From an uncultured Acidobacteriota bacterium (lineage in GTDB: Bacteria > Acidobacteriota > Terriglobia > Acidiferrales > UBA7541): a stretch of 40,000 nucleotides of DNA. A program made the position numbers and the translations under genes. The stretch is taken from assembly GCA_963751295.1 (NCBI GenBank), contig CAVVUA010000004.1, positions 231,000 through 270,999 on the forward strand, read 5' to 3'. The notes below the pieces were generated by a model. It ran no database searches. It saw nothing but the letters and a program-made list of their open reading frames with translations, and had not been told where the DNA came from. Of the stretch, positions 1 to 40,000 are shown one piece after another. The first letter of the stretch is position 1, and each line of letters starts with the position of its first letter.

Positions 1-7
1 CGGACCT

Positions 8-2206
8 GTGGCTACTACTGCACCGCAAGGTGTTTTTTCTGCAGATCGAGCTCTCGTTTATCTGAATGCCTTCGCGACCGCGCCTCATCCATTGGGATCT
101 GCCGAGCATGACCGCGTGCGTGACTACCTTGTCGCGCAACTTACGGCGCTTGGACTCACTCCCGAAATCCAGCGCGCTACGGGAGTCACGCCTCGCTATG
201 AGGTCGCTGGAACTGTGGAAAATATCGTTGCCAGATTGAAGGGCACGAGCGGTGCGACGGATGCCGTCGCGCTGGTTGCGCACTATGACTCCGTTCCCGC
301 TGGTCCTGGGGCGGGTGACGATGGCGCGGGCGTGGCTGCTTTGCTCGAAACGCTTCGCGCCTTGCGGGCCGGGCCACCGTTGCGCAATGACATTCTTTTT
401 GTGATCACTGACGGCGAAGAAGACGGGTTGCTCGGCGCTTCCGCGTTCGTGGCGGAAAATCCGGCGGCTAAAGATGTACGCGTGGTGGTCAACTTCGAAG
501 CCCGTGGAAACGCCGGCGAATCGCAAATGTTTGAAACCAGCGCAGGCAACGGCCGGATCGTGCAACTCTTTGCCCAGGCCGCGCCGCATCCTTCGGGTTC
601 TTCGCTGACTTACGAAATTTACAAGCACATGCCCAATGACACGGACATGACTGTGTTCAAGAAGTCCGGCGTGGCTGGCTTGAACTTTGCGTTTATTGGT
701 CACTGGGAGGCTTATCACACGCCACTCGACAATCCACAAATGCTCGATCGCGGCAGCCTGCAGCAACAAGGGGAAAACGCGTTGTCTCTCGCGCGCAGCC
801 TCGGCAACGCGGACCTCAGCCAGCTTCAGGACCGCGACTCGGTGTATTTTTCGTTACCCGGAAATTTCTTCGTGCATTATTCGAGCCGCTTCCTTTGGCC
901 TCTCGCACTTCTTTCTGGTGTCCTGCTCTTCGGCGCAATCTTTTACGCAAAAGGCGCCTGGCAAACGAGTCTGCTATCCATATTAGCCGGCTTCTTCGTA
1001 CACTTTGTCATTCTTCTTGTGTTGTTGATGGCCGGACTAGGATTTGTCCTCGGCGTGCACTGGCTTCACCTTCATGTGCTTCCGGAAGGCGGGTTGGAAC
1101 AAAATGGGCTGTACGTTTTTGGCCTATACGCTTTGCTGGCCGCTGCTCTGATTTTGCTTTACTCGCTGTTTCGCAAGAGGATTAAGCCGATCGCGTTTTT
1201 TCTTGGCGGCGGGCTACTGATTCTTGTCTTTGTCCTGGTGACAACGAAATGGCTCCCAGGCGGCAGTTATCTTTTTGTCTGGCCGCTGCTGGCCGATCTC
1301 GTTGCGTTCAGTACTGCAGCTTTTCGCCCGGGCCGTCTCTCGATTCTCGCTGTTTTGCTTCTCTGTGTGTTGAGTATGCCCGCGGTGATTTTCTTTGTAC
1401 CGCTTCTGCAAGGCTTTTACACTGCTCTTGGCTTTACTTCTATAGGCGCTCAGCTCCTGAGCTTAACTTTCGGCGTGTTCTTCTTTTTCCTGTTCCCTTT
1501 TCTTGATCTAGTGCTCGAATCTGCCGGTAAACTTCTTGCAGTTCTCGCGCTTAGCATCGCGCTCATTCTGTGTGTCATCGCGGCAAAAACAACGCACTAT
1601 TCTTCGACTCATCCGAAACCGAGTTTGCTCGCCTATGCTCTCGACGCCGATACAGGCAAAGCTCTTTGGACAAGCTCCACCAATCGCGTGGACACCTGGA
1701 CTGCTCACTATCTTGGTAATGCTCCTTCTCGAGGAAAGCTTCCTGGTTTCGTTCCCGACTGGTATCCCATCGATTTTCTTCAGCATGAAGCGCCTTCCGT
1801 CGCGCTAACGTCTCCGCAGGCAGAACTGATTGAAAATTCGAGCGATGGCGCGACGCGCACGCTGCATCTCCGCATCACCACGCCGCGGCACGCACGCACG
1901 CTCCACGTCGGCGTCGAGCAAGCAGAAGTTTTGAGCGCGACCGTCAATGGACACGATCTCGGCAAGCCGGCCGACGCGCGCTGGCACCAAGCCGGCCACT
2001 GGGGATTCGACTACGCCAACCCGCCAGCGGATGGAATTGATGTGCAACTCCGGGTACAAGCTGCGGGGCCGGTCACCATTGTGTTGGTGGATCGCTCCAG
2101 CGGGCTCCCTACAATTCCCGGCGCGAATTTTCCTCCGCGCCCGGCCGATTCCATGCCGATACACTCCGGCGATCAAACGATGGTGCGCCGGAGTTTTGTT
2201 TTTTAG
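8..2206 (+). CDS. M28-family metallopeptidase fused to a polytopic membrane region; the N-terminus may lie upstream of the window
   Basis: 732-aa ORF. The N-terminal third has M28 aminopeptidase-like metal-ligand blocks (HYDSVPAGPGAGDDGAGVAALLE, FVITDGEEDGLLGA, NFEARG). The middle has about 8 hydrophobic helices. The ORF starts 8 nt from the window edge on GTG. Confidence 0.8.
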   Translation: MATTAPQGVFSADRALVYLNAFATAPHPLGSAEHDRVRDYLVAQLTALGLTPEIQRATGVTPRYEVAGTVENIVARLKGTSGATDAVALVAHYDSVPAGPGAGDDGAGVAALLETLRALRAGPPLRNDILFVITDGEEDGLLGASAFVAENPAAKDVRVVVNFEARGNAGESQMFETSAGNGRIVQLFAQAAPHPSGSSLTYEIYKHMPNDTDMTVFKKSGVAGLNFAFIGHWEAYHTPLDNPQMLDRGSLQQQGENALSLARSLGNADLSQLQDRDSVYFSLPGNFFVHYSSRFLWPLALLSGVLLFGAIFYAKGAWQTSLLSILAGFFVHFVILLVLLMAGLGFVLGVHWLHLHVLPEGGLEQNGLYVFGLYALLAAALILLYSLFRKRIKPIAFFLGGGLLILVFVLVTTKWLPGGSYLFVWPLLADLVAFSTAAFRPGRLSILAVLLLCVLSMPAVIFFVPLLQGFYTALGFTSIGAQLLSLTFGVFFFFLFPFLDLVLESAGKLLAVLALSIALILCVIAAKTTHYSSTHPKPSLLAYALDADTGKALWTSSTNRVDTWTAHYLGNAPSRGKLPGFVPDWYPIDFLQHEAPSVALTSPQAELIENSSDGATRTLHLRITTPRHARTLHVGVEQAEVLSATVNGHDLGKPADARWHQAGHWGFDYANPPADGIDVQLRVQAAGPVTIVLVDRSSGLPTIPGANFPPRPADSMPIHSGDQTMVRRSFVF

Positions 2207-2272
2207 CGATTTTGTCTTTTCACTGTTGGCAGAGTACTCTGCTGGTTTGTCTGTGTATCACTGGGAGCCGCT

Positions 2273-2911
2273 GTGTCCTGTCCAATCTGTGAAAAGCGCA
2301 AGGCGGAAAGATTCTGTCCAGCGAAGGGCGAGAAAATCTGCGCCGTTTGCTGCGGCACAGAGCGGGAAGTTTCTATTGATTGCCTGCCGGACTGCTCCTA
2401 CCTAATCGCGGCGCATCGGTACGAAGATCAGCATCAGCGTTCGCTGCCGGAAGACACACCGCTCCTGGACGTTAAAGTTTCACAGGACGTTATTTACGCT
2501 CACCAAAACGTGCTTTCCGGGCTGGCGTTTACTACGGCGAAATTTTCCGCCGCGCATCCGGGTACGACTGATCCCGACGTTCTTGACGCGCTGCACGCTC
2601 TCGCGGAAACCTACAAGACGCTTAGCACTGGGATTATTTACGAAAAGCCTCCGGATGCTACGCTACCGCGCGAGCTTTACACTGCACTCGGTGCTTTTCT
2701 GACCGAATCCAAGCAACACAACGCTGAACGTGGCGCTGCGCCGCAGGCAAAGGACTCCGAAGTTTTTACTTTGCTCGTTTTCCTCTATCGGATGGGACTG
2801 CTGCGGACCAACGGCCGTACGCGCGCCCGGCGCTACATTGAATTCCTTCGCGGGCAGTTCCCTGCCGCTCCAGAACTGAAGCGCGAAGAATCCCGAATCA
2901 TCGTGCCGTAA
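2273..2911 (+). CDS. hypothetical protein with an N-terminal Cys-rich (zinc-binding-like) region
   Basis: 212-aa ORF. The N-terminus is MSCPICEKRKAERFCPAKGEKICAVCCGTEREVSIDCLPDC. No family recognised. GTG start. Confidence 0.5.
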   Translation: MSCPICEKRKAERFCPAKGEKICAVCCGTEREVSIDCLPDCSYLIAAHRYEDQHQRSLPEDTPLLDVKVSQDVIYAHQNVLSGLAFTTAKFSAAHPGTTDPDVLDALHALAETYKTLSTGIIYEKPPDATLPRELYTALGAFLTESKQHNAERGAAPQAKDSEVFTLLVFLYRMGLLRTNGRTRARRYIEFLRGQFPAAPELKREESRIIVP

Positions 2912-2988
2912 CGCCGCTCTGCTCGGAGACGCATCGGCGTTGAAATCTGGCAGTGTTTTCTTCCGCAAATGGTTCACGGAGGTTGCAA

Positions 2989-5352
2989 ATGTTCGGCGCA
3001 AAACCGAAAGGTGATACCGCGAGACGAGCAATTAAGACAAGTGTGTTTTTCTCGGCGGCTGCGTTAACGGCACTTGGCGTTGCGGCAGCATTTGCGGCGC
3101 CGGTTGGAGCTTTCGGGGATGAGCGGGAGTCCGCCGCTAGACTCGTCGCACGTACCATGTTTAATCCGGAATTCCGCGTGAAGACTTTTCATGGCGGAGA
3201 ATGGCTGGGGAACGGAGATTTCTACCTGGCGATAGAGGCTGCGGCCTCGGGTGGCGGCAGTGACATCGTGCGTTATCAAACGTCGACCGGAGCTCGAGAA
3301 ATTCTAGTTGCGGCGAGACGTCTGATTCCAGCTGGCGAGAAAGCGCCGCTGCCCCTCGAGGATTACACAATGTCCTCCGACGGACAGCAGGTTCTGGTGT
3401 TCACGAACTCTCAAACCGTTTGGCGGCAGAACACGCGCGGGGACTATTGGGTTCTTAATTTGAAGAGCGGCACTTTGCGTAAGCTCGGCGGTGATGCTGC
3501 TGCATCGAGCTTGATGTTTGCCAAATTCTCGCCGGACAACACGAAGGTCGGATACGTTCGCGGGAACAACGTTTACGTGGAAGAGTTGGCCAGCGGAAAA
3601 ATCACACAATTGACGCGCGACGGCTCTGAGACTGTGATCAACGGCACTTCCGACTGGGTGAACGAAGAAGAGTTTGATATCCGCGATGGGTTCGAATGGA
3701 GTCCCGACAGCCGCGCTATTGCTTTCTGGCAATTCAACACGGCTGGCGTCGGGAACTACACGCTGATCTACGACCTTGGCGCGCCGCGCGGCGAGATCGT
3801 CACTGGAATTCCTTATCCCGGCACGGGTCCGTATCCACAGACGCTGCAATATCCGTATCCACTTGCGGGTACGCACAATTCGGCGGTTCGCGTCGGCGTC
3901 GCAAGCGCGGCGGGAGGGGAAGTTGTTTGGATGCAGACCGCGGGAGATCCGAACAATTTCTATATTCCACAGATGGGCTGGGCTGATTCCAGTCATGTGC
4001 TGCTGCAGCACATGAACCGTTTGCAGAATAAGAATGAGTTTCTGCTTGCTGATTCGTCATCCGGCGTGGCGCGAACGGTGTTCGTTGACGAGGACCGCGG
4101 GTGGGTGGATGTGAATGCGTCCGTTTTGTGGGTCAACAAGGGCCACGAATTCCTGGTGCTGAGCGAGCGGGATGGCTGGCGGCATTTGTATCGGGTGGCG
4201 CGCGAATCCGGCAAGGCGGAACTTGTTACGCGCGGCGAGTTCGACGTGGTAAGCGTCGACCGCGTTAGCCCAGACGAAAAGTGGGTTTACTTTATCGCCT
4301 CGCCTGACAATTCGACGCAGCGGTATCTTTATCGCGCGCGGCTGGACGGCTCGACTGCGCCTGAGCGCGTCACACCGTCGAATAAGCCCGGGACGCACTC
4401 ATACACTATTTCGCCGAACGGCGAGTGGGCTTTCCACAACTTCTCATCTTTCAATGAACCGCTCACGTCTGAAGTGGTGCACTTGCCCGATCATCGCGTC
4501 ATGCGAAATACCGCAGACAATTCCGCACTGGCTGAACGCGTGAAGCCGCTATCGAGCGGGCCTGCGGAATTTGTGAAAGTGGACGCAGGCAACAGCTTGA
4601 TGGTGGACGCGTGGTTGATGAAGCCGCCGAATTTCGATCCTGCGAAGAAATATGCGCTGATTGTGAATGTCTATTCCGAACCTGCTGGACAAACCACGGC
4701 AGACCATTGGCCTTCCATGTTCGACCGCGCACTTACCAGCGCCGGTTATCTAGTGGCGAGCTTTGACAATCAGGGCACGCCCGCTCCACGCGGCCGCGAA
4801 TGGCGCAAAGTCGTATACGGAAATGTTGGGCCGCTTTCGTCTCAGCAGCAGGCGACCGCTCTTCAATCGCTGGAAAAAACTCACACGTATATTGATGAGA
4901 AGCGCGTCGGAGTGTGGGGTTGGAGCGGAGGCGGAACGGAAACGCTGAATTTAATGTTTCGGTATCCCGAAATTTACAGTGTTGGAGTTTCGGTGGCGTC
5001 GGTGCCCGACCAGCGGCTCTACGACAGCATCTATCAAGAGCGGTATATGGGGTTGCCGCAGGATAGTCCGAAGGCTTACGAACAAAGTTCGGCCATTAAT
5101 TTTGCGGGCGGCCTGCGCGGCTACTTAATGGTGATGCACGGCTCCGGCGACGACAATGTTCACTTCCAGGGTTTTGAGTTGCTGGTCAACAAATTGATTT
5201 CGCTCGGGAAACAATTCGATATGCGCGTCTACCCCGGCCGCACACATGGCATCTTCGAAGGCAAGGGCACGAGTATGGACGTTTATACAAACATTCTCGG
5301 GTACTTCGAAGCTCACCTCCCGCCGGGGCCGTCGCCAGCCGAGCGTCATTGA
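2989..5352 (+). CDS. S9B dipeptidyl-peptidase IV family serine peptidase (secreted)
   Basis: Long ORF with a propeller-like N-terminal region and an S9 catalytic domain. Nucleophile motif VGVWGWSGGG, later HGSGDDNVH and GRTHG. I chose the ATG at 2989 because GGAGG lies 7 nt upstream and a signal-like peptide (AALTALGVAAAFAAP) follows. Confidence 0.9.
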   Translation: MFGAKPKGDTARRAIKTSVFFSAAALTALGVAAAFAAPVGAFGDERESAARLVARTMFNPEFRVKTFHGGEWLGNGDFYLAIEAAASGGGSDIVRYQTSTGAREILVAARRLIPAGEKAPLPLEDYTMSSDGQQVLVFTNSQTVWRQNTRGDYWVLNLKSGTLRKLGGDAAASSLMFAKFSPDNTKVGYVRGNNVYVEELASGKITQLTRDGSETVINGTSDWVNEEEFDIRDGFEWSPDSRAIAFWQFNTAGVGNYTLIYDLGAPRGEIVTGIPYPGTGPYPQTLQYPYPLAGTHNSAVRVGVASAAGGEVVWMQTAGDPNNFYIPQMGWADSSHVLLQHMNRLQNKNEFLLADSSSGVARTVFVDEDRGWVDVNASVLWVNKGHEFLVLSERDGWRHLYRVARESGKAELVTRGEFDVVSVDRVSPDEKWVYFIASPDNSTQRYLYRARLDGSTAPERVTPSNKPGTHSYTISPNGEWAFHNFSSFNEPLTSEVVHLPDHRVMRNTADNSALAERVKPLSSGPAEFVKVDAGNSLMVDAWLMKPPNFDPAKKYALIVNVYSEPAGQTTADHWPSMFDRALTSAGYLVASFDNQGTPAPRGREWRKVVYGNVGPLSSQQQATALQSLEKTHTYIDEKRVGVWGWSGGGTETLNLMFRYPEIYSVGVSVASVPDQRLYDSIYQERYMGLPQDSPKAYEQSSAINFAGGLRGYLMVMHGSGDDNVHFQGFELLVNKLISLGKQFDMRVYPGRTHGIFEGKGTSMDVYTNILGYFEAHLPPGPSPAERH

Positions 5353-5531
5353 GGCTGAGGAAGTTCGGCGCAATCGCTACGCGCCGAAATAGGCAGCACG
5401 ACTGGCAAACAGTACTTGTCTAAAGGCTCGGAGAGCCGGAGTACACCCAACTACCTAGGAAAATCATCCAATCCTTTTGCGCTTTGCGCTCCAAACAGCA
5501 GCGTCTCTGATCACCTAAAGGAGAGAGGAAA

Positions 5532-6404
5532 ATGTTTGCAGTAATGGGCGTTACTGGGAACGTGGGTGGTGAAGTAGCCCGCAACCTTTTGAGGGCAAAA
5601 CTGCCTGTGCGCGCGGTTGTGCGCGAGGCTAGCAAGGGCGAAGTTTGGACGCAGTGCGGCTGTGAGCTTGCGACAGCGGATATAAATGACTCGGCTGAAC
5701 TTGCAGCGGCATTTAAAGGGACGGAGGGAGTTTTTGTGCTCGTTCCGCCTAGCTTTGATTCTTTGCCGGAGTTCCCCGAGGCTCGTGCCATAGCTGCGGC
5801 GCTGCGGGTGGCGTTGGACGCGGCGCGTCCAGAGCGAGTCGTCTACTTGTCGACCATCGGAGCGCAGGCAATCCAATCCAACCTGCTTTCGCAGCACACG
5901 CTCATCGAGCAAGAGCTCCGAATGTCGCCCGTACCCATTACGTTTCTTCGGCCCGGATGGTTTATGGAGAACGCGGCCTGGGACGTCGCTCCAGCGACCA
6001 GCAGCGGCGTGGTTCCGAGTTTTCTCCAGCCACTCGACAAACCCTTTCCCATGGTTGCCACCACGGACATTGGGCGCGTCGCCGCCGAACTGCTCCGCGA
6101 AACGTGGAAGGATCACCGCATCGTCGAGCTGGAAGGTCCGCATAGGGTAACTCCGAACGAGCTCGCAGCTACTTTCGCGCGTCTGCTAGGCCGCCCGGTG
6201 CGAATGGAAGTGGTTCGCCGCGAAACTTGGGAGCCGCTCTTCAAATCGCAGGGCATGAAGAACCCCGGGCCACGAGCGCGAATGCTCGACGGCTTCAACG
6301 AAGGCTGGATTGAATTCGAGAATGGCGAAGCTGGCTCGCAAAAAGGAAGGGTCAGCCTGGAAGCCGTGCTGCGGGCTCTCATTGAGAGAGCGGGAAAGTC
6401 TTAG
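5532..6404 (+). CDS. NmrA-like / atypical SDR NAD(P)-binding protein
   Basis: 290 aa. N-terminal Rossmann motif VMGVTGNVGGEVARNLL. AAGGAGAGAGG lies upstream of the ATG. Confidence 0.85.
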   Translation: MFAVMGVTGNVGGEVARNLLRAKLPVRAVVREASKGEVWTQCGCELATADINDSAELAAAFKGTEGVFVLVPPSFDSLPEFPEARAIAAALRVALDAARPERVVYLSTIGAQAIQSNLLSQHTLIEQELRMSPVPITFLRPGWFMENAAWDVAPATSSGVVPSFLQPLDKPFPMVATTDIGRVAAELLRETWKDHRIVELEGPHRVTPNELAATFARLLGRPVRMEVVRRETWEPLFKSQGMKNPGPRARMLDGFNEGWIEFENGEAGSQKGRVSLEAVLRALIERAGKS

Positions 6405-6419
6405 GCTTTGTTCGATTCC

Positions 6420-7781
6420 CTACCCTGTTGCACAGGAGCGCATGCCTTGCAAGTCCGCGGTGACGCTTGTAGCACCCCAACCTAGTTTCATTTGGGCGCA
6501 TGGCGTTGTGCGTTGTGTGTCGCGGGCCACGCGCGACTCGAAACCGTATTTTTGTTTCAGGCGGGCTACGCGGTCGGCGATTTGCTTTCGGTACTTTTCG
6601 GGCGCGTAGGTTTCTTTTGAGTACCACTCTTCGTATTGTTTTGTGAGGCGGGGGAATTTTTCCCTGATGAATGGCAGGAATTGTTTGGCGGAGGATGGCA
6701 TTAGAAAGAGGACGCCGGAGAAAAACCACTGAGCGCCTGCTTTGTGGGCTGCTTCGGCTACCGCTTCGAGTTCACCTTCGCGGTCGGTGATACCGGGAAT
6801 CAGGGGCGAGGCGGAGACTCCTACGCGAAGGCCCGCTTCTCGTAGTTGCTTTACTGCTGCAATTCTCAAATCGGGGCGAGGAGCGCGGGGTTCGAGCAAT
6901 CGCGCCAGCCTTGCGCGCAGCGTCGTGATGGTGATGTTGAGCGAAAGCTCGGAGCGTTCGGCAATCCTCTTGAAGATGTCGATGTCGCGCACGATCTGGT
7001 TCGATTTGGTGATTACGGAAATGCTCAGCCCCTCACGCTTCGACAATTCTTCGAGGCACGCTCGCGTTACTCCATATTCGCGCTCGGCGGGTTGATACGG
7101 ATCGGTAGCTGTCCCGATAGCAATGTGCTCTGGCTTTTCTCCGCCCGAGCTCTCGGACTCATACGAGTATTTGTGAGCGACGTCATAGGCCAGCAGCGGG
7201 GCTGCATCTTTTTTCACAAAAATCTTGCGCTCAAATTCGCCGCCGTCCAGCTCCATGTACTCGTGCGTGTAGCGGGCGTAGCAGTAAAGGCAGCCAAATT
7301 CGCAACCTCGATATGGATTGATCGTCCAATCGAACGGGACACGCGCCGAATCGCAGCGGTTCAGTATGGACTTCACCGGCAGCAGGAAATACTCGGGCCG
7401 CACGGCGGACTTACGGTGGCTCTCCGCAGGGGGAGAGCATGCTGCGAGGCGGGCAATGCCCACCAGCGGTACGGCTGCATCCTGGGTCCGGTGATCCGCG
7501 CGGCTTTGAAAACCGTGCGGGACCGCCTCTTGCGAGGTCGGCGGGGGGCAATCCGCCGTGGTGTAACCCGAAGTGCTGCCGCCTAAGCCGGGGCTCGCTG
7601 CAGCTCCCACTTTGTCGCTGACATTGTCCTGGACATTGTGGCTGCTACCCGGCGAATCACCGGCCTTTGGTGTTGGGCTTGTCGCATAGGGGCTAACAGG
7701 AAAGAGAGTAGCTGTGGATTGTCTTGCGCGGCGGCGTCGGATACCAAAAGTCCGAGCCGTGGAGGAAAGAACTGGAGACAT
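6420..7781 (-). CDS. radical SAM protein (SplB / DNA-photolyase-like, COG1533-type); start codon uncertain
   Basis: CEFGCLYCYARY (CxxxCxxC radical-SAM cluster motif) preceded by WTINPYRGC. The first ~150 aa are low-complexity, so the true start may be an internal GTG/TTG. Confidence 0.8.
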   Translation of the reverse strand: MSPVLSSTARTFGIRRRRARQSTATLFPVSPYATSPTPKAGDSPGSSHNVQDNVSDKVGAAASPGLGGSTSGYTTADCPPPTSQEAVPHGFQSRADHRTQDAAVPLVGIARLAACSPPAESHRKSAVRPEYFLLPVKSILNRCDSARVPFDWTINPYRGCEFGCLYCYARYTHEYMELDGGEFERKIFVKKDAAPLLAYDVAHKYSYESESSGGEKPEHIAIGTATDPYQPAEREYGVTRACLEELSKREGLSISVITKSNQIVRDIDIFKRIAERSELSLNITITTLRARLARLLEPRAPRPDLRIAAVKQLREAGLRVGVSASPLIPGITDREGELEAVAEAAHKAGAQWFFSGVLFLMPSSAKQFLPFIREKFPRLTKQYEEWYSKETYAPEKYRKQIADRVARLKQKYGFESRVARDTQRTTPCAQMKLGWGATSVTADLQGMRSCATG

Positions 7782-7962
7782 AGCCCACCTCGAAGCACGG
7801 CCAAGTATTTCGCTTTTCGTTCGCCATTGTCAAGCAGTTTTCGCTTTTTATTCGTCTTAAATTCCTGGCTTAACCTCTTGGTTCGCCCTGCTGTTTCCGA
7901 ACATTCGTGCGCATTGTGCGCTTCAATGCCAGAGGGTATCCTGCTTGTTCGGGAGGATCCGC

Positions 7963-9438
7963 GTGCAACAGTCCCCACTAGCACGGTTGCTTCTAGGTGC
8001 GTCCGCCGTGGTTTTCTCGGCCTATTTGTGTTCTGCTCAAGCGCAGCAACCCCAATCGCTACAGCAGCCTCCAACGCAACAACCTCCCCCGAAGGCGTCG
8101 GCTCCGCCTCCTGCTGCAGCAACTCAAGCCAAGAAATCCGCAGCCGGACCAGCCGCCCCTCAATCAACTCACTACCCCATCCTGCTTTTGGTTCAAGGCA
8201 ACGACCAATCCTGGAGTCTTCGCATTGGCCTACGAGGACCGGAGCGTCTTGATCGGAATGGTTATCCCCCGATCCCGCTGGAACCCACCGACGTGGCTCG
8301 CGAAGGCGTTACAGACTCATGGACTTACCACGCCAAGGACTCTCAGACGGGCGCCGCGGTTTCCGTCCATATAACCCGGGAAGCCTGTACCGATCCGGCT
8401 TCAACCACCAAATTCGCCTTCATTGCGTCAGTTGAGCACGCCCAGATCGGTGCAATGCAAGGCTGCGCGCGGGTGGCCACAGAACTCTTCCCGAAGATCA
8501 ACAATCAGCCTACCGACGACGATGATGACGCCAAGGACAAGCCTGCCCCTCCGACGATTACGCACTTCAAGGCGCCCGTGGCTGTGGCGTATATCAACGC
8601 CACCGGCAAGCTGATCGTCAAGCGCGGCAGCGTCGCCCGCGCCGTCCCTGGAAAAGGCGGTGACCAGCTGGCGCTGTCGCATGATGGAAAGCGATTGTTG
8701 TACACGACCGAGGAAAGGGGCGCAGAAAAAGGGGCCGACCGCACCATATCTGTCTACGACTGGGGAACCGGCAAGTCCACTGAGTTGCTCAGAGGCCTCG
8801 TGCAGCAAGCGTTTTGGTCGCCGGACGATACGCGCATTGCTTTCTTGAAATTTGACGGTTCCAAGTGGCAGCTCTGGACCGCGCCAGCGGATGCGCCAGA
8901 AAAGGCGGCTCTCGCGTATCCGGGCGAAGCCGTGAGCTTCCACGGCTGGACAGATGCGCAAACGCTTCTCGCCGGTGACCTGCAAAACCTCTCTTGGATT
9001 GGGGATGACGGAACTGTGAAGCAAACTCTTTCCAGCGCAGACCTGTACGGCAAAGATCAATTCGGATTGTCCAGCGCGAATACCGTGCGCGTTCATCCTC
9101 TCAATCCGGACTTGCTCCTGGTTTCAGCCGAATTGGTGCCAGCAGCTGCAGAGGCCTACTTGAAGAATGCCCAGGCTAGGAATAAAGACGCCGTTAAAAT
9201 TAGCGGCACGCCGGCGGGGCAGGCGTTTTTCCTCTATGAGATTAAATCCAAGCGCCGGGTCCTTTTGAGTCCGCCAAACTTGACGAGTTCTTTCGTTGAG
9301 TGGTCTCGCGACGGCCTGCAGATTTATTTCACTGGCCGCGAGTCATCGTCAAAGCCATTGGGGATTTACAAAATGTTCTGGGACGGTACCAGTCAGGTCA
9401 AGGTGCTGGACGGATATGACCTTGTGATTGGTCAATGA
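7963..9438 (+). CDS. secreted hypothetical protein with a TolB/WD40-like beta-propeller C-terminal half
   Basis: Signal peptide ARLLLGASAVVFSAYLCSAQA and a Q/P-rich linker. Repeated propeller-like blades (LSHDGKRLLYT, WSPDDTRIAFL, WSRDGLQIYFT). I preferred the GTG at 7963 because GGGAGG lies 7 nt upstream. Confidence 0.6.
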   Translation: MQQSPLARLLLGASAVVFSAYLCSAQAQQPQSLQQPPTQQPPPKASAPPPAAATQAKKSAAGPAAPQSTHYPILLLVQGNDQSWSLRIGLRGPERLDRNGYPPIPLEPTDVAREGVTDSWTYHAKDSQTGAAVSVHITREACTDPASTTKFAFIASVEHAQIGAMQGCARVATELFPKINNQPTDDDDDAKDKPAPPTITHFKAPVAVAYINATGKLIVKRGSVARAVPGKGGDQLALSHDGKRLLYTTEERGAEKGADRTISVYDWGTGKSTELLRGLVQQAFWSPDDTRIAFLKFDGSKWQLWTAPADAPEKAALAYPGEAVSFHGWTDAQTLLAGDLQNLSWIGDDGTVKQTLSSADLYGKDQFGLSSANTVRVHPLNPDLLLVSAELVPAAAEAYLKNAQARNKDAVKISGTPAGQAFFLYEIKSKRRVLLSPPNLTSSFVEWSRDGLQIYFTGRESSSKPLGIYKMFWDGTSQVKVLDGYDLVIGQ

Positions 9439-10340
9439 GAGTCTCGCTTCCAGATTTCTGCGCTAGGATGGTCAGTATGTTCATGCCTGCAATCCGCGCG
9501 ACGGCTGTCTTCGTCGCCATCGCCTCCTTGGTTTCACCCAGGCTGCTGCATCCTTCCTTAAGCGCGCAGCAATTTTCGCAGGATCAAGCACCGGCCACGT
9601 CGGCCCCACAGCCTGCGCAGCAAACTGTTGTTCCGCCGCCTCATTCCTCATCCCGCTCTTCCCTTCGCTACGCTTTGCCGCGGCGCGAGTACCTTTGCGC
9701 TGGCGGCGCCAGAATTGTGATTCTGCTGGAAACCAAGGCGGCGCGGCTGACCTTGAACGGGCACATCTACAATATGAGGCAGGTTGAAACCGACCATGGC
9801 TCAGGCTCCGACACCAAATACTCGGCGGGGTCGGTGGTCTGGTCGGGCACTGGGGAAGACGGCTTCCTCGTAGACAATTCCGACGCCTCGCATCCAAAGA
9901 TGCTGGCCGAGGAGTGCCACCTGCAAAGCTCGTACCCGCCGGCCGCTCCCACCGCAGGTTCAATCCATGGAACGGCAACCTTTGGAGCAGCCCCGGCCTT
10001 GCCTGCGGATGCCGTTCTGATAGTGCAGCTTAGAGATACTAGCCATGACTCTGACGATCCCGCTGCCGTTGTCGCCGAGGAAAGAGTCCCGCTTGGCGGG
10101 CGCGCGGCGCCAGTATCGTTCGCGGTGAAGTTTGACCCTTCAAAAGCCACTAGCAAGATTCCCTTTGCCGTTTCTGCGAGCATCACTGGGCACGGGAAGC
10201 TCCTATTCGTTCTCGTGAAAGCTGTGACTATCCCCGATATCTCCAACCCTCCTGCAATTCATCTCGCACTATCGCGGGCAACATCGAAGAAGGGCCAAAC
10301 GTCGACTTCTCCGGTTCCGGAAGCTCCACCACACCTTTAG
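9435..10340 (+). CDS. hypothetical exported protein (MliC-like plus YbaY/YscW-like lipoprotein domains, tentative)
   Basis: The start overlaps the upstream stop (ATGA). Hydrophobic N-terminus. The C-terminal block LIVQLRDTSHDSDDPAAVVAEERVPLGGRAAPVSFAVKFD resembles YbaY-type lipoproteins. Confidence 0.5.
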   Translation: MRVSLPDFCARMVSMFMPAIRATAVFVAIASLVSPRLLHPSLSAQQFSQDQAPATSAPQPAQQTVVPPPHSSSRSSLRYALPRREYLCAGGARIVILLETKAARLTLNGHIYNMRQVETDHGSGSDTKYSAGSVVWSGTGEDGFLVDNSDASHPKMLAEECHLQSSYPPAAPTAGSIHGTATFGAAPALPADAVLIVQLRDTSHDSDDPAAVVAEERVPLGGRAAPVSFAVKFDPSKATSKIPFAVSASITGHGKLLFVLVKAVTIPDISNPPAIHLALSRATSKKGQTSTSPVPEAPPHL

Positions 10341-10426
10341 GACTGATTTGGTCCGGCATTGGCCGATACGCGGCAGGCCCTTGCTTGTCTAGCCGAGGCG
10401 TTCGGGCCCAGCGCTATACTTATTTG

Positions 10427-11050
10427 ATGGCGACCCCTACTCCTGTGCAGCCGCAGCAGGTCGGCATTCTTATCCTGGATGACGACGACAACAACCAGGG
10501 TGCGCTACGTCAAATCCTGGACTCGGAAGGCTGGCGCGTCCGCTTGGTTCAGGATCCCAAGCAGCTGCTCACTGAGCTCAAGTCTGGCGAATGGTCTTTG
10601 GTCATCGCCAATATTGCCTTGGCCGGCACTGACACCCCGATTTTCATCACGCTTCGCGAACTAGCCGGCGTCTCTTATGAAGAGGGAGGGCGGATTCGGG
10701 CCCTTTATCTGGTGCCGGAAATGACCGGCAGCCAGTACGTTGCGGCGCTCGAACTGGCCCGTGCGCAGTACGTGGTTCGGCCTTTCCACCTGCACGATTT
10801 TCTCGAGAAGGTTAGCGATCTGCTTGTGGAAGTGAAGGCCATCGAAGGACCGATACGCCAGGTGCGGCACGAGTTTGGTGCGATCCGGAAGAAAAAGAAG
10901 CAGGCAGGACGGTCCAACTCGATGTTTGCTTCGCGGGACTCGTATTCATACAGCGACGAAGAAATTGCCGAGTACGAAAAGCAGGAGAGCGAAGCTTCTA
11001 AGAGCGGTCGGAGCAAACCTCGCACCAACCTTGGCGGGACCGACCGCTAG
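10427..11050 (+). CDS. receiver-like (pseudo-receiver) domain protein
   Basis: VGILILDDDDNNQGALRQIL...SLVIANIALAGTD...VVRPF aligns to the CheY fold. The phospho-acceptor position reads N (VIAN) and the conserved K reads R. Confidence 0.6.
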   Translation: MATPTPVQPQQVGILILDDDDNNQGALRQILDSEGWRVRLVQDPKQLLTELKSGEWSLVIANIALAGTDTPIFITLRELAGVSYEEGGRIRALYLVPEMTGSQYVAALELARAQYVVRPFHLHDFLEKVSDLLVEVKAIEGPIRQVRHEFGAIRKKKKQAGRSNSMFASRDSYSYSDEEIAEYEKQESEASKSGRSKPRTNLGGTDR

Positions 11051-11154
11051 GGCGAGTTTCTGGAAGCCTGCTGGTGTTCGTTTCCCTTCGTGCACGTTTC
11101 GCTTGTTAGCCTCCCTTTAAACTTTCTGGATTAGCGTAATTTGGATTAGTTGTG

Positions 11155-11176
11155 GCACAGCCAATCTTGGCTGTGC
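11155..11176. repeat. REP-like intergenic hairpin (GCACAGCC-N6-GGCTGTGC), with a second related GC-rich hairpin about 30 bp downstream
   Basis: Perfect 8-bp stem read in the 11051-11319 intergenic region. GGGCAGGAGCGCCTGTGC lies at about 11207-11224. Confidence 0.4.
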
Positions 11177-11319
11177 GCTGGTTTCGCGAGGATTGTAAAA
11201 CCGCGCGGGCAGGAGCGCCTGTGCTACCAGACACGTGTGTTGCTTGACTTCCACGGCATGCAAAAGCGATGCTACCGCGTCCAAACTGTCGGTGCAGTTG
11301 TGGTTATGGACCGAAATCA

Positions 11320-13692
11320 ATGAGGAACCGAATGCGATTGCGAGTGACTGCGACTTTTCTCCTGTTTCGATTTGCTTTGCTGGCGGCATTATTAGGCTGC
11401 GTTGCGATTTCGTTGGCCGCGCAACAAGCGGATTCCGGGGGGCGGCGGGTTCTCACCGCTGAGGACTACAAGCACGCTGAAAAATTCATGATTTATAACG
11501 TGCGGCCGCTAGTTTTTCATGATGTGCGCGGCAAATGGCTGCCCGATGATCGATATTTGTTCCGCGACACGGGGCCGGACGGCAGCGAATTCATGCTCTT
11601 TGACGCTGCGCATGGCACGCGGCAGCCGGCGTTTGACCAAGCCAAAATTGCTGCTGCGCTCTCCTCGGCATCCGGAGTTTCCTACAGCGCGGCACACTTG
11701 CCGTTTATGACATTTGAGTTTTCTGCGGACGGCAAATCCATTTCGTTTCAGGCGAAGGGCCAGCAGTGGACGTGCGATTCGCAGGGGAGCAAGTGTACCG
11801 CCGAACCTAAGACCTCCAAGGCTGCGGCGGAACGTCCTGAAGAAGAGATTTCGCCTGATGGCAAGAGCGCTGCGTTTATTCGCGACTACAATCTCTGGCT
11901 GCGTGATGTGGCCACCAACAAAGAAACGCAGCTCACGACCGACGGGGTGAAGGACTTCGGCTACGCGACCGATAACGCTGGGTGGATTCACAGCGACCGG
12001 CCGATTTTGTTGTGGTCACCCGATTCCAAAAAGATCGCGACGTTTCAGCAGGACCAACGCGGCGTCGGCGAAATGTATCTTGTGGAAACGAAAGTTGGCC
12101 ATCCGGTGCTCCAGGCGTGGAAGTATCCGCTGCCGGGCGATGATGTCGTCACTACTATTCAGCGTGTGGTGATTGATCTGGACGCGCACAAAGTGATCCG
12201 TTTGCAACTTCCGCCGGACCAGCACCGGACGACTCTTTGCGACGACGTGGAATGCCGGGGTAGCGATTGGGACGATGTGGAGTGGAGCCCGGACGGCGCG
12301 CACCTGGCGTTCGTTTCGACCTCTCGCGACCATAAACGTGAGCAGTTGCGTGTAGCCGATGTTGTGACTGGCGCCGTGCGCGACGTTCTCGAAGAAACGG
12401 TCGCCACGCAGTACGAATCCGGCTGGGGCCGGGTGAACTGGCGCTACTTGCCTCTATCGAACGAAGTCATTTGGTTTTCCGAGCGCGATAATTGGGGCCA
12501 CTTGTATCTTTACGATCTGGCGACGGGCAAACTGAAAAACCAGATCACTTCCGGCGATTGGGTGGTCACGCAACTGCTGCGCGTGGATGAAAAAAATCGC
12601 ATGCTTTATTTTGTCGGGCTGGGACGCGAGAAAAGCGAGAACCCTTACTTCGCGCATCTCTATCGCATCGGATTCGACGGCAAAAATCTCACATTACTGA
12701 CTCCCGAAAGCGGGAATCACGAAGTCAGCTTCTCAACCTCGGGGCGGTATTTTTTCGACAGCTACTCGAAGCCTGACGTGCCCGCCGTGGCTGTGGTGCG
12801 CGATGACGCCGGCAAGTTGATCTCGACCGTTGCGAAGACGGATATCTCTAAGCTTCTTGCGGCTGGATGGCAGCCACCGGTTCCTGTGACCGTGAAAGCG
12901 CGCGACGGAGTTACCTACCTGTACGGATTGATGTACAAACCGACAAAACTCGATTCGACAAAGAAATATCCGATTGTGAATCGAATTTACCCAGGGCCGC
13001 AGGGCGGTAGCGTCGGTTACTGGGGTTTCGCGCCGGGGCGCGGCGATGCGCAGTCTCTTGCCGAACTCGGTTTCGTCGTGGTGGAAATCGAGGGCATGGG
13101 CAATCCATTGCGGTCGAAGAAATTCCACGACTTCTACTATGGAAACATGGGCGACAACACTTTGCCCGACCAGATTGCCGGCATGAAGGAGCTGGCGCAA
13201 AAATATCCGTGGATCGATATCGAGCGCGCGGGGATTTTCGGCCACTCAGGCGGAGGATACGCTACTGCCGACGCGATGTTTCGCTATCCGGACTTTTTCA
13301 AAGTGGGCATCTCGGAATCCGGGAACCATGACAATCGGGAATATGAGGATGATTGGGGAGAACGGTATCAAGGATTGCTAGTTAAGAATGCGGATGGCAC
13401 TACCAATTATGATGACCAGGCTAATCAGCACTTGGCCAAAAACCTGAAGGGACATTTGCTGCTGGCACACGGGACGTTGGATGACAATGTGCCGCCGTAC
13501 AATACGCTGCTGGTGGTGGACGAACTCATCAAGGCCAACAAGGATTTTGATCTTTTGCTTTTGCCCAACCAGCATCACGGATACGGGAGCGCGACGCTTT
13601 ACATGACGCGGCGGCGGTGGGACTACTTCGTGCGCTATTTGCTTGGCGCGGAGCCGCCGCATGAATATGAGCTGAATCCGCCTAAACCGTAG
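11320..13692 (+). CDS. S9 family peptidase (DPP-IV/prolyl oligopeptidase type), secreted
   Basis: Nucleophile motif GIFGHSGGGY, HGTLDDNVP and HHGY. DPP-IV-like propeller region. Start placed at MRNRMRLRVTATFLLF (signal-like); the upstream part of the track ORF looks non-coding. Confidence 0.9.
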   Translation: MRNRMRLRVTATFLLFRFALLAALLGCVAISLAAQQADSGGRRVLTAEDYKHAEKFMIYNVRPLVFHDVRGKWLPDDRYLFRDTGPDGSEFMLFDAAHGTRQPAFDQAKIAAALSSASGVSYSAAHLPFMTFEFSADGKSISFQAKGQQWTCDSQGSKCTAEPKTSKAAAERPEEEISPDGKSAAFIRDYNLWLRDVATNKETQLTTDGVKDFGYATDNAGWIHSDRPILLWSPDSKKIATFQQDQRGVGEMYLVETKVGHPVLQAWKYPLPGDDVVTTIQRVVIDLDAHKVIRLQLPPDQHRTTLCDDVECRGSDWDDVEWSPDGAHLAFVSTSRDHKREQLRVADVVTGAVRDVLEETVATQYESGWGRVNWRYLPLSNEVIWFSERDNWGHLYLYDLATGKLKNQITSGDWVVTQLLRVDEKNRMLYFVGLGREKSENPYFAHLYRIGFDGKNLTLLTPESGNHEVSFSTSGRYFFDSYSKPDVPAVAVVRDDAGKLISTVAKTDISKLLAAGWQPPVPVTVKARDGVTYLYGLMYKPTKLDSTKKYPIVNRIYPGPQGGSVGYWGFAPGRGDAQSLAELGFVVVEIEGMGNPLRSKKFHDFYYGNMGDNTLPDQIAGMKELAQKYPWIDIERAGIFGHSGGGYATADAMFRYPDFFKVGISESGNHDNREYEDDWGERYQGLLVKNADGTTNYDDQANQHLAKNLKGHLLLAHGTLDDNVPPYNTLLVVDELIKANKDFDLLLLPNQHHGYGSATLYMTRRRWDYFVRYLLGAEPPHEYELNPPKP

Positions 13693-13901
13693 TCAATTCC
13701 AAGACAGTTCGGGCGCGATAAGTGGGCTTCTTGGGAAGGGTGTGCCCGCGTATTTTTGCAGGAGTGGGAGGAAAATAACTTGCGGAACGGTTTGTTTGAG
13801 AGGCAGTGCGGAATGGGGATTTTAACACAGAGGACACAGAGTTCACGGAGGGACGAATAGGTCGTTAGCAAAGAGAGCTGACAGTTTGCACTGCGTTCGA
13901 G

Positions 13902-14570
13902 CTATTCGTGGAGGACAACGGTCAGCAGGGATTTGTTGACCTTGATTTTGCCGTTGTATTCGATGAAGCCGAGTTTTCTGAATTTGTTCATGAAGAAATT
14001 GACGCGGGAACGCGTGGTGCCGATCATTTCGGCCAAGGTTTCTTGTGAGACTTGGGGGAGGCTCCGGTCCGGCCGATCTTGTTCCCCATAGCGGGCGAGC
14101 AAGAGAAGAGTTCGGGCCAGACGCTTCTCGCTGGAGTTGAAGAGTTGATCGACCAGGTCTTCTTCCACGCGAATGTTGTGGGCGAGCATGTAGCCGATAA
14201 AACGGTCCGATAACTCGTGCTCTTCATGGAGCACACGAAGCATTTCGTTCTTGTTGATAACAAGAACGGTGGTGGGAGCAATGGAAGTCGCCGTCGCCAT
14301 GCGGAGCGCTTGGCCTGCCATGCAGCCTTCGCCAAAAAAGTCTGTCGGGCCAAACATCGCGACGACAGCTTCTTTGCCCATGCCATTCACAACGGAGAGT
14401 TTTACGCCGCCCCTCTGAATGTACATAACGGTATTCGCACCGTCTCCCTGGCTAAAAATGGATTCACCTCGCTTAAATTCAGCGACTTTTCTTGATACTC
14501 CAGCGGTATCGAGAAAAGCCTGTGGGTCGAAGGGACGGGGAATCCCGGCGTTGGAGCTTTTTTTCTTCAT
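13902..14570 (-). CDS. Crp/Fnr family transcriptional regulator
   Basis: 222 aa. cNMP-binding fold (FGEGCMAG...RMATATS) and a C-terminal HTH (SQETLAEMIGTTRSRVNFFMNKFRKLGFI). Confidence 0.9.
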   Translation of the reverse strand: MKKKSSNAGIPRPFDPQAFLDTAGVSRKVAEFKRGESIFSQGDGANTVMYIQRGGVKLSVVNGMGKEAVVAMFGPTDFFGEGCMAGQALRMATATSIAPTTVLVINKNEMLRVLHEEHELSDRFIGYMLAHNIRVEEDLVDQLFNSSEKRLARTLLLLARYGEQDRPDRSLPQVSQETLAEMIGTTRSRVNFFMNKFRKLGFIEYNGKIKVNKSLLTVVLHE

Positions 14571-14843
14571 GGAGGCTAGGAGATGCAGCCTCTTCGAGGC
14601 TGCTTAGAGTACAAACCCACAATACCAAGGACTCCGCCGCCAGACTGTGCAAAAGTGAACACTGTCGATTTAGAGTGATTGATTCGGTGGGGTTAAATGC
14701 ACATTCTGCAGCCAGTGCTTCCCACAACGGCCACAGACGCTTCGATAAGGGCGTTCCCAAAGCTGAGACTTGGCGCAAATTAGCGCCTTAACAGCTAAAT
14801 CATAAAACCACGATCTGTTCTCCCCTCGTTAGCCCGAGCCACG

Positions 14844-15038
14844 CTATGGAAGGCGTACAGGGTCGGACTGCACTGGGCTGGGGTTAGCGTTGAGAGACCA
14901 ACGAAAAAAGCGATGATCACAGGTCAAACAACGGAATGGACGAACGAAGAGGACTGCGAGAAAACGAGATTCGAGAATTCCGCGACGCTTGGAGCGATGG
15001 ATTCGGTGACTTTGGCATACAGGACAATTCGTGGACAT
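14844..15038 (-). CDS. small zinc-ribbon protein
   Basis: 64 aa with CPVC...CLTC pairs. AAGGAGGG lies 6 nt upstream of the ATG. Confidence 0.5.
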   Translation of the reverse strand: MSTNCPVCQSHRIHRSKRRGILESRFLAVLFVRPFRCLTCDHRFFRWSLNANPSPVQSDPVRLP

Positions 15039-15261
15039 GGTGGCCCTCCTTGCTGAGATTGCAGACGCACCAGTACCTGGGCCGCATAGGAACTTGTGCG
15101 TGAACCGTTGAAAACGCTTCGAAATTTAGCAAAGTGAGCAGAGGAGGTACTGTCTAAAAGCGGACAGACTCGGAGATTAATTCCTACTAAGGTTTGGGTG
15201 TGCCAATCACTTATGCCGAGGTCTCCCTCCGCAGGGCGGCTCAAGTGGGGTTCGAAGGGTA

Positions 15262-16686
15262 TTGTTTATGTTTCCCCTGTCCGGAAGCCAACCCAGACTA
15301 AACGATCACGACGGTGCCAACCGGCGTGCGGCCGCAAATAGGTGGCAGTCCCTGCGTGTTCTGTTTGTTCACCGCGATGCTGATGAGGTCGATTCTTGTT
15401 TGCAGGAACTGAAAAGGGCGGAATTCGCAGTTCACGCGGATATCGTCTTGACCGTGGGCCAATGCGTCGAACAACTGCGCAAAGAACCGTTTGACCTGAT
15501 TGTGGCGGAATATCCAAGCCCCAACTGGAGCGGATCCGAGGCATTGGAGGCGCTTCGCCAAATGGTGCGGAGCGTACCTTTAGTGTTCGTGACAACCAGT
15601 TTGCGAAGAGAGTGCAGGGCGGCATTAGCAGCAAATGGCGCTTACGATTTTATCGAACCCGAACATATGGAGCACTTGCCAATGGCAGCTCGACGAGCGC
15701 TCGAAGAAAAGAAGCTACGTGAAGAGCTGGCGCAGGCCGAAAAAACCAGCGCAAGTGCGGAGGCGCGCTATCGCGCACTCGTTGAAAATCCTACTTACGG
15801 AATCTGCCGCGTGGACGCGAAGGGAAAATTCGGTTATGCCAATGCAGCGTTTCTAAGCATGCTGGGGTATACGTCCAGAGAGGAATTCCTGAAAACAGAT
15901 TTTGCGAGGGACGTGATTCGAGATGGTGAGGTGCGCGAGCGCTGGAGTGAGTGCCTAAAGGAAGGGGCTGAGATCGAAGGGTTCGAGATGGAGTGCTTGC
16001 GGAAAGACGGCGCAACGGTAAAGGTGCGAATGAGCGGGCGCGCGGTCTACACAGGAAACAGAGCGTTCGACGGCTACGAGATAATCGTGGGAGACGTAAC
16101 GGAACAGCAGGCGCGGGAAGTGCGACTTAGAGAGCAGGCGGAGAGTGATTCGCTGACGGGATTGGCGAATCACAGGCGTCTTTTCGAGGTGCTGCACACG
16201 GAAATCAGCCGCTCAAAACGCACAGGGCGCGAATTCGCGCTGATGCTGCTCGATGTAGACCAGTTCAAGAATATCAATGACAAATACGGTCACCTGGTGG
16301 GAGACCGTGCGCTTTGCCGGCTTACGAATGTATTGCGAAGCTGCTGCCGTTCTATCGACACAGCTGCAAGACAAGGCGGAGATGAATTTGCGCTGGTGTT
16401 GCCGGAAACGGGAGCGGCTGATGCGGCGCTGGTGGGCCAGCGAATCTGCGAGCTTCTCGCCAAAGACGTGGAAGAGCCAGTACTTTCGGTAAGCGTGGGA
16501 GTGGCAGCCTATCCTAGGGATGCAGAATCCGTTGGACCGCTGCTGTATTCGGCGGACGCCGCGTTGTACGAGATGAAGGGCAAACGAATAAGGTTGGTGT
16601 CGGTTGGGCACACACTACAAGCGTCGATGAGAGCCGAACAACGCGAAGTTGGTAAGTCTGGGGAGCAAGCAAACCGCGAGTCGTAA
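15262..16686 (+). CDS. response-regulator receiver / PAS / GGDEF diguanylate cyclase
   Basis: REC-like N-terminus (VLFVHRDADE...DLIVAEYPSPNWSG), a PAS region, and a GGDEF domain with the intact motif RQGGDEFALVL. The start could be the TTG at 15262 or the ATG at 15268. Confidence 0.9.
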   Translation: MFMFPLSGSQPRLNDHDGANRRAAANRWQSLRVLFVHRDADEVDSCLQELKRAEFAVHADIVLTVGQCVEQLRKEPFDLIVAEYPSPNWSGSEALEALRQMVRSVPLVFVTTSLRRECRAALAANGAYDFIEPEHMEHLPMAARRALEEKKLREELAQAEKTSASAEARYRALVENPTYGICRVDAKGKFGYANAAFLSMLGYTSREEFLKTDFARDVIRDGEVRERWSECLKEGAEIEGFEMECLRKDGATVKVRMSGRAVYTGNRAFDGYEIIVGDVTEQQAREVRLREQAESDSLTGLANHRRLFEVLHTEISRSKRTGREFALMLLDVDQFKNINDKYGHLVGDRALCRLTNVLRSCCRSIDTAARQGGDEFALVLPETGAADAALVGQRICELLAKDVEEPVLSVSVGVAAYPRDAESVGPLLYSADAALYEMKGKRIRLVSVGHTLQASMRAEQREVGKSGEQANRES

Positions 16687-16731
16687 CAGGCTCAGGGGTG
16701 GGCCAGGAGACAGAATTAGGAGAACAGGCGT

Positions 16732-17238
16732 ATGAGAGAAGACGGACCCCGACGCAAATGGCCCACAAGGCATTTGCCCTTGCATGTGCGTGGCACCGGC
16801 AAGAAGCAGACGGATTTGACGGGAGAAAAGAGGATCCGGGACCTGATCTCGATAGGGGCGCCGCTCGCCGAGGTTCTGAACAACTTGTGCACTGCCATCG
16901 ATCTTCAGATTGGAAACATTGTGTCGGTCATGTTGCTGCCGGATGACATGGAGCGTGATTTTAAAACGATTGCCAGGGGGGCGCTGCAGTTTGGCCTGCA
17001 TCTGTATTGGTCCGCGGACATCCCTTTGCGGGACGAAGACGTCTTGGGGTCCTTCGAGATGTACTGCTGCGTTCCACGGACACCCACGGCATTTGAATTG
17101 AAGCTGATCCATCGAGCGACACATTTGGCAGCATTGGCTATTCGACGCTACTACCGTGATGAGGACCTTAGCAGCGCATGCAGTGCATGGAAACGTGCGC
17201 TGGAGAGACGGTCAAACGAAGCGGCTCAAGTCAACTGA
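16732..17238 (+). CDS. GAF-domain protein
   Basis: 168 aa. AGGAG lies 9 nt upstream of the ATG. The GAF-like core is LIHRATHLAALAI at the C-terminal helix. Confidence 0.6.
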   Translation: MREDGPRRKWPTRHLPLHVRGTGKKQTDLTGEKRIRDLISIGAPLAEVLNNLCTAIDLQIGNIVSVMLLPDDMERDFKTIARGALQFGLHLYWSADIPLRDEDVLGSFEMYCCVPRTPTAFELKLIHRATHLAALAIRRYYRDEDLSSACSAWKRALERRSNEAAQVN

Positions 17239-17388
17239 AGCGTATGAGCCGAAGCGGGAGCGCGGCGGAACACTTTGTCGCGCGGCCTGGATTCTGCAAG
17301 TCTTCCCTGCAATTTAATCTGCAAGAGAATCAAAGATAGTCGTTCTAAGCCCGAGGTGCGTCCTGGAAGGGCGCGCGAAGGAGGGCTT

Positions 17389-18558
17389 ATGAATCGATCT
17401 ATGCTGGGTGCCATTTTAGGGAGCTTGTTTGGGCTGAGCGCGTTGGGTGGATTGGCGCTTATTGGGGCCGCACCGAATCCTGCGCCGGGGAAACCGGAAG
17501 GAAATTGGCGTCTACTGGATCCGGTGTCTTACGAAAACATCACAATCTTTCCGGTCGTAAGTTCTTCCACGCAGGACACTTCAACGTTCTTGACGCTCGA
17601 TGAAGGGCTTTCGAGCGGAGAAGTAATTGTCAGCGAGCAGGGGTCGGCTGGTTTGGCACGGACGCGAGACGGGCGGCCGGTGGCCGTGCCGCAATACAAC
17701 AGCGGCGCGAGCGTAAACCAGCTTGTCTTGATCAACCGCAGCAAGCGGCCGTTGCTTTTGCTGGCAGGCGAGTTGGTGAGCGGGGGAAAGCAGGACCGGA
17801 TTATTGGGAAGGACCGGATTGTGCCGGTAGGGTCGGAGCCGCTGCCGCTGGACGTGTTTTGCGTAGAGCATGGGCGGTGGACGGGAGCGAGCTCTCAATT
17901 TGGAGAAGCTAAGACGATTGTGCATCCGAGCGTGCGTGAGCAGGCAGCGGTGGCGCAAAATCAAAATGAGGTATGGAATGCAGTGCGCTCTGGTACTTTG
18001 GCTGCGCCAAAGGCGGTGCCTTCTGGAGTTGGGGGGCGGTCGGCTATCCCTCCACCGCCCCCGCCAGCACTCAGCACCGAGGTCATCGGGGATACTATTG
18101 CTACCTCGGCGCCTACGCAGTCCTATGCAAAAATCTATGAGCACAGCCGCGCAGGAGCTTCAGTCGATGAATTTGTCGAGGAATTGCGCAGACGATTTGA
18201 CCGGGCGACACTTGGACTTAAGGGTGAGCGCGTTGTTGGCGTAGTCGTGGCGTATGGCGGGGATGTTGCCTGGAGCGACATTTTTGCGTCCGGAGAGTTG
18301 TTTGAACATTATTGGAGCAAACTGCTGCGGAGTTACGCGGTGGAGGCTTTGGCGCGGCCGAGTTACCGAGAGACAGCGGCGATTACGGATGCTCGAGAGT
18401 TTTTGCGAAATTTGAATGGGAGAGAGGTGGTGGAGAGCGAGCCGGGGGTTTACCGTTGGCGGGAGATTACGGAGGGTAGACTGTCTTTGATTGAGTTGGA
18501 TTCGATTGCGCCGAAAGCGATGACTTTGCATCGGTTGTTATTGCACAGGACGTCGTAA
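17389..18558 (+). CDS. secreted hypothetical protein (possibly DUF6569/ARPP-1-like)
   Basis: The ATG at 17389 is preceded by AAGGAGGG. Signal peptide MNRSMLGAILGSLFGLSALGGLALIGA. The family assignment is from memory only. Confidence 0.6.
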   Translation: MNRSMLGAILGSLFGLSALGGLALIGAAPNPAPGKPEGNWRLLDPVSYENITIFPVVSSSTQDTSTFLTLDEGLSSGEVIVSEQGSAGLARTRDGRPVAVPQYNSGASVNQLVLINRSKRPLLLLAGELVSGGKQDRIIGKDRIVPVGSEPLPLDVFCVEHGRWTGASSQFGEAKTIVHPSVREQAAVAQNQNEVWNAVRSGTLAAPKAVPSGVGGRSAIPPPPPPALSTEVIGDTIATSAPTQSYAKIYEHSRAGASVDEFVEELRRRFDRATLGLKGERVVGVVVAYGGDVAWSDIFASGELFEHYWSKLLRSYAVEALARPSYRETAAITDAREFLRNLNGREVVESEPGVYRWREITEGRLSLIELDSIAPKAMTLHRLLLHRTS

Positions 18559-18628
18559 GGCGATCGAGGCGAGATAAATAAGAGCGCGGGAACGGCCCTT
18601 CGGGGCTCAGGATAAAAGTGCCGTGCCC

Positions 18629-19114
18629 CTACGGATTGAGGCGCGTGACTCGGCTGCTATCCGCGACGTGATCGAGCAGGACGGCGGCGGTGGCCGGCCA
18701 AGACGGGTGCTGCAGGCTGGGAGCGATTTCGGCTAACGGGGTGAGGACGAAGCGGCGCTGAAGCATTCGCGGATGGGGCACCTGCAAGTCTGGAGTGGCA
18801 ATCGTTTCGGCGTCGTACAGGAGAATGTCAAGGTCGATTTTGCGCGGACCTTTTGCGATAACTTTTTTGCTGCCGAGTTGCGTTTCGATGGAGTGTAACG
18901 CCTGCAACAGCGCGTGGGGCTCCAGGCTCGTTTCTGTTTCCACTACACAATTGAGAAACCACGGTTGGTCGAGAAAGTCGACGGGCTCGGTTTCGTATAG
19001 CGACGAAACCTGATTGACCCGGACGACGGCGGACGGAAGCGCGGCAATTGCCTCACGGATGTTGGCTTGGCGGTCGCCTATGTTTGAACCAAGCGAAAGA
19101 TAAATCGTCGGCAT
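18629..19114 (-). CDS. folK: 2-amino-4-hydroxy-6-hydroxymethyldihydropteridine diphosphokinase
   Basis: MPTIYLSLGSNIGDR...IDLDILLY...PHPRM are HPPK hallmarks. The internal ATG at 19114 was chosen because the longer track ORF overlaps the upstream gene. Confidence 0.9.
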   Translation of the reverse strand: MPTIYLSLGSNIGDRQANIREAIAALPSAVVRVNQVSSLYETEPVDFLDQPWFLNCVVETETSLEPHALLQALHSIETQLGSKKVIAKGPRKIDLDILLYDAETIATPDLQVPHPRMLQRRFVLTPLAEIAPSLQHPSWPATAAVLLDHVADSSRVTRLNP

Positions 19115-19140
19115 TTTGATATGCGCTTGGCGCTTCGCGG

Positions 19141-19641
19141 CTAACTGGCAGCGATTTCGCGAAGTTTGCCACTGGTTACGTCGTACACAAATCCGCGCAC
19201 GATCACTTCCTTGGGAACCCAAGGATGCGTGCGCAGCTTCTGCAACTGATGACGGACATTTTCGTCGATGTTCTGGAAGGCGTAAAAGAAGGCGGGAGAG
19301 ATCGCTTCGGTTCCTGCGCGATTCTGGATTCTGTTGCGCAAATCCTGTTCGGAGGTAAGCATCAGGCCGCAATCTGTGTGATTGATGACCATGAACTCCT
19401 TGGTGTCCAGAAGGTAGTGGGAGATGACCAGGGAACGCAGGGTATCTTCCGTGACGATGCCGCCGGCGTTTCGAATAATATGGGCGTCGCCAGTCTTCAA
19501 GCCTAGGGTGCGGATGGAGAGGCGCGTGTCCATGCAGGTCAGAATGGCGAGATGGCGTTCGGGACGCGGCGTAAGCTTTCGCAGTTCGTGCGTGCGGGAA
19601 TAGAGTTCGTTGGCTTGGAGAACTTCGTCGATTACGCTCAT
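19141..19641 (-). CDS. beta-class carbonic anhydrase
   Basis: 166 aa with the CMDTR and HTDCG zinc-ligand motifs. Confidence 0.9.
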   Translation of the reverse strand: MSVIDEVLQANELYSRTHELRKLTPRPERHLAILTCMDTRLSIRTLGLKTGDAHIIRNAGGIVTEDTLRSLVISHYLLDTKEFMVINHTDCGLMLTSEQDLRNRIQNRAGTEAISPAFFYAFQNIDENVRHQLQKLRTHPWVPKEVIVRGFVYDVTSGKLREIAAS

Positions 19642-19719
19642 AGTTGATTCATTCTAGCAAACTGTGGCAGTAGGATTCGGATGCAACAGATATGCAGGTC
19701 TTGAAATCTGGCGTCAGGC

Positions 19720-20775
19720 TCAGAAGAGGCGAGGCTGGCGCTTGGGTAGTTCCTTGCCGAAATATTCGTAGGCACGGGCAGTGGCTACGCGGCCGCGCTG
19801 CGTGCGGTCAATTAAACCGATCTGCATGAGATAGGGCTCGTAGATTTCTTCGATGGCGTCTTCTTCTTCGGATAGGGCAGCGGCGAGCGTTCCGAGGCCT
19901 ACGGGGCCACCTCCGTATTTATCGAGAAGTGCCAGCATGAGGTTGCGGTCGACTTCGTCGAGACCGCTTTCGTCCACGCCGAGCATGGCTAGGGCTTCCT
20001 GCGCTACGGCACGGGTGATACGGCCAGCTGCACGAACTTCGGCAAAATCGCGCGAGCGACGGAGGAGACGATTTGCAATGCGCGGTGTGCCTCGGCAGCG
20101 ACGTGCAATTTCTTCGGCACCGCCGTCGTCCAACAGGATATTCAGGATTTTGGCGGAGCGGTGAATGATTATGAGCAAATCCTCGGGCTCGTAGAAATCG
20201 AGACGGTGGACGATGCCGAAGCGCGATCGCAAAGGCGCTGTGATAAGGCCGGCGCGCGTTGTGGCACCGATTAGCGTGAAGTGACCCAGTTGAAATGGAT
20301 GAATGCGGGCACCGGGGCCCTGGCCGATGATCAAGTCAACGCGAAAATCTTCCATGGCGGGATATAAAATTTCTTCGACCGCAGGTTGAAGGCGGTGAAT
20401 TTCATCCAGAAAGAAAACTTCCTTGCCTTCGAGCGAAGTTAGGATGGCGGTAAGGTCGCCTTTACGCTCAAGGAGCGGGCCAGCACTGGTCTTGATAGGG
20501 ACCTGAAGCTCGTTGGCGATGATTTGGGCCAGAGTGGTTTTTCCGAGGCCGGGTGGGCCGTACAGGAGGACATGATCGAGGGCTTCGCCGCGGCTGCGCG
20601 CGGCTTCGATAGCGATAGAGATATTTTCTTTAACGCGTTTTTGGCCAATGTATTCGTCGAGGCGCTTGGGGCGGACGCTTGCTTCAATGCGGGCGTCTTC
20701 GTCATAGGAAGCGCCGGAGACGATTCTGTGTTGTTCGTTTCGGTCCATGGATCGTTTTGCGCTAGTGTCGGGCAT
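19720..20775 (-). CDS. ruvB: Holliday junction branch migration helicase RuvB
   Basis: [11 protein letters not shown], Walker [10 protein letters not shown], Walker B FLDEIHRL and a C-terminal winged helix. Confidence 0.97.
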
Positions 20776-20834
20776 TGATCGAGTTCCCTACAAATTTAGA
20801 CCGCTGACCGACCTATAGGTCGGCCACTACAACA

Positions 20835-21458
20835 TTATGCCCCTGCATGAGTTGTGCGACCTTTGGGCGCGGCTAGCGATTGCAAAGCTGCACGCAACAA
20901 TTTCTCGAAATTCGTTGTGCCAGCTTCGCGTTTGGCTTCGCTTGCCGCGGTTTCAGCGGCGCGCGCATCGTAGCCTAGATTGATTAACGCGGAGATTACA
21001 TCGGCTTCTGCGCCTGCGGGGGAGGCGACAGCTGGTTTCTGGGTTTCTAACACGACGGCTTCAAGCTTATCTTTTAGCTCAACGACCATGCGCTCAGCGG
21101 TTTTGCGGCCGACGCCGGGAATTTTCGTTAAGCGGCCCAAATCGTTGCCACGAATGGCAGGGACGAGTTCTTCAACACTCATGCCAGAGAGAATTTTCAA
21201 GGCCAAAGAAGGGCCGACGCCGGAAGCAGAGAGGAGCAACTCAAAAAGATGCTTCTCACGGGAGGAAACAAAGCCGTAGAGGGCGAGAGCGTCCTCGCGA
21301 ACATGCGTGTGAATGAGAAGGGTGACTTCGGTGTGGAGTTCACCGAGCGCGGCGTAAGAGGAAAGGGGGACTTGAACAAGGTAGCCTACGCCGCCGACAT
21401 CGACGAGCACTTGATTCGGGCGTTTTTCGGCGAGGCGTCCACGGAGTTGGCCAATCAT
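20835..21458 (-). CDS. ruvA: Holliday junction DNA-binding protein RuvA
   Basis: MIGQLRGRL...VDVGGVGY, HhH motifs (LTKIPGVGRKTAERM) and C-terminal domain III. Lies directly upstream of ruvB. Confidence 0.95.
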   Translation of the reverse strand: MIGQLRGRLAEKRPNQVLVDVGGVGYLVQVPLSSYAALGELHTEVTLLIHTHVREDALALYGFVSSREKHLFELLLSASGVGPSLALKILSGMSVEELVPAIRGNDLGRLTKIPGVGRKTAERMVVELKDKLEAVVLETQKPAVASPAGAEADVISALINLGYDARAAETAASEAKREAGTTNFEKLLRAALQSLAAPKGRTTHAGA

Positions 21459-21466
21459 GGAAGGCC

Positions 21467-21495
21467 AGTATTGCCGCCTTTTCTTCGCCTGTCAA
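21467..21495 (-). promoter_or_regulatory. candidate sigma70-like promoter of ruvA (TTGACA-17 nt-AATACT), with the -10 ending 8 nt before the ATG
   Basis: The minus strand reads TTGACAggcgaagaaaaggcggcAATACTggccttccATG. Five of the six -35 bases lie inside the left copy of the 14-bp target duplication. Confidence 0.3.
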
Positions 21496-21504
21496 CGCGG
21501 TTGG
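21491..21504. repeat. left copy of the 14-bp target-site duplication GTCAACGCGGTTGG
   Basis: Identical 14-mer at 36767-36780. Each copy directly abuts the outer end of a terminal inverted repeat. Confidence 0.85.
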
Positions 21505-21587
21505 GGGTTAAGTTACAGGCGGGGGAAAAGTGATACACCCCTGAAACGCAGTCTTTCTCAATTGAGCGCCGTTGAAATGGAAGTGCG
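21505..21587 (+). repeat. left terminal inverted repeat (36-bp perfect core 21505-21540, second conserved block 21564-21587)
   Basis: GGGTTAAGTTACAGGCGGGGGAAAAGTGATACACCC is identical to the reverse complement of 36731-36766. AGCGCCGTTGAAATGGAA(G/A)TGCG is also shared. The ORF track shows the same peptide, LSYRRGKSDTP, at both ends. Confidence 0.92.
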
Positions 21588-21842
21588 TGGGTTCTCAGTT
21601 AGTAGATTGAGATTTGTGCGGGAATGCGCATGGTGCTAATCACGGATGAGAATGAAAGACTTCGTCCGAAAAGGGTTGGGCACAAACGGAGAAAACCTCG
21701 TGAACGCAGGTCACTGCGACCGTCTCTCTTCCGTATCTTGTTGAAGGTGTTCGACTAAGATTATCAAGTGCACGGGTTTTGCGCATCCGGGAGCAACAAC
21801 GAGCTCCGCGGGGTAATATAAACGGTTTCGTGAGGTAGGCAA

Positions 21843-23108
21843 ATGCCGTGGTATGCATACGGCTATTTCGTCAGGCTGCCCGATCGCCGTATCGTTCATG
21901 CCGGCCATGATTTTGGTCCAACGCTCGATCTTTACACGGTAGGCAGCAGCCTCGGCGTGAAAGGCGATACGGAGGGATTCGTAATTGGCATACTGAAGGG
22001 GGAGCCGGCAAAATTGAGCGGTGGCTACGACGTTTTTGTGCTTGTGGAGCAGAGACGCGTCCGCGAGAAAGGATCTTCACCACCGCCAGCTTGGGACTTC
22101 TTCCAAAGAGATGAGGGGCGCGAATTTGTCGAGACGTTGATGGTTGGCCCTGCAAGGCTTGTTAGCAGGCCTCAAATTCAGGCGACTTTCCAGGGCCAGA
22201 AATTCCGGGCCGTAGGTAAGAATCTCTATCGGCGACCTCTGAATGAGAGTTTCTATGATTTCGAGGTAAATCATCTTCTGTGGCTACTCGGCGAGGACTG
22301 GTACAACGCCGAGATGGGGAAACATCCTGACGAGCGGCATGTCATTTTGAAATGGCGTGCAGAGCGCAACGAGCAGCTACGGAGATATCAAGATCCCAAG
22401 GACCCAGCCGGGCTAGTGCGCGCACCTGTCACTGGCGGCATGAGGGCTCTTCAAGTTTTAGCTGACGACCTCTACCAATTGGCTCACGCGCTTGAACCGC
22501 CCAGGAAGATTCTCGCCCGGCTCCGCGACATCAAGCATTTCCAGGGAGCAAGGTACGAGATCTTGACCGCTAGTCTGTTTGCTCGTTGTGGTTTTGAAGT
22601 TGAGTTTATAGAGGACAGCTCGCAAAGGAATCCTGAATTTATCGCTCAGAAAGACGGCGAAAGGATAGCGGTAGAGGCCAAGAGTAGGCATCGTGCCGGC
22701 GTCCTTAATGAGAGGGGCGACTTTCGGAAAGACGCAGCCGCAGAGATTCGTCGGTTGTACGAGGACGCAGCAGGTCAAAATCCTGGAGCATTTCCGTTTT
22801 TGATTTTCATCGATGTGAACCTGCCGTTGACGCCAGAGGTCCCCCCGCTAGAAAAGCAGTGGATCATTGAGGCGATGCAGGTGTTCGAGCACCGCGAACA
22901 AGAAGGCCTCCAAAATAGGGACACGGTTCTGATTCTCACCAATTTTGGCTGGCATTTTTCACGAGAGGAAGGCGCGCCGCCTGGGGAAAACTTTTGGGCA
23001 CGAGTCGAGCACCCCCAATATCCTGTCCGGATGAGTACTCTGGATCTTTTGGCTCGCGCACTGGGTGAATACGGAAAAGTAGTTGATGAGGAAGAACGAC
23101 GCGGTTAG
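21843..23108 (+). CDS. hypothetical protein with a C-terminal PD-(D/E)xK nuclease-like motif (casposon cargo)
   Basis: 421-aa ORF. GARYEILTASLFARCGFEVEFIEDSSQRNPEFIAQKDGERIAVEAKSR fits an E...PE...ExK restriction-endonuclease-like core. Confidence 0.55.
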   Translation: MPWYAYGYFVRLPDRRIVHAGHDFGPTLDLYTVGSSLGVKGDTEGFVIGILKGEPAKLSGGYDVFVLVEQRRVREKGSSPPPAWDFFQRDEGREFVETLMVGPARLVSRPQIQATFQGQKFRAVGKNLYRRPLNESFYDFEVNHLLWLLGEDWYNAEMGKHPDERHVILKWRAERNEQLRRYQDPKDPAGLVRAPVTGGMRALQVLADDLYQLAHALEPPRKILARLRDIKHFQGARYEILTASLFARCGFEVEFIEDSSQRNPEFIAQKDGERIAVEAKSRHRAGVLNERGDFRKDAAAEIRRLYEDAAGQNPGAFPFLIFIDVNLPLTPEVPPLEKQWIIEAMQVFEHREQEGLQNRDTVLILTNFGWHFSREEGAPPGENFWARVEHPQYPVRMSTLDLLARALGEYGKVVDEEERRG

Positions 23109-23241
23109 CGATTAGTTAACTGCAAGAATTGAATTCGGATTGAACGCCGGTCCCCGCAACCGTCGCTCGGCCAGCCATCTCGAACGAGCAGCAGGGTTTG
23201 TTTTTCAATTGCACTTGCTTTGCACAGATCGCTCCGTCTGA

Positions 23242-24021
23242 TCAGTATCCCTTGGGAGCAATTATGACTTTCACCGCGAATCCATCTTCAATTCTGCTGA
23301 GGTCGTCCTCGATACCGCGCGGATTTGTTACCCGTCCCTCAGGATCGTAGACGAAACAGATGAGTCGTTTGCAGCCTTGGTGGGCCCGATATCGGGCGAT
23401 ATCCTCGATGAGTTGGCTGCCGATCTCTTTTGCGGCTAATCCTACGCGAGTTTTCTTGGTCTCAATCACATTATCCGGTGGCAAAAAAAAATCCATACGT
23501 GACGATTTACCTGCGTAGCTGGGTGTCCACTCCTCAGTCCTTATGTCTTCGAAAAAGACCCGGAGCATCGCGTGCATGAGATCTTGAACGTCATACTCGT
23601 CAGCGACATCGATGCTCGGCCGGTTATCATGTCGGTCTCTAATTTGCATCGCTACTGTGTGAAATCGCATACACAAGAGTTCGATGGCATCGGTATGCTG
23701 AGGGAGAACGGGAACCGCAGGGGTGATGATGAGTTCGTCAGAAACATCCTTTGCGCCGGGCTCCCCCCGATACCAATCCAAGTGTCCCTGGAAAGCGAAA
23801 AGACCAGTGTAACCGCTGGCAAATTCGGTTCGCCCTTCCTCCGTCTGAACGATTTGGACGCGCTCTATCTGGTCGGGCATTATCGTGCGCCCACCCAGAA
23901 TGATCGGTTGCCAACTCTTATAGGGAACGAGTACTTGCCGCTCTAGTTGCTCACGCGTGATGCTGAGCCTCACTTCGAGAGGTGGAATCTTGGTCGTATG
24001 AATCACAACGTGGAAATTCAT
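23242..24021 (-). CDS. PD-(D/E)xK nuclease-like protein (casposon cargo, downstream of cas1 on the same strand)
   Basis: 259-aa ORF. DEYDVQDLMHAMLRVFFEDIRTEEWTPSYAGKSSRMDFFLPPDNVIETKK gives a D/E...D...ExK arrangement. Confidence 0.6.
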   Translation of the reverse strand: MNFHVVIHTTKIPPLEVRLSITREQLERQVLVPYKSWQPIILGGRTIMPDQIERVQIVQTEEGRTEFASGYTGLFAFQGHLDWYRGEPGAKDVSDELIITPAVPVLPQHTDAIELLCMRFHTVAMQIRDRHDNRPSIDVADEYDVQDLMHAMLRVFFEDIRTEEWTPSYAGKSSRMDFFLPPDNVIETKKTRVGLAAKEIGSQLIEDIARYRAHQGCKRLICFVYDPEGRVTNPRGIEDDLSRIEDGFAVKVIIAPKGY

Positions 24022-24178
24022 AATCGTCCCAGTATCTGCCCGACAGTTCGCGCAGAGCAGACATGGATTCTAGTCCTGGTTTCCGACTACGCACAAGAAT
24101 AGAAGAGCGACCTTGGGGTGAACTCAGGTTCACCGAACCGTTGCTCACTCTCAAGTGACCCTGGACGACTTCCGGGCG

Positions 24179-25396
24179 TTACGCAGAAACGCAGTTACCG
24201 CAGACCGGACTGGTGGAAAGTCGAATCTGGCCACACACTCGACAAAGCATAGGCCTCGCACGTTTAGTATCGCCCACACCTCCGTTGAGTTTTTCTCTGC
24301 CCTCGCTTTTGTGAGCCTGCGTCAACCGAGTCGCCGGAACTTGAGTCCGCACCTGTCGCATTTTCGAATCCCAAATGCATCGGGCAATCCACTCGGCAAA
24401 GGCGCTAACGGCGGTGCGCCACATTGTCGCTGTTTCCGACAGGATTTCAGCAAACGATCCCATAAGCCGACAATTGCCGTCGCGCTGTTCGAAGAACCAC
24501 TCACGCCTTAATTGTTCTTTAAGCAGTAGATCGAGAACTAGACAGTCAACCTTCGGTCGGATGGGTTCCATGAGGTCGCAAGCAAGACTGTCGCGACTGC
24601 GCAAATCGTTGTGCAGAACTCCAATACCTGGATCTAGCCCGAGTGTGGCAAGTGCCAATCGAGACTCGGACTCCAACACCGCATATAAGTAGTTCAAAAT
24701 TGCGTTGGCTGGATTGACAGCCAGTCGCGGCGAGTTGGTAAGAGGCGATATGCGGCTCCCAAATCGCCGCCAGTGTTCTGGAATTTTCGACGAATCTGAC
24801 TTGCTGAAATTCACAGGAAGCTCTCGCATTGCACTCCAATAGGCTTTAGCGCCTTTGGCTTCCCATCGCCTGATTTCCTCTTTTGATTTTGCAGTGCCGA
24901 CTAGCTTCCGTGCAGCTGCGATGTCAGATGAGCAGGGCGACTCCCTGAAGTAAGTGTTTATGATTCTTTCTTGCGCCAAGAGTTTTTCTGAAATCAATTC
25001 TCGGGCAATCTTTAGAGCAATGCCGGACTCTTGCGCAAGACTTTGGGATCGTCGGAGCCGCGCATCAGATGGGTTCACCGGGCCGGTTGTCGCCAAGACT
25101 TTTCCGTCTCGCTCAAGCAAAACGAAACTTGCGTCTTGGTCTGCGAGCCATCTAAGGGCCGCAAGCGAAACCGATCCGTCCGATCCAATAGCCACGACTC
25201 GCTTAATGCCATGCCTCACTCGGGCAAACCGACCGTAGCGACGCCTTGGCCCAATTCTGTCCTCCAAAATGAGATGGCCGCGGTCAACACACAGACGGGT
25301 GCCATAGCCGTAGAGAGTTACGACGCCACGGTGCGGCGTAATTGGAGTGAAATTGCACTGCGGTCGATCTTGCGGTACGGTCAGCGTAGCTGCCAT
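24179..25396 (-). CDS. cas1: Cas1-family integrase (casposase-like), with a C-terminal CxxC...CxxC zinc-ribbon tail
   Basis: N-terminal beta domain (LILEDRIG..., KRVVAIGSDGSVSLAALRWLADQDASFVLLERDGKV). Catalytic helical domain with WEAKGAKAYW (E), NPANAILNYLYAVLESE and GVLHNDLRSRDSLACDLMEPIRPKVD (H, D/E). The tail is CRVCGQIRLSTSPVCGNC. Confidence 0.9.
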   Translation of the reverse strand: MAATLTVPQDRPQCNFTPITPHRGVVTLYGYGTRLCVDRGHLILEDRIGPRRRYGRFARVRHGIKRVVAIGSDGSVSLAALRWLADQDASFVLLERDGKVLATTGPVNPSDARLRRSQSLAQESGIALKIARELISEKLLAQERIINTYFRESPCSSDIAAARKLVGTAKSKEEIRRWEAKGAKAYWSAMRELPVNFSKSDSSKIPEHWRRFGSRISPLTNSPRLAVNPANAILNYLYAVLESESRLALATLGLDPGIGVLHNDLRSRDSLACDLMEPIRPKVDCLVLDLLLKEQLRREWFFEQRDGNCRLMGSFAEILSETATMWRTAVSAFAEWIARCIWDSKMRQVRTQVPATRLTQAHKSEGREKLNGGVGDTKRARPMLCRVCGQIRLSTSPVCGNCVSA

Positions 25397-25794
25397 CGGA
25401 GTTCAAGCTCCCTTGGTGGTTAGGGCTTGTCGTCTGCGCAAACAGACGGCAGGCCCGTTTATTTCCTTCATTTTACCATCTAATGCCACTTCGGGCACAG
25501 GCGCGCACTTGACAGCCCAGTGGTGCACGGTGCAAATTCTATCTAGCAGCTGGGAACTAGTAGATATGCCTACGGCGGTCCCAAACCGCCCGAAGGGTAC
25601 AGTCCTCACTAGACCCGCGCTTCGCGATTCCAGTAGGAAGTAGCACTGGGCGTATCGGAATCAATCAGTATGCCCTGCATCTTGCATCGTGCAGGGAACG
25701 CAAAAGATTGATTGAGGCGAGGGAGAAAAAGGGACCTGGGCTCAGGCTGAGCAAACGAACTCCTGCAGATGACATCACTCTTGGAGTGTGTCAA

Positions 25795-26598
25795 ATGCAG
25801 GAATCGATTTTGCTTCGCAGTAGAGTTCTCTTCAGCCGTCGAGAGTTCTCAACGCTCACCGGCTTATCACTCAGAACAATCGCAAAGCTGATTGCCTCGC
25901 GAGAATTGAAGTCTATTCTCGTGGGACGGCGGCGGCTGATTCCACGTTCGGAGTTGGCTCGATTCATCAGGCGTGACCATCGCATCGGTGCGCCATCAAC
26001 GGCGGCTCTGCGACTCAGATCTGGCAACCGCAAGATTCGAAAGCCGCTCAAGAAACGCAAGACCCGTGGTGGTAATGGCCGTCGCGTAAATCAGAAACGT
26101 AGAAGCCCCCGCAAACGCGGTCGAGTGAGGCCGCAGAGAATCGGGCCAGCCATCACAGACCCACGCGTCGCCCGGGGTTTGGGGCTAATGCGTAGGGAGG
26201 GAGTGTCAGCTTCCGAGGCGGCTCGCCGAGAGCGAATGAAATTAGAGACTTTTCGGCGACGAGCGGGAAGATATCTTTATCGATCTGGCCCAGGCAAGCC
26301 TTGGAAAGCACGCAGCGAGGACCAACTGGCCTTCTCGATGACCGTCCTAACCAGCCGTGGGCCACTCGACGCTGTTATTCACAATTCGCGCGAACGGAGG
26401 CTGCTCCATCGATATGAAGTTGCCCTCAGAATGTTTCGAGCCGGTGAAGATGGAGTGGAAGCAGCACTCAAAGCGTTCAAAGGTAAGTCTGTTGGCGGAC
26501 ACAAGCTCATTACCGATACAAAACTGCTCATCGAATTAGAGGAAGCTGGGCTGCTCGATTTCGGCAGCCTCTATACTTCGTTCGGAGCACGGTCATGA
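25795..26598 (+). CDS. HTH (excisionase/MerR-like) DNA-binding protein with a highly basic linker; first gene of the polymerase operon
   Basis: FSTLTGLSLRTIAKLIASRELKSILVGRRRLIPRSELARFI is an HTH_17-like motif. It is followed by RKIRKPLKKRKTRGGNGRRVNQKRRSPRKRGR. The stop overlaps the next start (ATGA). Confidence 0.7.
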   Translation: MQESILLRSRVLFSRREFSTLTGLSLRTIAKLIASRELKSILVGRRRLIPRSELARFIRRDHRIGAPSTAALRLRSGNRKIRKPLKKRKTRGGNGRRVNQKRRSPRKRGRVRPQRIGPAITDPRVARGLGLMRREGVSASEAARRERMKLETFRRRAGRYLYRSGPGKPWKARSEDQLAFSMTVLTSRGPLDAVIHNSRERRLLHRYEVALRMFRAGEDGVEAALKAFKGKSVGGHKLITDTKLLIELEEAGLLDFGSLYTSFGARS

Positions 26599-26888
26599 GA
26601 TCGCGCGACGGGTCACAGCCTATCTGCGTGATTTGTGGCAAGGACGCTACGTTGGAATTCAACCATGCCGCGGGTAAGAAACATATACCGTGGTTCAAAA
26701 TTCCCTTTTGCGAGCAGCATCATCATCAGTTTCATCGCCTACTAGAAAGTGTGGGCCTTAACCTTCGCTACACACCCAATAAGTTGAAACGCTTGGTAAT
26801 TGCGGCACTTGCCCTGACTATAGCTCTATGGATGGTGCTTCAAGCCCTCGGGGAAACCGTCTCGCATCTTCCCGAAAAGGACACTTAG
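26595..26888 (+). CDS. small HNH-like nuclease-motif protein with a C-terminal TM helix
   Basis: CVICGKDATLEFNHAAGKKH...PFCEQHHHQFH resembles a CxxC...HNH...CxxH beta-beta-alpha-Me finger. Translationally coupled to the upstream gene. Confidence 0.5.
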   Translation: MRSRDGSQPICVICGKDATLEFNHAAGKKHIPWFKIPFCEQHHHQFHRLLESVGLNLRYTPNKLKRLVIAALALTIALWMVLQALGETVSHLPEKDT

Positions 26889-26902
26889 CCACCAAAAGAG
26901 AT

Positions 26903-29141
26903 ATGTCTGAGCAGGAATCTCCCGAAATCTTCGTGCGGGCGCATACAATCGTCCGCACGAAGAAGAACGCGAGGGATCGCAGATGGTCGCCAAAATGGCC
27001 CAAGTACTGCCTCATCTTCGATACCGAAACCACTCTTGATCCCACTCAGAAACTTAATTTTGGTGCCTACCGCCGATGCCAACGCGTGGGTGATAAATAT
27101 ATATGTGTGGCCGAAGGAATTTTCTATAAGGATGATCTTCCTGAACGCAAATTAAAACTCGTACAGCGATACAAGAGCAACCCTAAGACTCTTCCATCGA
27201 TTGAAGTGTTTCCCGCGCAAATGGCGCTCGGTCTGATGAGTCGCTCTGCATTTGTCAGTCGAATCTTTTGGAAATCCGTGCGGAAAGGGGAGCTGATTGT
27301 TGGTTTTAATTTGCCGTTCGACCTATCGCGATTGGCGATCAAAGCGACTGCCGGAAAAAAGGGTGACTGGTCCTTAGCACTCTCCCAGCTTTGGGAGAAT
27401 CCCAAGACAGGGCGAATCGTACCAAACCCGAAGCGACCCCGAATTATTGTTGACGCTCAAAACAGCAAGATGGCTTTTATCAAACTAGGCAGCATTTTGC
27501 ACAAGAAGGAGTGGCCAAAAGAAGGTCGCTTCCTTGATCTGCGAACTCTCGGCTGGGCGTTAAGGAATGTGTCCTTTAGCTTGAAAGTTGCCTGTAAGAA
27601 GTTCCACGTCAAAGGGAAACCAGATCACAAGCCCTCAGGAGAGATCAATTCCGAAGAGATGGAGTACTGTCGAGGTGATGTGGCGGCCACGCACCGCTTG
27701 CTAAATGCGATGATGGCGGAATTTAATCGGAATCCTCTTGATTTGCATCCCGACAAAGCCTACTCACCTGCTTCGATTGCCAAAGACTATTTGACGGAAA
27801 TGGGAATCAAGCAGCCCAAGGATCATTTCGAAGTCCCTAACAAGACTTTGGGAATTGCAATGCAAAGTTATTATGGCGGTCGGGCAGAGTGCCGGATCAG
27901 AAAAACTCCCGTTCCAGTGATCCACACTGACTTCACCAGCCAATATCCAACTGTCAACGCACTCTTGGGAAACTGGAATGTGCTTACTTCCAGCTCTGTC
28001 CGGTTTGTAAATTGCAAAGCATCTGCCAAAAAGCTGCTTTCGAAAGTATCTCTGAAAAACATGTTTGATCCGGGTTTCTGGAAACAGCTCTCGTTCTTTG
28101 CGCTTGTAAAGCCCAAGAACGACATTCTTCCAGTGAGAACGATTTACAAAGGAAGAACGCAGAATATCGGACTTAATTATCTGACTTCTGACAAACCCAT
28201 TTGGTATGCGGGCCCCGATCTCATAGCTTCCAAAATCCTCACCAAGAGAGCTCCCAAAATCCTAAAAGCGCTCCGCATGGTGCCACACGGTCGACAATTA
28301 AATTTGCAATCTCGAAATCTACAGGGAATGGTGGAAATAAATCCTGCAAAGGATGATTTCTATCGGAAGGTAATCGAACAGAGAATCTCCCATAAAGCAC
28401 AAAACAAGCCTTTGGCTGACTTTCTCAAAGTACTGGCAAACTCGGGAAGTTATGGCTTGTTCGTGGAGGTAAATACCGAAACGAAGAAAAAAGAAACGAA
28501 AGTGCCTTATTTTTCCGGCGAGAAAAAAGGAAGAATCCCCTCTACCTACGTAGAAAAGCCAGGCGCTTGGTATTTTCCTCCGGTGGCATCTCTCATTACA
28601 TCTGGTGGCAGGTTATTACTCGCGATGCTGGAAAAGAGTGTCGATGAAAGTAGGGGAAGCTACTTGTTCTGCGATACTGATTCGCTTTGCATCGTGGGGA
28701 CGGAAACGGGGAGTTTTGTTCCTTGCGTAGGGGGGAAGCATTTTTCCAAAGGAAAACCAGGCTTCAGAGCACTGTCACTGCGGGAAGTAAGATCAATCGC
28801 AAGTAAATTCAGAAAACTAAACCCGTACAATCCTTCCCTCGTAACTGAAATCCTCAAGATCGAAGACATCAACTTCTTGGATGACGATCCCAAGAAACGA
28901 TTCCGCCAGCTTTTTGGCTACGCGATTTCCGCGAAAAGATATGCGCTTTACACAAGATCGGGAAGTGACATTCAAATTGAAAAAGCCAGCGGGCACGGTC
29001 TCGGATATCTCTGTGCGCCAAAGGAAAGAGAAGATGATGAGAAAACTGATGAGGAAACAGATGAGGATGAAGCGCCGCAGTGGGTAACGGAAGCTTGGGA
29101 CTTTCTTTTGAGGAAAGAACTGGGATTGCACTCCAAGGAAC
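26903..29141 (+). pseudogene. family-B DNA polymerase, N-terminal ~746 codons (exonuclease and polymerase core), truncated by an IS3 insertion
   Basis: ExoI CLIFDTETT, ExoII GFNLPFDLSRL, ExoIII YCRGDVAATH, SYYGGR, motif A HTDFTSQYPTV, motif B KVLANSGSYGLF, motif C LFCDTDSLCI, KxY AISAKRYALY. The track ORF 26828..29272 continues into IS sequence. Confidence 0.9.
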
Positions 29142-29201
29142 TGTCTTGCCTCAGCTGGAACCGGAGAAGGCGTTCTTCCGTTAAGATAACGGAGAGGGCG
29201 C

Positions 29202-29510
29202 ATGAGAAAAGGGCGAAAGCACTACACCGGAGAAGAGAAGGTTGCCATCCTGAGACGGCACTTGTTGGATAAGGTGCCGGTTTCTGATCTCTGTGAGGAG
29301 CATGGACTGCAGCCGACCGTGTTCTACCGCTGGCAGAAAGAGTTCTTCGAGAATGGCGCGGCCGCCTTCCAGGGCAAGGGCCGGCAGGACCACCAAGGTG
29401 AACAACAACGGATCGAGTTCCTGGAAAAGAAGATCCACACCAAAGACGAGGTGCTGGCTGAATTGATGGCCGAGCACATCGCCTTAAAAAAAAGTCTTGG
29501 GGAGCTCTGA
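29202..29510 (+). CDS. IS3-family transposase OrfA (HTH)
   Basis: MRKGRKHYTGEEKVAILRRHLLDKVPVSDLCEEHGLQPTVFYRWQKEF is typical of IS3 OrfA. Confidence 0.9.
   Translation: MRKGRKHYTGEEKVAILRRHLLDKVPVSDLCEEHGLQPTVFYRWQKEFFENGAAAFQGKGRQDHQGEQQRIEFLEKKIHTKDEVLAELMAEHIALKKSLGEL
29486..29494 (+). other. programmed -1 ribosomal frameshift site (A AAA AAA AG) joining OrfA to OrfB
   Basis: A run of eight A followed by G. A shift from the orfA frame to -1 reads ...KKSWGALTKVWVPPDV, which merges with the OrfB N-terminus. Confidence 0.75.
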
Positions 29511-29515
29511 CCAAA

Positions 29516-30547
29516 GTGTGGGTGCCGCCCGATGTGCGGGACCAGGTGGTGGATTTCGTCCGGTGCTGGTCGGAAAAAACAGAGATCGGTACCGGACGAT
29601 TCATCCACTGGCTGGGCGTACGACCCAGCAAGTTCTACGACTGGCGGGAGCGCTATGGGCACGTCAATGAGCACAACGGTTGGGTTCCTCGCGATTTCTG
29701 GCTACAACCGTGGGAGAAGCAAGCCATCATCGGCTTCCACCGGGAACATCCCTTGGAAGGCTATCGACGACTGACGTTCATGATGCTGGACGCCGATGTT
29801 GTGGCCGTCAGCCCCTCCAGCGTTTGGCGAGTGCTCCAACAAGCCGGATTGCTCTCCCGATGGAAGGGTAAGCCTTCGCGCAAGGGGAGCGGTTTCGAGC
29901 AACCACCGCACGCGCACCAGCATTGGCACATCGATGTTTCCTACATCAACGTGAGCGGCACGTTCTATTACCTGTGCAGCATTCTGGATGGCTATAGCCG
30001 TTCGATCGTTCATTGGGATCTGCGGGAATCGATGACCGAAGCGGAGATCGAAGTCATTTTGCAACGAGCGCGGGAGAAATATCCGGAAGCGAAACCGCGG
30101 ATCATCTCCGACAACGGACCACAGTTTATTGCCAGGGATTTCAAGGAATTCATTCGCATCGCGGGGATGACCCACGTGCGAACCTCGCCCGGCTATCCGC
30201 AATCGAACGGGAAACTTGAACGCTGGCACAAATCGCTAAAAGCGGAGTGCATCAGGCCAGGTACACCGTTGACGAGAGAAGACGCGGTGCGTTTGATTCA
30301 AGCCTACGTGGATCACTACAACACCGTGCGCCTGCACAGCGCTATCGGCTATGTGACGCCGCACGATATGCTCGCCGGGAGACAGGCTGAGATCCACGCG
30401 GCACGCGATCGCAAGCTGGAGGAAGCGCGTCACCAACGGCAGTTCCGGCGGGAGGCCAGATCGCTGCTTGCACATTCTTCGAACACGACTACAATGACCT
30501 CGCCAGGTGAAACAGAAGCGGGCTCTGCAGGGATGCAACCATGCTGA
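29516..30547 (+). CDS. IS3-family transposase OrfB (DDE/rve integrase core)
   Basis: HWHIDVSYI (D), IISDNGPQFIA (D) and PQSNGKLERWHKSLK (E). Frame is -1 relative to orfA. Confidence 0.9.
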   Translation: MWVPPDVRDQVVDFVRCWSEKTEIGTGRFIHWLGVRPSKFYDWRERYGHVNEHNGWVPRDFWLQPWEKQAIIGFHREHPLEGYRRLTFMMLDADVVAVSPSSVWRVLQQAGLLSRWKGKPSRKGSGFEQPPHAHQHWHIDVSYINVSGTFYYLCSILDGYSRSIVHWDLRESMTEAEIEVILQRAREKYPEAKPRIISDNGPQFIARDFKEFIRIAGMTHVRTSPGYPQSNGKLERWHKSLKAECIRPGTPLTREDAVRLIQAYVDHYNTVRLHSAIGYVTPHDMLAGRQAEIHAARDRKLEEARHQRQFRREARSLLAHSSNTTTMTSPGETEAGSAGMQPC

Positions 30548-30735
30548 GGGATAACCTGGTAGGACTCATCGAGCCGATGCGAATCAGCGCGGGAGTTGAT
30601 CCTCTCGCGCTGAGCATCCAGAAACAGGCATCGGACGATAGATCCTCATGCCTTGAAAATCCCCGTCCCGAATGGGCGGAATCTTCACTAACGGAAAACG
30701 TCACCTCTCCATTTCAGGCTGAGCCAGCACAGAAC

Positions 30736-31427
30736 CATCATGGTTGGACTTGCCCGCAATGATGCGAATGGTGGTAACAACCCCCAACGTATTGAAGCAT
30801 CAAAGGCCAGAGTGGCTGGGACCGTTCAATTTCTTCTTGTTTCCTTTGCTCTCTGAAGTTGGCGGATATCCTTCGGGTTTCGACAAATCCAATTTTATGT
30901 TCATAACCCCCAACGAATCGAAGCGAAGCAAGTGGAAATCGCTCGGCGGGATCAATTTATATGACGGGCGAAGCTATCAGATCGCGATGCGCCCCACGGC
31001 AAAGCAGGACAAGGTAATTCCAGAATCTTTTCGAATCATCCTGAACCAATACTTGGGCAAGGCTGAGGTGAAATCGCTAGCCCCGGACGGAACGCCATGC
31101 ACCGGAACTACTCAAGGGTTGCTCCTTAGAGCAAGAATTGTTGCGGGCAAATTGATTCCCGTCGGTAAAGAGACGGATCGAAAGTGGGAGCACGGTGGAG
31201 ATCCGAGTATGCTGGATTCCCAGGTCCATGTATATGAGAAGCAGCGAAAAATGGTTATCGCTAACGCTTTGGAGAGGAACACATGGTTGGCCATCGGCGT
31301 TAGGCGCTTGATGAGAGAAACAAAGCTAAGCCAAGCACCAGTCTCCAACGCTATCAGGGGCAAGCCGGTCCGTCCTGGCACTCTGGCGATCATCAGAGAG
31401 ACGGCAGCCAGGATACTGGCCGAGTAA
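30736..31427 (+). pseudogene. family-B DNA polymerase, C-terminal ~230 codons separated from the N-terminal part by the IS3 element
   Basis: Deleting 29142-30735 joins ...GAA C|CA TCA TGG TTG GAC... This gives ...HSKEPSWLDLPAMMRMVV..., in frame with track ORF 30744..31427. The reconstituted ORF is ~976 codons from the ATG at 26903. Confidence 0.85.
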
Positions 31428-31433
31428 TGGTAC

Positions 31434-31580
31434 GGGACTTGTCCGGTAAGGCGACTTCTGCTTATCCGGTTGTTTCAGCAAAACCGGATATCTTGGGCGT
31501 CGTCGACGCCAGCACCACAACGGCTGGGTGGCGACCTGAAGCAACCGGATAAGCAAGAGGCGACTAATCGGGAGTTATGG
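31434..31580 (+). repeat. palindromic cargo motif, copy A (GGGACTTGTCCGGTAAGGCGACT...AATCGGGAGTTATGG), interrupted in its loop by a 101-bp insert
   Basis: Starts 7 nt after the PolB stop. With 31457-31557 removed, it aligns at about 33 of 40 positions with copy B. Confidence 0.7.
31457..31557. mobile_element. MITE-like 101-bp insert with 16-bp terminal inverted repeats and an 8-bp duplication AGGCGACT
   Basis: TCTGCTTATCCGGTTG ... CAACCGGATAAGCAAG match at 14 of 16 positions as inverted repeats. AGGCGACT sits at 31449-31456 and 31558-31565. The internal palindrome is GGCGTCGTCGACGCC. Confidence 0.35.
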
Positions 31581-31863
31581 CCTCCCATGATTGCCGAGGA
31601 CCCATTGGTCACACCCCACCACAACAATTGAGCAGCATTTTTCAATTGCTTTGTAAACTCCGCATGTGGTGTCCAGAAAAGAGCGGACTATGGTGCGACA
31701 AACCCTCAGTCGGGTCAGTATTGTTTTCAGTCTGTTGTCTGCGTTTTCGCTAGCGAGGATGGTTGCATCGCGGTAACCAATTCCGAGATCGAGGAAATCT
31801 GGCCCATGGTGGCGGTTGGTACCGCTGTGGAAATTCGTCCGTAGGTAGCTCGAACTGACCAAC

Positions 31864-31900
31864 GGAACTTGTCCGATAACGCGACAACCAGGAGTTAGGT
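31864..31900 (+). repeat. palindromic cargo motif, copy B (GGAACTTGTCCGATAACGCGACAACCAGGAGTTAGGT)
   Basis: Aligned by eye to copy A. Unoccupied. Confidence 0.65.
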
Positions 31901-31952
31901 ATGTGCCACGATTAAGATCATCTATCCTGTTGATCGATTAGAATGAAAGTCT

Positions 31953-32243
31953 ATGGCAACTCGCGTCATAGTCGGAGTCGTCGCGCTGGCCTGTTTTTCG
32001 ATCTGTGGCATGCTCTCGACCTTTACAAGGTACGAGATGATGGACAAAGTAAATGAAAAACTTCCAAAAGAGGAACAGTTTGGGGCGCTCTGGTGGTATG
32101 CATCCAAGTACCAACGACTCAATCGTGAATACAAAAAGCTGTATCCAGACGGGGACCTTCTCTTAAAGATTCGCGTGCTTATTGCGCTGATGTTTGCTTG
32201 TTTGCTCGTTTGCGTTTTGGGATTCGGAATCTTCGCAAAGTGA
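31953..32243 (+). CDS. small two-TM membrane protein (cargo)
   Basis: 96 aa. The hydrophobic helices are VIVGVVALACFSICGMLSTF and VLIALMFACLLVCVLGFGIF. No clear RBS. Confidence 0.45.
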   Translation: MATRVIVGVVALACFSICGMLSTFTRYEMMDKVNEKLPKEEQFGALWWYASKYQRLNREYKKLYPDGDLLLKIRVLIALMFACLLVCVLGFGIFAK

Positions 32244-32259
32244 GCGTGAAATCCATTTG

Positions 32260-33101
32260 GTCGAGTAGCCGGGCGCCATCGCTGGCGCCCAGCCCTCTAA
32301 GAACCGGACTTGAAGGTTTCCCATTCATCCGGCTCGAGCACTCAAAAACGCCCCCCTGAACAACGAGGACGCGGCCTGATTCAAAAACGAAGCAGACCTA
32401 CTCGATACTGACTTGCTGCCGATTCGCACGACGGTGGAAAATCCACCAATCGTGTGTGAAGCCGCACCAACGGGTTGCCCCGTCGTCATTTGCTTTGCTT
32501 CATGCATCGGTTCCTCAAGAGTTCTCGAGCTGAGCACCAACAGGAAGTCAGCTCCGTTTCCGGCGAGGTGATCTTGTCCCAACCTGGCGACGCAACCTCT
32601 ATCTGCCCGATTACAGGGCAGCCTTCGCTTGCTCCCATTTCCGTTACCCGCATCGCCATCAGTGCCATCTTGCGATGGACTTTCCCCTTGCGAGGAGCGC
32701 TACGGGCTTACCCTGTTCCGCTGAAATGACGCGATCGGTTAGATCTGCTCCCTACGCCGGCAGTGTTGATTACCCATGACAGAGGAACCGGAAGCCTCTG
32801 TACTCACTGCAAGAAGAGCCACGCAGCATTTTAGGCTCTCTTCGTCTGACGACGCTTACGAGCATTTGTATATTCTGATCGTACGATCAAGCCTAGGCCC
32901 GTCTCCGCCTAATGCTGGCAGGTACACCGTGGCCTCACGGTTTCGGTGCCGCTCTTGCGAGCGTGGATACATTTTTCCAAGGGCTCCAGAACAGTTCGTT
33001 ACCTCCCCGCTCTGCCTTGTAGGCTACGTGCGATGGGACGCACGGTCTGATCGAGTTCCTCCTCTCCAGACAATCATCTTCAGCAGCTTTACAGGTCGCA
33101 C
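32260..33101 (-). mobile_element. ORF-less group II intron (842 nt)
   Basis: On the minus strand the 5' end is GUGCGAC. Domain V is at 32301-32335. The D6-like helix has a bulged A 7 nt from a ...CUACUCGAC 3' end. The D5-to-3'-end segment (41 nt) aligns with that of the neighbouring intron and shares AGCGAUGG. No credible ORF inside. Confidence 0.62.
32301..32335 (-). ncRNA. group II intron domain V of the ORF-less intron
   Basis: GAGCCGGAU-GAAUGG-GAAA-CCUUC-AA-GUCCGGUUC. It has the AGC triad, a GNRA tetraloop, a 2-nt bulge and a 9-bp basal helix. Confidence 0.65.
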
Positions 33102-33130
33102 TCCGGTAAGACGACTAATCAGGACTTGAC
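33102..33130 (+). repeat. palindromic cargo motif, copy C (TCCGGTAAGACGACTAATCAGGACTTGAC), abutted by the 5' end of the ORF-less intron
   Basis: It lies 15-20 nt downstream of the stop of the 252-aa minus-strand gene. On the minus strand it reads ...CCTGATTAGTCGTCTTACCGGA|GUGCGAC. Confidence 0.65.
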
Positions 33131-33145
33131 CGCGAGGACAACAAG

Positions 33146-33904
33146 TCACAAGTCGGGCAGGGCTGTTATGAAGCCCTTTGGGCGCTCGCTAACAGGATTT
33201 GGGGCATCAACGCTGACATGAGGATTCCATTCGTAAGTTATTTCTGCCCAGCCCCCGCTGGTGGTCAAGTGGTACGGCAAATGGTCTGATGTGCCAACGC
33301 AAACAGTGTCGTGCATCACTCGCCCGGTCTCCTCAATTGTCCAAGTATAACTCCACTCAAGACAGGGATGTCCCGCGTAGGTTTTTAGCCCTTCTGGATG
33401 CATGTTTACGCCATGATAGTTGGACCAGAAACTCGTCTCTATGGAATCGAAGCTGTACCCAATCGTACGCGGATTGCTCATGTGCAAGCGCAGCTCAAAA
33501 AAACCGTCCAACGGCGGCATATCTCTCGGAATCAATTTTATCCATAGTGATGAGCTTTTGTGACCGAACATTGCATCGCCACGAAAATATCGGTCATCTC
33601 GGACCCGGATGTATTCAAGATCACCCGCGATGCGAATGCTCTTTGAGTCCCCTGCTTCTGCTGTGCGGTCAACATGCTGCCATCCATGCTCGCGGTCGGG
33701 CGGGACTGCTTCGATCGTCATCCACTCTTTCGGGAGTTTTGGATCTGTCGATTGCAAATGCATACGCCAGCTTTTCGTTCTGGAAATCGCCCAATCCGTG
33801 CGAAGTAGCCAGTAATCCGCTCGTTTGTCTGACCAGTTTTTTGCAGCCCAAATTGAACCCGCCGCAATCAGCGCGGCAATCCCATACAATAGAATCTTTT
33901 TCAT
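33146..33904 (-). CDS. secreted hypothetical protein (cargo)
   Basis: 252-aa ORF with the signal peptide MKKILLYGIAALIAAGSIWAA. No family recognised. Confidence 0.6.
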   Translation of the reverse strand: MKKILLYGIAALIAAGSIWAAKNWSDKRADYWLLRTDWAISRTKSWRMHLQSTDPKLPKEWMTIEAVPPDREHGWQHVDRTAEAGDSKSIRIAGDLEYIRVRDDRYFRGDAMFGHKSSSLWIKLIPRDMPPLDGFFELRLHMSNPRTIGYSFDSIETSFWSNYHGVNMHPEGLKTYAGHPCLEWSYTWTIEETGRVMHDTVCVGTSDHLPYHLTTSGGWAEITYEWNPHVSVDAPNPVSERPKGFITALPDL

Positions 33905-34039
33905 GAGCCTGAGAGAAGATTAGAGCACTTCCTGTCTAGATTCCAATCACGCTTGGAGCCGCTCAGCTATCTAGTAATGACCCGTGTACGGGCCTAAGTG
34001 TCGCGGTAGGGACGACCATCGCTGATCGCCCCCCGCACA

Positions 34040-34071
34040 GAACCGTACGGGCGCTTCTACGCATACGGCTC
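34040..34071 (-). ncRNA. group II intron domain V (32 nt)
   Basis: GAGCCGUAU-GCGU-AGAA-GCGC-CC-GUACGGUUC. The AGC triad and 2-nt bulge are present. Confidence 0.85.
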
Positions 34072-35634
34072 CCACCTTGGATGAGTGGCGAGGAAACGAG
34101 CTATAGGATAAGGATGCAAAACGCGTGGGGCGGGAATCCACCGCTTGAAGATCCGGGTGGTCCGGATCCACGACGTTGGTCGTTGACTGCGACGGCGTAG
34201 AAGGAGCCGCCACAATCGCCGCAAGCGTTGTCCGAAGATACTCAACCGGACGATGTTTCCCGGGACCGCATGGTAGCGGTAGTAGCCGTTCACAACCTTT
34301 CGTAGCCATGCACCGACGTCGGCAATCGGCTCGTGCATGCGGAGGCGCAGTTCTGCTTTGAGTGCGTGCAGCTTCGCCACCATGCGTTTCTTCGCCGTTT
34401 TCCGCCAGACGATGAACGACCCGTTGCTCCGGCGCTTCCCGCAGTGATGCGTAAAGCCCAGGAACGTGAAGGTCTCCGGCTTCCCTACTCCACGCTTCTC
34501 CCGATCTTGGGCAGCGAACCGCCCAAACTCGATCAGTCGTGTTTTCTCCGGATGTAGTTCCAATCCGAATTTAGCCAATCGTTCCCGAAATGCTTCCAGG
34601 AATCGCTCGGCCTCCACTCGGTTTTCGAAACCCACCACCAGATCATCGGCGTAGCGGACGACGATCACATCACCCGTGGCCACTTTCTGGCGCCAAGCCT
34701 CGATCCACAGGTCGAATACGTAATGCAGGTACACATTGGCTAGCAATGGAGAAACCACTGCTCCTTGCGGTGTTCCTACCTTACTCTCCGACCATTGGCC
34801 GTCTTCCGATATCCCCGCCTTCAACCATTTCTGGATCAGGCGCAGGATCCGGCGATCGGCTACGCGGTGCTCAACAAACTTCATCGTCCATTCGTGACTC
34901 ATATTGTCAAAGAAGCCTCGAATGTCGGCGTCAAGCACCCAGTTCACGCGCTTCCTTTGGAGGCCCACCGTCAGCGCGTCCAGCGCTTGGTGCGGGCTGC
35001 GTCCGGGACGGAACCCATACGAGAATCCTTGGAAGTCCACCTCATAAATCTGGTTGAGAATGGTCACCACGGCTTGCTGTACGATTTTGTCTTCCAGCGC
35101 CGCAATACCCAACGGGCGTTTCCGCCCGTCAGCCTTCGGTATGTAGACTCTTCGTGAGGGCTGTGCCCGATACGCTCCTCGGTGTACCCGGTTGTGTAGA
35201 TCGGTAAGCCGACCTTCTAACCCGGTTTCATACTCCTGCCATGTCACGCCATCTACTCCCGGCGCGGCTTGCCGCTTTAAGGCGTAGTAGCTGTCCCGGA
35301 GTAAATCCACGCTCACATGGTGTAGCAAAGCTGTGAACCGTTCTTGCCTCCTTTTCTTTGCTGCTTCTCGCACACCGCCCAATCCCTGGGACACTCGTTC
35401 TCCGCTCTGTGTCGGGTGAGTGTTGGGTTGAACGATGTTCTCCTTGGCCCGCACCCTTTTCTCCCCAGGCTCCGCCGAAGATCGCTCCTCTTTGTTCGTC
35501 TGGTTCATCGATAGTATGGTGCGGTCCGACTCCTCTGGAGCGTGCGCGTCCGCCTTCTGGCTTTGCGCCTTCGCGGACCGGCCTCGTTCCCTTTCGGGCC
35601 GAGGCGCTCCAGAGGTCTCCCGGTTCTCGTGCAT
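34057..35634 (-). CDS. group II intron-encoded reverse transcriptase/maturase
   Basis: RT blocks (APGVDGVTW, RRVYIPKADGRKRPLGI, VLDADIRGFFDNMSH, GTPQGAVVSPLLANVYL, VVRYADDLVVGF) and a maturase/X region. No C-terminal HNH endonuclease. The first ~90 aa are low-complexity, so the start may be the internal ATG at 35508. Confidence 0.92.
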   Translation of the reverse strand: MHENRETSGAPRPERERGRSAKAQSQKADAHAPEESDRTILSMNQTNKEERSSAEPGEKRVRAKENIVQPNTHPTQSGERVSQGLGGVREAAKKRRQERFTALLHHVSVDLLRDSYYALKRQAAPGVDGVTWQEYETGLEGRLTDLHNRVHRGAYRAQPSRRVYIPKADGRKRPLGIAALEDKIVQQAVVTILNQIYEVDFQGFSYGFRPGRSPHQALDALTVGLQRKRVNWVLDADIRGFFDNMSHEWTMKFVEHRVADRRILRLIQKWLKAGISEDGQWSESKVGTPQGAVVSPLLANVYLHYVFDLWIEAWRQKVATGDVIVVRYADDLVVGFENRVEAERFLEAFRERLAKFGLELHPEKTRLIEFGRFAAQDREKRGVGKPETFTFLGFTHHCGKRRSNGSFIVWRKTAKKRMVAKLHALKAELRLRMHEPIADVGAWLRKVVNGYYRYHAVPGNIVRLSIFGQRLRRLWRLLLRRRSQRPTSWIRTTRIFKRWIPAPRVLHPYPIARFLATHPRWEPYA

Positions 35635-35916
35635 GTTGTTTCTCAGCGTGCGCGGGTTCTTAGACTACGCAGGACCGACTGCTCGCTCGCGTTTATCGCG
35701 AAAACAGCCGTATTGCCTTCCTCCAATCAGGAGAGAGTCGGCGTCCTGGTTTGCGTTTTTCGAAGTTCAATAGCCCGGCCCACCGATACCCCTGTCTACG
35801 CTTCGGGCGACACCTCGCGATGTCACCTGCAAGACTGAGGGCCAAGATGGAGTCGCTGTCTCCTTTCTTGTGGGACTCTTTCATTCCCTACAACACGCCG
35901 GTTTAACCCGGCGCAC

Positions 35917-35945
35917 CCCGATTAACGCTAGCGCCGTTACCGTCC
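35917..35945 (-). repeat. palindromic cargo motif, copy E (minus-strand GGACGGTAACGGCGCTAGCGTTAATCGGG), split from its ACTTAGG continuation (33993-33999) by the 1.9-kb intron
   Basis: The 5' exon ends ...GTTAATCGGG|GUGCG. The rejoined exons give TAATCGGG|ACTTAGG, compared with copy A TAATCGGG AGTTATGG. Confidence 0.6.
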
Positions 35946-35966
35946 AAATGAAGTTTTACTTTACAT

Positions 35967-35990
35967 CTCCGGTAAGCCAACTAATCGAGC
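35967..35990 (+). repeat. palindromic cargo motif, copy D (CTCCGGTAAGCCAACTAATCGAGC)
   Basis: Aligned by eye. It forms an inverted pair with copy E, 21 bp away. Confidence 0.5.
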
Positions 35991-36126
35991 ACTGGCAAGT
36001 GATGTTTTGAGGTCACACCGTGGAAGCGTTGTCCGGACACGGCTAGAATGAGAATCAGGGACACCGTGACTCGCATCGCTCGCTTGTCTGCGCAATCGGG
36101 GACAAGGGACGCACGCGTTGATTCTA

Positions 36127-36393
36127 ATGAAACACTCTCGAACGAAGATGTTCATATTGGCAGTGTTCTTTATCGCGGCTACTGCCATCGGTTGCTGGGC
36201 GGAATTTCGCCCGCTGACAAGCGACGTCCTAGGCATGTTCGCGCTGCCCGGAGTCTTCCTCTCCTTGTGCTTTAGCATCGGCCCCCATGGATCAACAAGG
36301 TTGTTCCTCTGGTCGGGGCCAATCTGTAACGGCGTCGCCTATACGGGGCCTCTTGCTTTCGTGTTCTGGTTGCGCGCTAAACTTTCACACTAA
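36127..36393 (+). CDS. small membrane protein (cargo)
   Basis: MKHSRTKMFILAVFFIAATAIGCW... with 2-3 hydrophobic helices. The TTG at 36118 is an alternative start. Confidence 0.4.
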   Translation: MKHSRTKMFILAVFFIAATAIGCWAEFRPLTSDVLGMFALPGVFLSLCFSIGPHGSTRLFLWSGPICNGVAYTGPLAFVFWLRAKLSH

Positions 36394-36682
36394 CTGCGGG
36401 GACCGCTTTGCAGCGCGGCGTGGTTGGCAGTAACGATCCAAAGTCCTGGGAAACGCCGTTACCGGAAAAGTGGAAATGCAAACTGGATTCGTACTTTTCA
36501 GTTTTTACGAAGATCATTCCTCGTCGCAATGTACTTTCCAAGTGTGTTTGTGACGCACGCGAATCGTATTTGCAAGTGGCCTAGTTTCAGTGGTTTCTGC
36601 CAGCGGAACGCGTCAAAAGCGTTCGCACGCCGCTTCTCATAAGCACACCCGTGAAAATCACGGTGCGCGCTGGTAAAACAAT

Positions 36683-36766
36683 CGCATTTCCATTTCAACG
36701 GCGCTGCATTGCGCGAGCACGCGTTTCCACGGGTGTATCACTTTTCCCCCGCCTGTAACTTAACCC
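36683..36766 (-). repeat. right terminal inverted repeat (perfect core 36731-36766)
   Basis: Its reverse complement matches 21505-21587: 36/36 in the core, then two further conserved blocks separated by a divergent ~14-nt spacer. Confidence 0.92.
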
Positions 36767-36780
36767 GTCAACGCGGTTGG
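36767..36780. repeat. right copy of the 14-bp target-site duplication GTCAACGCGGTTGG
   Basis: Matches 21491-21504 at 14 of 14 positions in direct orientation. It immediately follows the TIR end. Confidence 0.85.
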
Positions 36781-36785
36781 CGCTT

Positions 36786-36812
36786 AGAAAATGGAGAGTT
36801 CGGCCGCTCTCC
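36786..36812 (-). terminator. candidate intrinsic terminator of the 93-aa gene
   Basis: The minus strand reads GGAGAGcggccgaaCTCTCC followed by AUUUUCU, 58 nt after the stop codon. The stem is only 6 bp. Confidence 0.4.
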
Positions 36813-36869
36813 CTTGCAGTCCTTAGCAGTGAACGAATTAACTGCGAAAAATCGAGATACGACTCAGCC

Positions 36870-37151
36870 TTACTTCCGGTGATCGGCAAATTCTGCGGCT
36901 TCTTTAAGCTCGCGATCTGCTGCGTCAATCAGATCCTTTGCTTTTTGCGCATGACCTCCGAGCTCATCTTTGTTCTCTTTCTGAGCTTCGTCGATCTTTC
37001 CATAAGCCTGCTGAAGGTGATGCTGCGCCTCCGAAAGATTTGGATGCCGTTGCGGGCTAATGTTAACGACGGGACCTTGGGCGAGGGCGAATCCACCGAA
37101 AACCAAGGCCCCTCCCAACACGAAGCTCAACACTAGATTCCTGCTTTTCAT
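36870..37151 (-). CDS. small secreted helical protein
   Basis: 93 aa. Signal peptide MKSRNLVLSFVLGGALVFGGFALAQG. GGAGA lies upstream of the ATG. Confidence 0.65.
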   Translation of the reverse strand: MKSRNLVLSFVLGGALVFGGFALAQGPVVNISPQRHPNLSEAQHHLQQAYGKIDEAQKENKDELGGHAQKAKDLIDAADRELKEAAEFADHRK

Positions 37152-37485
37152 GGCGAATGTCTCCTCTACGCGCTATGGCTTTGAAGTGCGTTGCTGAGGG
37201 CTGAGTGCGAGGATTGTATTCGATTTGGTGGAAGATTGGGTTGAAAAACGAACGAGCGCACTTTCTGCTTCTCCTTCCCCTGCCAACGCCGAGGGAGCAG
37301 GATGGGGGAGAGATTTAAACATTTTCTTGGTTGCGAACCCACAAATGGTTCGGTCGGATTTTATAATTGGGCAGAGCTATAGTTTGCAAATGGGAATTCC
37401 AAGAGTGTGGGCAGCTTGTCTTTTTCAGGGGTTACGGGATGATAGAAATATCCAGTAGTGGGGCTTCAACCGAGGGGCTTGGGAT

Positions 37486-40000
37486 TTGGAAAGCTGGAAT
37501 TCTCCTGGGTGGGGCTGGCGGCTTCTTCTCTGCATCGCGCTAGCACTGTTTTTTCTCCACGCCGTCATCCTGATGGCGGTGCCGTCGGAGTCCGCCGCTT
37601 CGCTGCTTTCCGATTCCATTCAAGTGGCATTTGGCCTGCTTGCAACTATATCGACGGTAACGGCCTCCCGCCGGATGAATCGGTTTGGAAAACATTTCTG
37701 GCTCCTGATTTCAGCATGTTTCCTGTTGTTGAGCGTGGCTCAGCTTATGGCCGCGTACTACAACAACTTCGCGCATCTGCCACTGCAGACACCATGGCCG
37801 AGCGACGTGCTTTTCTTTGTGTGCATGGCGCCCGCATTTATGGCGTTATTCCTCGATACGGAACGCGGATTGGAGTGGAAGAATTGGCCGCGCATCCTGG
37901 ATCTTGCACAGGTCGTGATCCTAACCGTAGCGGCTCACCTGCTTCTGTTTGCGCCGCCTGAACACTGGAAGATGGACGGTGGAGCTCTGGCCAGACTGAC
38001 ATGGCTACCGGACGCGGCGCGAGACACACTTCTGGTGGGGGCGTTCACACTGCGCGCGATAATGTCGCGGCGAAGGTTGGCGCGGAACCTCTATGGAAGG
38101 ATGGCTATCTTTTTCGCACTCTATTTTTGCGGGGAGGTGCCGTACCTCTACCTGCAATCCACGAAGAATTTGCAACCTGGCACGCTATGGGATTTGGCAT
38201 GGACCTTTCCTTTCCTGGCGATGACGATTCTGGCCGGTACATCAGGACCCTTGCCGGAAACGGTGGAGGGCGAGGAGCGATCGCGCGACAGAGAAGATTA
38301 TCTGGGCCAGTGGGGACTTATCCACCTCGTCCCGATGATCTTTCCGCTGGTTGTACTGCTGATGGCCGCGGGAATCGCGGAGAAGCAGCTGGGCGTCGCG
38401 ATCGTAATGGTCCTGGCATCCTTCGCATGCTCGAGCGCGCGTATTATTTTCAGCGAAAGGCTGCGGCGCCAATCGGACCTAGCGCTGGAAGAAAAGAACG
38501 CGCTGCTGAAATCCATCTTTGAAGGCACCGGCGATGCGGTGTACATCAAGGATTTGGAGGGGCACTACGTCATCGTTAACCCGGCGTTCGCGAAATACTT
38601 TGAGAAACCGGTTGAGGAGATTGTGGGAAAGACCGCAGCGCAACTGTTCGATTTCGCGACTGCGCGGCGGCTCTCGGAAACCGATCGATTGGTGATAGAA
38701 ACCGGCCGGGCACAAACATTTGAATACGAACTGCCATTAGCCCATGGGACACGCGCATTTTTGGTGATGAAGAGCCCGTATCAAGATGGCCAAGGTAAAA
38801 CGATCGGAGTCATCGTGGTGTCGCGCGATATCACGGAATATCGTGCGATGGAGGAACGGTTGCGCCAATCGCAGAAAATGGAGGCCATCGGCACGCTGGC
38901 AGGCGGCGTGGCACACGATTTCAACAACCTTTTGATGGTCATCGCGGGTTATGGCTCGGTATTGAATGAAGAGCTGGCGGGAGAAACAAAGCTGCGCGGC
39001 CACGTCGAACAGATACAAAAAGCCAGCGAACGAGCGGCGGCGCTAACGAGGCAATTGCTGGCGTTCAGCCGCAAGCAGACTATTCAGCCTGTGCCACTAA
39101 ACCTCAACACCGCGGTGAGCGGTGTGGAAAAACTTTTGAGGCGGCTCATCGGCGAAAATATTTCGATCGTGACGCGTTTGGCTCCCGAGCTCGGTTCGGT
39201 GAGGGCCGATGCCGGGCAGATCGAGCAGGTGATTCTAAACTTAGCGGTGAATGCCCGCGACGCAATGCCCGATGGAGGCAAACTGACCTTGGAAACGAAA
39301 CACCGGGAGATTGGCGCGGGGCGAAACGGCCAGGCGGAGGCCATCAAGCCGGGGCGTTATGTGGAACTGAGCGTGAGCGATACGGGAATTGGGATGGATG
39401 CGCAAATCCAAGGCCACGTATTCGAACCCTACTTCACAACAAAACCGTCTGGAAAAGGAACTGGGCTAGGCCTCTCGACGGTGTATGGGATCGTGCAGCA
39501 AGCCGGAGGTTACATCAGCTTTTCCAGCAAACCAGCAGAGGGCACGACTTTCAGCATTCTTCTTCCCCGCATCGATTCGGCGCAAGTGCCAAGCTCATCA
39601 TCAGATTTATCAGAGGTGTCCTATTCGGGCGAGGAAACCGTGCTTCTGGCGGAAGACGAACCGGCGGTATGCGATCTCGTGCGCGCCATTCTAACCGCGC
39701 GCGGATATACGGTTCTCTCCGCGCGCCTGCCTCAAGAGGCAGAGAGGATTTCTGAGACACACCAGGGCAAAATTGATCTGCTTCTGACAGATGTCATCAT
39801 GCCTGGAATGAGCGGGGCCGAACTCTCCAAACGAATCGCGATGCGCATTCCCGGCATAAAAGTGCTTTTCATGTCCGGGTACATTGACGATTCGGTTGTG
39901 CGCCAGGGGATCAGCGAAAACGAGACGGCCTTTCTGCAAAAACCATTCACGCCGATGAGTCTGGCAAAAAAAGTCCGGGAAGTGTTGGACGGAGCTGCCG
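37486..40000 (+). CDS. membrane-bound hybrid sensor histidine kinase (multi-TM sensor, PAS, HisKA, HATPase_c, receiver); 3' end beyond the window
   Basis: An open frame (positions = 1 mod 3) runs from the stop at 37456-37458 to the window end and is not listed in the track. TM helices come first, then PAS (IFEGTGDAVYIKDLEGHYVIVNPAF). H-box is GGVAHDFNNLL, N-box LNLAVNARDAM, G1 DTGIGMD, G2 GTGLGLS. Receiver is VLLAEDEP...DLLLTDVIMPGMSG...QKPF. The TTG start at 37486 (GAGGGG upstream) is tentative. Confidence 0.88.
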   Translation, partial: MESWNSPGWGWRLLLCIALALFFLHAVILMAVPSESAASLLSDSIQVAFGLLATISTVTASRRMNRFGKHFWLLISACFLLLSVAQLMAAYYNNFAHLPLQTPWPSDVLFFVCMAPAFMALFLDTERGLEWKNWPRILDLAQVVILTVAAHLLLFAPPEHWKMDGGALARLTWLPDAARDTLLVGAFTLRAIMSRRRLARNLYGRMAIFFALYFCGEVPYLYLQSTKNLQPGTLWDLAWTFPFLAMTILAGTSGPLPETVEGEERSRDREDYLGQWGLIHLVPMIFPLVVLLMAAGIAEKQLGVAIVMVLASFACSSARIIFSERLRRQSDLALEEKNALLKSIFEGTGDAVYIKDLEGHYVIVNPAFAKYFEKPVEEIVGKTAAQLFDFATARRLSETDRLVIETGRAQTFEYELPLAHGTRAFLVMKSPYQDGQGKTIGVIVVSRDITEYRAMEERLRQSQKMEAIGTLAGGVAHDFNNLLMVIAGYGSVLNEELAGETKLRGHVEQIQKASERAAALTRQLLAFSRKQTIQPVPLNLNTAVSGVEKLLRRLIGENISIVTRLAPELGSVRADAGQIEQVILNLAVNARDAMPDGGKLTLETKHREIGAGRNGQAEAIKPGRYVELSVSDTGIGMDAQIQGHVFEPYFTTKPSGKGTGLGLSTVYGIVQQAGGYISFSSKPAEGTTFSILLPRIDSAQVPSSSSDLSEVSYSGEETVLLAEDEPAVCDLVRAILTARGYTVLSARLPQEAERISETHQGKIDLLLTDVIMPGMSGAELSKRIAMRIPGIKVLFMSGYIDDSVVRQGISENETAFLQKPFTPMSLAKKVREVLDGAA

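Follow-up and report, generated by a model that had tools for sequence, protein, structure and literature searches.

A casposon at the ruvA promoter of an Acidobacteriota chromosome

Gene content and boundaries of the element

The stretch of DNA analysed here (40 kb, the window) comes from a soil Acidobacteriota, a relative of Candidatus Acidoferrum, which agrees with the host phylum proposed in the initial annotation. Next to ruvA it carries an element spanning positions 21,505–36,766 (Table 1). This element is a genuine casposon, carrying its own DNA polymerase and moved by a Cas1-type integrase; that identity, proposed in the initial annotation, is borne out by the empty site, by a tree of Cas1 sequences and by data from across the family on terminal inverted repeats (TIRs) and target site duplications (TSDs).

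Table 1 Features of the casposon and its insertion site (window positions)
Feature	Position	Strand	Remarks
Host ruvA	20835..21458	-	Start codon 32 nt from TSD; core promoter is the insertion target
Left TSD	21491..21504	.	Single copy in empty sites; ends in TTGAC on minus strand
Left TIR	21505..21587	+	Perfect 36-bp core 21505-21540, imperfect to ~21587
Cargo gene, 421 aa	21843..23108	+	Weak Mrr-like PD-(D/E)xK nuclease signature; also called as a gene in L001
Cargo gene, 259 aa	23242..24021	-	C-terminal DpnII/MboI-type restriction-endonuclease-fold domain
Casposase (Cas1 homologue, family-3 clade), 405 aa	24179..25396	-	C-terminal CxxC...CxxC zinc ribbon, no HTH tail
HTH_17/excisionase-type DNA-binding protein, 267 aa	25795..26598	+	As called in L001; longest ORF from 25708
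Cys/His-rich putative 'HNH-like' protein, 97 aa	26595..26888	+	Hydrophobic helix at C terminus
polB 5' part	26903..29141	+	Codons 1 to ~746 of 976; ExoI-III, motifs A, B, C (CDTDS), KxY
IS3-family insertion sequence	29142..30727	+	orfA 29202-29510, orfB 29516-30547; TSD GAAC 29138-29141 / 30728-30731
polB 3' part	30732..31427	+	Last ~230 codons, including probable C-terminal HTH
Long imperfect hairpin	31443..31571	.	36-nt arms, 81% complementary, directly past polB stop codon
Predicted membrane protein (cargo), 96 aa	31953..32243	+	
ORF-less group II intron	32255..33101	-	5' GTGCGAC at 33101; D1-D4 32897-33045; D5/D6 32260-32337; ends approximate
Protein with signal-like N-terminal segment (cargo), 252 aa	33146..33904	-	
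Group II intron with reverse transcriptase/maturase ORF (34057-35634)	33995..35916	-	5' end probably GTGCG at 35916; D1-D4 35655-35879; D5/D6 34000-34073
Right TIR	36683..36766	-	Perfect 36-bp core 36731-36766, imperfect inward to ~36683
Right TSD	36767..36780	.	

The two ends share a TIR core, GGGTTAAGTTACAGGCGGGGGAAAAGTGATACACCC, that is identical at 36 of 36 positions when the right end is read as its reverse complement, with an imperfect extension to about 83 bp (inverted pair I1, 88% over 51 nt; I2, 80% over 45 nt), confirming the repeats of 36 bp (perfect) and about 84 bp (imperfect) described earlier. The core occurs in the 40-kb window only at these two ends (chance expectation, 0), which argues against a generic genome-wide repeat. 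An exact 14-bp duplication, GTCAACGCGGTTGG, abuts both termini, also as claimed, whereas in other samples contigs L003, L004 and L006 hold a single copy of this 14-mer and lack the element. RuvA in these three contigs is identical to that of the window and the flanks are 98–99.9% identical; because such near-identical genomes have a precise empty site, the insertion is precise, recent and polymorphic. The empty site is the decisive evidence for the boundaries and maps them to the base. The element's TIR was also found at at least five further sites in metagenomes. A search of the whole 40 kb found no tRNA gene, cas2, other cas gene or CRISPR array, in agreement with the initial annotation on the last three.

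Of the cargo proteins, the 259-aa product matches PF18742 (E = 2e-52) and, through its REase domain alone, the PADLOC model Aga_Helical-REase, whereas the 421-aa product reaches Mrr_cat only below cutoff (E = 0.0016) and has no PADLOC match. In one relative the cargo includes a type I-C CRISPR-Cas system. Three secondary insertions, amounting to about 4.4 kb of the 15.3-kb element, had been overlooked: one IS3-family element and two group II introns in the right half. A 20-nt motif adjoins the 5' ends of both introns and one long hairpin follows polB, which together largely account for the 'hairpin motifs' previously thought to partition the cargo.

The IS3-family element (1,586 bp, with a 4-bp TSD) splits polB, so the window copy is probably non-autonomous. 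In two other assemblies (L001 and L002) the same casposon has an intact polB of 976 aa, and the copies are 99.99% identical. The interrupted polymerase gene and the share of secondary sequence could point to a dead relic, no longer mobile and part of a decaying island; we regard this as a real possibility but lean against it, as the casposase ORF is unbroken and keeps its catalytic residues, the TIR cores are still perfectly matched and nearly identical sister copies retain polB. Moreover, known casposases integrate in vitro with the casposase alone (PMC6977970), and other copies might provide PolB in trans. We favour a copy with an intact casposase and perfect ends that probably cannot replicate itself.

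Casposase and polymerase

In profile searches of the translated ORFs, the casposase matched Pfam Cas_Cas1 (E = 1e-41), and its catalytic positions (E179, H262, D274 and E277) are invariant across the family alignment, bearing out the apparently intact active site noted before; the protein would be expected to catalyse integration of the element. A DUF7577 match corresponds to its zinc ribbon. The best match of the family profile among solved structures was the Methanosarcina mazei casposase (6OPM, 3e-32), and no CRISPR-subtype NCBIfam model matched at or above cutoff. The five family-3 casposases ranked first in BLASTP among the references, led by AceAut-C1 (42% identity, 3.5e-64). In a neighbour-joining tree of 280 columns, built without family-4 references, the Acidobacteriota proteins formed a clade (100% bootstrap) that joined family 3 (74%) as sister to AceAut-C1 (67%), both with moderate support; casposases were not all recovered as one clade. 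The protein thus groups with casposases and nests in family 3. Sequence comparison accordingly places the window casposon in described bacterial family 3, not outside the known families.

Source databases label the protein 'CRISPR-associated endonuclease Cas1', which would suit a stray cas1-solo adaptation gene in an ordinary genomic island with end repeats from a generic repeat family. We give this reading negligible weight: neither cas2 nor an array lies within the 40 kb, subtype models fall short of their cutoffs, and the TIRs are confined to the element ends; the empty site and the phylogeny refute it.

All catalytic motifs of PolB are conserved, and its motif C, CDTDS, is the one that names the PolB group holding the Aciduliprofundum boonei casposon polymerase (PMC7544198). 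The best Pfam model, DNA_pol_B_2, of organellar and viral type, gave a weak and partial match (E ~1e-7), profile and fold matches led to primer-dependent PolBs, and the AF2 model was poor (pLDDT 54). Motif C and these weak matches assign PolB to the family-2/3 casposon polymerase group, with known casposon PolBs compared by description. A protein-primed enzyme of family-1 type, suggested by the motif spacing in the initial annotation, was rejected on the same features. The DNA_pol_B_2 match might also hint at another PolB-encoding element that carries Cas1 (a pipolin, a protein-primed linear plasmid or a virus remnant), but this is very improbable given the weakness of that match, the CDTDS motif, a 14-bp TSD with TIRs that is a casposase signature, the failure to find genes for a recombinase (tyrosine or serine), capsid or packaging in the window, and the linkage of Cas1 to PolB across related loci. 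Indeed, the core of Cas1 and HTH-(HNH)-PolB is kept in about 70 of 79 such loci.

The divergent HTH/HNH-like/PolB operon beside Cas1 is present as annotated, except that polB is split by the IS3-family element and the HNH assignment is weaker than had been stated. The HTH protein is conserved adjoining polB across the lineage, and the 97-aa Cys/His protein, conserved in about 17 loci, shows only faint profile hints (DUF968/HNHc_6) and is best treated as a putative HNH protein.

Insertion at promoter −35 boxes

The last five bases of the window TSD, read on the minus strand, are TTGAC, and the ruvA promoter has TTGACA as its −35 box (TTGACA, 17 nt, AATACT, then the ruvA ATG), in which AATACT departs from TAnnnT. 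Since the 14-bp duplication stops inside the −35 box, the ruvA-side copy rebuilds an intact core promoter. The Acidobacteriota lineage comprises 175 loci among species representatives and thousands of homologues in metagenomes. Of its 35 resolved insertions, 31 have a TSD whose last bases are TTGAC (GTCAA at the start on the opposite strand), and TAnnnT follows 17–18 nt downstream in 29 of these 31, compared with 4.6% of all TTGAC sites (p = 5e-37) and 12.4% of intergenic ones (p = 2e-24). Many sites are orthologous across species, leaving about 15 independent site classes, not 31, of which about 14 have the −10 element (p = 3e-12). The genes downstream include valS, ruvA, nuoB, lysS and tig, and five different casposons in five genomes occupy the same nucleotide upstream of ruvA. 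The lineage thus inserts exactly at the −35 box of promoters of the form TTGACN, 17–18 nt, TAnnnT, a preference that the initial annotation had not noted. Many of its casposons lie in tandem arrays, and one contig (L063) holds three identical 14-mers.

This association could instead reflect survivorship, with the casposase reading GTCAA or a similarly short TSD motif and only harmless insertions upstream of a core promoter persisting: in-gene insertions would be purged, the TSD regenerates the −35 box, and hot spots shared between orthologous loci, perhaps by inheritance, account for many of the sites. We consider this unlikely. The 88% of intergenic TTGAC sites that lack a −10 are essentially never used, the −10 stands at fixed spacing even when counted per site class, five different casposons share one insertion nucleotide at ruvA, and the M. 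mazei casposase requires, besides the TSD, about 30 bp of flanking sequence (PMC6977970).

Proposed mechanism and comparison with known systems

By homology to the A. boonei and M. mazei enzymes, a casposase oligomer would bind the two GGG...-tipped TIRs and attach their 3' ends to opposite strands of the target, at points 14 bp from each other, and gap repair would yield the 14-bp duplication. The exonuclease-proficient family-B polymerase, with the HTH and small Cys/His proteins, presumably copies the element. Because targets are promoter-shaped across the lineage, we infer that recognition covers the TSD and about 30 bp on one side and is carried out by the casposase, either unaided or together with the HTH protein or a host factor bound to the promoter; this would match the M. 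mazei requirement, the flank here being a sigma-70-type promoter. The IS3-family element and the group II introns were gained after integration. As a whole, we are highly confident that the Acidobacteriota chromosome here carries a bacterial casposon of family 3, targeted to a promoter and defective in polB.

With family-1 casposons (Nitrosopumilus), polintons and pipolins, the element shares the concept of a self-synthesizing transposon and weak DNA_pol_B_2 similarity; however, family-1 Cas1 is distant (~25% identity), motif C and the fold or profile matches set the polymerase apart from the pPolB and piPolB types, and there is no tyrosine recombinase. CRISPR adaptation, in which Cas1–Cas2 acts at the leader-repeat junction, uses a homologous integrase, its duplicated target (repeat or TSD) adjoins a promoter-bearing 'leader' as the lineage TSD adjoins a promoter, and its inserts are parted by identical short repeats, like the 14-mers of L063. 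In contrast, the casposon has no Cas2, the inserts are transposons of 1–18 kb and not spacers of ~30 bp, the promoter fires away from the array, and the Cas1 lies outside any CRISPR subtype family.

Family-2 casposons (M. mazei and A. boonei) resemble the lineage in their 14-bp TSD with the first 4–5 bases conserved, 3' ends closing in ...CCC, a target of TSD plus ~30 bp flank, tandem copies parted by a shared TSD, and a CDTDS-group PolB with an HTH-like C-terminal end, and they provide the best structural relative of the window Cas1. They differ in their archaeal hosts, in targets that are tRNA gene 3' ends or specific intergenic sites and not promoters, and in a casposase (Cas1 ~28% identical) whose essential C-terminal HTH is absent from the window protein.

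Family-3 casposons (AceAut-C1, NitAL212-C1, StrAlb-C1 and HenMar-C1; Krupovic et al. 2014, 2016) are closest, sharing the Cas1 clade, bacterial hosts and the gene set of Cas1, PolB, HTH and a small HNH-like protein; NitAL212-C1 further matches the window element in its 36-bp TIR, 14-bp TSD, GGGGTA... tip and size (14.4 kb). Two features once counted as departures from described families have precedents here: the AceAut-C1 and NitAL212-C1 casposases have a zinc-binding domain (PMC4046053), and described family-3 casposons are all intergenic (PMC4779613). Lineage relatives of about 510 aa combine this domain with an HTH exactly as in AceAut-C1, whereas the window casposase has the zinc ribbon without the HTH tail. 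The arguments for an undescribed lineage therefore mostly fail, but the host phylum is Acidobacteriota, as proposed. The lineage further differs from described family-3 casposons in that identity to any described casposase is at most 42%, the clade is separate and fully supported, and it is represented by hundreds of copies, not single finds. In the literature searched, we found neither this clade nor its promoter targeting and tandem arrays reported, and published family-3 TSDs (AGCCGGTACTGCCC and CCCCCCCCCGTATGAGG) lack the TTGAC in which the lineage TSD ends. The real novelty thus lies at the level of the lineage, in targeting to promoter −35 boxes and in CRISPR-like tandem arrays.

A polymorphic family-3 casposon upstream of ruvA

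The element beside ruvA is a real, recently mobile casposon of family 3, one of the described casposon families, and its polymerase gene is broken in the window copy. Its 15,262 bp end on both sides in a perfect 36-bp inverted repeat, GGGTTAAGTTACAGGCGGGGGAAAAGTGATACACCC, which extends imperfectly to about 83 bp and is abutted by exact copies of a target-site duplication (TSD) of 14 bp. The terminal inverted repeat (TIR) has no further copy in the window, where none is expected by chance. A RuvA look-up identified contigs from other samples (L003, L004 and L006) that encode a RuvA identical to that of the window within flanks of 98–99.9% identity and that have the 14-mer once and lack the element, mapping the element boundaries to the base. 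The related contigs L001/L005 and L002 contain the element at 99.99% identity to the window copy. The insertion is therefore polymorphic in nature, empty in L003, L004 and L006 and occupied in L001, L002, L005 and the window. The same TIR is also present at the ruvA promoter in three further genomes and at no fewer than four other promoter-like sites. The initial annotation had described TIRs flanked by a TSD, which the 36-bp repeat, the exact 14-mers, the empty sites and 35 related elements of like structure bear out; it had also raised the possibility of a generic repeat family, but within the window the TIR lies only at the two element ends, and the empty site fits these boundaries.

Three secondary insertions, an IS3-family element and two group II introns, had been overlooked. 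They total about 4.4 kb, so that the original element measured about 10.9 kb. Copies in L001 and L002 lack the IS3-family element and encode an intact 976-aa family-B DNA polymerase (PolB). A comparison of positions 1–1057 of L001, a 358-kb ENA contig, with the window from 35934 onward shows the match ending where the 5′ exon meets the intron that encodes a reverse transcriptase (RT), with an IS91/Y2-transposase region in place of the casposon end. This departure, at window position 35934, was considered as a different element end and rejected because it coincides with that exon boundary; the junction is either an assembly join through the repeated intron or a real rearrangement.

Features of the casposon and its insertion site in the window
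Feature	Position	Strand	Description
Casposon	21505–36766		
TSD	21491–21504; 36767–36780		GTCAACGCGGTTGG
Cargo gene 1			421 aa; weak Mrr-like signature, restriction-endonuclease fold; leftmost gene of element
Cargo gene 2			259 aa; DpnII/MboI-type restriction-endonuclease fold (E = 2e-52)
cas1 (casposase)	24179–25396	minus	405 aa; Cas1 homologue (Pfam 1e-41)
HTH gene			HTH_17/excisionase-type; first of three genes divergent from cas1
Cys/His-rich protein gene			97 aa; second
polB			Family-B polymerase; third
IS3-family element	29142–30727		1,586 bp; orfA/orfB; 4-bp TSD GAAC; splits polB
Group II intron, ORF-less	about 32255–33101	minus	Rfam
20-nt motif	33101–33120		GATTAGTCGYCTTACCGGAG; abuts ORF-less intron on its 5′ side
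Group II intron with RT	about 33995–35916	minus	Rfam
20-nt motif	35967–35986		GATTAGTCGYCTTACCGGAG; 5′ of RT-bearing intron, about 50 nt away

The initial annotation had proposed that hairpin motifs partition the cargo. These motifs are mostly accounted for by the 20-nt sequence beside each intron and by a long hairpin after the polB stop codon. This hairpin (31443–31571) looks like an insert of about 110 bp with inverted ends that has a direct repeat of 7 bp (GTCGCCT) on either side and interrupts a copy of the 20-nt motif; it may be a tiny MITE. The motif copy at 35967 is followed by an apparently deleted intron 5′ end of the ORF-less type. The cargo slot past cas1 is highly variable: in the window it holds two nuclease-fold proteins (21843–24021), and in the related loci L098, L100 and L101 it holds an RND efflux pump (L098), a TIR-domain protein or an RHS-repeat protein.

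The 40-kb window contains no tRNA, CRISPR-like array, cas2 or other cas gene, in agreement with the earlier statement on CRISPR components, and no tyrosine or serine recombinase. Given the lack of cas2 or an array and flanks that encode RuvAB, a histidine kinase and peptidases, a CRISPR–Cas adaptation module was rejected. Pipolins combine a primer-independent PolB with a tyrosine recombinase and att sites in direct repeat, and most often sit at a tRNA gene; this candidate was also discarded, as the element has TIRs instead of such att sites and neither a recombinase nor a tRNA.

Affiliation of the casposase, the polymerase and the host

The best BLASTP references for the window Cas1 were five family-3 casposases (AceAut-C1, 42% identity, 3.5e-64), followed by all family-2 casposases and then by CRISPR Cas1 proteins mixed with two family-1 casposases; the top 12 references were all casposases. 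For a neighbour-joining (NJ) tree, the window protein and 13 relatives were added to the Cas1 alignment that Krupovic et al. published in 2014, with casposase references from families 1 to 3. The Acidobacteriota proteins formed a clade with 100% bootstrap, which joined family 3 at 74% as sister to AceAut-C1 (67%). By sequence, the window Cas1 belongs to the family-3 clade, with moderate NJ support among references of families 1 to 3; a position inside CRISPR-associated clades, which had been raised as an alternative, was not recovered. No CRISPR-subtype NCBIfam model came near its cutoff, and the best solved structural relative in a family-profile search was the M. mazei casposase (6OPM, 3e-32). 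A tblastn search of plasmids with Cas1 returned only CRISPR Cas1 genes at ≤32% identity and no reference casposon. E179, H262, D274 and E277 are conserved and are the predicted catalytic residues for integration. The C-terminal CxxC...CxxC (Pfam DUF7577) confirms the zinc-ribbon tail noted in the initial annotation but does not set this casposase apart from described families, because AceAut-C1 and NitAL212-C1, both of family 3, have a matching zinc-binding domain (PMC4046053). AceAut-C1 also has an HTH tail, as do relatives of the window casposase of about 510 aa.

Exo I–III, motifs A, B and C and KxY are conserved in the polymerase across 16 family members, and motif C reads CDTDS, the motif from which the PolB_CDTDS group, which includes the A. 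boonei casposon polymerase, was named (Kazlauskas et al. 2020, PMC7544198). That group has ties to the main PolB group as well as to the protein-primed one (Kazlauskas et al. 2020, PMC7544198), which explains why the Pfam match of the window PolB to DNA_pol_B_2 is weak and partial. Searched against PDB sequences, the PolB by itself gave nothing at E ≤ 1, and the family profile gave only a marginal match to motif C of Pol alpha. The AF2 model of the window PolB fragment was poor (pLDDT 54), so its Foldseek matches carry little weight; across profile and fold searches, the latter on this poor model, matches were solely to primer-dependent PolBs. These matches and the CDTDS motif led us to set aside the description of the polymerase as protein-primed-like and unlike described bacterial families, and to treat it as a putative member of the family-2/3 type (PolB3-related, PolB_CDTDS group). 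Family 1, which combines a protein-primed PolB with a Nitrosopumilus-type Cas1, was rejected: its Cas1 is only about 25% identical to that of the window and does not group with it in the tree, and the motifs and matches of the window polymerase are not phi29-like. The HTH protein is assigned to HTH_17 by profile. The 97-aa protein occupies the position of the family-3 HNH protein and is conserved in the lineage; it is a candidate HNH endonuclease in which profile searches did not confirm HNH.

The Cas1 branch, the linked PolB, the TIR/TSD structure and the empty sites all sustain the original identification as a casposon. The suggestion of an undescribed casposon lineage was for the most part not sustained, as the element has the architecture of an ordinary family-3 member. 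What is new is the abundance of these elements in Acidobacteriota, their targeting of promoter –35 boxes and their arrays. To our knowledge, casposons have so far come from few genomes, mostly archaeal, with only a handful of bacterial copies described. More than 5,000 Cas1 homologues were found in metagenomes (E < 1e-10), and species-representative genomes yielded 175 relatives. Of the 79 loci that we fetched, almost all came from Acidobacteriota/Terriglobia metagenome-assembled genomes (MAGs), and about 70 have the Cas1/HTH-(HNH)-PolB core. No paper linking casposons to Acidobacteria was found in the literature searched. A soil phylum thus carries casposons in abundance, with the practical warning that many soil-metagenome 'Cas1' genes taken as CRISPR markers may be casposases. 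RuvA and RuvB of L010 (98.6% and 99.7% identical to those of the window) and of L031, a Candidatus Acidoferrum MAG (92% and 98%), place the host near Candidatus Acidoferrum and corroborate the initial call of an Acidobacteriota-like host. In three related loci (L017, L057 and L080), PolB, HTH and the HNH-like protein are 65–78% identical to those of the window and Cas1 only 55–56%, compared with 34–45% for PolB and 58–63% for Cas1 in other loci, a pattern that suggests swapping of the integrase and replication modules among casposons.

Insertion at promoter –35 boxes

A search for TIRs and TSDs, made blind to the target, resolved 35 elements of 7.6–18.6 kb (all but one 12–19 kb), each with a TSD of 14 bp and with TIRs tipped by GGG. 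The TSD begins GTCAA in 31 of them, reading TTGACN, with the –35 box core, on the other strand. TAnnnT follows 17–18 nt later in 29 of these 31 sites; its frequency is 4.6% among TTGAC sites overall (p = 5e-37) and 12.4% among intergenic ones (p = 2e-24). The enrichment persists over about 15 independent site classes (p = 3e-12). The window and the related locus L014 have AATACT at the –10 position. Targeted genes include valS (at least nine loci), ruvA, nuoB, lysS, tig and the gene for a TPR protein, among others, and through the TSD the downstream gene regains its –35 box. Survivorship alone could be held to produce the promoter association, but this does not account for the lack of insertions at harmless TTGAC sites outside promoters. 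A TIR remnant was considered for the conserved flank ACAGGCG.GAGAAAAGAAGG and rejected, as the flank is the spacer and –10 box of the valS promoter. Seven related loci were scanned with Rfam, and no RNA gene turned up at the valS-type site; this target is a protein-gene promoter.

The window insertion lies 32 nt upstream of ruvA. The initial annotation had described the target as neither a tRNA nor a gene 3′ end; it is intergenic, which is a family-3 trait and not a difference from described families. The same ruvA nucleotide is occupied in five genomes by five different casposons with different TIRs. In L010 the site holds a quite different casposon (11700–16295; flank identity 89.5% over aligned stretches), and in L087 a diverged window-type copy (flank identity 91.5%, Cas1 region 86% identical in DNA), so the ruvA site has at least three allelic states. 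Start codons often follow TTGAC by only 27–35 nt, a few bases past the –10 box (window 21459–21504 and many related sites), and transcripts of targeted genes may therefore be leaderless. Together, these loci provide one site that in nature has an occupied, an empty and an alternatively occupied allele, and a target that is a well-defined, easily mutated –35/–10 pair.

Arrays, CRISPR–Cas cargo and known systems

In at least 16 of the 31 insertions, a further casposon TIR opens the flank that faces away from the promoter (22–33 of 36 positions identical; control maximum, 20). At L063 (2648–17915), the valS promoter is followed by a TSD, a 13.9-kb casposon, a TSD, a 1.3-kb TIR-bounded mini-element and a TSD, the three 14-mers being identical (GTCAAACGGCGTCC). 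Together with the abundance in a soil phylum, the allelic states and the promoter target, such element arrays, with identical 14-bp repeats beside a promoter, offer a bacterial system for studying site choice by a Cas1 integrase and the growth of repeat arrays. The CRISPR adaptation machinery has been proposed to descend from casposons. We consider it plausible, although we would stop short of calling it probable, that the Acidobacteriota family-3 branch is a promoter-specific integrator whose arrays are a present-day counterpart of the state proposed to have preceded CRISPR. The casposase would recognise sigma-70-type promoters (TTGAC with a –10 box 17–18 nt away), possibly via its zinc ribbon, via the HTH protein or via RNA polymerase bound at the promoter, and integration would duplicate 14 bp ending in the –35 box. 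Only the promoter-proximal TSD copy would keep the full target, so that successive casposons would stack on the promoter side, where the array would grow, yielding leader–repeat–insert–repeat arrays.

Two related loci combine a casposase with CRISPR components. The 13.4-kb casposon at L054 (369–13784; 147-bp perfect TIRs, 14-bp TSD) encodes cas5c, cas8c, cas7c and cas3 after its casposase, followed by a type I-C-like CRISPR array of six repeats; neither cas2 nor cas4 was found, and the casposase is the only Cas1 of the element. At L072 (5333–7828), an array of 15 repeats of 36 nt with 30-nt spacers starts 24 nt past the stop codon of a cas1 gene of the casposase clade that adjoins a casposon PolB, and the contig ends inside the array. 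Spacers of both arrays had no significant match among the sequences compared. Close relatives of the L054 casposase have other cargo in that slot and no CRISPR–Cas, indicating that CRISPR–Cas is cargo in L054 and not a fixed feature; L098, with its efflux pump, shares the radical-SAM promoter target site of L054. A 96-nt repeat in the related locus L015, considered as a CRISPR array, was rejected as a coding tandem repeat. A case of CRISPR–Cas as casposon cargo is absent from a 2024 review on CRISPR in mobile elements. If the proposed promoter-specific integration is correct, members of this branch with a complete type I-C interference module, such as L054, would make it testable whether the casposase services a CRISPR array.

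The M. mazei casposase requires the TSD and about 30 bp of flank (PMC6977970), and the recognition architecture of the Acidobacteriota lineage appears similar. The published family-3 TSDs lack TTGAC, whereas 31 of the 35 resolved in the Acidobacteriota lineage end in it, so the recognised sequence is new. Tandem casposons with a common TSD are known in Methanosarcina (PMC4779613), and the Acidobacteriota arrays resemble them in this sharing of the TSD.

Follow-up and report, generated by a model that had tools for sequence, protein, structure and literature searches.

A casposon beside ruvA in a Candidatus Acidoferrum-like acidobacterium, and a family of relatives that very probably inserts at promoters and stacks on the promoter side

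The 40-kb stretch of DNA analyzed here (the window) contains an element of 15,262 bp (21505–36766) that lies between two copies of the 14-mer GTCAACGCGGTTGG and separates the host gene ruvA from a gene for a 93-aa protein. The names Candidatus Acidoferrum/Acidiferrum are attached to the 90%-identity cluster of the window's RuvA, and the host is a Candidatus Acidoferrum-like acidobacterium. Table 1 lists all features with their coordinates. Casposons are self-synthesizing transposons moved by a Cas1-family integrase, the casposase, and the CRISPR adaptation machinery is proposed to descend from them. The Cas1 homologue encoded in the element matches Cas_Cas1 alone in Pfam, across residues 31–312, and has a CxxC...CxxC motif at its C-terminus. 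Across 25 homologues, the acidic and histidine residues typical of Cas1 enzymes (E179, H262, D274, and E277) are invariant and C385, C388, C399, and C402 are nearly so. The best solved structure for this protein is 6OPM, the casposase of Methanosarcina mazei, with an E value of 7.9e-22, and a CRISPR Cas1 follows close behind. A first-pass annotation of this DNA had proposed a Cas1-driven mobile element, which the Pfam domain and the 6OPM match bear out. Within the window, Cas1 is linked neither to cas2 (none among the ORFs scanned) nor to a CRISPR repeat array (none found).

The element also encodes a family B DNA polymerase (PolB), whose gene is interrupted by a nested IS3-family element. This insertion is 1,590 bp long, has TG...CA ends, and is missing from the other casposon copies; in two of these (the second filled allele and L008, both described below), polB is uninterrupted and encodes 976–1001 aa. 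The window copy is probably no longer autonomous, because the IS3 element breaks polB, though cas1 is intact. A Pfam search of the 97-aa protein encoded upstream of polB gave no match, and its motifs suggest an HNH protein. Several relatives have a gene of 94–97 aa at the same position (L003, L007, L008, and L090–L093).

Table 1. Features of the element and its host surroundings in the window (TSD, target-site duplication; TIR, terminal inverted repeat)
Feature	Position	Strand	Details
ruvB, next after ruvA	19720–20775		RuvB domains
ruvA, host gene directly downstream of the target promoter	20835–21458	-	Pfam RuvA_N, HHH_5, RuvA_C
Predicted ruvA promoter	21467–21495	-	TTGACA 21495–21490, 17-nt spacer, AATACT 21472–21467, 8 nt, ATG
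Left (promoter-proximal) TSD copy	21491–21504	+	GTCAACGCGGTTGG
Left TIR	21505–21587	+	Core 21505–21540; lineage-specific block 2 21565–21587
Mrr-like cargo, 421 aa	21843–23108	+	Pfam Mrr_cat E 0.0016, weak, below curated cut-off
Cargo, DpnII/MboI-type restriction endonuclease domain	23242–24021	-	Pfam PF18742 E 1.9e-52; PADLOC Aga_Helical-REase E 3.8e-30
Cas1 homologue (casposase), 405 aa, intact	24179–25396	-	Pfam Cas_Cas1 E 1e-41
Accessory DNA-binding protein	25708–26598	+	Basic tail and winged-HTH-like domain; N-terminal HTH_17 (Pfam) in this copy
HNH-like protein, 97 aa	26595–26888	+	CxxC...NH...H motifs; also precedes PolB in relatives
Family B DNA polymerase gene	26828–31427	+	Pfam DNA_pol_B_2; split into 26828/26903–29141 and 30732–31427
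Nested IS3-family element	29142–30731	+	orfA 29202–29510, orfB 29516–30547; 4-bp duplication GAAC
Nested group II intron, ORF-less	32260–33045	-	Rfam RF02012, RF00029
Nested group II intron with reverse transcriptase ORF (34057–35634)	34000–35879	-	Rfam RF02005, RF00029; Pfam RVT_1
Right TIR	36683–36766	-	Core 36731–36766; block 2 36683–36705
Right (promoter-distal) TSD copy	36767–36780	+	GTCAACGCGGTTGG
93-aa host gene	36870–37151	-	Directly upstream of ruvA in the empty allele

In the window, GTCAACGCGGTTGG is present in exactly two copies, both on the + strand. The next-best match has two mismatches (1680–1693, - strand) and is the sole other one in the window. Immediately internal to the 14-mers, GGGTTAAGTTACAGG occurs once per strand, at 21505–21519 (+) and 36752–36766 (-). 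The 14-mers are bordered by unlike bases (t/C on one side and G/c on the other), which makes the duplication length of 14 bp exact. The two TIR arms begin with a perfect 36-nt core followed by TG(G)AAACGC with a 1-nt indel. Farther in, they have a divergent, unrelated spacer of 15 nt and then a second block, AGCGCCGTTGAAATGGAA(G/A)TGCG, which we call block 2. When block 2 was aligned between the arms, the score was 22, as compared to a shuffle maximum of 11. This order of perfect core, GAAACGC block, spacer, and second block had been described in the first-pass annotation, and all of it is present in both arms. The 14-mers had likewise been taken for a target-site duplication outside the TIRs, with exact element boundaries. 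The unlike outer bases and the positions of the TSD and TIRs agree with this, as do the empty alleles described next, against which the alignment of the window breaks at 21504 and 36764–36767.

We searched for the empty site on contigs whose RuvA and 93-aa neighbour proteins are identical to those of the window. In L001, L002, and L004, ruvA and the 93-aa gene are adjacent, and the intergenic sequence is, base for base, the predicted ...ttcttcgcctGTCAACGCGGTTGGcgcttagaaaatggagag... with a single 14-mer. L004 carries this empty site within 6286–6476. A fourth contig, L005, begins within the same uninterrupted site. These empty alleles come from four different samples, and the reconstructed empty site, which had been proposed as something to look for in related metagenomes, does exist in nature. 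In its flanks, L004 is 99.85% identical to the window, and L001 and L002 are 97.9–99.7% identical; they represent strains of a single species, or else closely related ones. Sample ERZ25039522 contains a second filled allele, which is 99.96–100% identical to the window. This allele is without window positions 29142–30731 and has an extra 2,487 bp near 35934, carrying an integrase and an IS91-type transposase. L008, a partial casposon copy, is likewise without 29142–30731. The filled alleles differ from the window solely through nested insertions. Furthermore, a related strain (L088 and L089; flank 97.7% identical) has two other elements at the same site, separated by the same 14-mer. Element X is a casposon in the opposite orientation with a Cas1 that is 89% identical, and element Y is 6.3 kb long, is without Cas1, and has TIRs of at least 120 nt. 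X and Y occupy the same 14-bp site as the window's element, so at least three independent insertions have taken place at the ruvA site. The source samples of the empty, filled, and tandem alleles are ERZ25039484, ERZ25039522, ERZ25039546, ERZ25039562, and SRR30731244. One site that occurs empty, filled, filled by a copy with other nested insertions, and tandemly filled, with flanks 98–99.9% identical, is population-level proof of recent movement, and the window element is a real, recently mobile casposon.

A repeat of 14 bp is small, and this is all that speaks for a chance match or an assembly artefact. The likelihood of a 14/14 match at fixed positions by chance is ~4e-9 (4^-14), and the window has no further exact copy of the 14-mer. 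Additionally, independent assemblies hold the empty allele, two filled alleles, and one tandem allele with identical junctions. The empty alleles L001, L002, L004, and L005 rule out this origin of the repeat, and we give it practically no weight. We also considered that the element is a tyrosine-recombinase integrative island, with the 14-mers as attL/attR core sites. Many integrase-borne islands do have flanking direct repeats, and there is a phage-integrase-like gene in the second filled allele. However, that integrase sits in the 2.5-kb nested insertion and not in the window, and the basic element is without a recombinase but has Cas1, PolB, and TIRs. Relatives elsewhere have different 14-mers of constant length, which fits target duplications and not a fixed att core. 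An integrative island is thus very improbable, and we treat the 14-mers as a target-site duplication throughout.

The combination of Cas1, PolB, TIRs, and a TSD defines a casposon (PMC4046053). The window element has the family B polymerase within its boundaries as well as terminal inverted repeats with a TSD in the ~14–15-bp range. Casposons as a kind are already known, and the element is a new member. It has much in common with the family 3 casposon NitAL212-C1 (PMC4046053, PMC4779613), including a bacterial host, an intergenic site (here between the 93-aa gene and ruvA), a size of ~14 kb, and genes for Cas1 and PolB; its HNH gene has a putative counterpart in the 97-aa HNH-like gene of the window. 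NitAL212-C1, from Nitrosomonas sp. AL212, has a 36-nt TIR, GGGGTATGTTAACTTCTCCCAAACGCCGTACACTT, and a 14-bp TSD (PMC4046053 supplement). Compared by TIR/TSD architecture only, both elements have a 36-nt TIR starting GGGGTA...AAA...ACAC and a TSD of 14 bp. Nested IS elements are reported for NitAL212-C1 and are found in the window element as well. Casposon mobility and target choice have been studied in few archaeal elements only, and bacterial (family 3) casposons are described merely as intergenic (PMC4779613, PMC6614799). The papers found on bacterial casposons report neither a target rule nor arrays, and they describe no site in both its empty and its filled state. Acidobacteriota are absent as hosts from the casposon papers found by our literature search. 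Evidence of recent mobility for a bacterial casposon and the size of the acidobacterial population are in none of the papers found.

That population is large. Relatives of the Cas1 are found at 310 loci in species-representative genomes, and of the 79 loci that we retrieved, nearly all are from Acidobacteriota (Terriglobia) MAGs. The best match to the window's Cas1 among the species representatives is 63% identical. Soil Acidobacteriota therefore hold a large and previously undescribed set of casposons. TIR pairs around Cas1 were located in ~35 loci, and ~30 of these are flanked by an exact duplication, whose length is 14 bp in nearly all. The contigs L024 and L026 have perfect TIRs as their limits.

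Next to these duplications, the family TIR consensus is GGGnTAGGTTACAGGGCGGGGAAAAGTGATACACCC. Information content over 113 unique TIR ends is high at positions 1–36 and zero at positions 37–130, and most relatives have a core of ~35–40 nt common to both arms. Block 2 is found at the same position in just four other ends, plus one arm of Y, and is missing from L097, L136, L140, L173, and L199, which have the identical 36-nt core. Because conservation ends after position 36 and few ends carry it, block 2 is limited to one sub-lineage; it is a feature of that sub-lineage, where it may be functional, and not of the family architecture. The bipartite TIR of the first-pass annotation therefore holds for the window, where both blocks are in both arms, but across the family only the 36-nt core is conserved. 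A family-wide block 2 module was rejected on these 113 ends and on the relatives' TIRs of 35–40 nt. The annotation had further suggested two protein-binding sites per end, which as stated is unsupported, with 0 bits past position 36. A second binding site needed at each end would explain why block 2 is nearly identical between the arms while the spacer has diverged and why it lies at the same distance in the four other ends and the Y arm. The block also contains CGTTGAA, similar to the target CGTTGAC, although this likeness is a speculation from sequence. Against a required site are the lack of conservation past the core, the five elements with an identical core and no block, and the many relatives with just 35–40 nt of TIR. 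NitAL212-C1 also has a TIR of 36 nt, and published casposases integrate short TIR oligonucleotides (PMC6614799). We therefore consider a required second site unlikely and take the 36-nt core as the conserved TIR.

The 14-mer forms the upstream part of a predicted ruvA promoter. On the ruvA strand, the site reads CCAACCGCGTTGAC up to the duplication edge and A-ggcgaagaaaaggcggc-AATACT-ggccttcc-ATG beyond it. The duplication stops at base 5 of the -35 hexamer, and TTGAC is within the left TSD copy. A consensus promoter scan returned TTGACA-17-AATACT with 10/12 matches both in the window and in the empty allele (L001 9964–9992), where it was the sole promoter-like site in the 800-bp interval scanned. 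In that allele, the upstream 93-aa gene has a terminator-like hairpin that ends ~8 nt short of the 14-mer. The element thus appears to have this terminator on one side and the intact predicted ruvA promoter on the other. Since the promoter-side copy retains the full predicted promoter, ruvA should still be expressed after insertion. With just 8 nt from the -10 to the ATG and no room for a Shine-Dalgarno sequence (none fits in this stretch), ruvA is probably leaderless. The -10 of the window, AATACT, fits nAnnnT and not TAnnnT. The overlap of the 14-mer with the ruvA -35 hexamer is absent from the first-pass annotation.

Across the family, 28 duplications (27 related loci and the window site), oriented alike, end in TTGAC. 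A TAnnnT hexamer at a spacer of 17–18 follows in 27 of these 28 insertions, as compared to 4.4% of the 2,843 TTGAC sites taken from the same DNA as controls. Orthologous sites across species are non-independent events and were collapsed, which gave 18 non-redundant loci. Of these, 17 fit, versus 19% of the non-coding TTGAC sites that lie within 200 nt before a gene read in the same direction (p = 8e-12). Across the 18 non-redundant sites, no part of the duplication other than TTGAC is invariant. The near-palindrome that had been seen in the window's target is therefore incidental, and a palindromic target was rejected, as conservation is limited to TTGAC at one duplication end. The co-directional downstream genes include valS (six loci), a secreted protein (four), the rpmH/rnpA-yidD-yidC operon, tig, nuoB, a thiolase gene, and ruvA. 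Exceptions to the rule are three of ~33 related elements: L009 is without TTGAC, L018 has it just outside the duplication, and L057 has TTGCT followed by a TATACA-like hexamer. We also looked for RNA genes. ARAGORN found no tRNA at 30 of 31 sites, including the window, and the sole one, in L053 (2807–2883), ends ~80 bp outside that element's TSD. Rfam returned nothing relevant at the target sites. A tRNA or structured-RNA target was rejected on these results.

An independent metagenome set was assembled by scanning for the TIR core GGGGAAAAGTGATACACC, which gave 120 soil contigs with 117 unique ends. The rule fits 96 of the 117 ends, with 58 of the form GTCAA-N9 abutting the TIR and 38 of the form N9-TTGAC abutting the TIR; many of the 21 other ends are one-mismatch variants. 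Among 46 unique GTCAA-type (promoter-side) ends, TAnnnT is found at the right spacing in 29 and nAnnnT in 36. Thirteen GTCAA-type ends without a -10 adjoin another TIR and are tandem junctions. Many related species have the ruvA promoter as a target too, and their distal 9-mers differ; the commonest target in this set is TTCTTGACCC-N17-TACACT, upstream of the rpmH/rnpA operon. With promoter function judged from consensus matches alone, targeting of predicted promoters is a property of the family. A literature search for promoter or -35 targeting by casposons returned nothing relevant.

The main rival for the targeting step is that the casposase reads only TTGAC and a 14-bp ruler, with the link to promoters arising later through survival of harmless insertions. 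TTGAC is indeed the sole invariant target block, the -10 hexamers are of variable sequence and lie at a spacing of either 17 or 18 nt, and the gap between terminator and promoter makes an insertion neutral by construction. However, a -10 at the right spacing is found in just 19% of upstream non-coding TTGAC sites as compared to 17 of the 18 targets, and selection alone gives no obvious preference for real promoters over other intergenic TTGAC sites. Furthermore, in arrays, the distal TTGAC copies, which have no -10, are not seen re-used before the promoter-side copy. TTGAC-only recognition followed by selection is thus, in our judgment, unlikely, and recognition that includes the promoter is the reading we prefer.

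The orientation of Cas1 relative to the promoter is 13 versus 15 over the 28 sites; insertion orientation is random. In 13 of the same 28 sites, the flank on the side away from the promoter aligns to the TIR terminus of another family member, with scores of 18–33, whereas their shuffles reached no more than 14. Promoter-side flanks scored 15 at best, inside the overall shuffle range (up to 16). The distal flank of the window's own site has no remnant TIR, with a score of 8, under the shuffles. In L080 and L081, there are three exact copies of the duplication each, with a complete Cas1 element adjoining the promoter and a remnant of 2.9 kb or 1.3 kb farther out. This polarity argument presumes that degraded elements are the older ones. 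The arrangement fits a requirement for the promoter flank in recognition, and therefore re-use of the promoter-side copy alone. Tandem casposons are already known in Methanosarcina (PMC4779613), and a promoter -35 rule with ordered stacking is in none of the papers found. All in all, we think it very probable that window positions 21505–36766 are a bacterial casposon of a family that targets promoters (TTGAC at the duplication edge plus a -10), in either orientation, and stacks on the promoter side.

Archaeal family 2 casposons (Aciduliprofundum boonei and Methanosarcina mazei; PMC5137440, PMC6614799, PMC6977970, PMC10359463) also have duplications of 14–15 bp. They read a motif at the border of leader and duplication and place the second cut by distance, to which the window family can be likened. 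Tandem arrays with one common duplication, as well as empty versus filled alleles among strains, are described for family 2 (PMC4779613) and are seen here too. However, family 2 elements are found mostly at tRNA 3' ends, whereas the window family is found at the predicted promoter -35 box, and there is no tRNA gene at the window site. The family 2 casposase has a C-terminal HTH domain, unlike that of the window, which has the four-cysteine motif and matches Cas_Cas1 alone. The published TSD of NitAL212-C1, AGCCGGTACTGCCC, has no TTGAC, unlike those of the window family. Tn7 (TnsD/attTn7) is similar in inserting at a set distance from a conserved sequence, leaving the gene intact, and accumulating at one site (PMC4046053, PMC4779613), but it uses a DDE transposase with TnsD and recognizes one gene end, rather than a generic promoter feature at many loci.

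Published casposase biochemistry suggests how the insertion would occur. Archaeal casposases make 14–15-bp duplications, recognize a leader plus its border, and use a ruler for the second cut (PMC6614799, PMC8464041). By analogy with these enzymes (PMC6614799, PMC8464041, PMC6977970), the two 3' ends of the element, bearing the 36-nt TIRs, would join target strands 14 bp apart, and gap repair would then produce the direct repeat GTCAACGCGGTTGG. The -35 hexamer would be cut after its fifth base (TTGAC^A), and the second cut would lie 14 bp upstream. The family would recognize TTGAC at the edge of the future duplication together with the downstream sigma-70-type promoter, whose -10 lies 17–18 bp on. 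A 14-bp ruler would place the second cut, leaving the remaining 9 bp free, and the element could enter either way round. On the promoter side, the copy of the duplication would remain a valid target, such that new elements stack there and older ones are pushed outward. The resulting target rule is simple and testable: the fifth base of the -35 is the last of the duplication, and the newest element is adjacent to the promoter. If confirmed, it would offer an integrase whose genomic target is short, predictable, and harmless, as well as a natural model for the coupling of a promoter-containing leader with a fixed-length repeat before CRISPR.

The ordered stacking parallels leader-proximal spacer insertion in CRISPR. 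CRISPR acquisition by Cas1-Cas2 also uses a Cas1-family integrase whose staggered integration duplicates a unit of fixed length, and new units enter beside a promoter-containing leader, giving a polar array (PMC6614799). However, the window family is without cas2, CRISPR repeats, or short spacers. Its units are transposons of 12–18 kb, and the repeated unit is host promoter DNA that varies by site. We tentatively suggest, at a little short of an even chance, that this acidobacterial clade uses the sigma-70 promoter as its integration signal and always the promoter-side copy, producing a polar array that would be a living counterpart of the casposon-to-CRISPR step; RNA polymerase or a DNA-binding protein of the casposon might do the reading. 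If so, the leader would be promoter and integration signal at once, as proposed for the casposon-to-CRISPR transition.

Candidates for the promoter reader are the four-cysteine C-terminus of the casposase, the winged-HTH-like accessory protein, and promoter-bound RNA polymerase. A protein of L091 with alpha-CTD and sigma-70 region 4 features was set aside as a reader and taken as cargo, as it is outside the conserved core and resembles defence proteins such as PglW. The idea that the accessory HTH protein mimics sigma-70 region 4 was also rejected, as it had no such Pfam, PDB-sequence, or significant Foldseek match. In the AF2 model of the accessory protein, the C-terminal domain is confidently modelled, and a Foldseek search with this model returned local matches to winged-HTH domains, none of them significant. 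Homologues of the accessory protein adjoin Cas1/PolB in relatives.

The commonest target of the window-type terminal inverted repeat (TIR) in soil metagenomes is TTCTTGACCC-N17-TACACT, found at ~21 metagenome ends, including those in contigs L099, L120, L128, L135, L145, L158, L168, and L175. In L073 (2425–3130), this target lies upstream of rnpA-yidD-yidC and is presumably the rpmH operon promoter. Exceptions to the rule that the 14-bp duplication ends in the TTGAC of a -35 box were also seen. In L018 (element at 2937–16746), TTGAC lies directly outside the duplication, a 5-nt shift, and in L057 (element at 1349–16288), TTGCT is followed by a TATACA-like hexamer. The site in L009 (element at 1526–15641; 16-bp repeat) has no recognizable target motif. 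At ruvA in the window (21458–21495, minus strand), the -10 hexamer ends just 8 nt before the ATG and this gap contains no Shine-Dalgarno sequence, so the ruvA mRNA is probably leaderless.

The 14-mer flanking the window's casposon also flanks element Y, one of two other elements found at the ruvA site in a related strain. The TIRs of element Y span at least 120 nt at ~90% identity and are of a different type, but its subterminal regions are 82–93% identical to window positions 36452–36623. These features, along with the absence of Cas1 and PolB, suggest that element Y is a non-autonomous or recombinant casposon derivative. See the table below for the coordinates of this and other features.

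Coordinates of element Y, cargo genes, and nested introns
Feature	Location	Strand	Description
Element Y	L088 13686–19998		6.3 kb; without Cas1 or PolB
Mrr-like protein	window 21843–23108	+	cargo near Cas1; weak match
DpnII/MboI-type nuclease domain protein	window 23242–24021	-	Cas1-adjacent cargo; matches Argonaute-associated REase models (PADLOC)
Group II intron	window 32260–33045	-	ORF-less
Group II intron	window 34000–35879	-	with reverse transcriptase
570-aa cargo protein	L091 6001–7713; L092 4863–6575	-	two RNA polymerase alpha-CTD, sigma-70 region 4, and HARE-HTH domains

Contigs L024 (10,550 bp) and L026 (11,949 bp) carry perfect inverted repeats at both ends, of 139 bp and 98 bp, respectively, with a Cas1 gene between. 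Each is a casposon assembled alone, perhaps because assembly broke at a multi-copy element or because the element exists in an excised, free state.

The casposase C-terminus has a nearly invariant CxxC...CxxC motif (window 24179–24260, Cas1 residues 385–402), at the position occupied by an HTH domain in family 2 casposases. Longer Cas1 relatives (~510 aa) contain an additional domain, PF24463. Two Cas1-relative loci, L059 and L066, belong to MAGs that are assigned to Patescibacteria and Micrarchaeota; these cases are probably binning errors, since the distribution of Cas1 relatives is otherwise purely acidobacterial.

The position beside Cas1 holds different cargo genes in each relative examined. 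Because the window's casposon has nuclease-type genes there and no methylase was seen with them, they are possibly defence cargo. The related casposon of L091 and L092, whose Cas1 is 85% identical, encodes the 570-aa protein outside the conserved core, with DNA methylase and Vsr genes nearby. PglW/MzaA models in PADLOC also match this protein. Its sigma-70 region 4 and alpha-CTD domains are striking, given that this casposon family targets -35 boxes.

The second filled allele (sample ERZ25039522) shares both group II introns with the window's casposon. These introns, the IS3 element in the window's copy, and the IS91/integrase insertion in the sister allele show that the casposon acts as a sink in which other mobile elements collect.

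Follow-up and report, generated by a model that had tools for sequence, protein, structure and literature searches.

The gene at 24179-25396 of the window (the whole 40-kb stretch of DNA analysed here) encodes, judging from its sequence, a Cas1-type transposase, or casposase, with an intact active site. The protein is a member of a large family of casposons, a kind of self-replicating transposon, in Acidobacteriota, and within that family it belongs to a branch whose casposases end in a zinc ribbon only; the architecture that combines ribbon and HTH was already published in 2014 for casposon family 3. As a whole, the data are probably best explained if this is the casposase of a 15.3-kb casposon whose subclade kept the ribbon and lost an HTH-like domain that was ancestral to the family. 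The features on which this account is based are collected in Table 1.

Table 1. Features of the casposon and of its insertion site, in window coordinates
Feature	Position	Strand	Basis
Putative sigma-70-type ruvA promoter, the "leader" beside the insertion	21467..21495	(-)	promoter scan
Left TSD copy, 14 bp, GTCAACGCGGTTGG	21491..21504	.	direct repeat; holds 5/6 bases of the -35 box
Left TIR	21505..21587	.	first 36 nt (GGGTTAAGTTACAGGCGGGGGAAAAGTGATACACCC) identical to right end
Cargo, 421 aa, weak Mrr-type restriction endonuclease match	21843..23108	(+)	Pfam Mrr_cat E 0.0016, below family cutoff
Cargo, 259 aa, DpnII/MboI-type restriction endonuclease domain	23242..24021	(-)	Pfam PF18742 E 1.9e-52
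Casposase gene	24179..25396	(-)	Cas1-family integrase, 405 aa, catalytic E179/H262/E277
Cys4 zinc ribbon codons, CRVCGQIRLSTSPVCGNC, residues 385-402	24191..24244	(-)	conserved Cys and modelled hairpins
P-A-T-R-L-T-Q codons, residues 354-360, in disordered linker between core and ribbon	24317..24337	(-)	conserved columns
Accessory protein, divergent from casposase gene	25708..26598	(+)	HTH_17/excisionase-type N-domain
Small 97-aa protein, CxxC...NH...CxxH motifs	26595..26888	(+)	position and motif
Family B DNA polymerase (PolB), first ~750 codons	26903..29141	(+)	Pfam DNA_pol_B_2 E 2e-7 and motifs
IS3-family insertion sequence, splits PolB	29142..30731	(+)	rve/HTH_21 transposase; flanked by 4-bp duplication GAAC
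Remaining C-terminal part of PolB, displaced by the IS	30732..31427	(+)	colinear with L001 PolB
Group II intron material in cargo region	32260..35879	(-)	Rfam RF02005, RF02012, RF00029; TIGR04416
Right TIR	36683..36766	.	inverted repeat
Right TSD copy, 14 bp, GTCAACGCGGTTGG	36767..36780	.	direct repeat

The Cas1 core

The open reading frame begins with ATG, and all of the Cas1 sequence blocks cited in the initial annotation are found in its product. Residues 31-312 match Pfam Cas_Cas1 (E 1e-41), and the protein also matches TIGR00287 cas1 (121.8 bits, cutoff 71.7). The best PDB match, both by sequence and by fold, is the casposase of M. mazei (6OPM), at 24-25% identity. Residues E179 (in WEAKGAKAYW), H262 and E277 (both in GVLHNDLRSRDSLACDLMEPIRP) correspond in the alignment to the E/H/E active site of that structure, and the spacing of 15 residues between H262 and E277 equals that of the published M. 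mazei residues H232 and E247 (PMC6977970). The same three residues are invariant in an alignment of 91 sequences. The catalytic signature was rightly described as intact. An AlphaFold model (mean pLDDT 76.9) places an N-terminal beta domain at residues 16-104, where the initial annotation had recognised beta strands, and an alpha-helical domain at residues 111-351.

The element and its genes

The casposon spans 21505-36766 (15,262 bp) and is bounded by inverted repeats (TIRs) of about 85 nt and a 14-bp target duplication (TSD). The TIRs are complementary at 88% over 51 nt and at 80% over 45 nt. One of the two putative restriction cargo proteins, that encoded at 23242..24021, also matches the PADLOC model Aga_Helical-REase (E 3.8e-30). 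The accessory protein divergent from the casposase passes the thresholds of both Pfam HTH_17 (E 1.2e-7) and TIGR01764, and its C-terminal domain is conserved in the casposon family; homologues occupy the equivalent position in 54 of 82 sequences (81 loci and the window). The 97-aa protein that follows gives nothing above threshold in Pfam, HNH models included; of the 82 sequences searched, 24 have it at this place, with the HTH gene on one side and PolB on the other. Its position and motifs suggest that it is probably a divergent HNH nuclease; HNH genes have been described in casposons (PMC4046053).

The polymerase carries the motifs FDTET (ExoI), DFTSQYP (A), KVLANSGSYG (B) and FCDTDS (C). 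The weak and partial match to DNA_pol_B_2, its sole Pfam match, had suggested a protein-primed or primer-independent type, and nothing was found for it in PDB or NCBIfam. Motif C fits the PolB_CDTDS group, which contains a casposon PolB (PMC7544198). The IS3 element that interrupts the gene is absent from two elements (L001 and L002) that are otherwise 99.99% identical to that of the window, and the intact PolB of L001 has 976 aa. The window copy is thus damaged by a split PolB and may no longer be autonomous.

The region beyond PolB holds two sets of group II intron domains. One set (35655-35879 and 34000-34073) flanks an RT/maturase reading frame at 34057-35634, and the other (32260-32337 and 32897-33045) has no reading frame. 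The possibility that the reverse transcriptase is defence (DRT) or retron cargo was rejected, since the protein reaches 357 bits with TIGR04416 (cutoff 300) and Rfam intron domains lie on both sides of its gene.

Related loci

The genes that flank the casposon in the window are bacterial (ruvAB, folK, a GGDEF protein gene and peptidase genes), and 77 of the 79 related loci listed are titled as Acidobacteriota/Terriglobia MAGs. A PolB homologue is present at 73 of 79 related genome loci, and gene order is the same at all loci where an HTH-like and an HNH-like neighbour can be recognised. TIRs together with direct repeats of 13-15 bp (mostly 14-15) occur at 32 related loci. Ribbon-only elements that are complete, or nearly so, occur at three of the loci (L085, L082 and L083). 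Members of the casposon family often stand in tandem arrays.

The C-terminal tail

In the AlphaFold model the casposase core is followed by a disordered linker (residues 349-378, pLDDT below 50) and then by two short beta hairpins (381-394); the hairpin region, with a pLDDT of about 75, carries C385, C388, C399 and C402 in the pattern CxxC-N10-CxxC. The PATRLTQ motif in the linker is nearly invariant, and a constant interval of about 30 residues separates it from the first Cys. Of 172 family members, 154 have all four ribbon Cys, 145 of these 154 with the 10-residue spacer, and in 76 full-length relatives the CxxC-N10-CxxC pattern likewise closes the protein, with no more than a few residues before the stop codon. 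The tail is thus conserved. The window ribbon reaches none of the Pfam zinc-ribbon cutoffs (Zn_ribbon_Thio2 scores 17.7 bits against 27.1, and DZR_2 is also sub-threshold), while the ribbon of one relative (P0093), scanned alone, passes DUF7577 with 31.5 bits against 28. The linker to the ribbon is basic, and so, as a rule, is the residue after the first Cys: 69 of 76 ribbon-only proteins and about 55 of 78 proteins with ribbon and HTH have R or K there. The ribbon is putatively a DNA-binding module, most likely one that provides extra DNA contacts.

The tail could in principle have concealed an HTH, or have been created by a frameshift. The structure model consists of linker and ribbon only in this region, with no HTH predicted. 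A search of the six-frame translation of the window with an HMM of the relatives' C-terminal domain found no credible remnant of the lost domain in any frame; the best hit (E 0.007) lies inside the right TIR and was judged to be due to chance. A hidden HTH and a frameshift were therefore rejected, and the Cys4 tail is genuine.

The 172 full-length relatives fall into 78 with ribbon and HTH, 76 with ribbon only, 15 with HTH only and three with neither, the last being truncated or degenerate. Among the representatives at 50% identity that could be classified, 51 likewise combine ribbon and HTH. In such proteins the ribbon precedes a helical, HTH-like domain of about 110 aa, modelled in a long-form protein as six helices (pLDDT 79-86) and weakly matching HTH_31/HTH_3. 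In most relatives, down to 36% identity, the HTH-like domain is accompanied by a ribbon that is spaced identically and lies equally far from PATRLTQ. Because most relatives carry the two together, the ribbon appears to be the older, shared part. This distribution suggests that the ribbon-only subclade lost the helical HTH-like domain and that another group lost the ribbon. Since either was lost but essentially never both, there seems to be partial redundancy between ribbon and helical domain, and a casposase can apparently do with the ribbon alone.

The term HTH-like reflects the weak Pfam matches and the helical model. Homology to the HTH of family 2 casposases was considered and set aside, because a profile search of the family's helical domain found no similarity to any PDB chain, 6OPM included, at E values up to 10. 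The PolB C-terminus looks like the casposase HTH domain by eye (a likeness reported for family 2), but the HMM missed full-length PolB and the idea was dropped. It was likewise considered whether the HTH_17 neighbour compensates for the lost domain. The ribbon-only elements have no consistent arrangement: the HTH_17 domain is fused in the window element and encoded by a separate 69-aa gene in L083, and no HTH_17 gene was detected in L082 or L084. Compensation is accordingly not proposed.

Target site and a model for insertion

Insertion in this casposon family takes place at the -35 box of promoters of the sigma-70 type, in the window that of ruvA. At all 31 of the 31 sites that could be oriented, TTGAC is followed by 17 or 18 nt, TAnnnT and then a co-directional host gene, and 30 of 33 TSDs begin with GTCAA. 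In the putative ruvA promoter, 17 nt separate the -35 box TTGACA (21495-21490) from the -10 box AATACT; the promoter scores 10/12 consensus matches, compared with 0.1 expected in shuffles. The ruvA gene itself lies at 20835-21458 on the minus strand, and Pfam matches to RuvA and RuvB identify the ruvAB genes of the flank. The uninterrupted ruvA-promoter site, reconstructed as a 26-mer, has no exact match in the metagenome contigs. Neither the -35 box targeting nor the size of the acidobacterial family is mentioned in the casposon literature cited here. GTCAA-type targets are used by all three architectures, and an HTH-only element (L008) occupies the same ruvA site as the ribbon-only element of the window, so neither appendage visibly sets the core target motif.

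A model for insertion can be proposed along the following lines. As with the M. mazei casposase, the 3'-OH ends of the TIRs would be linked by oligomers of the Cas1 core to two phosphates that lie staggered at a distance of 14 bp, in a target that would start with GTCAA(A/C), the -35 box of the promoter. After insertion the -35 and -10 boxes would stay with the host gene, and the duplicated target on the promoter side could be used again, which would generate tandem arrays. The C-terminal appendage would most likely add DNA contacts, either on the leader/promoter side or within the subterminal TIR; in family 2 casposases, whose HTH is essential, that domain has been proposed, though not proven, to act in this way. 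The ancestral appendage of the family would have consisted of ribbon and HTH-like helical domain, and the subclade of the window would have dropped the helical domain, with the ribbon alone apparently sufficient.

Alternative explanations

The initial annotation described the ribbon as standing instead of the casposase HTH, an alternative DNA-binding module that would mark a separate casposase lineage. The protein does have a ribbon without an HTH, and the ribbon-only proteins form a coherent sublineage: one cluster of 72 proteins includes 69 of them (by UPGMA on identity distances of the core domain, which is cruder than a proper phylogeny). That part of the proposal holds, but the sublineage is a branch of a larger family in which the same ribbon precedes an HTH-like domain in most members; the ribbon therefore pre-dates the loss, and a casposase with ZBD and HTH was already known in family 3 (PMC4046053). 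Replacement of the HTH is accordingly improbable. A small ribbon on a long flexible tether, as modelled, could instead serve contacts between proteins, either in oligomerisation or by recruiting PolB, the HNH-like protein, the excisionase-like protein or host RNA polymerase. This would fit with the GTCAA motif being uncorrelated with either appendage, and with targets that are promoters, where a host protein bound to the promoter could conceivably be contacted. The basic residue after the first Cys and the basic linker fit nucleic-acid binding at least equally well, and we consider a protein-protein role unlikely.

It might also be argued that the ribbon-only casposase is crippled and inactive, its elements persisting vertically or being moved in trans by the full-length casposases of tandem neighbours. 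A mutant M. mazei casposase from which the HTH was deleted does not integrate (PMC6977970), the window copy has a broken PolB with IS and intron insertions, and tandem arrays put other casposons close by. However, the 76 distinct ribbon-only sequences, at 64-100% identity, retain the catalytic residues, the four Cys and the position of the stop codon. Among ribbon-only genes dN/dS is 0.07-0.09 in the core and 0.26-0.35 in the tail, which thus changes several times faster than the core; the low core values argue against inactivity, and the faster change of the tail speaks against the account favoured here. TIRs of the window type are found at at least three different promoter sites in metagenomes, neighbouring elements have different TIR sequences, which makes mobilisation in trans less easy, and a family 1 casposase works without any C-terminal domain (PMC8464041). 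Loss of function is thus very unlikely. The last alternative, a Cas1 of CRISPR adaptation whose array and cas2 lie beyond the window, draws on the matches to generic cas1 models and can be regarded as effectively refuted by the boundaries of the element: the gene sits with PolB inside a unit delimited by TIRs and TSDs. The 40-kb window contains no CRISPR-like or tandem repeat array and no cas2 among its scanned open reading frames, so that within the window the annotation as a stand-alone Cas1, and as a casposase, is upheld. No cutoff for a CRISPR-subtype Cas1 in NCBIfam is reached, and all scores fall far below (Cas1c, for example, gives 95 bits against 385).

Relationship to known casposons and to CRISPR Cas1

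The closest likeness, on the evidence of architecture and gene content, appears to be with family 3, for which casposases with ZBD and HTH fusions were described in 2014 (PMC4046053). Family 3 shares with the window element a bacterial host (presumed for the window), intergenic insertion, casposase and HTH protein and, probably, an HNH-like gene and a PolB of the "CDTDS" kind. The casposase of AceAut-C1, with a C-terminal ZBD and HTH, has the architecture of most relatives found here. The types listed for this family in 2014 were ZBD with HTH, an N-terminal ZBD with a C-terminal HTH, and no extra domain; a ZBD only, as in the subclade of the window, was not among them.

Family 2 (M. mazei, 6OPM; A. 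boonei) shares the E/H/E active site, a TSD of about 14 bp, a target of specific sequence with a "leader" that must lie upstream, and insertion in tandem (PMC6977970, PMC4779613). It differs in being archaeal, in its targets (tRNA genes or intergenic sites) and in having a C-terminal HTH without a zinc ribbon. That HTH, of 60-70 residues, directly follows the Cas1 core, where the window protein has linker and ribbon only. The C-terminal domain of the M. mazei casposase is essential, its deletion mutant being inactive, yet it is invisible in the crystal and does not bind DNA alone, and the role of the HTH is still open (PMC6977970). The initial annotation took it that characterised casposases carry an HTH, which is true only for family 2. 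The family 1 casposase of Ca. Nitrosopumilus koreensis resembles that of the window in lacking an HTH and nevertheless integrates sequence-specifically, so the HTH is not universally needed (PMC8464041). Family 1 differs in being thaumarchaeal, with no C-terminal appendage, a 13-bp TSD and the 3' end of the aEF-2 gene as target, and its PolB is protein-primed (PMC8464041); the window casposase has a bacterial context and a C-terminal ribbon. CRISPR Cas1 (A. fulgidus, 4N06; type I-C, 8D3L) shares the fold and the catalytic residues but lacks the extra C-terminal linker and ribbon, and the window gene lies in a TIR-bounded transposon with no Cas2 or array.

Broader significance

Taken together, these elements might constitute an undescribed bacterial casposon family present in hundreds of species. 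Such a family would integrate precisely at the -35 box (of ruvA, valS-like and other genes) and leave the promoter intact, would reuse the promoter-proximal copy of the target to build tandem arrays, and would include three architectures with the same type of target, the ribbon alone being sufficient. We put this broader reading forward tentatively, as possible rather than probable. If it is true, tandem growth beside a "leader" would give bacteria a naturally occurring counterpart to the growth of CRISPR arrays, and the three architectures would form a natural deletion series for the function that the C-terminal domain has in casposases. If promoter targeting holds, it would be an unusual choice of safe site for a bacterial transposon, and the analogy of casposon target and leader with CRISPR repeat and leader would be sharpened. 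Because there are three natural appendages on related cores, with known TIRs and a defined promoter-like target, integration assays could show which module reads what.

Related genes are at present annotated as "CRISPR-associated endonuclease Cas1" in soil Acidobacteriota. Because casposase genes bear this label, CRISPR counts in surveys of soil Acidobacteriota are inflated.

The casposase and its Cas1 core

The open reading frame that the initial annotation read as a Cas1 with an intact catalytic signature (listed with the other features in the table below) does encode such a protein. Residues 31-312 match Pfam Cas_Cas1 (E 1e-41), and E179, H262 and E277, which align with the E/H/E active site of the Methanosarcina mazei casposase (6opm_A), are invariant in 91 of 91 aligned homologues. 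The published M. mazei pair H232/E247 has the same 15-residue H-to-E spacing (PMC6977970). The protein scores above the cutoff of the generic NCBIfam cas1 model and falls far below the cutoff of every CRISPR-subtype cas1 model in NCBIfam. Among solved structures the top sequence match is 6opm_A (E 7.9e-22), with Archaeoglobus Cas1 a close second. An AlphaFold2 model built from the homologue alignment (mean pLDDT 76.9) begins with the Cas1 N-terminal beta domain, followed by a helical catalytic domain that closes with a long helix (323-351), and a Foldseek search with this model ranks the 6OPM chains first (E 1e-17).

Features of the casposon and its target site (window positions)
Feature	Position	Strand	Details
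Casposase ORF	24179-25396	minus	405 aa, ATG start
P-A-T-R-L-T-Q motif	24317-24337		casposase residues 354-360, disordered linker
TIRs	21505-21587 and 36683-36766		outermost 36 nt identical
Direct repeat (TSD)	21491-21504 and 36767-36780		GTCAACGCGGTTGG; flanks TIRs
Promoter match	21467-21495	minus	TTGACA, 17 nt, AATACT; 9 nt upstream of ruvA start codon
Restriction-endonuclease-like genes	21843-24021		casposon cargo
IS3-family element	29142-30731		ends TGTCTTGCCTCAGC / TGTGCTGGCTCAGC; 4-bp duplication GAAC
Group II intron material	32260-33045 and 34000-35879	minus	casposon cargo
RT/maturase ORF of intron	34057-35634		in one intron copy

The casposon and its contents

The description of this Cas1 as stand-alone holds in that the 40-kb window contains no CRISPR-like array, but the gene is part of a complete casposon of 15,262 bp, bounded by terminal inverted repeats (TIRs) and direct repeats. 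Three genes diverge from the casposase gene: an HTH_17/excisionase-like gene, a gene whose 97-aa CxxC..NH..CxxH product resembles an HNH protein in position and motif alone, and a family B polymerase gene. Motif C of the polymerase, FCDTDS, bears the signature of the 'PolB_CDTDS' group, one member of which is a casposon polymerase (PMC7544198). Comparison with a 99.99%-identical locus from another assembly (L001) revealed that the window PolB gene is broken after about codon 750 by the IS3-family element; the same casposon in L001 and in a second locus, L002, has an intact PolB of 976 aa.

As cargo the casposon carries two restriction-endonuclease-like genes along with group II intron material. 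One of the restriction-like genes is weakly Mrr-like; the second contains a DpnII/MboI-type domain and additionally hits PADLOC 'Aga_Helical-REase'. No methyltransferase was seen beside them. Besides the intron copy with the RT/maturase ORF there is another set of intron domains that lacks one, and short fragments recur near 29255, 31432, 31862 and 35958. L001 (1-1057) departs from the window at 35934 and runs into an IS91/Y2-transposase gene: either L001 has taken up another insertion, or its assembly was joined at a repeated intron, the element's right end not having been observed there.

The zinc-ribbon tail and the probable loss of a neighbouring domain

The predicted tail consists of a disordered stretch (349-378) and then two short hairpins (381-394) bearing the four cysteines, with no helix-turn-helix (HTH) in the AlphaFold2 model. 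Relatives number in the thousands in the protein database, the best 120 being 58-100% identical. Of 172 full-length sequences, drawn from database hits and from ORFs at 79 genome loci, CxxC-N(9-11)-CxxC is present in 154, the spacer being exactly 10 residues in 145 of these, and 76 relatives terminate only a few residues from the ribbon, like the window protein. The tail is therefore conserved. It is also not a frameshift product, because an HMM of the extra domain of longer relatives, run against every frame of the window, picks up no remnant. In five ribbon-only genes with DNA sequence, dN/dS is 0.07-0.09 for the core and 0.26-0.35 for the tail where synonymous sites are unsaturated; the tail is under looser selection than the core, yet constrained.

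In most of the full-length relatives the first cysteine lies 29-31 residues past the P-A-T-R-L-T-Q motif. This motif is nearly invariant, keeps its fixed distance of about 30 residues from the ribbon and is retained in all three architectures (ribbon+HTH, ribbon-only and HTH-only); no known function was found for it.

The ribbon does not, however, stand in place of an HTH, as had been proposed, since the same ribbon precedes an HTH-like domain in most relatives. Nearly all relatives in species-representative genomes are about 512 aa long, 53-63% identical, and continue past the ribbon for about 112 more residues. The model of one such protein, P0093 (pLDDT 78), has six helices C-terminal to the ribbon (pLDDT 79-86). 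Individual sequences of this extra domain give weak HTH_31/HTH_3 matches (best E 7e-4), and its profile found no match in the PDB. A whole-library search with 50% clustering returned 932 clusters with E no higher than 1e-30; representatives among the matches listed are mostly 500-540 aa, and the classifiable ones comprise 51 with ribbon and long tail, about 15 with HTH and no ribbon, and 3 with ribbon only. When core domains are clustered by distance, ribbon-only proteins make up 69 of the 72 members of one cluster, and HTH-only proteins form a separate subgroup elsewhere. Only three of the 172 sequences lack both modules, all truncated or degenerate. The simplest reading of these sequences is that ribbon+HTH was ancestral, the window subclade having lost the HTH domain and another group the ribbon.

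Distribution and mobility of the family

A genome scan gave 235 genomic matches, and 77 of the 79 listed loci are titled Acidobacteriota/Terriglobia MAGs; the host of the window is probably of this group as well. In 73 of the 79 the casposase has a PolB homologue alongside it, and the HTH-like and HNH-like genes, where detected, keep the same order. Both element ends were found in 32 loci. These elements span roughly 7.6-17 kb, most of them 12-17 kb, and have TIRs beginning GGG(G)[TA] and direct repeats of 13-15 bp (mostly 14-15). Acidobacterial-type casposons also occur in contigs titled 'Patescibacteria group bacterium' (L050) and 'Candidatus Micrarchaeota archaeon' (L055), which are probably mis-binned rather than cases of cross-domain transfer.

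Eleven metagenome contigs contain the window-type TIR, which lies at the ruvA promoter and at no fewer than two further promoters, and one of these contigs (L085) carries a ribbon-only casposase 87% identical to that of the window. This argues for movement of ribbon-only elements. At rc position 1639, L085 (contig Ga0210388_10003899) shares with the window both the TIR and, base for base, the 14-bp duplication CCAACCGCGTTGAC, but has a different distal flank, which suggests rearrangement or further insertion beside one of the two copies.

Promoter targeting and tandem arrays

GTCAA opens 30 of 33 target-site duplications (TSDs); on the opposite strand it reads TTGAC, the -35 box of a promoter of the sigma-70 type. 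Each of the 31 oriented sites, in the window and 30 related loci (L008-L083), has TTGAC, a gap of 17 or 18 nt and a TAnnnT hexamer, followed by a host gene in the same orientation. These genes include ruvA (three times) and a valS-like gene (about nine genomes), with about 17 distinct loci overall. An independent promoter scan of the window recovered the ruvA promoter with 10 of 12 matches (0.1 expected by chance). Because the TSD starts with the -35 box, insertion duplicates the box without disrupting the host promoter.

At about half of the sites (roughly 16 of 30 loci), the promoter-distal TSD copy abuts the TIR of another casposon, so that the elements form tandem arrays with a common duplicated target. 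The L083 locus, for example, reads window-type TIR, duplication, its own ribbon-only element, duplication, ruvA (positions 831-918 and 15861-15913). The promoter appears to act like a leader in tandem casposon arrays. In the window itself the sequence beyond the distal copy (from 36781 on) does not resemble a TIR. Tandem casposons with a common TSD are known in Methanosarcina (PMC4779613); no mention of promoter targeting by casposons was found in the papers searched.

The TIR interior (21512-21533, GTTACAGGCGGGGGAAAAG) is similar to the spacer region of the ruvA promoter (21472-21497, GTTGACAGGCGAAGAAAAGG) and, in the opposite orientation, to the valS-type leader CTTACAGGCGCGAGAAAAG (L053, L060, L066 and others). 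The likeness is absent from other leaders. It could stem from a common motif bound by the casposase, be the footprint of an old TIR or have arisen by coincidence.

Integration and the role of the C-terminal appendage

The fold, active site, element boundaries, duplication length, target motif and ribbon conservation are established. By analogy with M. mazei (PMC6977970), Cas1-core oligomers would attach the 3' ends of the TIRs at positions staggered by 14 bp. Going by the structure and biochemistry of that enzyme, the integration site would also be sequence-specific and dependent on an upstream 'leader' (PMC6977970).

The chances seem about even that the C-terminal appendage is an auxiliary DNA-binding module, acting at the leader/promoter or at subterminal TIR sequence. 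This role is supported by the almost invariable retention of one module or both, by the basic linker with its nearly invariant motif, and by the essential HTH of family 2. The appendage may instead have a protein-protein role. That it chooses the core target is argued against by the occurrence of ribbon-only, HTH-only and ribbon+HTH elements alike at GTCAA-type sites, and by an HTH-only element (L008) at the same ruvA site as the ribbon-only window element.

Relationship to known casposons

Family 3 casposases have a zinc-binding domain (ZBD) plus an HTH that are both C-terminal (AceAut-C1), an N-terminal ZBD with a C-terminal HTH (NitAL212-C1), or neither (PMC4046053, Krupovic et al. 2014). 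The AceAut-C1 fusion is the kind of architecture seen in most window relatives, and host, gene content and domain architecture make the window casposon a putative family 3 member. The C-terminal HTH is a feature of family 2, whereas the window tail is a ribbon without HTH. The generalization that characterised casposases carry a C-terminal HTH fits family 2 but not a characterised family 1 enzyme, which lacks one (PMC8464041).

The suggestion of a distinct casposase lineage is partly supported: the ribbon-only tail is a real, conserved mark of a subclade, yet it stems from losing the adjacent domain, not from replacing it, inside an architecture already described for family 3. More surprising, and reaching past that suggestion, are the family-level results, namely the size of the family in Acidobacteriota, the -35 targeting of promoters, the tandem arrays and the natural series of appendage variants. 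In many soil metagenomes, the source annotation of protein database matches calls these casposases 'CRISPR-associated endonuclease Cas1', so that figures based on cas1 may overstate how prevalent CRISPR is in Acidobacteriota.

Follow-up and report, generated by a model that had tools for sequence, protein, structure and literature searches.

Palindromic sites in the cargo half of an acidobacterial casposon probably bound an integron-like cassette array

What are the repeated palindromes that lie between the genes in the cargo half of this element, and do they divide the cargo into units? The window, the whole stretch of DNA that was analysed, is 40 kb long, and the element in it is, as had been proposed earlier, a casposon, with Cas1, PolB, terminal inverted repeats of ~90 bp and a 14-bp direct repeat at each end. 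By sequence, the host is an Acidiferrum/Acidoferrum-like acidobacterium, whose RuvB shares 91-92% identity with proteins of Candidatus Acidiferrum/Acidoferrum. The frame of the casposon is as follows; polB is uninterrupted (976 aa) in a near-identical ENA copy of the element.

21491-21504: direct repeat GTCAACGCGGTTGG, overlapping the tip of the left terminal inverted repeat
21496-21587: left terminal inverted repeat (context)
24179-25396, - strand: Cas1 casposase gene (PF01867, E=1e-41)
26828-31427, + strand: family-B DNA polymerase gene (polB), interrupted by an IS3-family element at ~29142-30731
36683-36775: right terminal inverted repeat (context)
36767-36780: right copy of the direct repeat

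The earlier note had described five copies of an imperfect palindrome in the cargo, and all five are present, displaced by a few bases at most. They split the cargo, as it had claimed, into cassette-like units (cassettes 1 to 4 below), and three of the five are occupied by other mobile DNA, namely two group II introns (Rfam, - strand) and one MITE. H2 denotes the main site type and H1 its inverted partner.

31437-31456, + strand: left flank, left arm and centre of site A (ACTTG TCCGGTAAG GCGACT)
31457-31559: 103-bp MITE in the centre of site A, with terminal inverted repeats CTTATCCGGTTGTTTCAGCA
31560-31580, + strand: duplicated centre, right arm and flank of site A (GCGACT AATCGGG AGTTATGG)
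31581-31866: cassette 1, the short unit between A and B
31867-31899, + strand: site B, a degenerate solo H2 (ACTTG TCCGATAAC GCGAC AACCAGG AGTTAGG)
31900-32259, + strand: cassette 2, with a 96-aa ORF (31953-32243); its 3' end, CATTTG (32254-32259), is the left flank of site C, across the first intron from that site
32260-33101, - strand: group II intron of 842 nt with no ORF, abutting site C on its 5' side
33102-33131, + strand: site C, a solo H2 (TCCGGTAAG ACGAC TAATCAGG ACTTGACC)
33132-33999, - strand: cassette 3, with a 252-aa gene (33146-33904)
34000-35916, - strand: RT-encoding group II intron, 1917 nt (RT gene 34057-35634), abutting site E
35917-35950, - strand: site E, an H1-type inverted partner (on the + strand, CCCGATTAAC GCTAGCGCC GTTACCGTCC AAATG)
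35951-35961: E-D linker, aagttttactt, of the same linker family as in L023, L024 and L015
35962-35995, + strand: site D, which supplies the H2 of the composite with E (TACATC TCCGGTAAG CCAAC TAATCGAG CACTGG)
35996-36682, + strand: cassette 4, with a 91-aa ORF (36118-36393), extending to the right terminal inverted repeat

The H2 consensus (A..TgTCCGGTAA-GSCGAC-TWAYCRGG-AsTT) spans ~31 bp and is made of 8-bp inverted arms (TCCGGTAA / TWAYCRGG) around a conserved 6-bp centre, GSCGAC, with short direct flanks (AyTTG ... AsTT); the inverted partner H1 has the centre AACGCG. In a profile that draws on other genomes and comprises 126 independent sites, with which the by-eye consensus of the earlier note agrees, the CGAC of the H2 centre carries 1.7-1.9 bits, equal to the arms. 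The conserved centre points to more than a mere hairpin loop, which would not require it. The hairpins that the arms had been proposed to form are weak, with predicted folding energies no better than those of shuffled sequences (z from -1.4 to +1.3).

An iterated HMM seeded solely with sites from other genomes (threshold E<0.01) matches A-left, A-right, B, C and D, on the + strand throughout, and yields no further match in the whole 40 kb, with none in the 35 kb outside the cargo; by eye, the motif had not been noticed in the intergenic regions outside the element either. Site B, which is 1 base short, is recovered at E=2.8e-4; the core pattern originally read by eye, allowed up to 3 mismatches, matched C and D, with 0 matches expected in shuffles. 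A sixth look-alike, at 29255, is a chance match within the IS3 orfA. Site E is present and inverted, as had been described, but it is of the H1 partner type, and D and E together make up a single composite of ~80 bp; the centre of E exceeds the usual length by 6 nt. Such H1 + H2 composites are the usual form of the site in other loci. Within a composite H1 and H2 are 75% complementary, and shuffled or across-cassette partners are no less so.

That the motif might be specific to the element had been suggested, and this did not hold: a genome scan found the same site family at 25 loci, nearly all in Terriglobia (24 Acidobacteriota MAGs and one Chthoniobacterales MAG; by estimate, ~2 chance matches are expected), with no Cas1, PolB, RT or cargo homologues at these 25 loci, and in soil metagenomes members of the family flank a tyrosine recombinase. 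Strict matches number roughly one per genome. The scan shows related sites set in polar arrays: the 25 loci hold 70 sites at a median spacing of 896 bp, and neighbouring sites lie on the same strand in 43 pairs and not in 2. The ORFs in the cassettes run in both directions, and some are very large (880-940 aa). Site-bounded segments are shared between different neighbourhoods, at 88% identity between L008 and L024 and 79% between L007 and L028.

Homology comparisons show that cassette limits coincide with site edges in the casposon as well. The 252-aa gene of cassette 3 is present in at least four neighbourhoods, and its homology to the copies elsewhere runs from ACTTAGG to GGTCAAGT, where sites E and C have their outer edges, and stops there. 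Counting against the cassette reading, the homologues of this gene at L109-L114 have no recognisable H2 alongside. The sole ORF of cassette 1 (95 aa, - strand) is unsupported. Comparison with other copies of the element, which had been put forward as a check, shows cargo turnover, with the polB-proximal site conserved and the cargo behind it changing. Site A starts 10 nt past the polB stop; in the related casposon L118 an intact site, the ortholog of A with no insertion, lies immediately past the polB stop, with further sites and other cargo beyond. In L115 and L116 the polB-proximal site is split between GCG and AC by an IS30-like element.

The sites are physically linked to a recombinase, as the flanks of its gene show. 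At L004, an Xer-like tyrosine recombinase lies between an inverted and a direct site, and the protein has at least 574 relatives in soil metagenomes. Among the best 80 of these loci, a site was found in 23 of 63 upstream 500-nt windows (24/24 hits on the - strand). Downstream, where the windows span 150 nt, 14 of 70 contain a site, with 14 hits on the + strand and a single one on the - strand; among control windows, 2 of 114 do. Counted over all recombinase flanks, the - strand holds 31 of 38 upstream sites, and the + strand 34 of 35 downstream ones. The first HMM (E<0.01) placed sites at only 25 of the 80 integrase loci, the remainder being by-eye variants or short contigs; by eye, the site variants vary with integrase lineage. 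The TAATGGTACGG that precedes site A is the same linker as that at the integrase-proximal site of L045. The integrase itself could be one more mobile element that targets the sites.

We favor, as somewhat better than an even bet, the reading that the sites are core-type recombination sites of an Xer-like recombinase and the cargo an integrase-less cassette array, comparable to a CALIN (integron attC sites clustered away from any integrase); the suggestion of recombination or cassette-boundary sites fits this evidence. In Terriglobia chromosomes, as array layouts indicate, the sites separate cassettes in orientation-polar arrays that start on either side of the recombinase gene. Since the site bounds cassettes in many soil Acidobacteriota, in recombinase-started arrays, the cargo half looks integron-like, and it is apparently a small, undescribed cassette array of this kind. 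The H2 layout would be arm, crossover region, arm, with the recombinase predicted to bind and cleave the sites and the crossover presumably falling within GSCGAC. The casposon array may have been seeded at the site retained directly past the polB stop, and its cassettes were probably acquired by the recombinase route, a host-encoded enzyme adding and removing them in trans. Action in trans is assumed because the 40-kb window holds no recombinase of the linked Xer-like family.

The pdif (XerC/D-site) modules of Acinetobacter plasmids share with these sites the order arm, 6-bp centre, arm, the bounding of modules by inversely oriented sites (here H2 ... H1) and an Xer-type recombinase as presumed mover. 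Here, however, the sites do not resemble dif, the linked enzyme is not housekeeping XerC/D but a dedicated recombinase, adjoining units are joined by H1-linker-H2 composites rather than by one common site, and the arrays are long and polar.

The alternative that survives best, although we consider it unlikely, is that the sites are selfish or structural repeats like REP, BIME or REPIN sequences, and that the apparent cassettes are genes between insertions. REPINs are copied by RAYT transposases, and on this alternative H1-linker-H2 would be a miniature non-autonomous element copied by the tyrosine recombinase that it flanks. Like REPs, the sites are short imperfect palindromes, mostly inverted doublets with defined linkers of few discrete families, inverted copies bracket the enzyme gene, which sits where a composite has its linker, and IS110-family and other mobile elements target the sites. 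Also on the side of this alternative, H1-H2 covariation is absent, and nothing unusual marks the genes that the sites separate, whose orientation is mixed. A common genome-wide REP had also been named earlier as the case that would count against the motif, and the motif does occur in chromosomes of the host lineage, but in polar clustered arrays rather than with REP-like dispersal. The copies are clustered locally (0 in the 35 kb that surround the cargo in the window), the near-uniform orientation in each array flips at the recombinase, which is not expected from random insertion, the homology of shared cassettes stops at site edges, which are the limits of shuffled gene units, and the linked enzyme is a tyrosine recombinase and not an HUH transposase.

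It is quite improbable that the sites serve the cargo genes as terminators, or as hairpins that stabilise mRNA, and happen to be targeted by terminator-seeking group II introns. The copies do lie just past ORFs, with C 16 nt beyond the stop of the 252-aa gene when read along the strand of that gene, and class IIC introns insert after terminator hairpins (PMC3001079, introduction). The terminator suggestion of the earlier note nevertheless fails because the copies lack T-runs, none is called terminator-like, their folding is indistinguishable from that of shuffles, and site orientation is constant and independent of that of neighbouring genes; moreover, the unpaired CGAC centre is conserved like the stems.

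The sites might instead be canonical integron attC sites and the cargo an ordinary CALIN, served by IntI; we regard this as very improbable and already largely refuted. The architecture is integron-like, with same-orientation imperfect-palindromic sites between single or few genes, arrays whose starting point, a tyrosine recombinase gene, has a simple site beside it, integrase-less clusters on other mobile elements, and group II introns and IS110/IS1111-type elements that target the sites. Introns at the foot of the sites recall IIC-attC introns, which sit at the foot of attC sites (PMC3001079), and chromosomal attC sites are known in Acidobacteria (PMC8352920). However, RYYYAAC-N-GTT and TTAAC-N-GTTRRRY half-sites number 0 in the window and the 25 scan loci, so that the RYYYAAC / GTTRRRY boxes are lacking; arm spacing differs, the centre is conserved, and extrahelical bases are not clearly apparent in the consensus. 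With the conserved halves of the attC model published for Acidobacteria, the composites tested (E-D of the window and L016) gave no positive match; these halves score 65 bits on their own consensus and up to 15 bits on shuffled sequence, and the single placement returned, at L023, was at -14 bits. The linked recombinase is Xer-like and not IntI: it reaches 38.9 bits on TIGR02249, the model for integron integrases, which has its cut-off at 265. Unlike in typical integrons, arrays lie on both sides of the recombinase gene, and cassette genes are bidirectional and sometimes large.

Least probable is a casposon-specific feature, such as sites for the Cas1 casposase or for PolB-primed replication, for although several related casposons keep a site directly past the polB stop, this is contradicted by the abundance of the family at loci with neither Cas1 nor PolB, and the sites are unlike the terminal inverted repeats of this casposon.

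The sites would serve as landing pads for other mobile DNA because they are conserved palindromes, and the suggestion that they are preferred intron targets fits the evidence. Read on the - strand, each intron follows the 3' arm of its site: the ORF-less intron comes after CTTACCGGA of site C, and the RT-encoding intron after ...TTAATCGGG of site E. Complementarity between EBS1 and IBS1 is seen in both introns: the EBS1-like loop UCCGGU of the former is complementary to ACCGGA, and CCCGA of the latter to UCGGG. Insertion at the site edge would follow from pairing between the EBS1 loop and the terminal 5-6 nt of the site arm. Group IIC and IIC-attC introns likewise abut a palindromic motif precisely at its 3' foot and pair with its arm through a short (5-6 nt) EBS1-IBS1 match, and one intron here is ORF-less; in contrast, the target here is neither terminator nor attC, and two unrelated introns use opposite strands of one palindrome family. 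PDB matches of the RT do not tell IIB from IIC. Relatives of the introns adjoin integrase-proximal sites. MITE, IS30-like and IS91-like elements instead insert into the site centre: the MITE of site A, which has relatives in L034 and L106, is bracketed by a 6-bp duplication, GCGACT, and the centre of site E (35927-35934) contains, in the ENA strain, an IS91-like element of 2.49 kb. IS110-family elements occupy cassette slots.

The five motif copies of the window, sites A to E, lie to the right of polB in the cargo half of an element in which we find Cas1, a family-B polymerase (PF03175 match), terminal inverted repeats and a target-site duplication; the element is thus a casposon, and the same core is present in its relatives. 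The features of this region are:

about 21.5-36.8 kb: casposon, with Cas1, an HTH protein and a family-B polymerase between inverted repeats
21491-21504 and 36767-36780: 14-bp direct repeat GTCAACGCGGTTGG at either casposon end
21496-21587 and 36683-36775: casposon inverted repeats, 51 and 45 nt, 80-88% complementary
21843-23108, + strand: Mrr-like protein, casposon left arm
23242-24021, - strand: DpnII/MboI-type restriction endonuclease, casposon left arm
24179-25396, - strand: Cas1 gene (PF01867, 1e-41)
about 29142-30731: IS3-family element that splits polB (orfA 29202-29510, orfB 29516-30547)
32260-33101, - strand: intron 1, ORF-less group II, 842 nt (RF02012, 88 bits, and RF00029)
34000-35916, - strand: intron 2, group II with an RT gene, 1917 nt (RF02005, 158 bits, and RF00029)

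The casposon flanks are chromosomal (ruvA, ruvB and HPPK), and the 91-92% identity of the window's RuvB to Candidatus Acidiferrum/Acidoferrum proteins indicates that the host is an acidobacterium of the Terriglobia. A near-identical casposon in a sister strain (ENA ERZ25039522 contig_29054) lacks the IS3 element and encodes a PolB of 976 aa; the insertion in the window is therefore recent, and it probably disables the polymerase of this casposon. The casposon adjoins ruvA in the window, and ruvA fragments border a relative with only 73% Cas1 identity (contigs L119/L120, at about 12000-12285 and 16090-16233), which suggests a conserved casposon integration target near ruvA.

The five copies claimed in the earlier note are borne out by our reading of the window sequence. 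Sites A, B and C are solo copies of a ~31-bp site (arm, 6-bp centre, arm) that we call H2, and site D, also an H2, forms one ~80-bp composite with the inverted site E, 20 nt away, which is of the partner type H1; the linker, aagttttactt, is identical to that of a composite in another locus (L023). Site A is interrupted by a 103-bp insert with GCGACT duplicated on both sides of it, site B is degenerate, and sites C and E abut introns 1 and 2, respectively. The copies are mutually more similar than chance allows: the core pattern of the earlier note finds copies C and D where none is expected by chance, and a profile derived only from sites elsewhere, in other genomes, has matches at A-left, A-right, B, C and D, each in the + orientation, and at no other place in the 40-kb window, the 35 kb outside the cargo included. 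There are no motif copies in the casposon left arm (21843-24021), and a look-alike at 29255 was rejected as a chance match because it is located within the IS3 orfA. An independent assembly of the same casposon (Logan contig L003) stops precisely where site A starts, at 31434 in the window, probably because the repeat broke the assembly.

The motif is not peculiar to the casposon. A scan for TCCGGTAAGNCRACTAATCRRG in one genome per prokaryotic species yielded 25 loci (about 2 estimated by chance), from 24 Acidobacteriota MAGs (named Acidiferrum, Acidoferrum, Sulfotelmatobacter and Terriglobales) and one Chthoniobacterales MAG. In a tblastn search with all casposon and cargo proteins, the 25 loci gave no match to Cas1, to PolB, to the RT of the intron or to the cargo ORFs, and casposon specificity was therefore rejected. 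With the more diverged copies around each seed match, the loci hold 70 sites at a median spacing of 896 bp, and these form same-orientation arrays, with 43 neighbouring pairs on the same strand versus 2 that are not. Each representative genome has about one strict match, with 3-6 copies clustered around it. Most array members are composites in which H1 (ctaaSt-CCTGATTAAC-GCG-GTTACCGGACAAGTG) is followed by a linker of 7-27 nt, belonging to one of a few families, and then by H2 (CACTTG-TCCGGTAAG-NCGA-CTAATCRGG-ASTT).

One of these loci, L004, encodes a 315-aa tyrosine recombinase that has an inverted H2 on one side and a direct H2 on the other. The protein is Xer-like, scoring 106-110 bits on the XerC/XerD models, under their cut-offs. 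At least 574 relatives of this recombinase turned up in a metagenome scan, and the best 80 loci were retrieved. A site was present in 23 of 63 upstream 500-nt windows of the recombinase gene, with all 24 matches on the - strand, and in 14 of 70 downstream 150-nt windows (14 matches on the + strand and one on the -), compared to only 2 of 114 control windows. Enrichment next to the gene is thus strong, and the orientation strict. Across whole recombinase loci the upstream sites are 31 - and 7 +, the downstream sites are 34 + and 1 -, and 11 of the 12 site pairs that span the gene are arranged (-,+). The arrays extend downstream, for instance with six sites in L084 and four past the gene in L064, and, by eye, an H2-like sequence closely follows the recombinase stop in about half of the loci whose downstream flank is long enough. 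Also by eye, the H2 variant tracks the integrase lineage, with TCCGGTAAG-NCGA-CT.. in closer relatives and GGACGGTTAG-CCGA-CT.. in more distant ones. The window itself holds no recombinase of the L004 type.

Segments between sites are found in different contexts. Otherwise unrelated loci have such a segment in common in two cases, L008/L024 (88% over 619 bp) and L007/L028 (79% over 586 bp). The 252-aa cargo gene of the window has 66 homologues in at least four different neighbourhoods, and the homology between the window and two of their contigs (L109 and L113) starts at ACTTAGG, exactly the boundary of intron 2 and site E, and stops at GGTCAAGT, the edge of site C. The same cassette is thus present in different neighbourhoods, with limits at sites. 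An HMM search recognized no H2 beside the homologues of the 252-aa gene in other loci; adjoining sites were therefore set aside as evidence, and only the homology limits at site edges are informative. In contigs L110-L112, in which no H2 sites were detected, and in a JGI 386-kb contig, the neighbours of the 252-aa homologues are HigB/HTH, PIN, DinB_2, DoxX_2, AHSA1, DUF1801 and CMD, small genes of kinds common in integron cassettes.

Casposases 73-89% identical to that of the window were traced to contigs (L115-L120), and this comparison with other casposon copies, which the earlier note had proposed, shows that related casposons vary in what cargo lies behind the polB-proximal site. In L118, the polB stop is immediately followed by an intact H2, at a junction identical to that of the window (…gagtaatggtacgg-ACTTGTCCGGTAA…), and beyond it are more sites and entirely different small ORFs; the terminal inverted repeats of L118 were not located, and its sites are thus not placed inside or outside the element. 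The window and L118 are near-identical to the left of the site centre and diverge at once to its right, a pattern that a crossover at the site centre would yield. In L115 and L116, an IS30-like element interrupts the polB-proximal site (GCG|AC); at this position L117 has an H1-like sequence and L119/L120 a degenerate one. Since a site is kept after the polB stop in related casposons, we consider the polB-proximal site to be an old feature of the lineage, behind which the cargo turns over.

In the H2 profile, derived from 126 sites outside the window, a centre of 6 bp lies between two inverted arms of 8 bp each (8-6-8). The CGAC of the centre carries 1.7-1.9 bits, a conservation equal to that of the arms; the H1 centre differs (AACGCG). 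A hairpin loop needs no conserved sequence, but the crossover region of a tyrosine recombinase does, because partner sites must match there in the core sites of these enzymes. Integron attC sites act as folded single strands, with an unpaired central spacer and with extrahelical bases by which one strand is selected. The H1-H2 composite can form one long hairpin that contains a 6x6 internal loop and in which 75% of cells are paired, a value that is the same for shuffled partners and for partners across cassettes, and no structure-preserving covariation between H1 and H2 was found beyond that of shuffles. Three pairings were tested for covariation, namely the long hairpin of H1 with H2 and the local hairpin of H2, both on 37 composites, and H1/H2 pairing across cassettes; one row label was offset, which touches a few adjacency pairs only. 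Hairpin covariation was rejected in all three forms, with nothing better than shuffles, and the composites have no consistent bulges. The composite may thus act either as a folded hairpin, in the manner of attC, or as a pair of duplex sites. We think it fairly probable that the sites are substrates of site-specific recombination, carried out in trans by the linked Xer-like recombinase, and that the cargo half of the casposon is an integrase-less cassette array anchored at the conserved site after polB. The enzymology of the recombinase on the sites is what we infer.

The main rival reading, a family of REPIN-like repeats whose partner is a tyrosine recombinase, seems to us unlikely. The RAYT of REP and REPIN sequences is an IS200/IS605-type HUH transposase, whereas the enzyme linked to H2 sites is a tyrosine recombinase, and no Y1 transposase is found among the 25 commonest Pfam families listed for 149 array ORFs. 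If the family were REP-like instead, the finding would be more ordinary, but it would still add a new family of repeats, unusual in being paired with a tyrosine recombinase.

Recombination at canonical attC sites can be rejected. The arrays are like those of integrons, in that same-orientation sites separate gene cassettes (A, B, C and D are all +), but the R''/R' boxes and a linked IntI with its specific extra domain were not found here. A regex search for attC half-sites (RYYYAAC ... GTTRRRY, with L''/L' boxes 5-6 nt inside) returned 0 matches on both strands of 424 kb (the window and the 25 loci). The published Acidobacteria attC consensus is GCCUAAC-aacuC-GUUgAAGC ... cGCUUAAc-UCGagC-GUUAGGC (PMC8352920), and we converted the conserved halves of this model (Ghaly et al., PMC8352920, supplementary file 3) into a weight matrix, which gives 65 bits on its own consensus, with shuffled sequence reaching 15 bits. 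The matrix had no positive placement at the E-D composite of the window or at the L016 composites, and the single placement in L023 scored -14 bits. With IntI1 as a tblastn query, there was no match in the window or the loci except a weak one (E about 1e-4) to the catalytic region of the L004 recombinase. On the integron integrase model TIGR02249 this protein scores 38.9 bits against a cut-off of 265, over the C-terminal 80 residues only, and NCBIfam shows it to be Xer-like; we therefore reject an IntI nearby. The 11-6-11 bp layout of dif/pdif, which has a conserved XerD arm and is served by the housekeeping XerC/D, resembles the 8-6-8 of H2 in its order of arm, centre and arm, and on informal comparison the H2 sequence shows no likeness to the dif consensus. 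In Acidobacteria, dif sites are reportedly canonical (PMC3025954). Intrinsic terminators, with a G+C-rich stable hairpin and a T-run, were suggested in the earlier note and are rejected, as single copies fold like shuffles as single strands (both strands of every copy, z -1.4 to +1.3) and a terminator scan had no motif copy among its terminator-like calls.

The interpretation in the earlier note was half right: it failed for terminators and for a motif confined to the casposon, and it holds for cassette boundaries and for preferred intron targets. Both introns have the Rfam matches and the ends (GTGCG...GAC) expected of group II introns (domains I-VI, a GUGYG 5' end and an AY 3' end), and they belong to different Rfam domain-I families (RF02012 versus RF02005); the RT was discarded as a guide to intron class, as it matches IIB and IIC RTs in the PDB equally well. 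A loop of intron 1, UCCGGU (about nt 310), complements ACCGGA, the last arm bases on the strand entered, and a loop of intron 2, CCCGA (about nt 318), complements UCGGG. These EBS1-like loop/arm pairings indicate that the two introns use opposite strands of one palindrome family, each at the arm foot. Integrase-proximal sites in L096 and L031 adjoin relatives of intron 2 (whose RT is 85% identical) and of intron 1, and other RT-encoding introns are present in L038, L070 and L102. EBS1 retargeting in the L096 relative was considered and rejected: its loop differs from that of intron 2, yet does not match its own 5' exon.

Other mobile elements have entered the sites as well. The MITE in site A has relatives in L034, located there too within an H2-like centre (TSD GCCGGCT), and in L106. 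The centre of site E is occupied in the sister strain by an IS91-family element of 2487 bp that encodes a tyrosine recombinase of its own (L001 214-2700; window 35927-35934), and the window has 6 extra nt at this position (CTAGCG), which may be the footprint or the target of the element. Three IS110-family transposases occur among the 149 array ORFs (Pfam). ORFs assigned to IS110 transposases by their size only fill whole cassette slots in L009 (511-1548), L027 (891-1931) and L028 (886-1935).

A broader reading that we advance tentatively is that the Terriglobia may hold an undescribed integron-like cassette system whose recombinase is Xer-like rather than IntI; the enzyme would act on core-type sites of ~31 bp (TCCGGTAA-GSCGAC-TWAYCRGG) and on the inverted partners of these sites, and would build polar arrays to either side of the gene that encodes it; the casposon lineage would have acquired one such site directly after polB, and with it a built-in docking point for host cassettes in a self-synthesising transposon. 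Such a system could partly explain the attC-less 'integron-type' recombinase contigs of acidobacteria-rich soils: in permafrost soil, 97% of these contigs were without a known attC, and novel sites were suggested (bioRxiv 10.1101/2025.02.12.637893). Our search of the searchable literature found no description of the H2 site family, of the association of the recombinase with arrays or of such a system in Acidobacteria. If the linked recombinase does recombine the sites, integron-type capture of cassettes would extend beyond IntI and attC, and a second system, abundant in soil judging from the number of recombinase relatives in one metagenome scan, would reshuffle the genes of a dominant soil phylum. 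The casposon would gain its cargo in modules, at a defined position behind polB, and the mobile DNA would be layered, with the casposon holding a cassette array that in turn holds group II introns, a MITE and IS30-, IS91- and IS110-type elements. The site profile provides a means of finding such arrays, and the idea of a recombination site is directly testable because both the recombinase and the 31-bp site are in hand.

The recombinase loci have further conserved parts. At about 30 nt before the start of the integrase, L029-L065 have a conserved hairpin with a ribosome-binding site (ggctagtcgtcgggaggcggctaacc), and a subset of them has an extra conserved segment of ~350 nt between the inverted site and the recombinase gene. 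In L029, L032, L037, L040 and L044, a small gene starting MEIDLHGYHPAEIVFNG lies just downstream of the integrase, and the first H2 comes past it; judging from its DLHG motif alone, this gene may be Smr-like.

Follow-up and report, generated by a model that had tools for sequence, protein, structure and literature searches.

Two group II introns of different classes at copies of a short interspersed repeat in a soil Acidobacteriota genome

The ORF-less TeI3 introns of the thermophilic cyanobacterium Thermosynechococcus elongatus are chloroplast-like (IIB1) group II introns driven by the related IEPs of TeI4 introns (Mohr, Ghanem & Lambowitz 2010, PMC2882425). They derive from a single ancestral deletion of the domain IV (D4) ORF, whose start is still recognisable; ORF-less copies occupy several sites with good EBS/IBS pairing, and EBS-diverged lineages are found in parallel with ORF-containing relatives. 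Bacterial class E (IIE) is represented by S.me.I4 of Sinorhizobium meliloti pRmeGR4b, Cl.be.I2 and P.l.I1 (Toro 2002; Nagy et al. 2013, PMC3753933), and a disrupted intron of pRmeGR4b has been designated class E (PMC5894124). Published hallmarks of IIE introns, in D5 and DId3, include a D5 loop of 5 nt and the position of the α′ motif. Class C (IIC) introns insert downstream of the stem-loops that terminators and attC sites form (Robart 2007; Leon & Roy 2009; reviewed in PMC4424553) and lack EBS2 (PMC3753933, PMC3522654). In P. putida, two of nine group II introns lie at REPs (Tobes & Pareja 2006, PMC1525189).

The window analysed here, a 40-kb stretch of a soil Acidobacteriota genome, contains two introns on the minus strand with ~900 bases between them, both housed in a casposon, a mobile element (Table 1). 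Both had been recognised as group II introns in a first-pass annotation, which proposed covariance-model searches, folding, a search for EBS/IBS pairings and classification of the IEP. Rfam covariance matches, comparative folds and the comparison of empty with occupied sites confirmed both introns and their coordinates. At the Rfam gathering thresholds, intron 1 matches D1D4-6 (35655-35879, minus strand, 158 bits) and, over D5/D6, Intron_gpII (34000-34073, minus strand, 48.7 bits); intron 2 matches D1D4-7 (32897-33045, minus strand, 87.8 bits) and Intron_gpII (32260-32337, minus strand, 51.2 bits). The ends of intron 1 agree with 78 family copies and with empty sites. The 5′ ends (GUGCGCC in intron 1 and GUGCGAC in intron 2), the domain V lengths, the bulged A of both D6 helices and the post-D5 tails of 40 and 41 nt were all as first described. 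A comparative alignment (A1) gave a six-domain consensus fold for intron 2 with 46 of 253 pairs compensated, and the D2/D3 fold of intron 1 has 54 pairs, 21 of which show compensatory changes (RNAalifold, eight family members). The ORF between the introns has no match in Pfam or NCBIfam; together with its flanks, it is identical in four other assemblies.

Table 1. Features of the two introns and their insertion sites (^, insertion point).
Feature	Coordinates	Strand	Evidence
Intron 1, ORF-containing group II intron, assigned to bacterial class E (IIE), 1917 nt	34000..35916	-	Rfam D1D4-6 and Intron_gpII
Intron 1 domain II, about 35528-35617, and domain III, about 35446-35527	35436..35634	-	RNAalifold
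Intron 1 IEP ORF (called length 525 aa) with RT and maturase domains; YADD motif 34642-34653	34057..35634	-	RVT_1, TIGR04416
Intron 1 domain V, 32 nt, AGC triad	34040-34071	-	Rfam RF00029 alignment
Intron 1 domain VI, bulged A at 34007	34000-34039	-	Rfam RF00029 alignment
Intron 1 EBS1 loop CCUGAUU	35725..35731	-	Pairs with IBS1 AAUCGGG (35917-35923)
Intron 1 EBS2 AACGC	35753..35757	-	Pairs with IBS2 GCGTT (35924-35928)
Type 1 repeat motif, intron 1 homing site	35917..35944	-	Family 5′ exons; empty site in L046
Unoccupied type 2-like site (..CTCGATTAGTTGGCTTACCGGA^GATGTAAAG)	35968..35993	-	Second copy of 20-nt motif
ORF of 252 aa between the introns, same strand, function unassigned	33146..33904	-	
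Intron 2, ORF-less group II intron, assigned as chloroplast-like (IIB1), 842 nt	32260..33101	-	Rfam D1D4-7 and Intron_gpII
Intron 2 IEP remnant in domain IV stub, ATG and 10 codons (MTTGQPVGAAS)	32457..32489	-	Match to chloroplast-like IEP N-terminus
Intron 2 domain V, 35 nt, AGC triad, GAAA loop	32301-32335	-	Rfam RF00029 alignment; A1 columns 785-857
Intron 2 domain VI, bulged A at 32266	32260-32300	-	Rfam RF00029 alignment; A1 columns 785-857
Intron 2 EBS1 UCCGGU, hairpin 32780-32800	32787..32792	-	Pairs with IBS1 ACCGGA (33102-33107)
Intron 2 EBS2 AGACGA	32842..32847	-	Pairs with IBS2 TCGTCT (33109-33114)
Degenerate type 2 repeat motif, intron 2 homing site (..CCTGATTAGTCGTCTTACCGGA^)	33102..33127	-	Type 2 matrix, shared bond

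The ORF of intron 1, noted at the outset for its YADD motif, encodes a group II RT/maturase recognised by RVT_1 (Pfam) and TIGR04416 (NCBIfam) at 357 bits; neither database gives an HNH endonuclease match. The conserved core begins near the GTG at 35394 (V81). Residues 81–525 align over their full length with proteobacterial IEPs at 61–64% identity, and the first 80 codons of the called ORF overlap D2/D3. The protein is 57% identical to the class E IEP of pRmeGR4b and 33% identical to the class D IEP of RmInt1. The disrupted class E intron of pRmeGR4b also matches D1D4-6 (145 bits), the model matched by intron 1, whereas RmInt1, a class D intron on the same plasmid, matches a different model, D1D4-2. 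Calibrated on pRmeGR4b as the one literature-anchored reference intron, intron 1 is assigned to class E, and not to class C as initially supposed. Like the described class E introns (PMC3753933), it combines an IEP lacking an endonuclease domain with a compact ribozyme of IIB-like form, which takes up about 580 nt beyond the core ORF, matches the same Rfam model and has clear, covarying EBS1 and EBS2; its IEP is 57–64% identical to proteobacterial members. The intron 1 family differs from known class E introns in its hundreds of copies (at least 576 relatives in Acidobacteriota genomes, often several per genome), in homing to an interspersed short repeat and not to a single gene or IS element, in its division into at least four target types, among which both strands of the repeat are represented, and in the GAGCG start of many copies. 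The called ORF that is open through D2/D3 is a further difference of intron 1 itself.

Intron 2 is ORF-less, as first described: tblastn with two different IEPs returned just an 11-codon N-terminal remnant. The remnant fits MTTAQAVGA(V/A)S, conserved across 120 chloroplast-like IEPs, and sits in the best-conserved part of D4. Full-length ORF-less relatives (L121, 95% identical; L090 and L119, 76–77%) lie at different loci with matching EBS, and the D4 stub is identical in kind among four ORF-less copies, indicating one common D4 deletion. ORF-containing relatives include L103, L134 and L212–L221, the nearest being 80–82% identical to intron 2, and the IEP of L103 aligns over its full length with TeI4h (PDB 6ME0; 606 bits). 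By these comparisons, intron 2 is a non-autonomous, ORF-less chloroplast-like (IIB1) intron with a TeI4h-type protein start left in D4. Its domains D1–D3 are nearest to ORF-containing introns that target the type 2 repeat described below, and D4–D6 are nearest to other ORF-less introns; because of this mosaic, the history of intron 2 may include recombination. Apart from the driving by related IEPs, which is presumed for intron 2, the traits listed above for TeI3 and TeI4 (PMC2882425) recur in intron 2 and its lineage. Unlike TeI3, intron 2 resides in Acidobacteriota from soil metagenomes, is a mosaic of ORF-containing and ORF-less relatives, and targets a high-copy interspersed repeat that is also used by an unrelated class E family; it is known from sequence alone, with a driver presumed to lie in its own genome.

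The first-pass annotation had treated the two introns as related and the ORF-less one as a non-autonomous derivative or relative of its neighbour. The non-autonomy is upheld, but the kinship is not. Similarity detected by blastn is limited to a 35-nt stretch of D6 (E = 0.69), and the introns have no common sequence beyond generic D5/D6 features; the shared CAGCGAUGG, once taken as a sign of kinship, corresponds to a GNRA tetraloop (GCGA) and the base pairs that close it. The D1 regions match different Rfam models, and the IEP of the relatives of intron 2 is 31% identical to that of intron 1.

Judged by covariation, both introns find their sites through two RNA–DNA pairings, EBS1 and EBS2, rather than through a hairpin. 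In both families, EBS1 (5–7 nt) and EBS2 covary with the 5′ exon over dozens of independent insertions. In the intron 1 family, EBS1/exon combinations include UCCGA/TCGGA, CCUGA/TCAGG, GACGA/ACGTC, GGUGA/CCACC, CCCAU/ATGGG, AAUGA/TCATT and AGUGA/GCACT, and EBS2/exon combinations include GCCGA/TCGGC, GCCCG/CGGGC, GCCGG/CCGGC, AACGC/GCGTT, AACGG/CCGTT, AGTCG/CGAC and AGTGC/GCAC. The EBS1 hairpin of intron 2 is supported in A1 (columns 305–327), and in L090 the EBS1 loop CAUAUCUC complements that intron's own exon GAGATATG. EBS2 of the intron 2 lineage varies with the exon as AGCCGA/TCGGC (L121 and L213–216), GCCCGA/CGGGC (L212) and CCAGAA/CTCTGG (L090). Intron 2 fits its own degenerate site exactly at both EBS1 (6/6) and EBS2 (6/6), and its EBS2 is one base, the compensating one, apart from that of L121.

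The 5′ exons end in CTTACCGG-A^ and GTTAATCGG-G^, as reported earlier, and the proposal that a repeated sequence directly 5′ of each intron is its homing site is borne out by the many unoccupied repeat copies that run uninterrupted through the junction point. The shared motif is genuine as a sequence, but not as a hairpin: folded as single-stranded DNA, the 5′ exon of either intron is no more stable than its shuffles (−3.1 and −2.6 kcal/mol, z about 0), and canonical motif copies elsewhere give z values of +0.3 to −1.9 with inconsistent structures. These results bear on the possibility that both introns are class C-like, endonuclease-less elements that insert 3′ of a DNA hairpin, with the ORF-less copy mobilised by the neighbouring IEP. 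The resemblance to class C introns lies in the IEP of intron 1, which lacks an endonuclease domain, in the intergenic position and many copies per genome, and in the partly palindromic, high-copy motif next to the insertions. The D6 stems of the two introns look alike, the IEP of intron 1 is the only one in the window, and class E and intron-2-lineage copies share an insertion bond in the repeat. A strong hairpin (−13 kcal/mol, z = −2.6) does lie immediately 5′ of intron 1 on L001, a related contig, but its sequence belongs to the terminus of an IS91-like insertion and not to the repeat. The covarying EBS2, the EBS1 of 5–7 nt and the different ribozyme and IEP classes led us to reject class C membership for both introns, the motif being read as sequence and not as a stable stem-loop. 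With the chloroplast-like D4a and ORF start retained in intron 2, and the same target used by autonomous chloroplast-like relatives, the class C-like reading is largely refuted and has only a very low probability.

Both introns target a short repeat, interspersed throughout these genomes, that comes in two variants. The sequence GATTAGTNGNCTTACCGGAG occurs twice in the window (0.02 expected), and a related 26-nt motif has 145 matches in 1.45 Mb of acidobacterial loci versus 16 in shuffled sequence. Intron 1 occupies a type 1 copy; the 5′ exons of its family read ..CGGTAACGGCGTT(T)AATCAGG^, and an empty type 1 site in L046 reads gcgttaatcagg^acctag. The type 1 site in the window carries a 6-nt CTAGCG footprint where L001 has a 2.48-kb integrase and IS91-like element. 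Type 2 sites (108 empty and 37 occupied) read ..CCGGA^AGTWATCC. The site of intron 2 is a weak match to the type 2 matrix (9.6 bits versus 29.9 bits for the L121 site), and its insertion bond is shared with 37 class E insertions and six ORF-containing chloroplast-like insertions. Matches to this matrix are not enriched within the window (15 at 7 bits or more versus 10.5 expected). An unoccupied type 2-like site lies 51 nt upstream of intron 1, and its counterpart in L046 holds a 5′-truncated copy of the intron 2 lineage. The class E and chloroplast-like families have converged on one repeat and one bond, a class E sublineage using the same type 2 sites as the chloroplast-like introns, likely because the junction ends a conserved 13–14-nt block readable by EBS2 and EBS1. 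As with REPs (PMC1525189), a short, abundant, weakly palindromic repeat is the landing site for several mobile elements, here class E introns, chloroplast-like introns and the integrase and IS91-like element; intron targeting is systematic here and occasional at REPs.

That class E copies at type 2 sites and members of the intron 2 lineage insert at an identical point would also be accounted for if an abundant class E IEP with relaxed RNA specificity mobilised the ORF-less chloroplast-like intron. Class E IEPs are very numerous, the sole IEP near intron 2 is the class E protein of intron 1, and 'driver' IEPs of relaxed specificity are documented inside one family (PMC2882425). However, ORF-containing chloroplast-like introns with their own IEP occupy the same bond, so the shared target requires no shared protein, and EBS1 and EBS2 suffice to explain target choice. 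The ORF-less lineage conserves a D4a of chloroplast-like form with no similarity to intron 1, the IEPs share just 31% identity, and no precedent for cross-class mobilisation was found in the literature consulted. We regard such driving across classes as very improbable. Mobilisation by the neighbouring IEP, as first proposed, is likewise unlikely, given the chloroplast-like D4a and ORF start of intron 2. Most likely, intron 2 is mobilised by a chloroplast-like protein encoded elsewhere, because its closest ORF-containing relatives (80–82%) occupy the same repeat and the same bond.

In the mechanism that we propose, the RNA of intron 1, once spliced, would remain bound to its own endonuclease-less RT/maturase, and would reverse-splice into the type 1 repeat, where EBS2 pairs with GCGTT and EBS1 with AATCGGG. 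Endonuclease-less introns use a nascent strand at a replication fork to prime cDNA synthesis, and the same is expected for intron 1. The intron 2 lineage lost its ORF once, while retaining the ribozyme and the D4a protein-binding region, and EBS2 and EBS1 pair with TCGTCT and ACCGGA of the type 2 site. For splicing in vivo and for mobility, intron 2 most likely relies on a chloroplast-like IEP that acts in trans and is encoded by an ORF-containing relative at another locus of the genome. This presumed driver intron would be similar to L212–L216 and L221, which share the target of intron 2.

Alternatively, intron 2 may be a stranded relic that retrohomed while a chloroplast-like IEP was available, perhaps in a different casposon host, and that is now driverless and immobile, being self-spliced, poorly spliced or unspliced. 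A search of the 40-kb window, and of 10 kb on each side on L001, found no chloroplast-like IEP gene, and such IEPs are scarce among the acidobacterial loci sampled: of 80, each about 21 kb long, one (L134) carried such a gene. The site of intron 2 is a degenerate copy, the casposon could have moved the intron between hosts, and mobility is generally lost in ORF-less bacterial introns according to a review (PMC4424553). The exact fit of both EBS elements to that degenerate site, in contrast, implies recent specific homing or maintained pairing, and the catalytic elements (GUGCG, AGC triad and bulged A) are all intact. Other metagenomes contain copies 90–95% identical to intron 2 at different sites, among them a 5′-truncated one typical of retromobility, and autonomous relatives come from metagenome samples with neighbouring ENA accession numbers. 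We consider a relic unlikely, and both introns may still be active.

Taken together, we estimate a probability of about 75% that the region comprises two group II intron retroelements that are independent and differ in class, each having retrohomed by RNA guidance into one copy of an interspersed short repeat, with intron 2 probably driven in trans by a chloroplast-like IEP, as the ORF-less introns of T. elongatus are by related IEPs (PMC2882425). The system belongs to a known kind, its nearest counterpart being these Thermosynechococcus introns, and the convergence of two intron classes on one target is a modest novelty.

A scan of the whole window with Rfam returned exactly four matches at the gathering thresholds, all on the minus strand and divided between the elements designated intron 1 and intron 2. 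Read directly from the sequence, intron 1 begins with GUGCGCC and intron 2 with GUGCGAC; their domains V (D5) are 32 and 35 nt long, and the tails that follow D5 measure 40 and 41 nt, the lengths given in the first-pass annotation. Both elements contain the 5' GUGYG sequence, the catalytic triad and 2-nt bulge of domain V, a bulged A in domain VI (D6) located 7–8 nt from the 3' end, and a six-domain fold, and consensus folds with compensatory pairs were obtained for both. For the intron 2 lineage, RNAalifold on four full-length ORF-less copies produced a six-domain structure of 253 pairs, with compensatory changes in 46. The insertions are precise, as the exons rejoin into uninterrupted sites found elsewhere. 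The initial identification of both elements as group II introns therefore holds, with a covariance-model match and a foldable D1–D4 for intron 2, and splicing of both is predicted.

Features of the window discussed in the text; a caret marks the insertion bond.
Feature	Position	Strand	Remarks
Casposon	21505-36766		complete; both group II introns inside
Casposon TIRs	21496-21587 and 36683-36775		about 90 nt
Casposon target duplication			GTCAACGCGGTTGG at each end, 14 bp, perfect direct repeat
Cas1	24179-25396	minus	casposon
Other casposon genes			family B DNA polymerase (PolB), HTH_17 protein, DpnII/MboI-like protein
PolB halves	26828-29272 and 30744-31427
IS3 element	29142-30731		splits PolB
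IS3-family transposase	29516-30547
Inverted repeat pair	31443-31571		intergenic after PolB; 36 nt, 81% complementary, 57 nt apart; with CCGGTAAG and GACTAATCGG
Unoccupied type 2-like site	31872-31897	minus	intergenic after PolB; ..CTCCTGGTTGTCGCGTTATCGGA^CAAG, 8.8 bits
Intron 2	32260-33101	minus	842 nt; insertion site TCGTCTTACCGGA^CAAATGG
Intron 2 D5/D6	32260-32337	minus	Rfam Intron_gpII, 51.2 bits
Intron 2 ORF start in D4 stub	32457-32489		intron positions 613-645
Intron 2 EBS1, UCCGGU	32787-32792	minus	pairs with ACCGGA
Intron 2 EBS2, AGACGA	32842-32847	minus	pairs with TCGTCT
Intron 2 D1	32897-33045	minus	Rfam group-II-D1D4-7, 87.8 bits
252-aa ORF	33146-33904	minus	between the introns, on their strand; hydrophobic N-terminus, no family match
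Intron 1	34000-35916	minus
Intron 1 D5/D6	34000-34073	minus	Rfam Intron_gpII, 48.7 bits
Intron 1 IEP ORF	34057-35634		525 aa
IEP ORF over domains II and III	35394-35634		first ~80 codons
Intron 1 EBS1, CCUGAUU	35725-35731	minus	pairs with AATCGGG, within 35917-35928
Intron 1 EBS2, AACGC	35753-35757	minus	pairs with GCGTT, within 35917-35928
Intron 1 D1	35655-35879	minus	Rfam group-II-D1D4-6, 158 bits
Footprint of 2.48-kb element, CTAGCG	35927-35934		6 nt
Second copy of 20-nt motif	35968-35993		unoccupied

The two introns had been described as related, a view that sequence comparison does not bear out: their common sequence is limited to a 35-nt stretch of D6 (blastn E = 0.69), and CAGCGAUGG, which is present in both, is a GNRA tetraloop with its closing pairs. 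A tblastn search with the intron-encoded protein (IEP) of intron 1 found nothing in intron 2, which is without a protein, and the reading that intron 2 arose from intron 1 by deletion was rejected for lack of similarity by tblastn and blastn. The introns belong to two unrelated classes, neither of which is class C.

The ORF of intron 1 has a YADD motif and encodes a group II RT/maturase, with matches to RVT_1 and to TIGR04416 (357 bits). These were its only domain matches, with no endonuclease domain and no HNH match. IEPs without an endonuclease are common to classes C, D, E and F, and this feature is not discriminating. Classification from solved structures failed, as a search of PDB sequences with the IEP scored IIB, IIC and IIA proteins at 153, 143–146 and 131 bits, respectively. 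A literature search also found no table that links the Rfam D1D4 models to intron classes. Therefore, the assignment was calibrated on the S. meliloti plasmid pRmeGR4b, whose introns have been classified in the literature as class D (RmInt1) and, for a disrupted intron at 64.6–66.5 kb, class E (PMC5894124). RmInt1 matches D1D4-2, and its IEP is 33% identical to that of intron 1. The class E intron matches D1D4-6 (145 bits), the same model as intron 1, and the intron 1 IEP is 57% identical to one of its two frame-shifted IEP pieces and 51% to the other. Based on the shared model and IEP identity, intron 1 is assigned to class E (IIE), a grouping of its IEP by pairwise identities to one reference intron. 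Over the full length, IEPs on Rhizobium, Pseudomonas, Burkholderia, Ralstonia and Klebsiella plasmids are 61–64% identical to residues 81–525 of the intron 1 IEP. Class E introns lack the endonuclease domain and have a compact, IIB-like ribozyme, with a 5-nt D5 loop, an alpha' element at the DId3 terminal loop and an extra DId3 bulge loop as hallmarks (PMC3753933). The apical part of the intron 1 D5 (GCG-UAGAAG-CGC) is compatible with a loop of either 4 or 6 nt. The first ~80 codons of the IEP ORF overlap domains II and III, which contain 21 compensated pairs; this frame is open in all relatives (524–526 aa), and insertions and deletions in the D2 loop come in multiples of three. Either this N-terminal extension is translated under dual constraint, or the true start is the GTG at 35394.

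Relatives of the intron 1 IEP are abundant, with at least 8000 database proteins at E ≤ 1e-30, the top 120 of which are 78–97% identical over the full length. Species-representative genomes contain at least 576 relatives, and almost all of the best 80 of these 576 loci lie in Acidobacteriota MAGs (Ca. Acidoferrales, Acidobacteriaceae, Terriglobales and Bryobacterales), often with several copies per genome. Most copies of the family (L126–L205) begin with GAGCG, not with the GUGCG of the window copy. At one locus (L159, 7802–11635), two class E copies are arranged head to tail, the second beginning directly after the 3' end of the first.

Exon recognition was analyzed by aligning D1 of 78 class E family copies against their 5' exons. 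The EBS1 hairpin loop tracks the last 5–7 exon nucleotides, with the EBS1/IBS1 combinations UCCGA/TCGGA, UCCGG/CCGGA, CCUGA/TCAGG, GACGA/ACGTC, GGUGA/CCACC, CCCAU/ATGGG, AAUGA/TCATT and AGUGA/GCACT. A second loop, EBS2, tracks exon positions −13 to −9 (EBS2/IBS2 of GCCGA/TCGGC, GCCCG/CGGGC, GCCGG/CCGGC, AACGC/GCGTT, AACGG/CCGTT, AGTCG/CGAC and AGTGC/GCAC). This covariation indicates that the intron 1 family uses classical IIB-type homing, with RNA–DNA pairing of about 11–13 nt.

A class C-like character had been proposed for both introns. Class C (IIC) introns are characterized by a short EBS1 of 3–4 nt together with EBS3, and they integrate immediately downstream of a terminator or attC-type stem-loop. 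They are also without EBS2 (PMC3753933, PMC3522654). The class C reading fails this defining test because EBS2 is present, and it is contradicted by the covarying EBS2/IBS2 and the 5–7-bp EBS1/IBS1 pairings found in both families. Hairpin-directed insertion, which was part of the same proposal, is not supported either: as single-stranded DNA, the 5' exons of the two introns have folding energies of −3.1 and −2.6 kcal/mol (z ~ 0 versus shuffles), and canonical copies of the motif gave z values from +0.3 to −1.9, without a common structure or T-run. The target is fairly described as a weakly palindromic repeat, not as a stable hairpin.

A metagenome scan with the D5 pattern of intron 2 returned 120 loci; the same pattern found nothing in viral contigs. 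ORF-less copies at other sites include L121, which is 95% identical to intron 2 over all 842 nt; L046, which is 94% identical and 5'-truncated; L011, L016, L027 and L036 (90–99% identical); and L090 and L119, which are 76–77% identical end to end. ORF-containing relatives include L103 (73% identical) and L134, from an Acidobacteriota MAG (72%). The L103 IEP, which has an HNH domain, matches the TeI4h maturase/RT (6ME0) over its full length at 606 bits and is 31% identical to the intron 1 IEP. TeI4h is a chloroplast-like/IIB1 protein. More generally, the IEPs of these relatives contain RVT_N, RVT_1 and GIIM domains, with or without HNH. The 5' exon of intron 2 is recognized in the IIB manner, by EBS1 and EBS2, and the pairings of its relatives vary with the exon (EBS2/IBS2 of AGCCGA/TCGGC in L121 and L213–216 and GCCCGA/CGGGC in L212; CCAGAA/CTCTGG and CAUAUCUC/GAGATATG in L090). 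These sequence comparisons identify intron 2 as a chloroplast-like (CL/IIB1) intron. The predicted EBS1 loops of L103, L119 and L134 mismatch their own 5' exons, and these copies may be at non-cognate sites. L121 and L199 were considered as orthologous loci and rejected, as only 62 nt of 5' flank are in common, corresponding to the repeat.

The four full-length ORF-less copies (intron 2, L121, L090 and L119) share one D4 stub that retains the start of the ORF. In intron 2, it encodes MTTGQPVGAAS, the counterpart of MTTAQAVGA(V/A)S, the conserved N-terminus in 120 chloroplast-like IEPs. Conservation of this N-terminus across the whole subfamily prevents the 11-codon remnant from pinpointing the partner IEP. 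Thus, as in TeI3, a single ORF deletion is found in copies at several sites with matching EBS/IBS pairs. The standard review describes ORF-less bacterial introns as rare and, for the most part, no longer mobile (PMC4424553). Intron 2 joins this uncommon group as a member that would depend on a protein supplied in trans, and the Thermosynechococcus introns TeI3/TeI4 are its closest known parallel.

Six ORF-containing chloroplast-like introns of 2406–2408 nt (L212–L216 and L221) were found by searching for autonomous relatives from the L134 IEP and fetching the contigs. Over D1–D3, they are nearer to intron 2 (80–82% identical) than any other relative, including ORF-less L090 and L119 (74–77%). 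The D4 stub, D5 and D6 of intron 2 group with L090 and L119, such that intron 2 is a mosaic; an ORF-less backbone may have acquired a type 2-specific D1, and with it the present specificity, by recombination. In the chloroplast-like family (L090, L103, L119, L134 and L212–L221, compared with window positions 33101 and 32261), the nucleotide at intron position 1 covaries with the penultimate one: G1 is combined with a 3' end ..GAC in intron 2 and L121, and all relatives with C1 or U1 end in ..GGC or ..GGU. The pattern resembles natural covariation at the known contact between these two positions; the first nucleotide of most family members is not G. Two compound arrangements were also observed: in L119 (1434–2609), a full ORF-less copy is followed after 2 nt by a 5'-truncated copy, and in L071 (~1490–1540), a chloroplast-like intron lies inside domain VI of another intron (twintron).

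Four variants of the target, a short interspersed repeat, were distinguished among insertions of the class E family: type 1 (..CGGTAACGGCGTT(T)AATCAGG^ACTTGAG), which includes the site of intron 1; type 2 (..tcCCGGATGGTCGGCAAaCCGGA^AGTWATCC); a third type (..GGGCGTTATACGTC^AAGTTGAC); and a fourth, which is type 2 read on the opposite strand. A 26-nt type 2 matrix gave 145 hits over 1.45 Mb of acidobacterial loci, compared with 16 in shuffled sequence. Class E introns occupy 37 of these sites (..CCGGA^intron^AGTWATCC), and the other 108 are empty (..CCGGA AGTWATCC) and continuous across the junction, which validates the intron boundaries. A loose type 1 regular expression (99 hits, 9 occupied) was too permissive for counting. 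The window itself is not enriched for the type 2 matrix, which represents Acidobacteriaceae sites (15 hits of at least 7 bits, 10.5 expected), and its motif copies are a divergent variant of the repeat. In the window, the 20-nt motif has a second copy, which is empty, and the homologous site in L046 holds a copy of the intron 2 lineage; conversely, the type 1 site 50 nt downstream of that site is empty in L046 (..gcgttaatcagg^acctag), and its window counterpart holds intron 1. This reciprocal occupancy supports the boundaries of both introns and the homing site assigned to each, and the suggestion that the repeat copies 5' of the introns serve as homing sites is upheld, with empty and occupied counterparts for each. 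Intron 1 is a new class E member whose homing is unusual in degree only, through a repeat of high copy number and at least four types of target.

Intron 2 and L121 are inserted at the same bond as the class E copies in type 2 repeats; the L121 site is a type 2 repeat of 29.9 bits, much clearer than the intron 2 site in the window. This coincidence could suggest the neighboring class E protein as the driver of intron 2; in that reading, the genome would lack a chloroplast-like IEP, and the abundant class E RT would splice and mobilize intron 2 across classes. If true, the shared bond would reflect a common protein–RNP pathway on single-stranded DNA, not convergence. However, L212–L216 and L221, which encode their own IEPs, occupy this very bond of type 2 repeats (..GATGGTCGGCAACTCGGA^UUGCGACC.. 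and ..GACGGGCAAACCGGA^CUGCGACC.., 3' exon AGTAATCC), so the chloroplast-like lineage has adopted this target itself and a shared protein is unneeded; driving across classes is now unlikely. Class E and chloroplast-like introns converge on one bond of one repeat, which is modestly new, and likely do so because this bond is the end of a conserved block readable by EBS2 and EBS1. The best reading is that a chloroplast-like IEP supplied in trans would mobilize intron 2, given the target of the autonomous relatives, the conserved chloroplast-like D4a and the precedent of Thermosynechococcus ORF-less introns with driver IEPs (PMC2882425). We infer such a partner rather than name one, since its gene is absent from the 40-kb window and from 10 kb on either side in the related contig L001, and a chloroplast-like IEP occurs in one of 80 acidobacterial loci. 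The IEPs P0230 and P0232 (567 aa) of the type 2-targeting introns L212–L216 are without a recorded Pfam HNH match, and P0217 (574 aa), from close relatives at another target (L217–L220), has one; the repeat-targeting lineage may have lost its endonuclease recently.

Both introns lie within a complete casposon in an Acidobacteriota (Ca. Acidoferrales-like) genome. L001 (ENA ERZ25039522 contig_29054, 358 kb) encodes an identical intron 1 IEP and an identical 252-aa protein, and is 99.98–100% identical to the window, with two differences. First, the IS3 element that splits PolB in the window, with a 4-bp overlap at the junction, is absent from L001, where PolB is intact (976 aa). Second, L001 carries a 2.48-kb element (7214–9700) exactly in the palindrome (type 1 motif) 5' of intron 1, of which the window retains a footprint. 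This element encodes a tyrosine recombinase (integrase) and an IS91-type Y2 transposase, a gene pair also found on S. meliloti pRmeGR4b. Directly 5' of intron 1, L001 has a hairpin of −13 kcal/mol (z = −2.6), which is formed with the end of the inserted element and is not a property of the repeat. Similar integrase and IS91-like elements abut chloroplast-like introns in L212 (215–2278) and L221 (5177–7241), and the end of this element, ..GCCAGCGGCTWCGT, lies directly 5' of the type 2 half-site in L212 and in the class E sites L148 and L179. Mobile elements of three kinds therefore seem to land in this repeat. The gene for the 252-aa protein, with an identical product, is also present on three short contigs from short reads (Logan). 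Such contigs start within intron 1, 24–26 nt from its 3' end, and stop 6–253 nt into intron 2, a pattern expected of introns that occur as repeats in these genomes.

The window thus presents a rare case of retroelements nested in a self-synthesizing transposon. The intron 2 lineage has persisted through ~24% sequence divergence and has changed targets, and it occurs in many soil and freshwater metagenomes, which carries the 'driver and passenger' picture of Thermosynechococcus into another phylum. For the class E family, the target rules read from covariation could aid the annotation of acidobacterial genomes, whose short-read assemblies are broken by these introns. With its shared landing site, this natural system could be used to ask which properties make a genomic site safe to land in and how far the RNA specificity of an IEP can relax.
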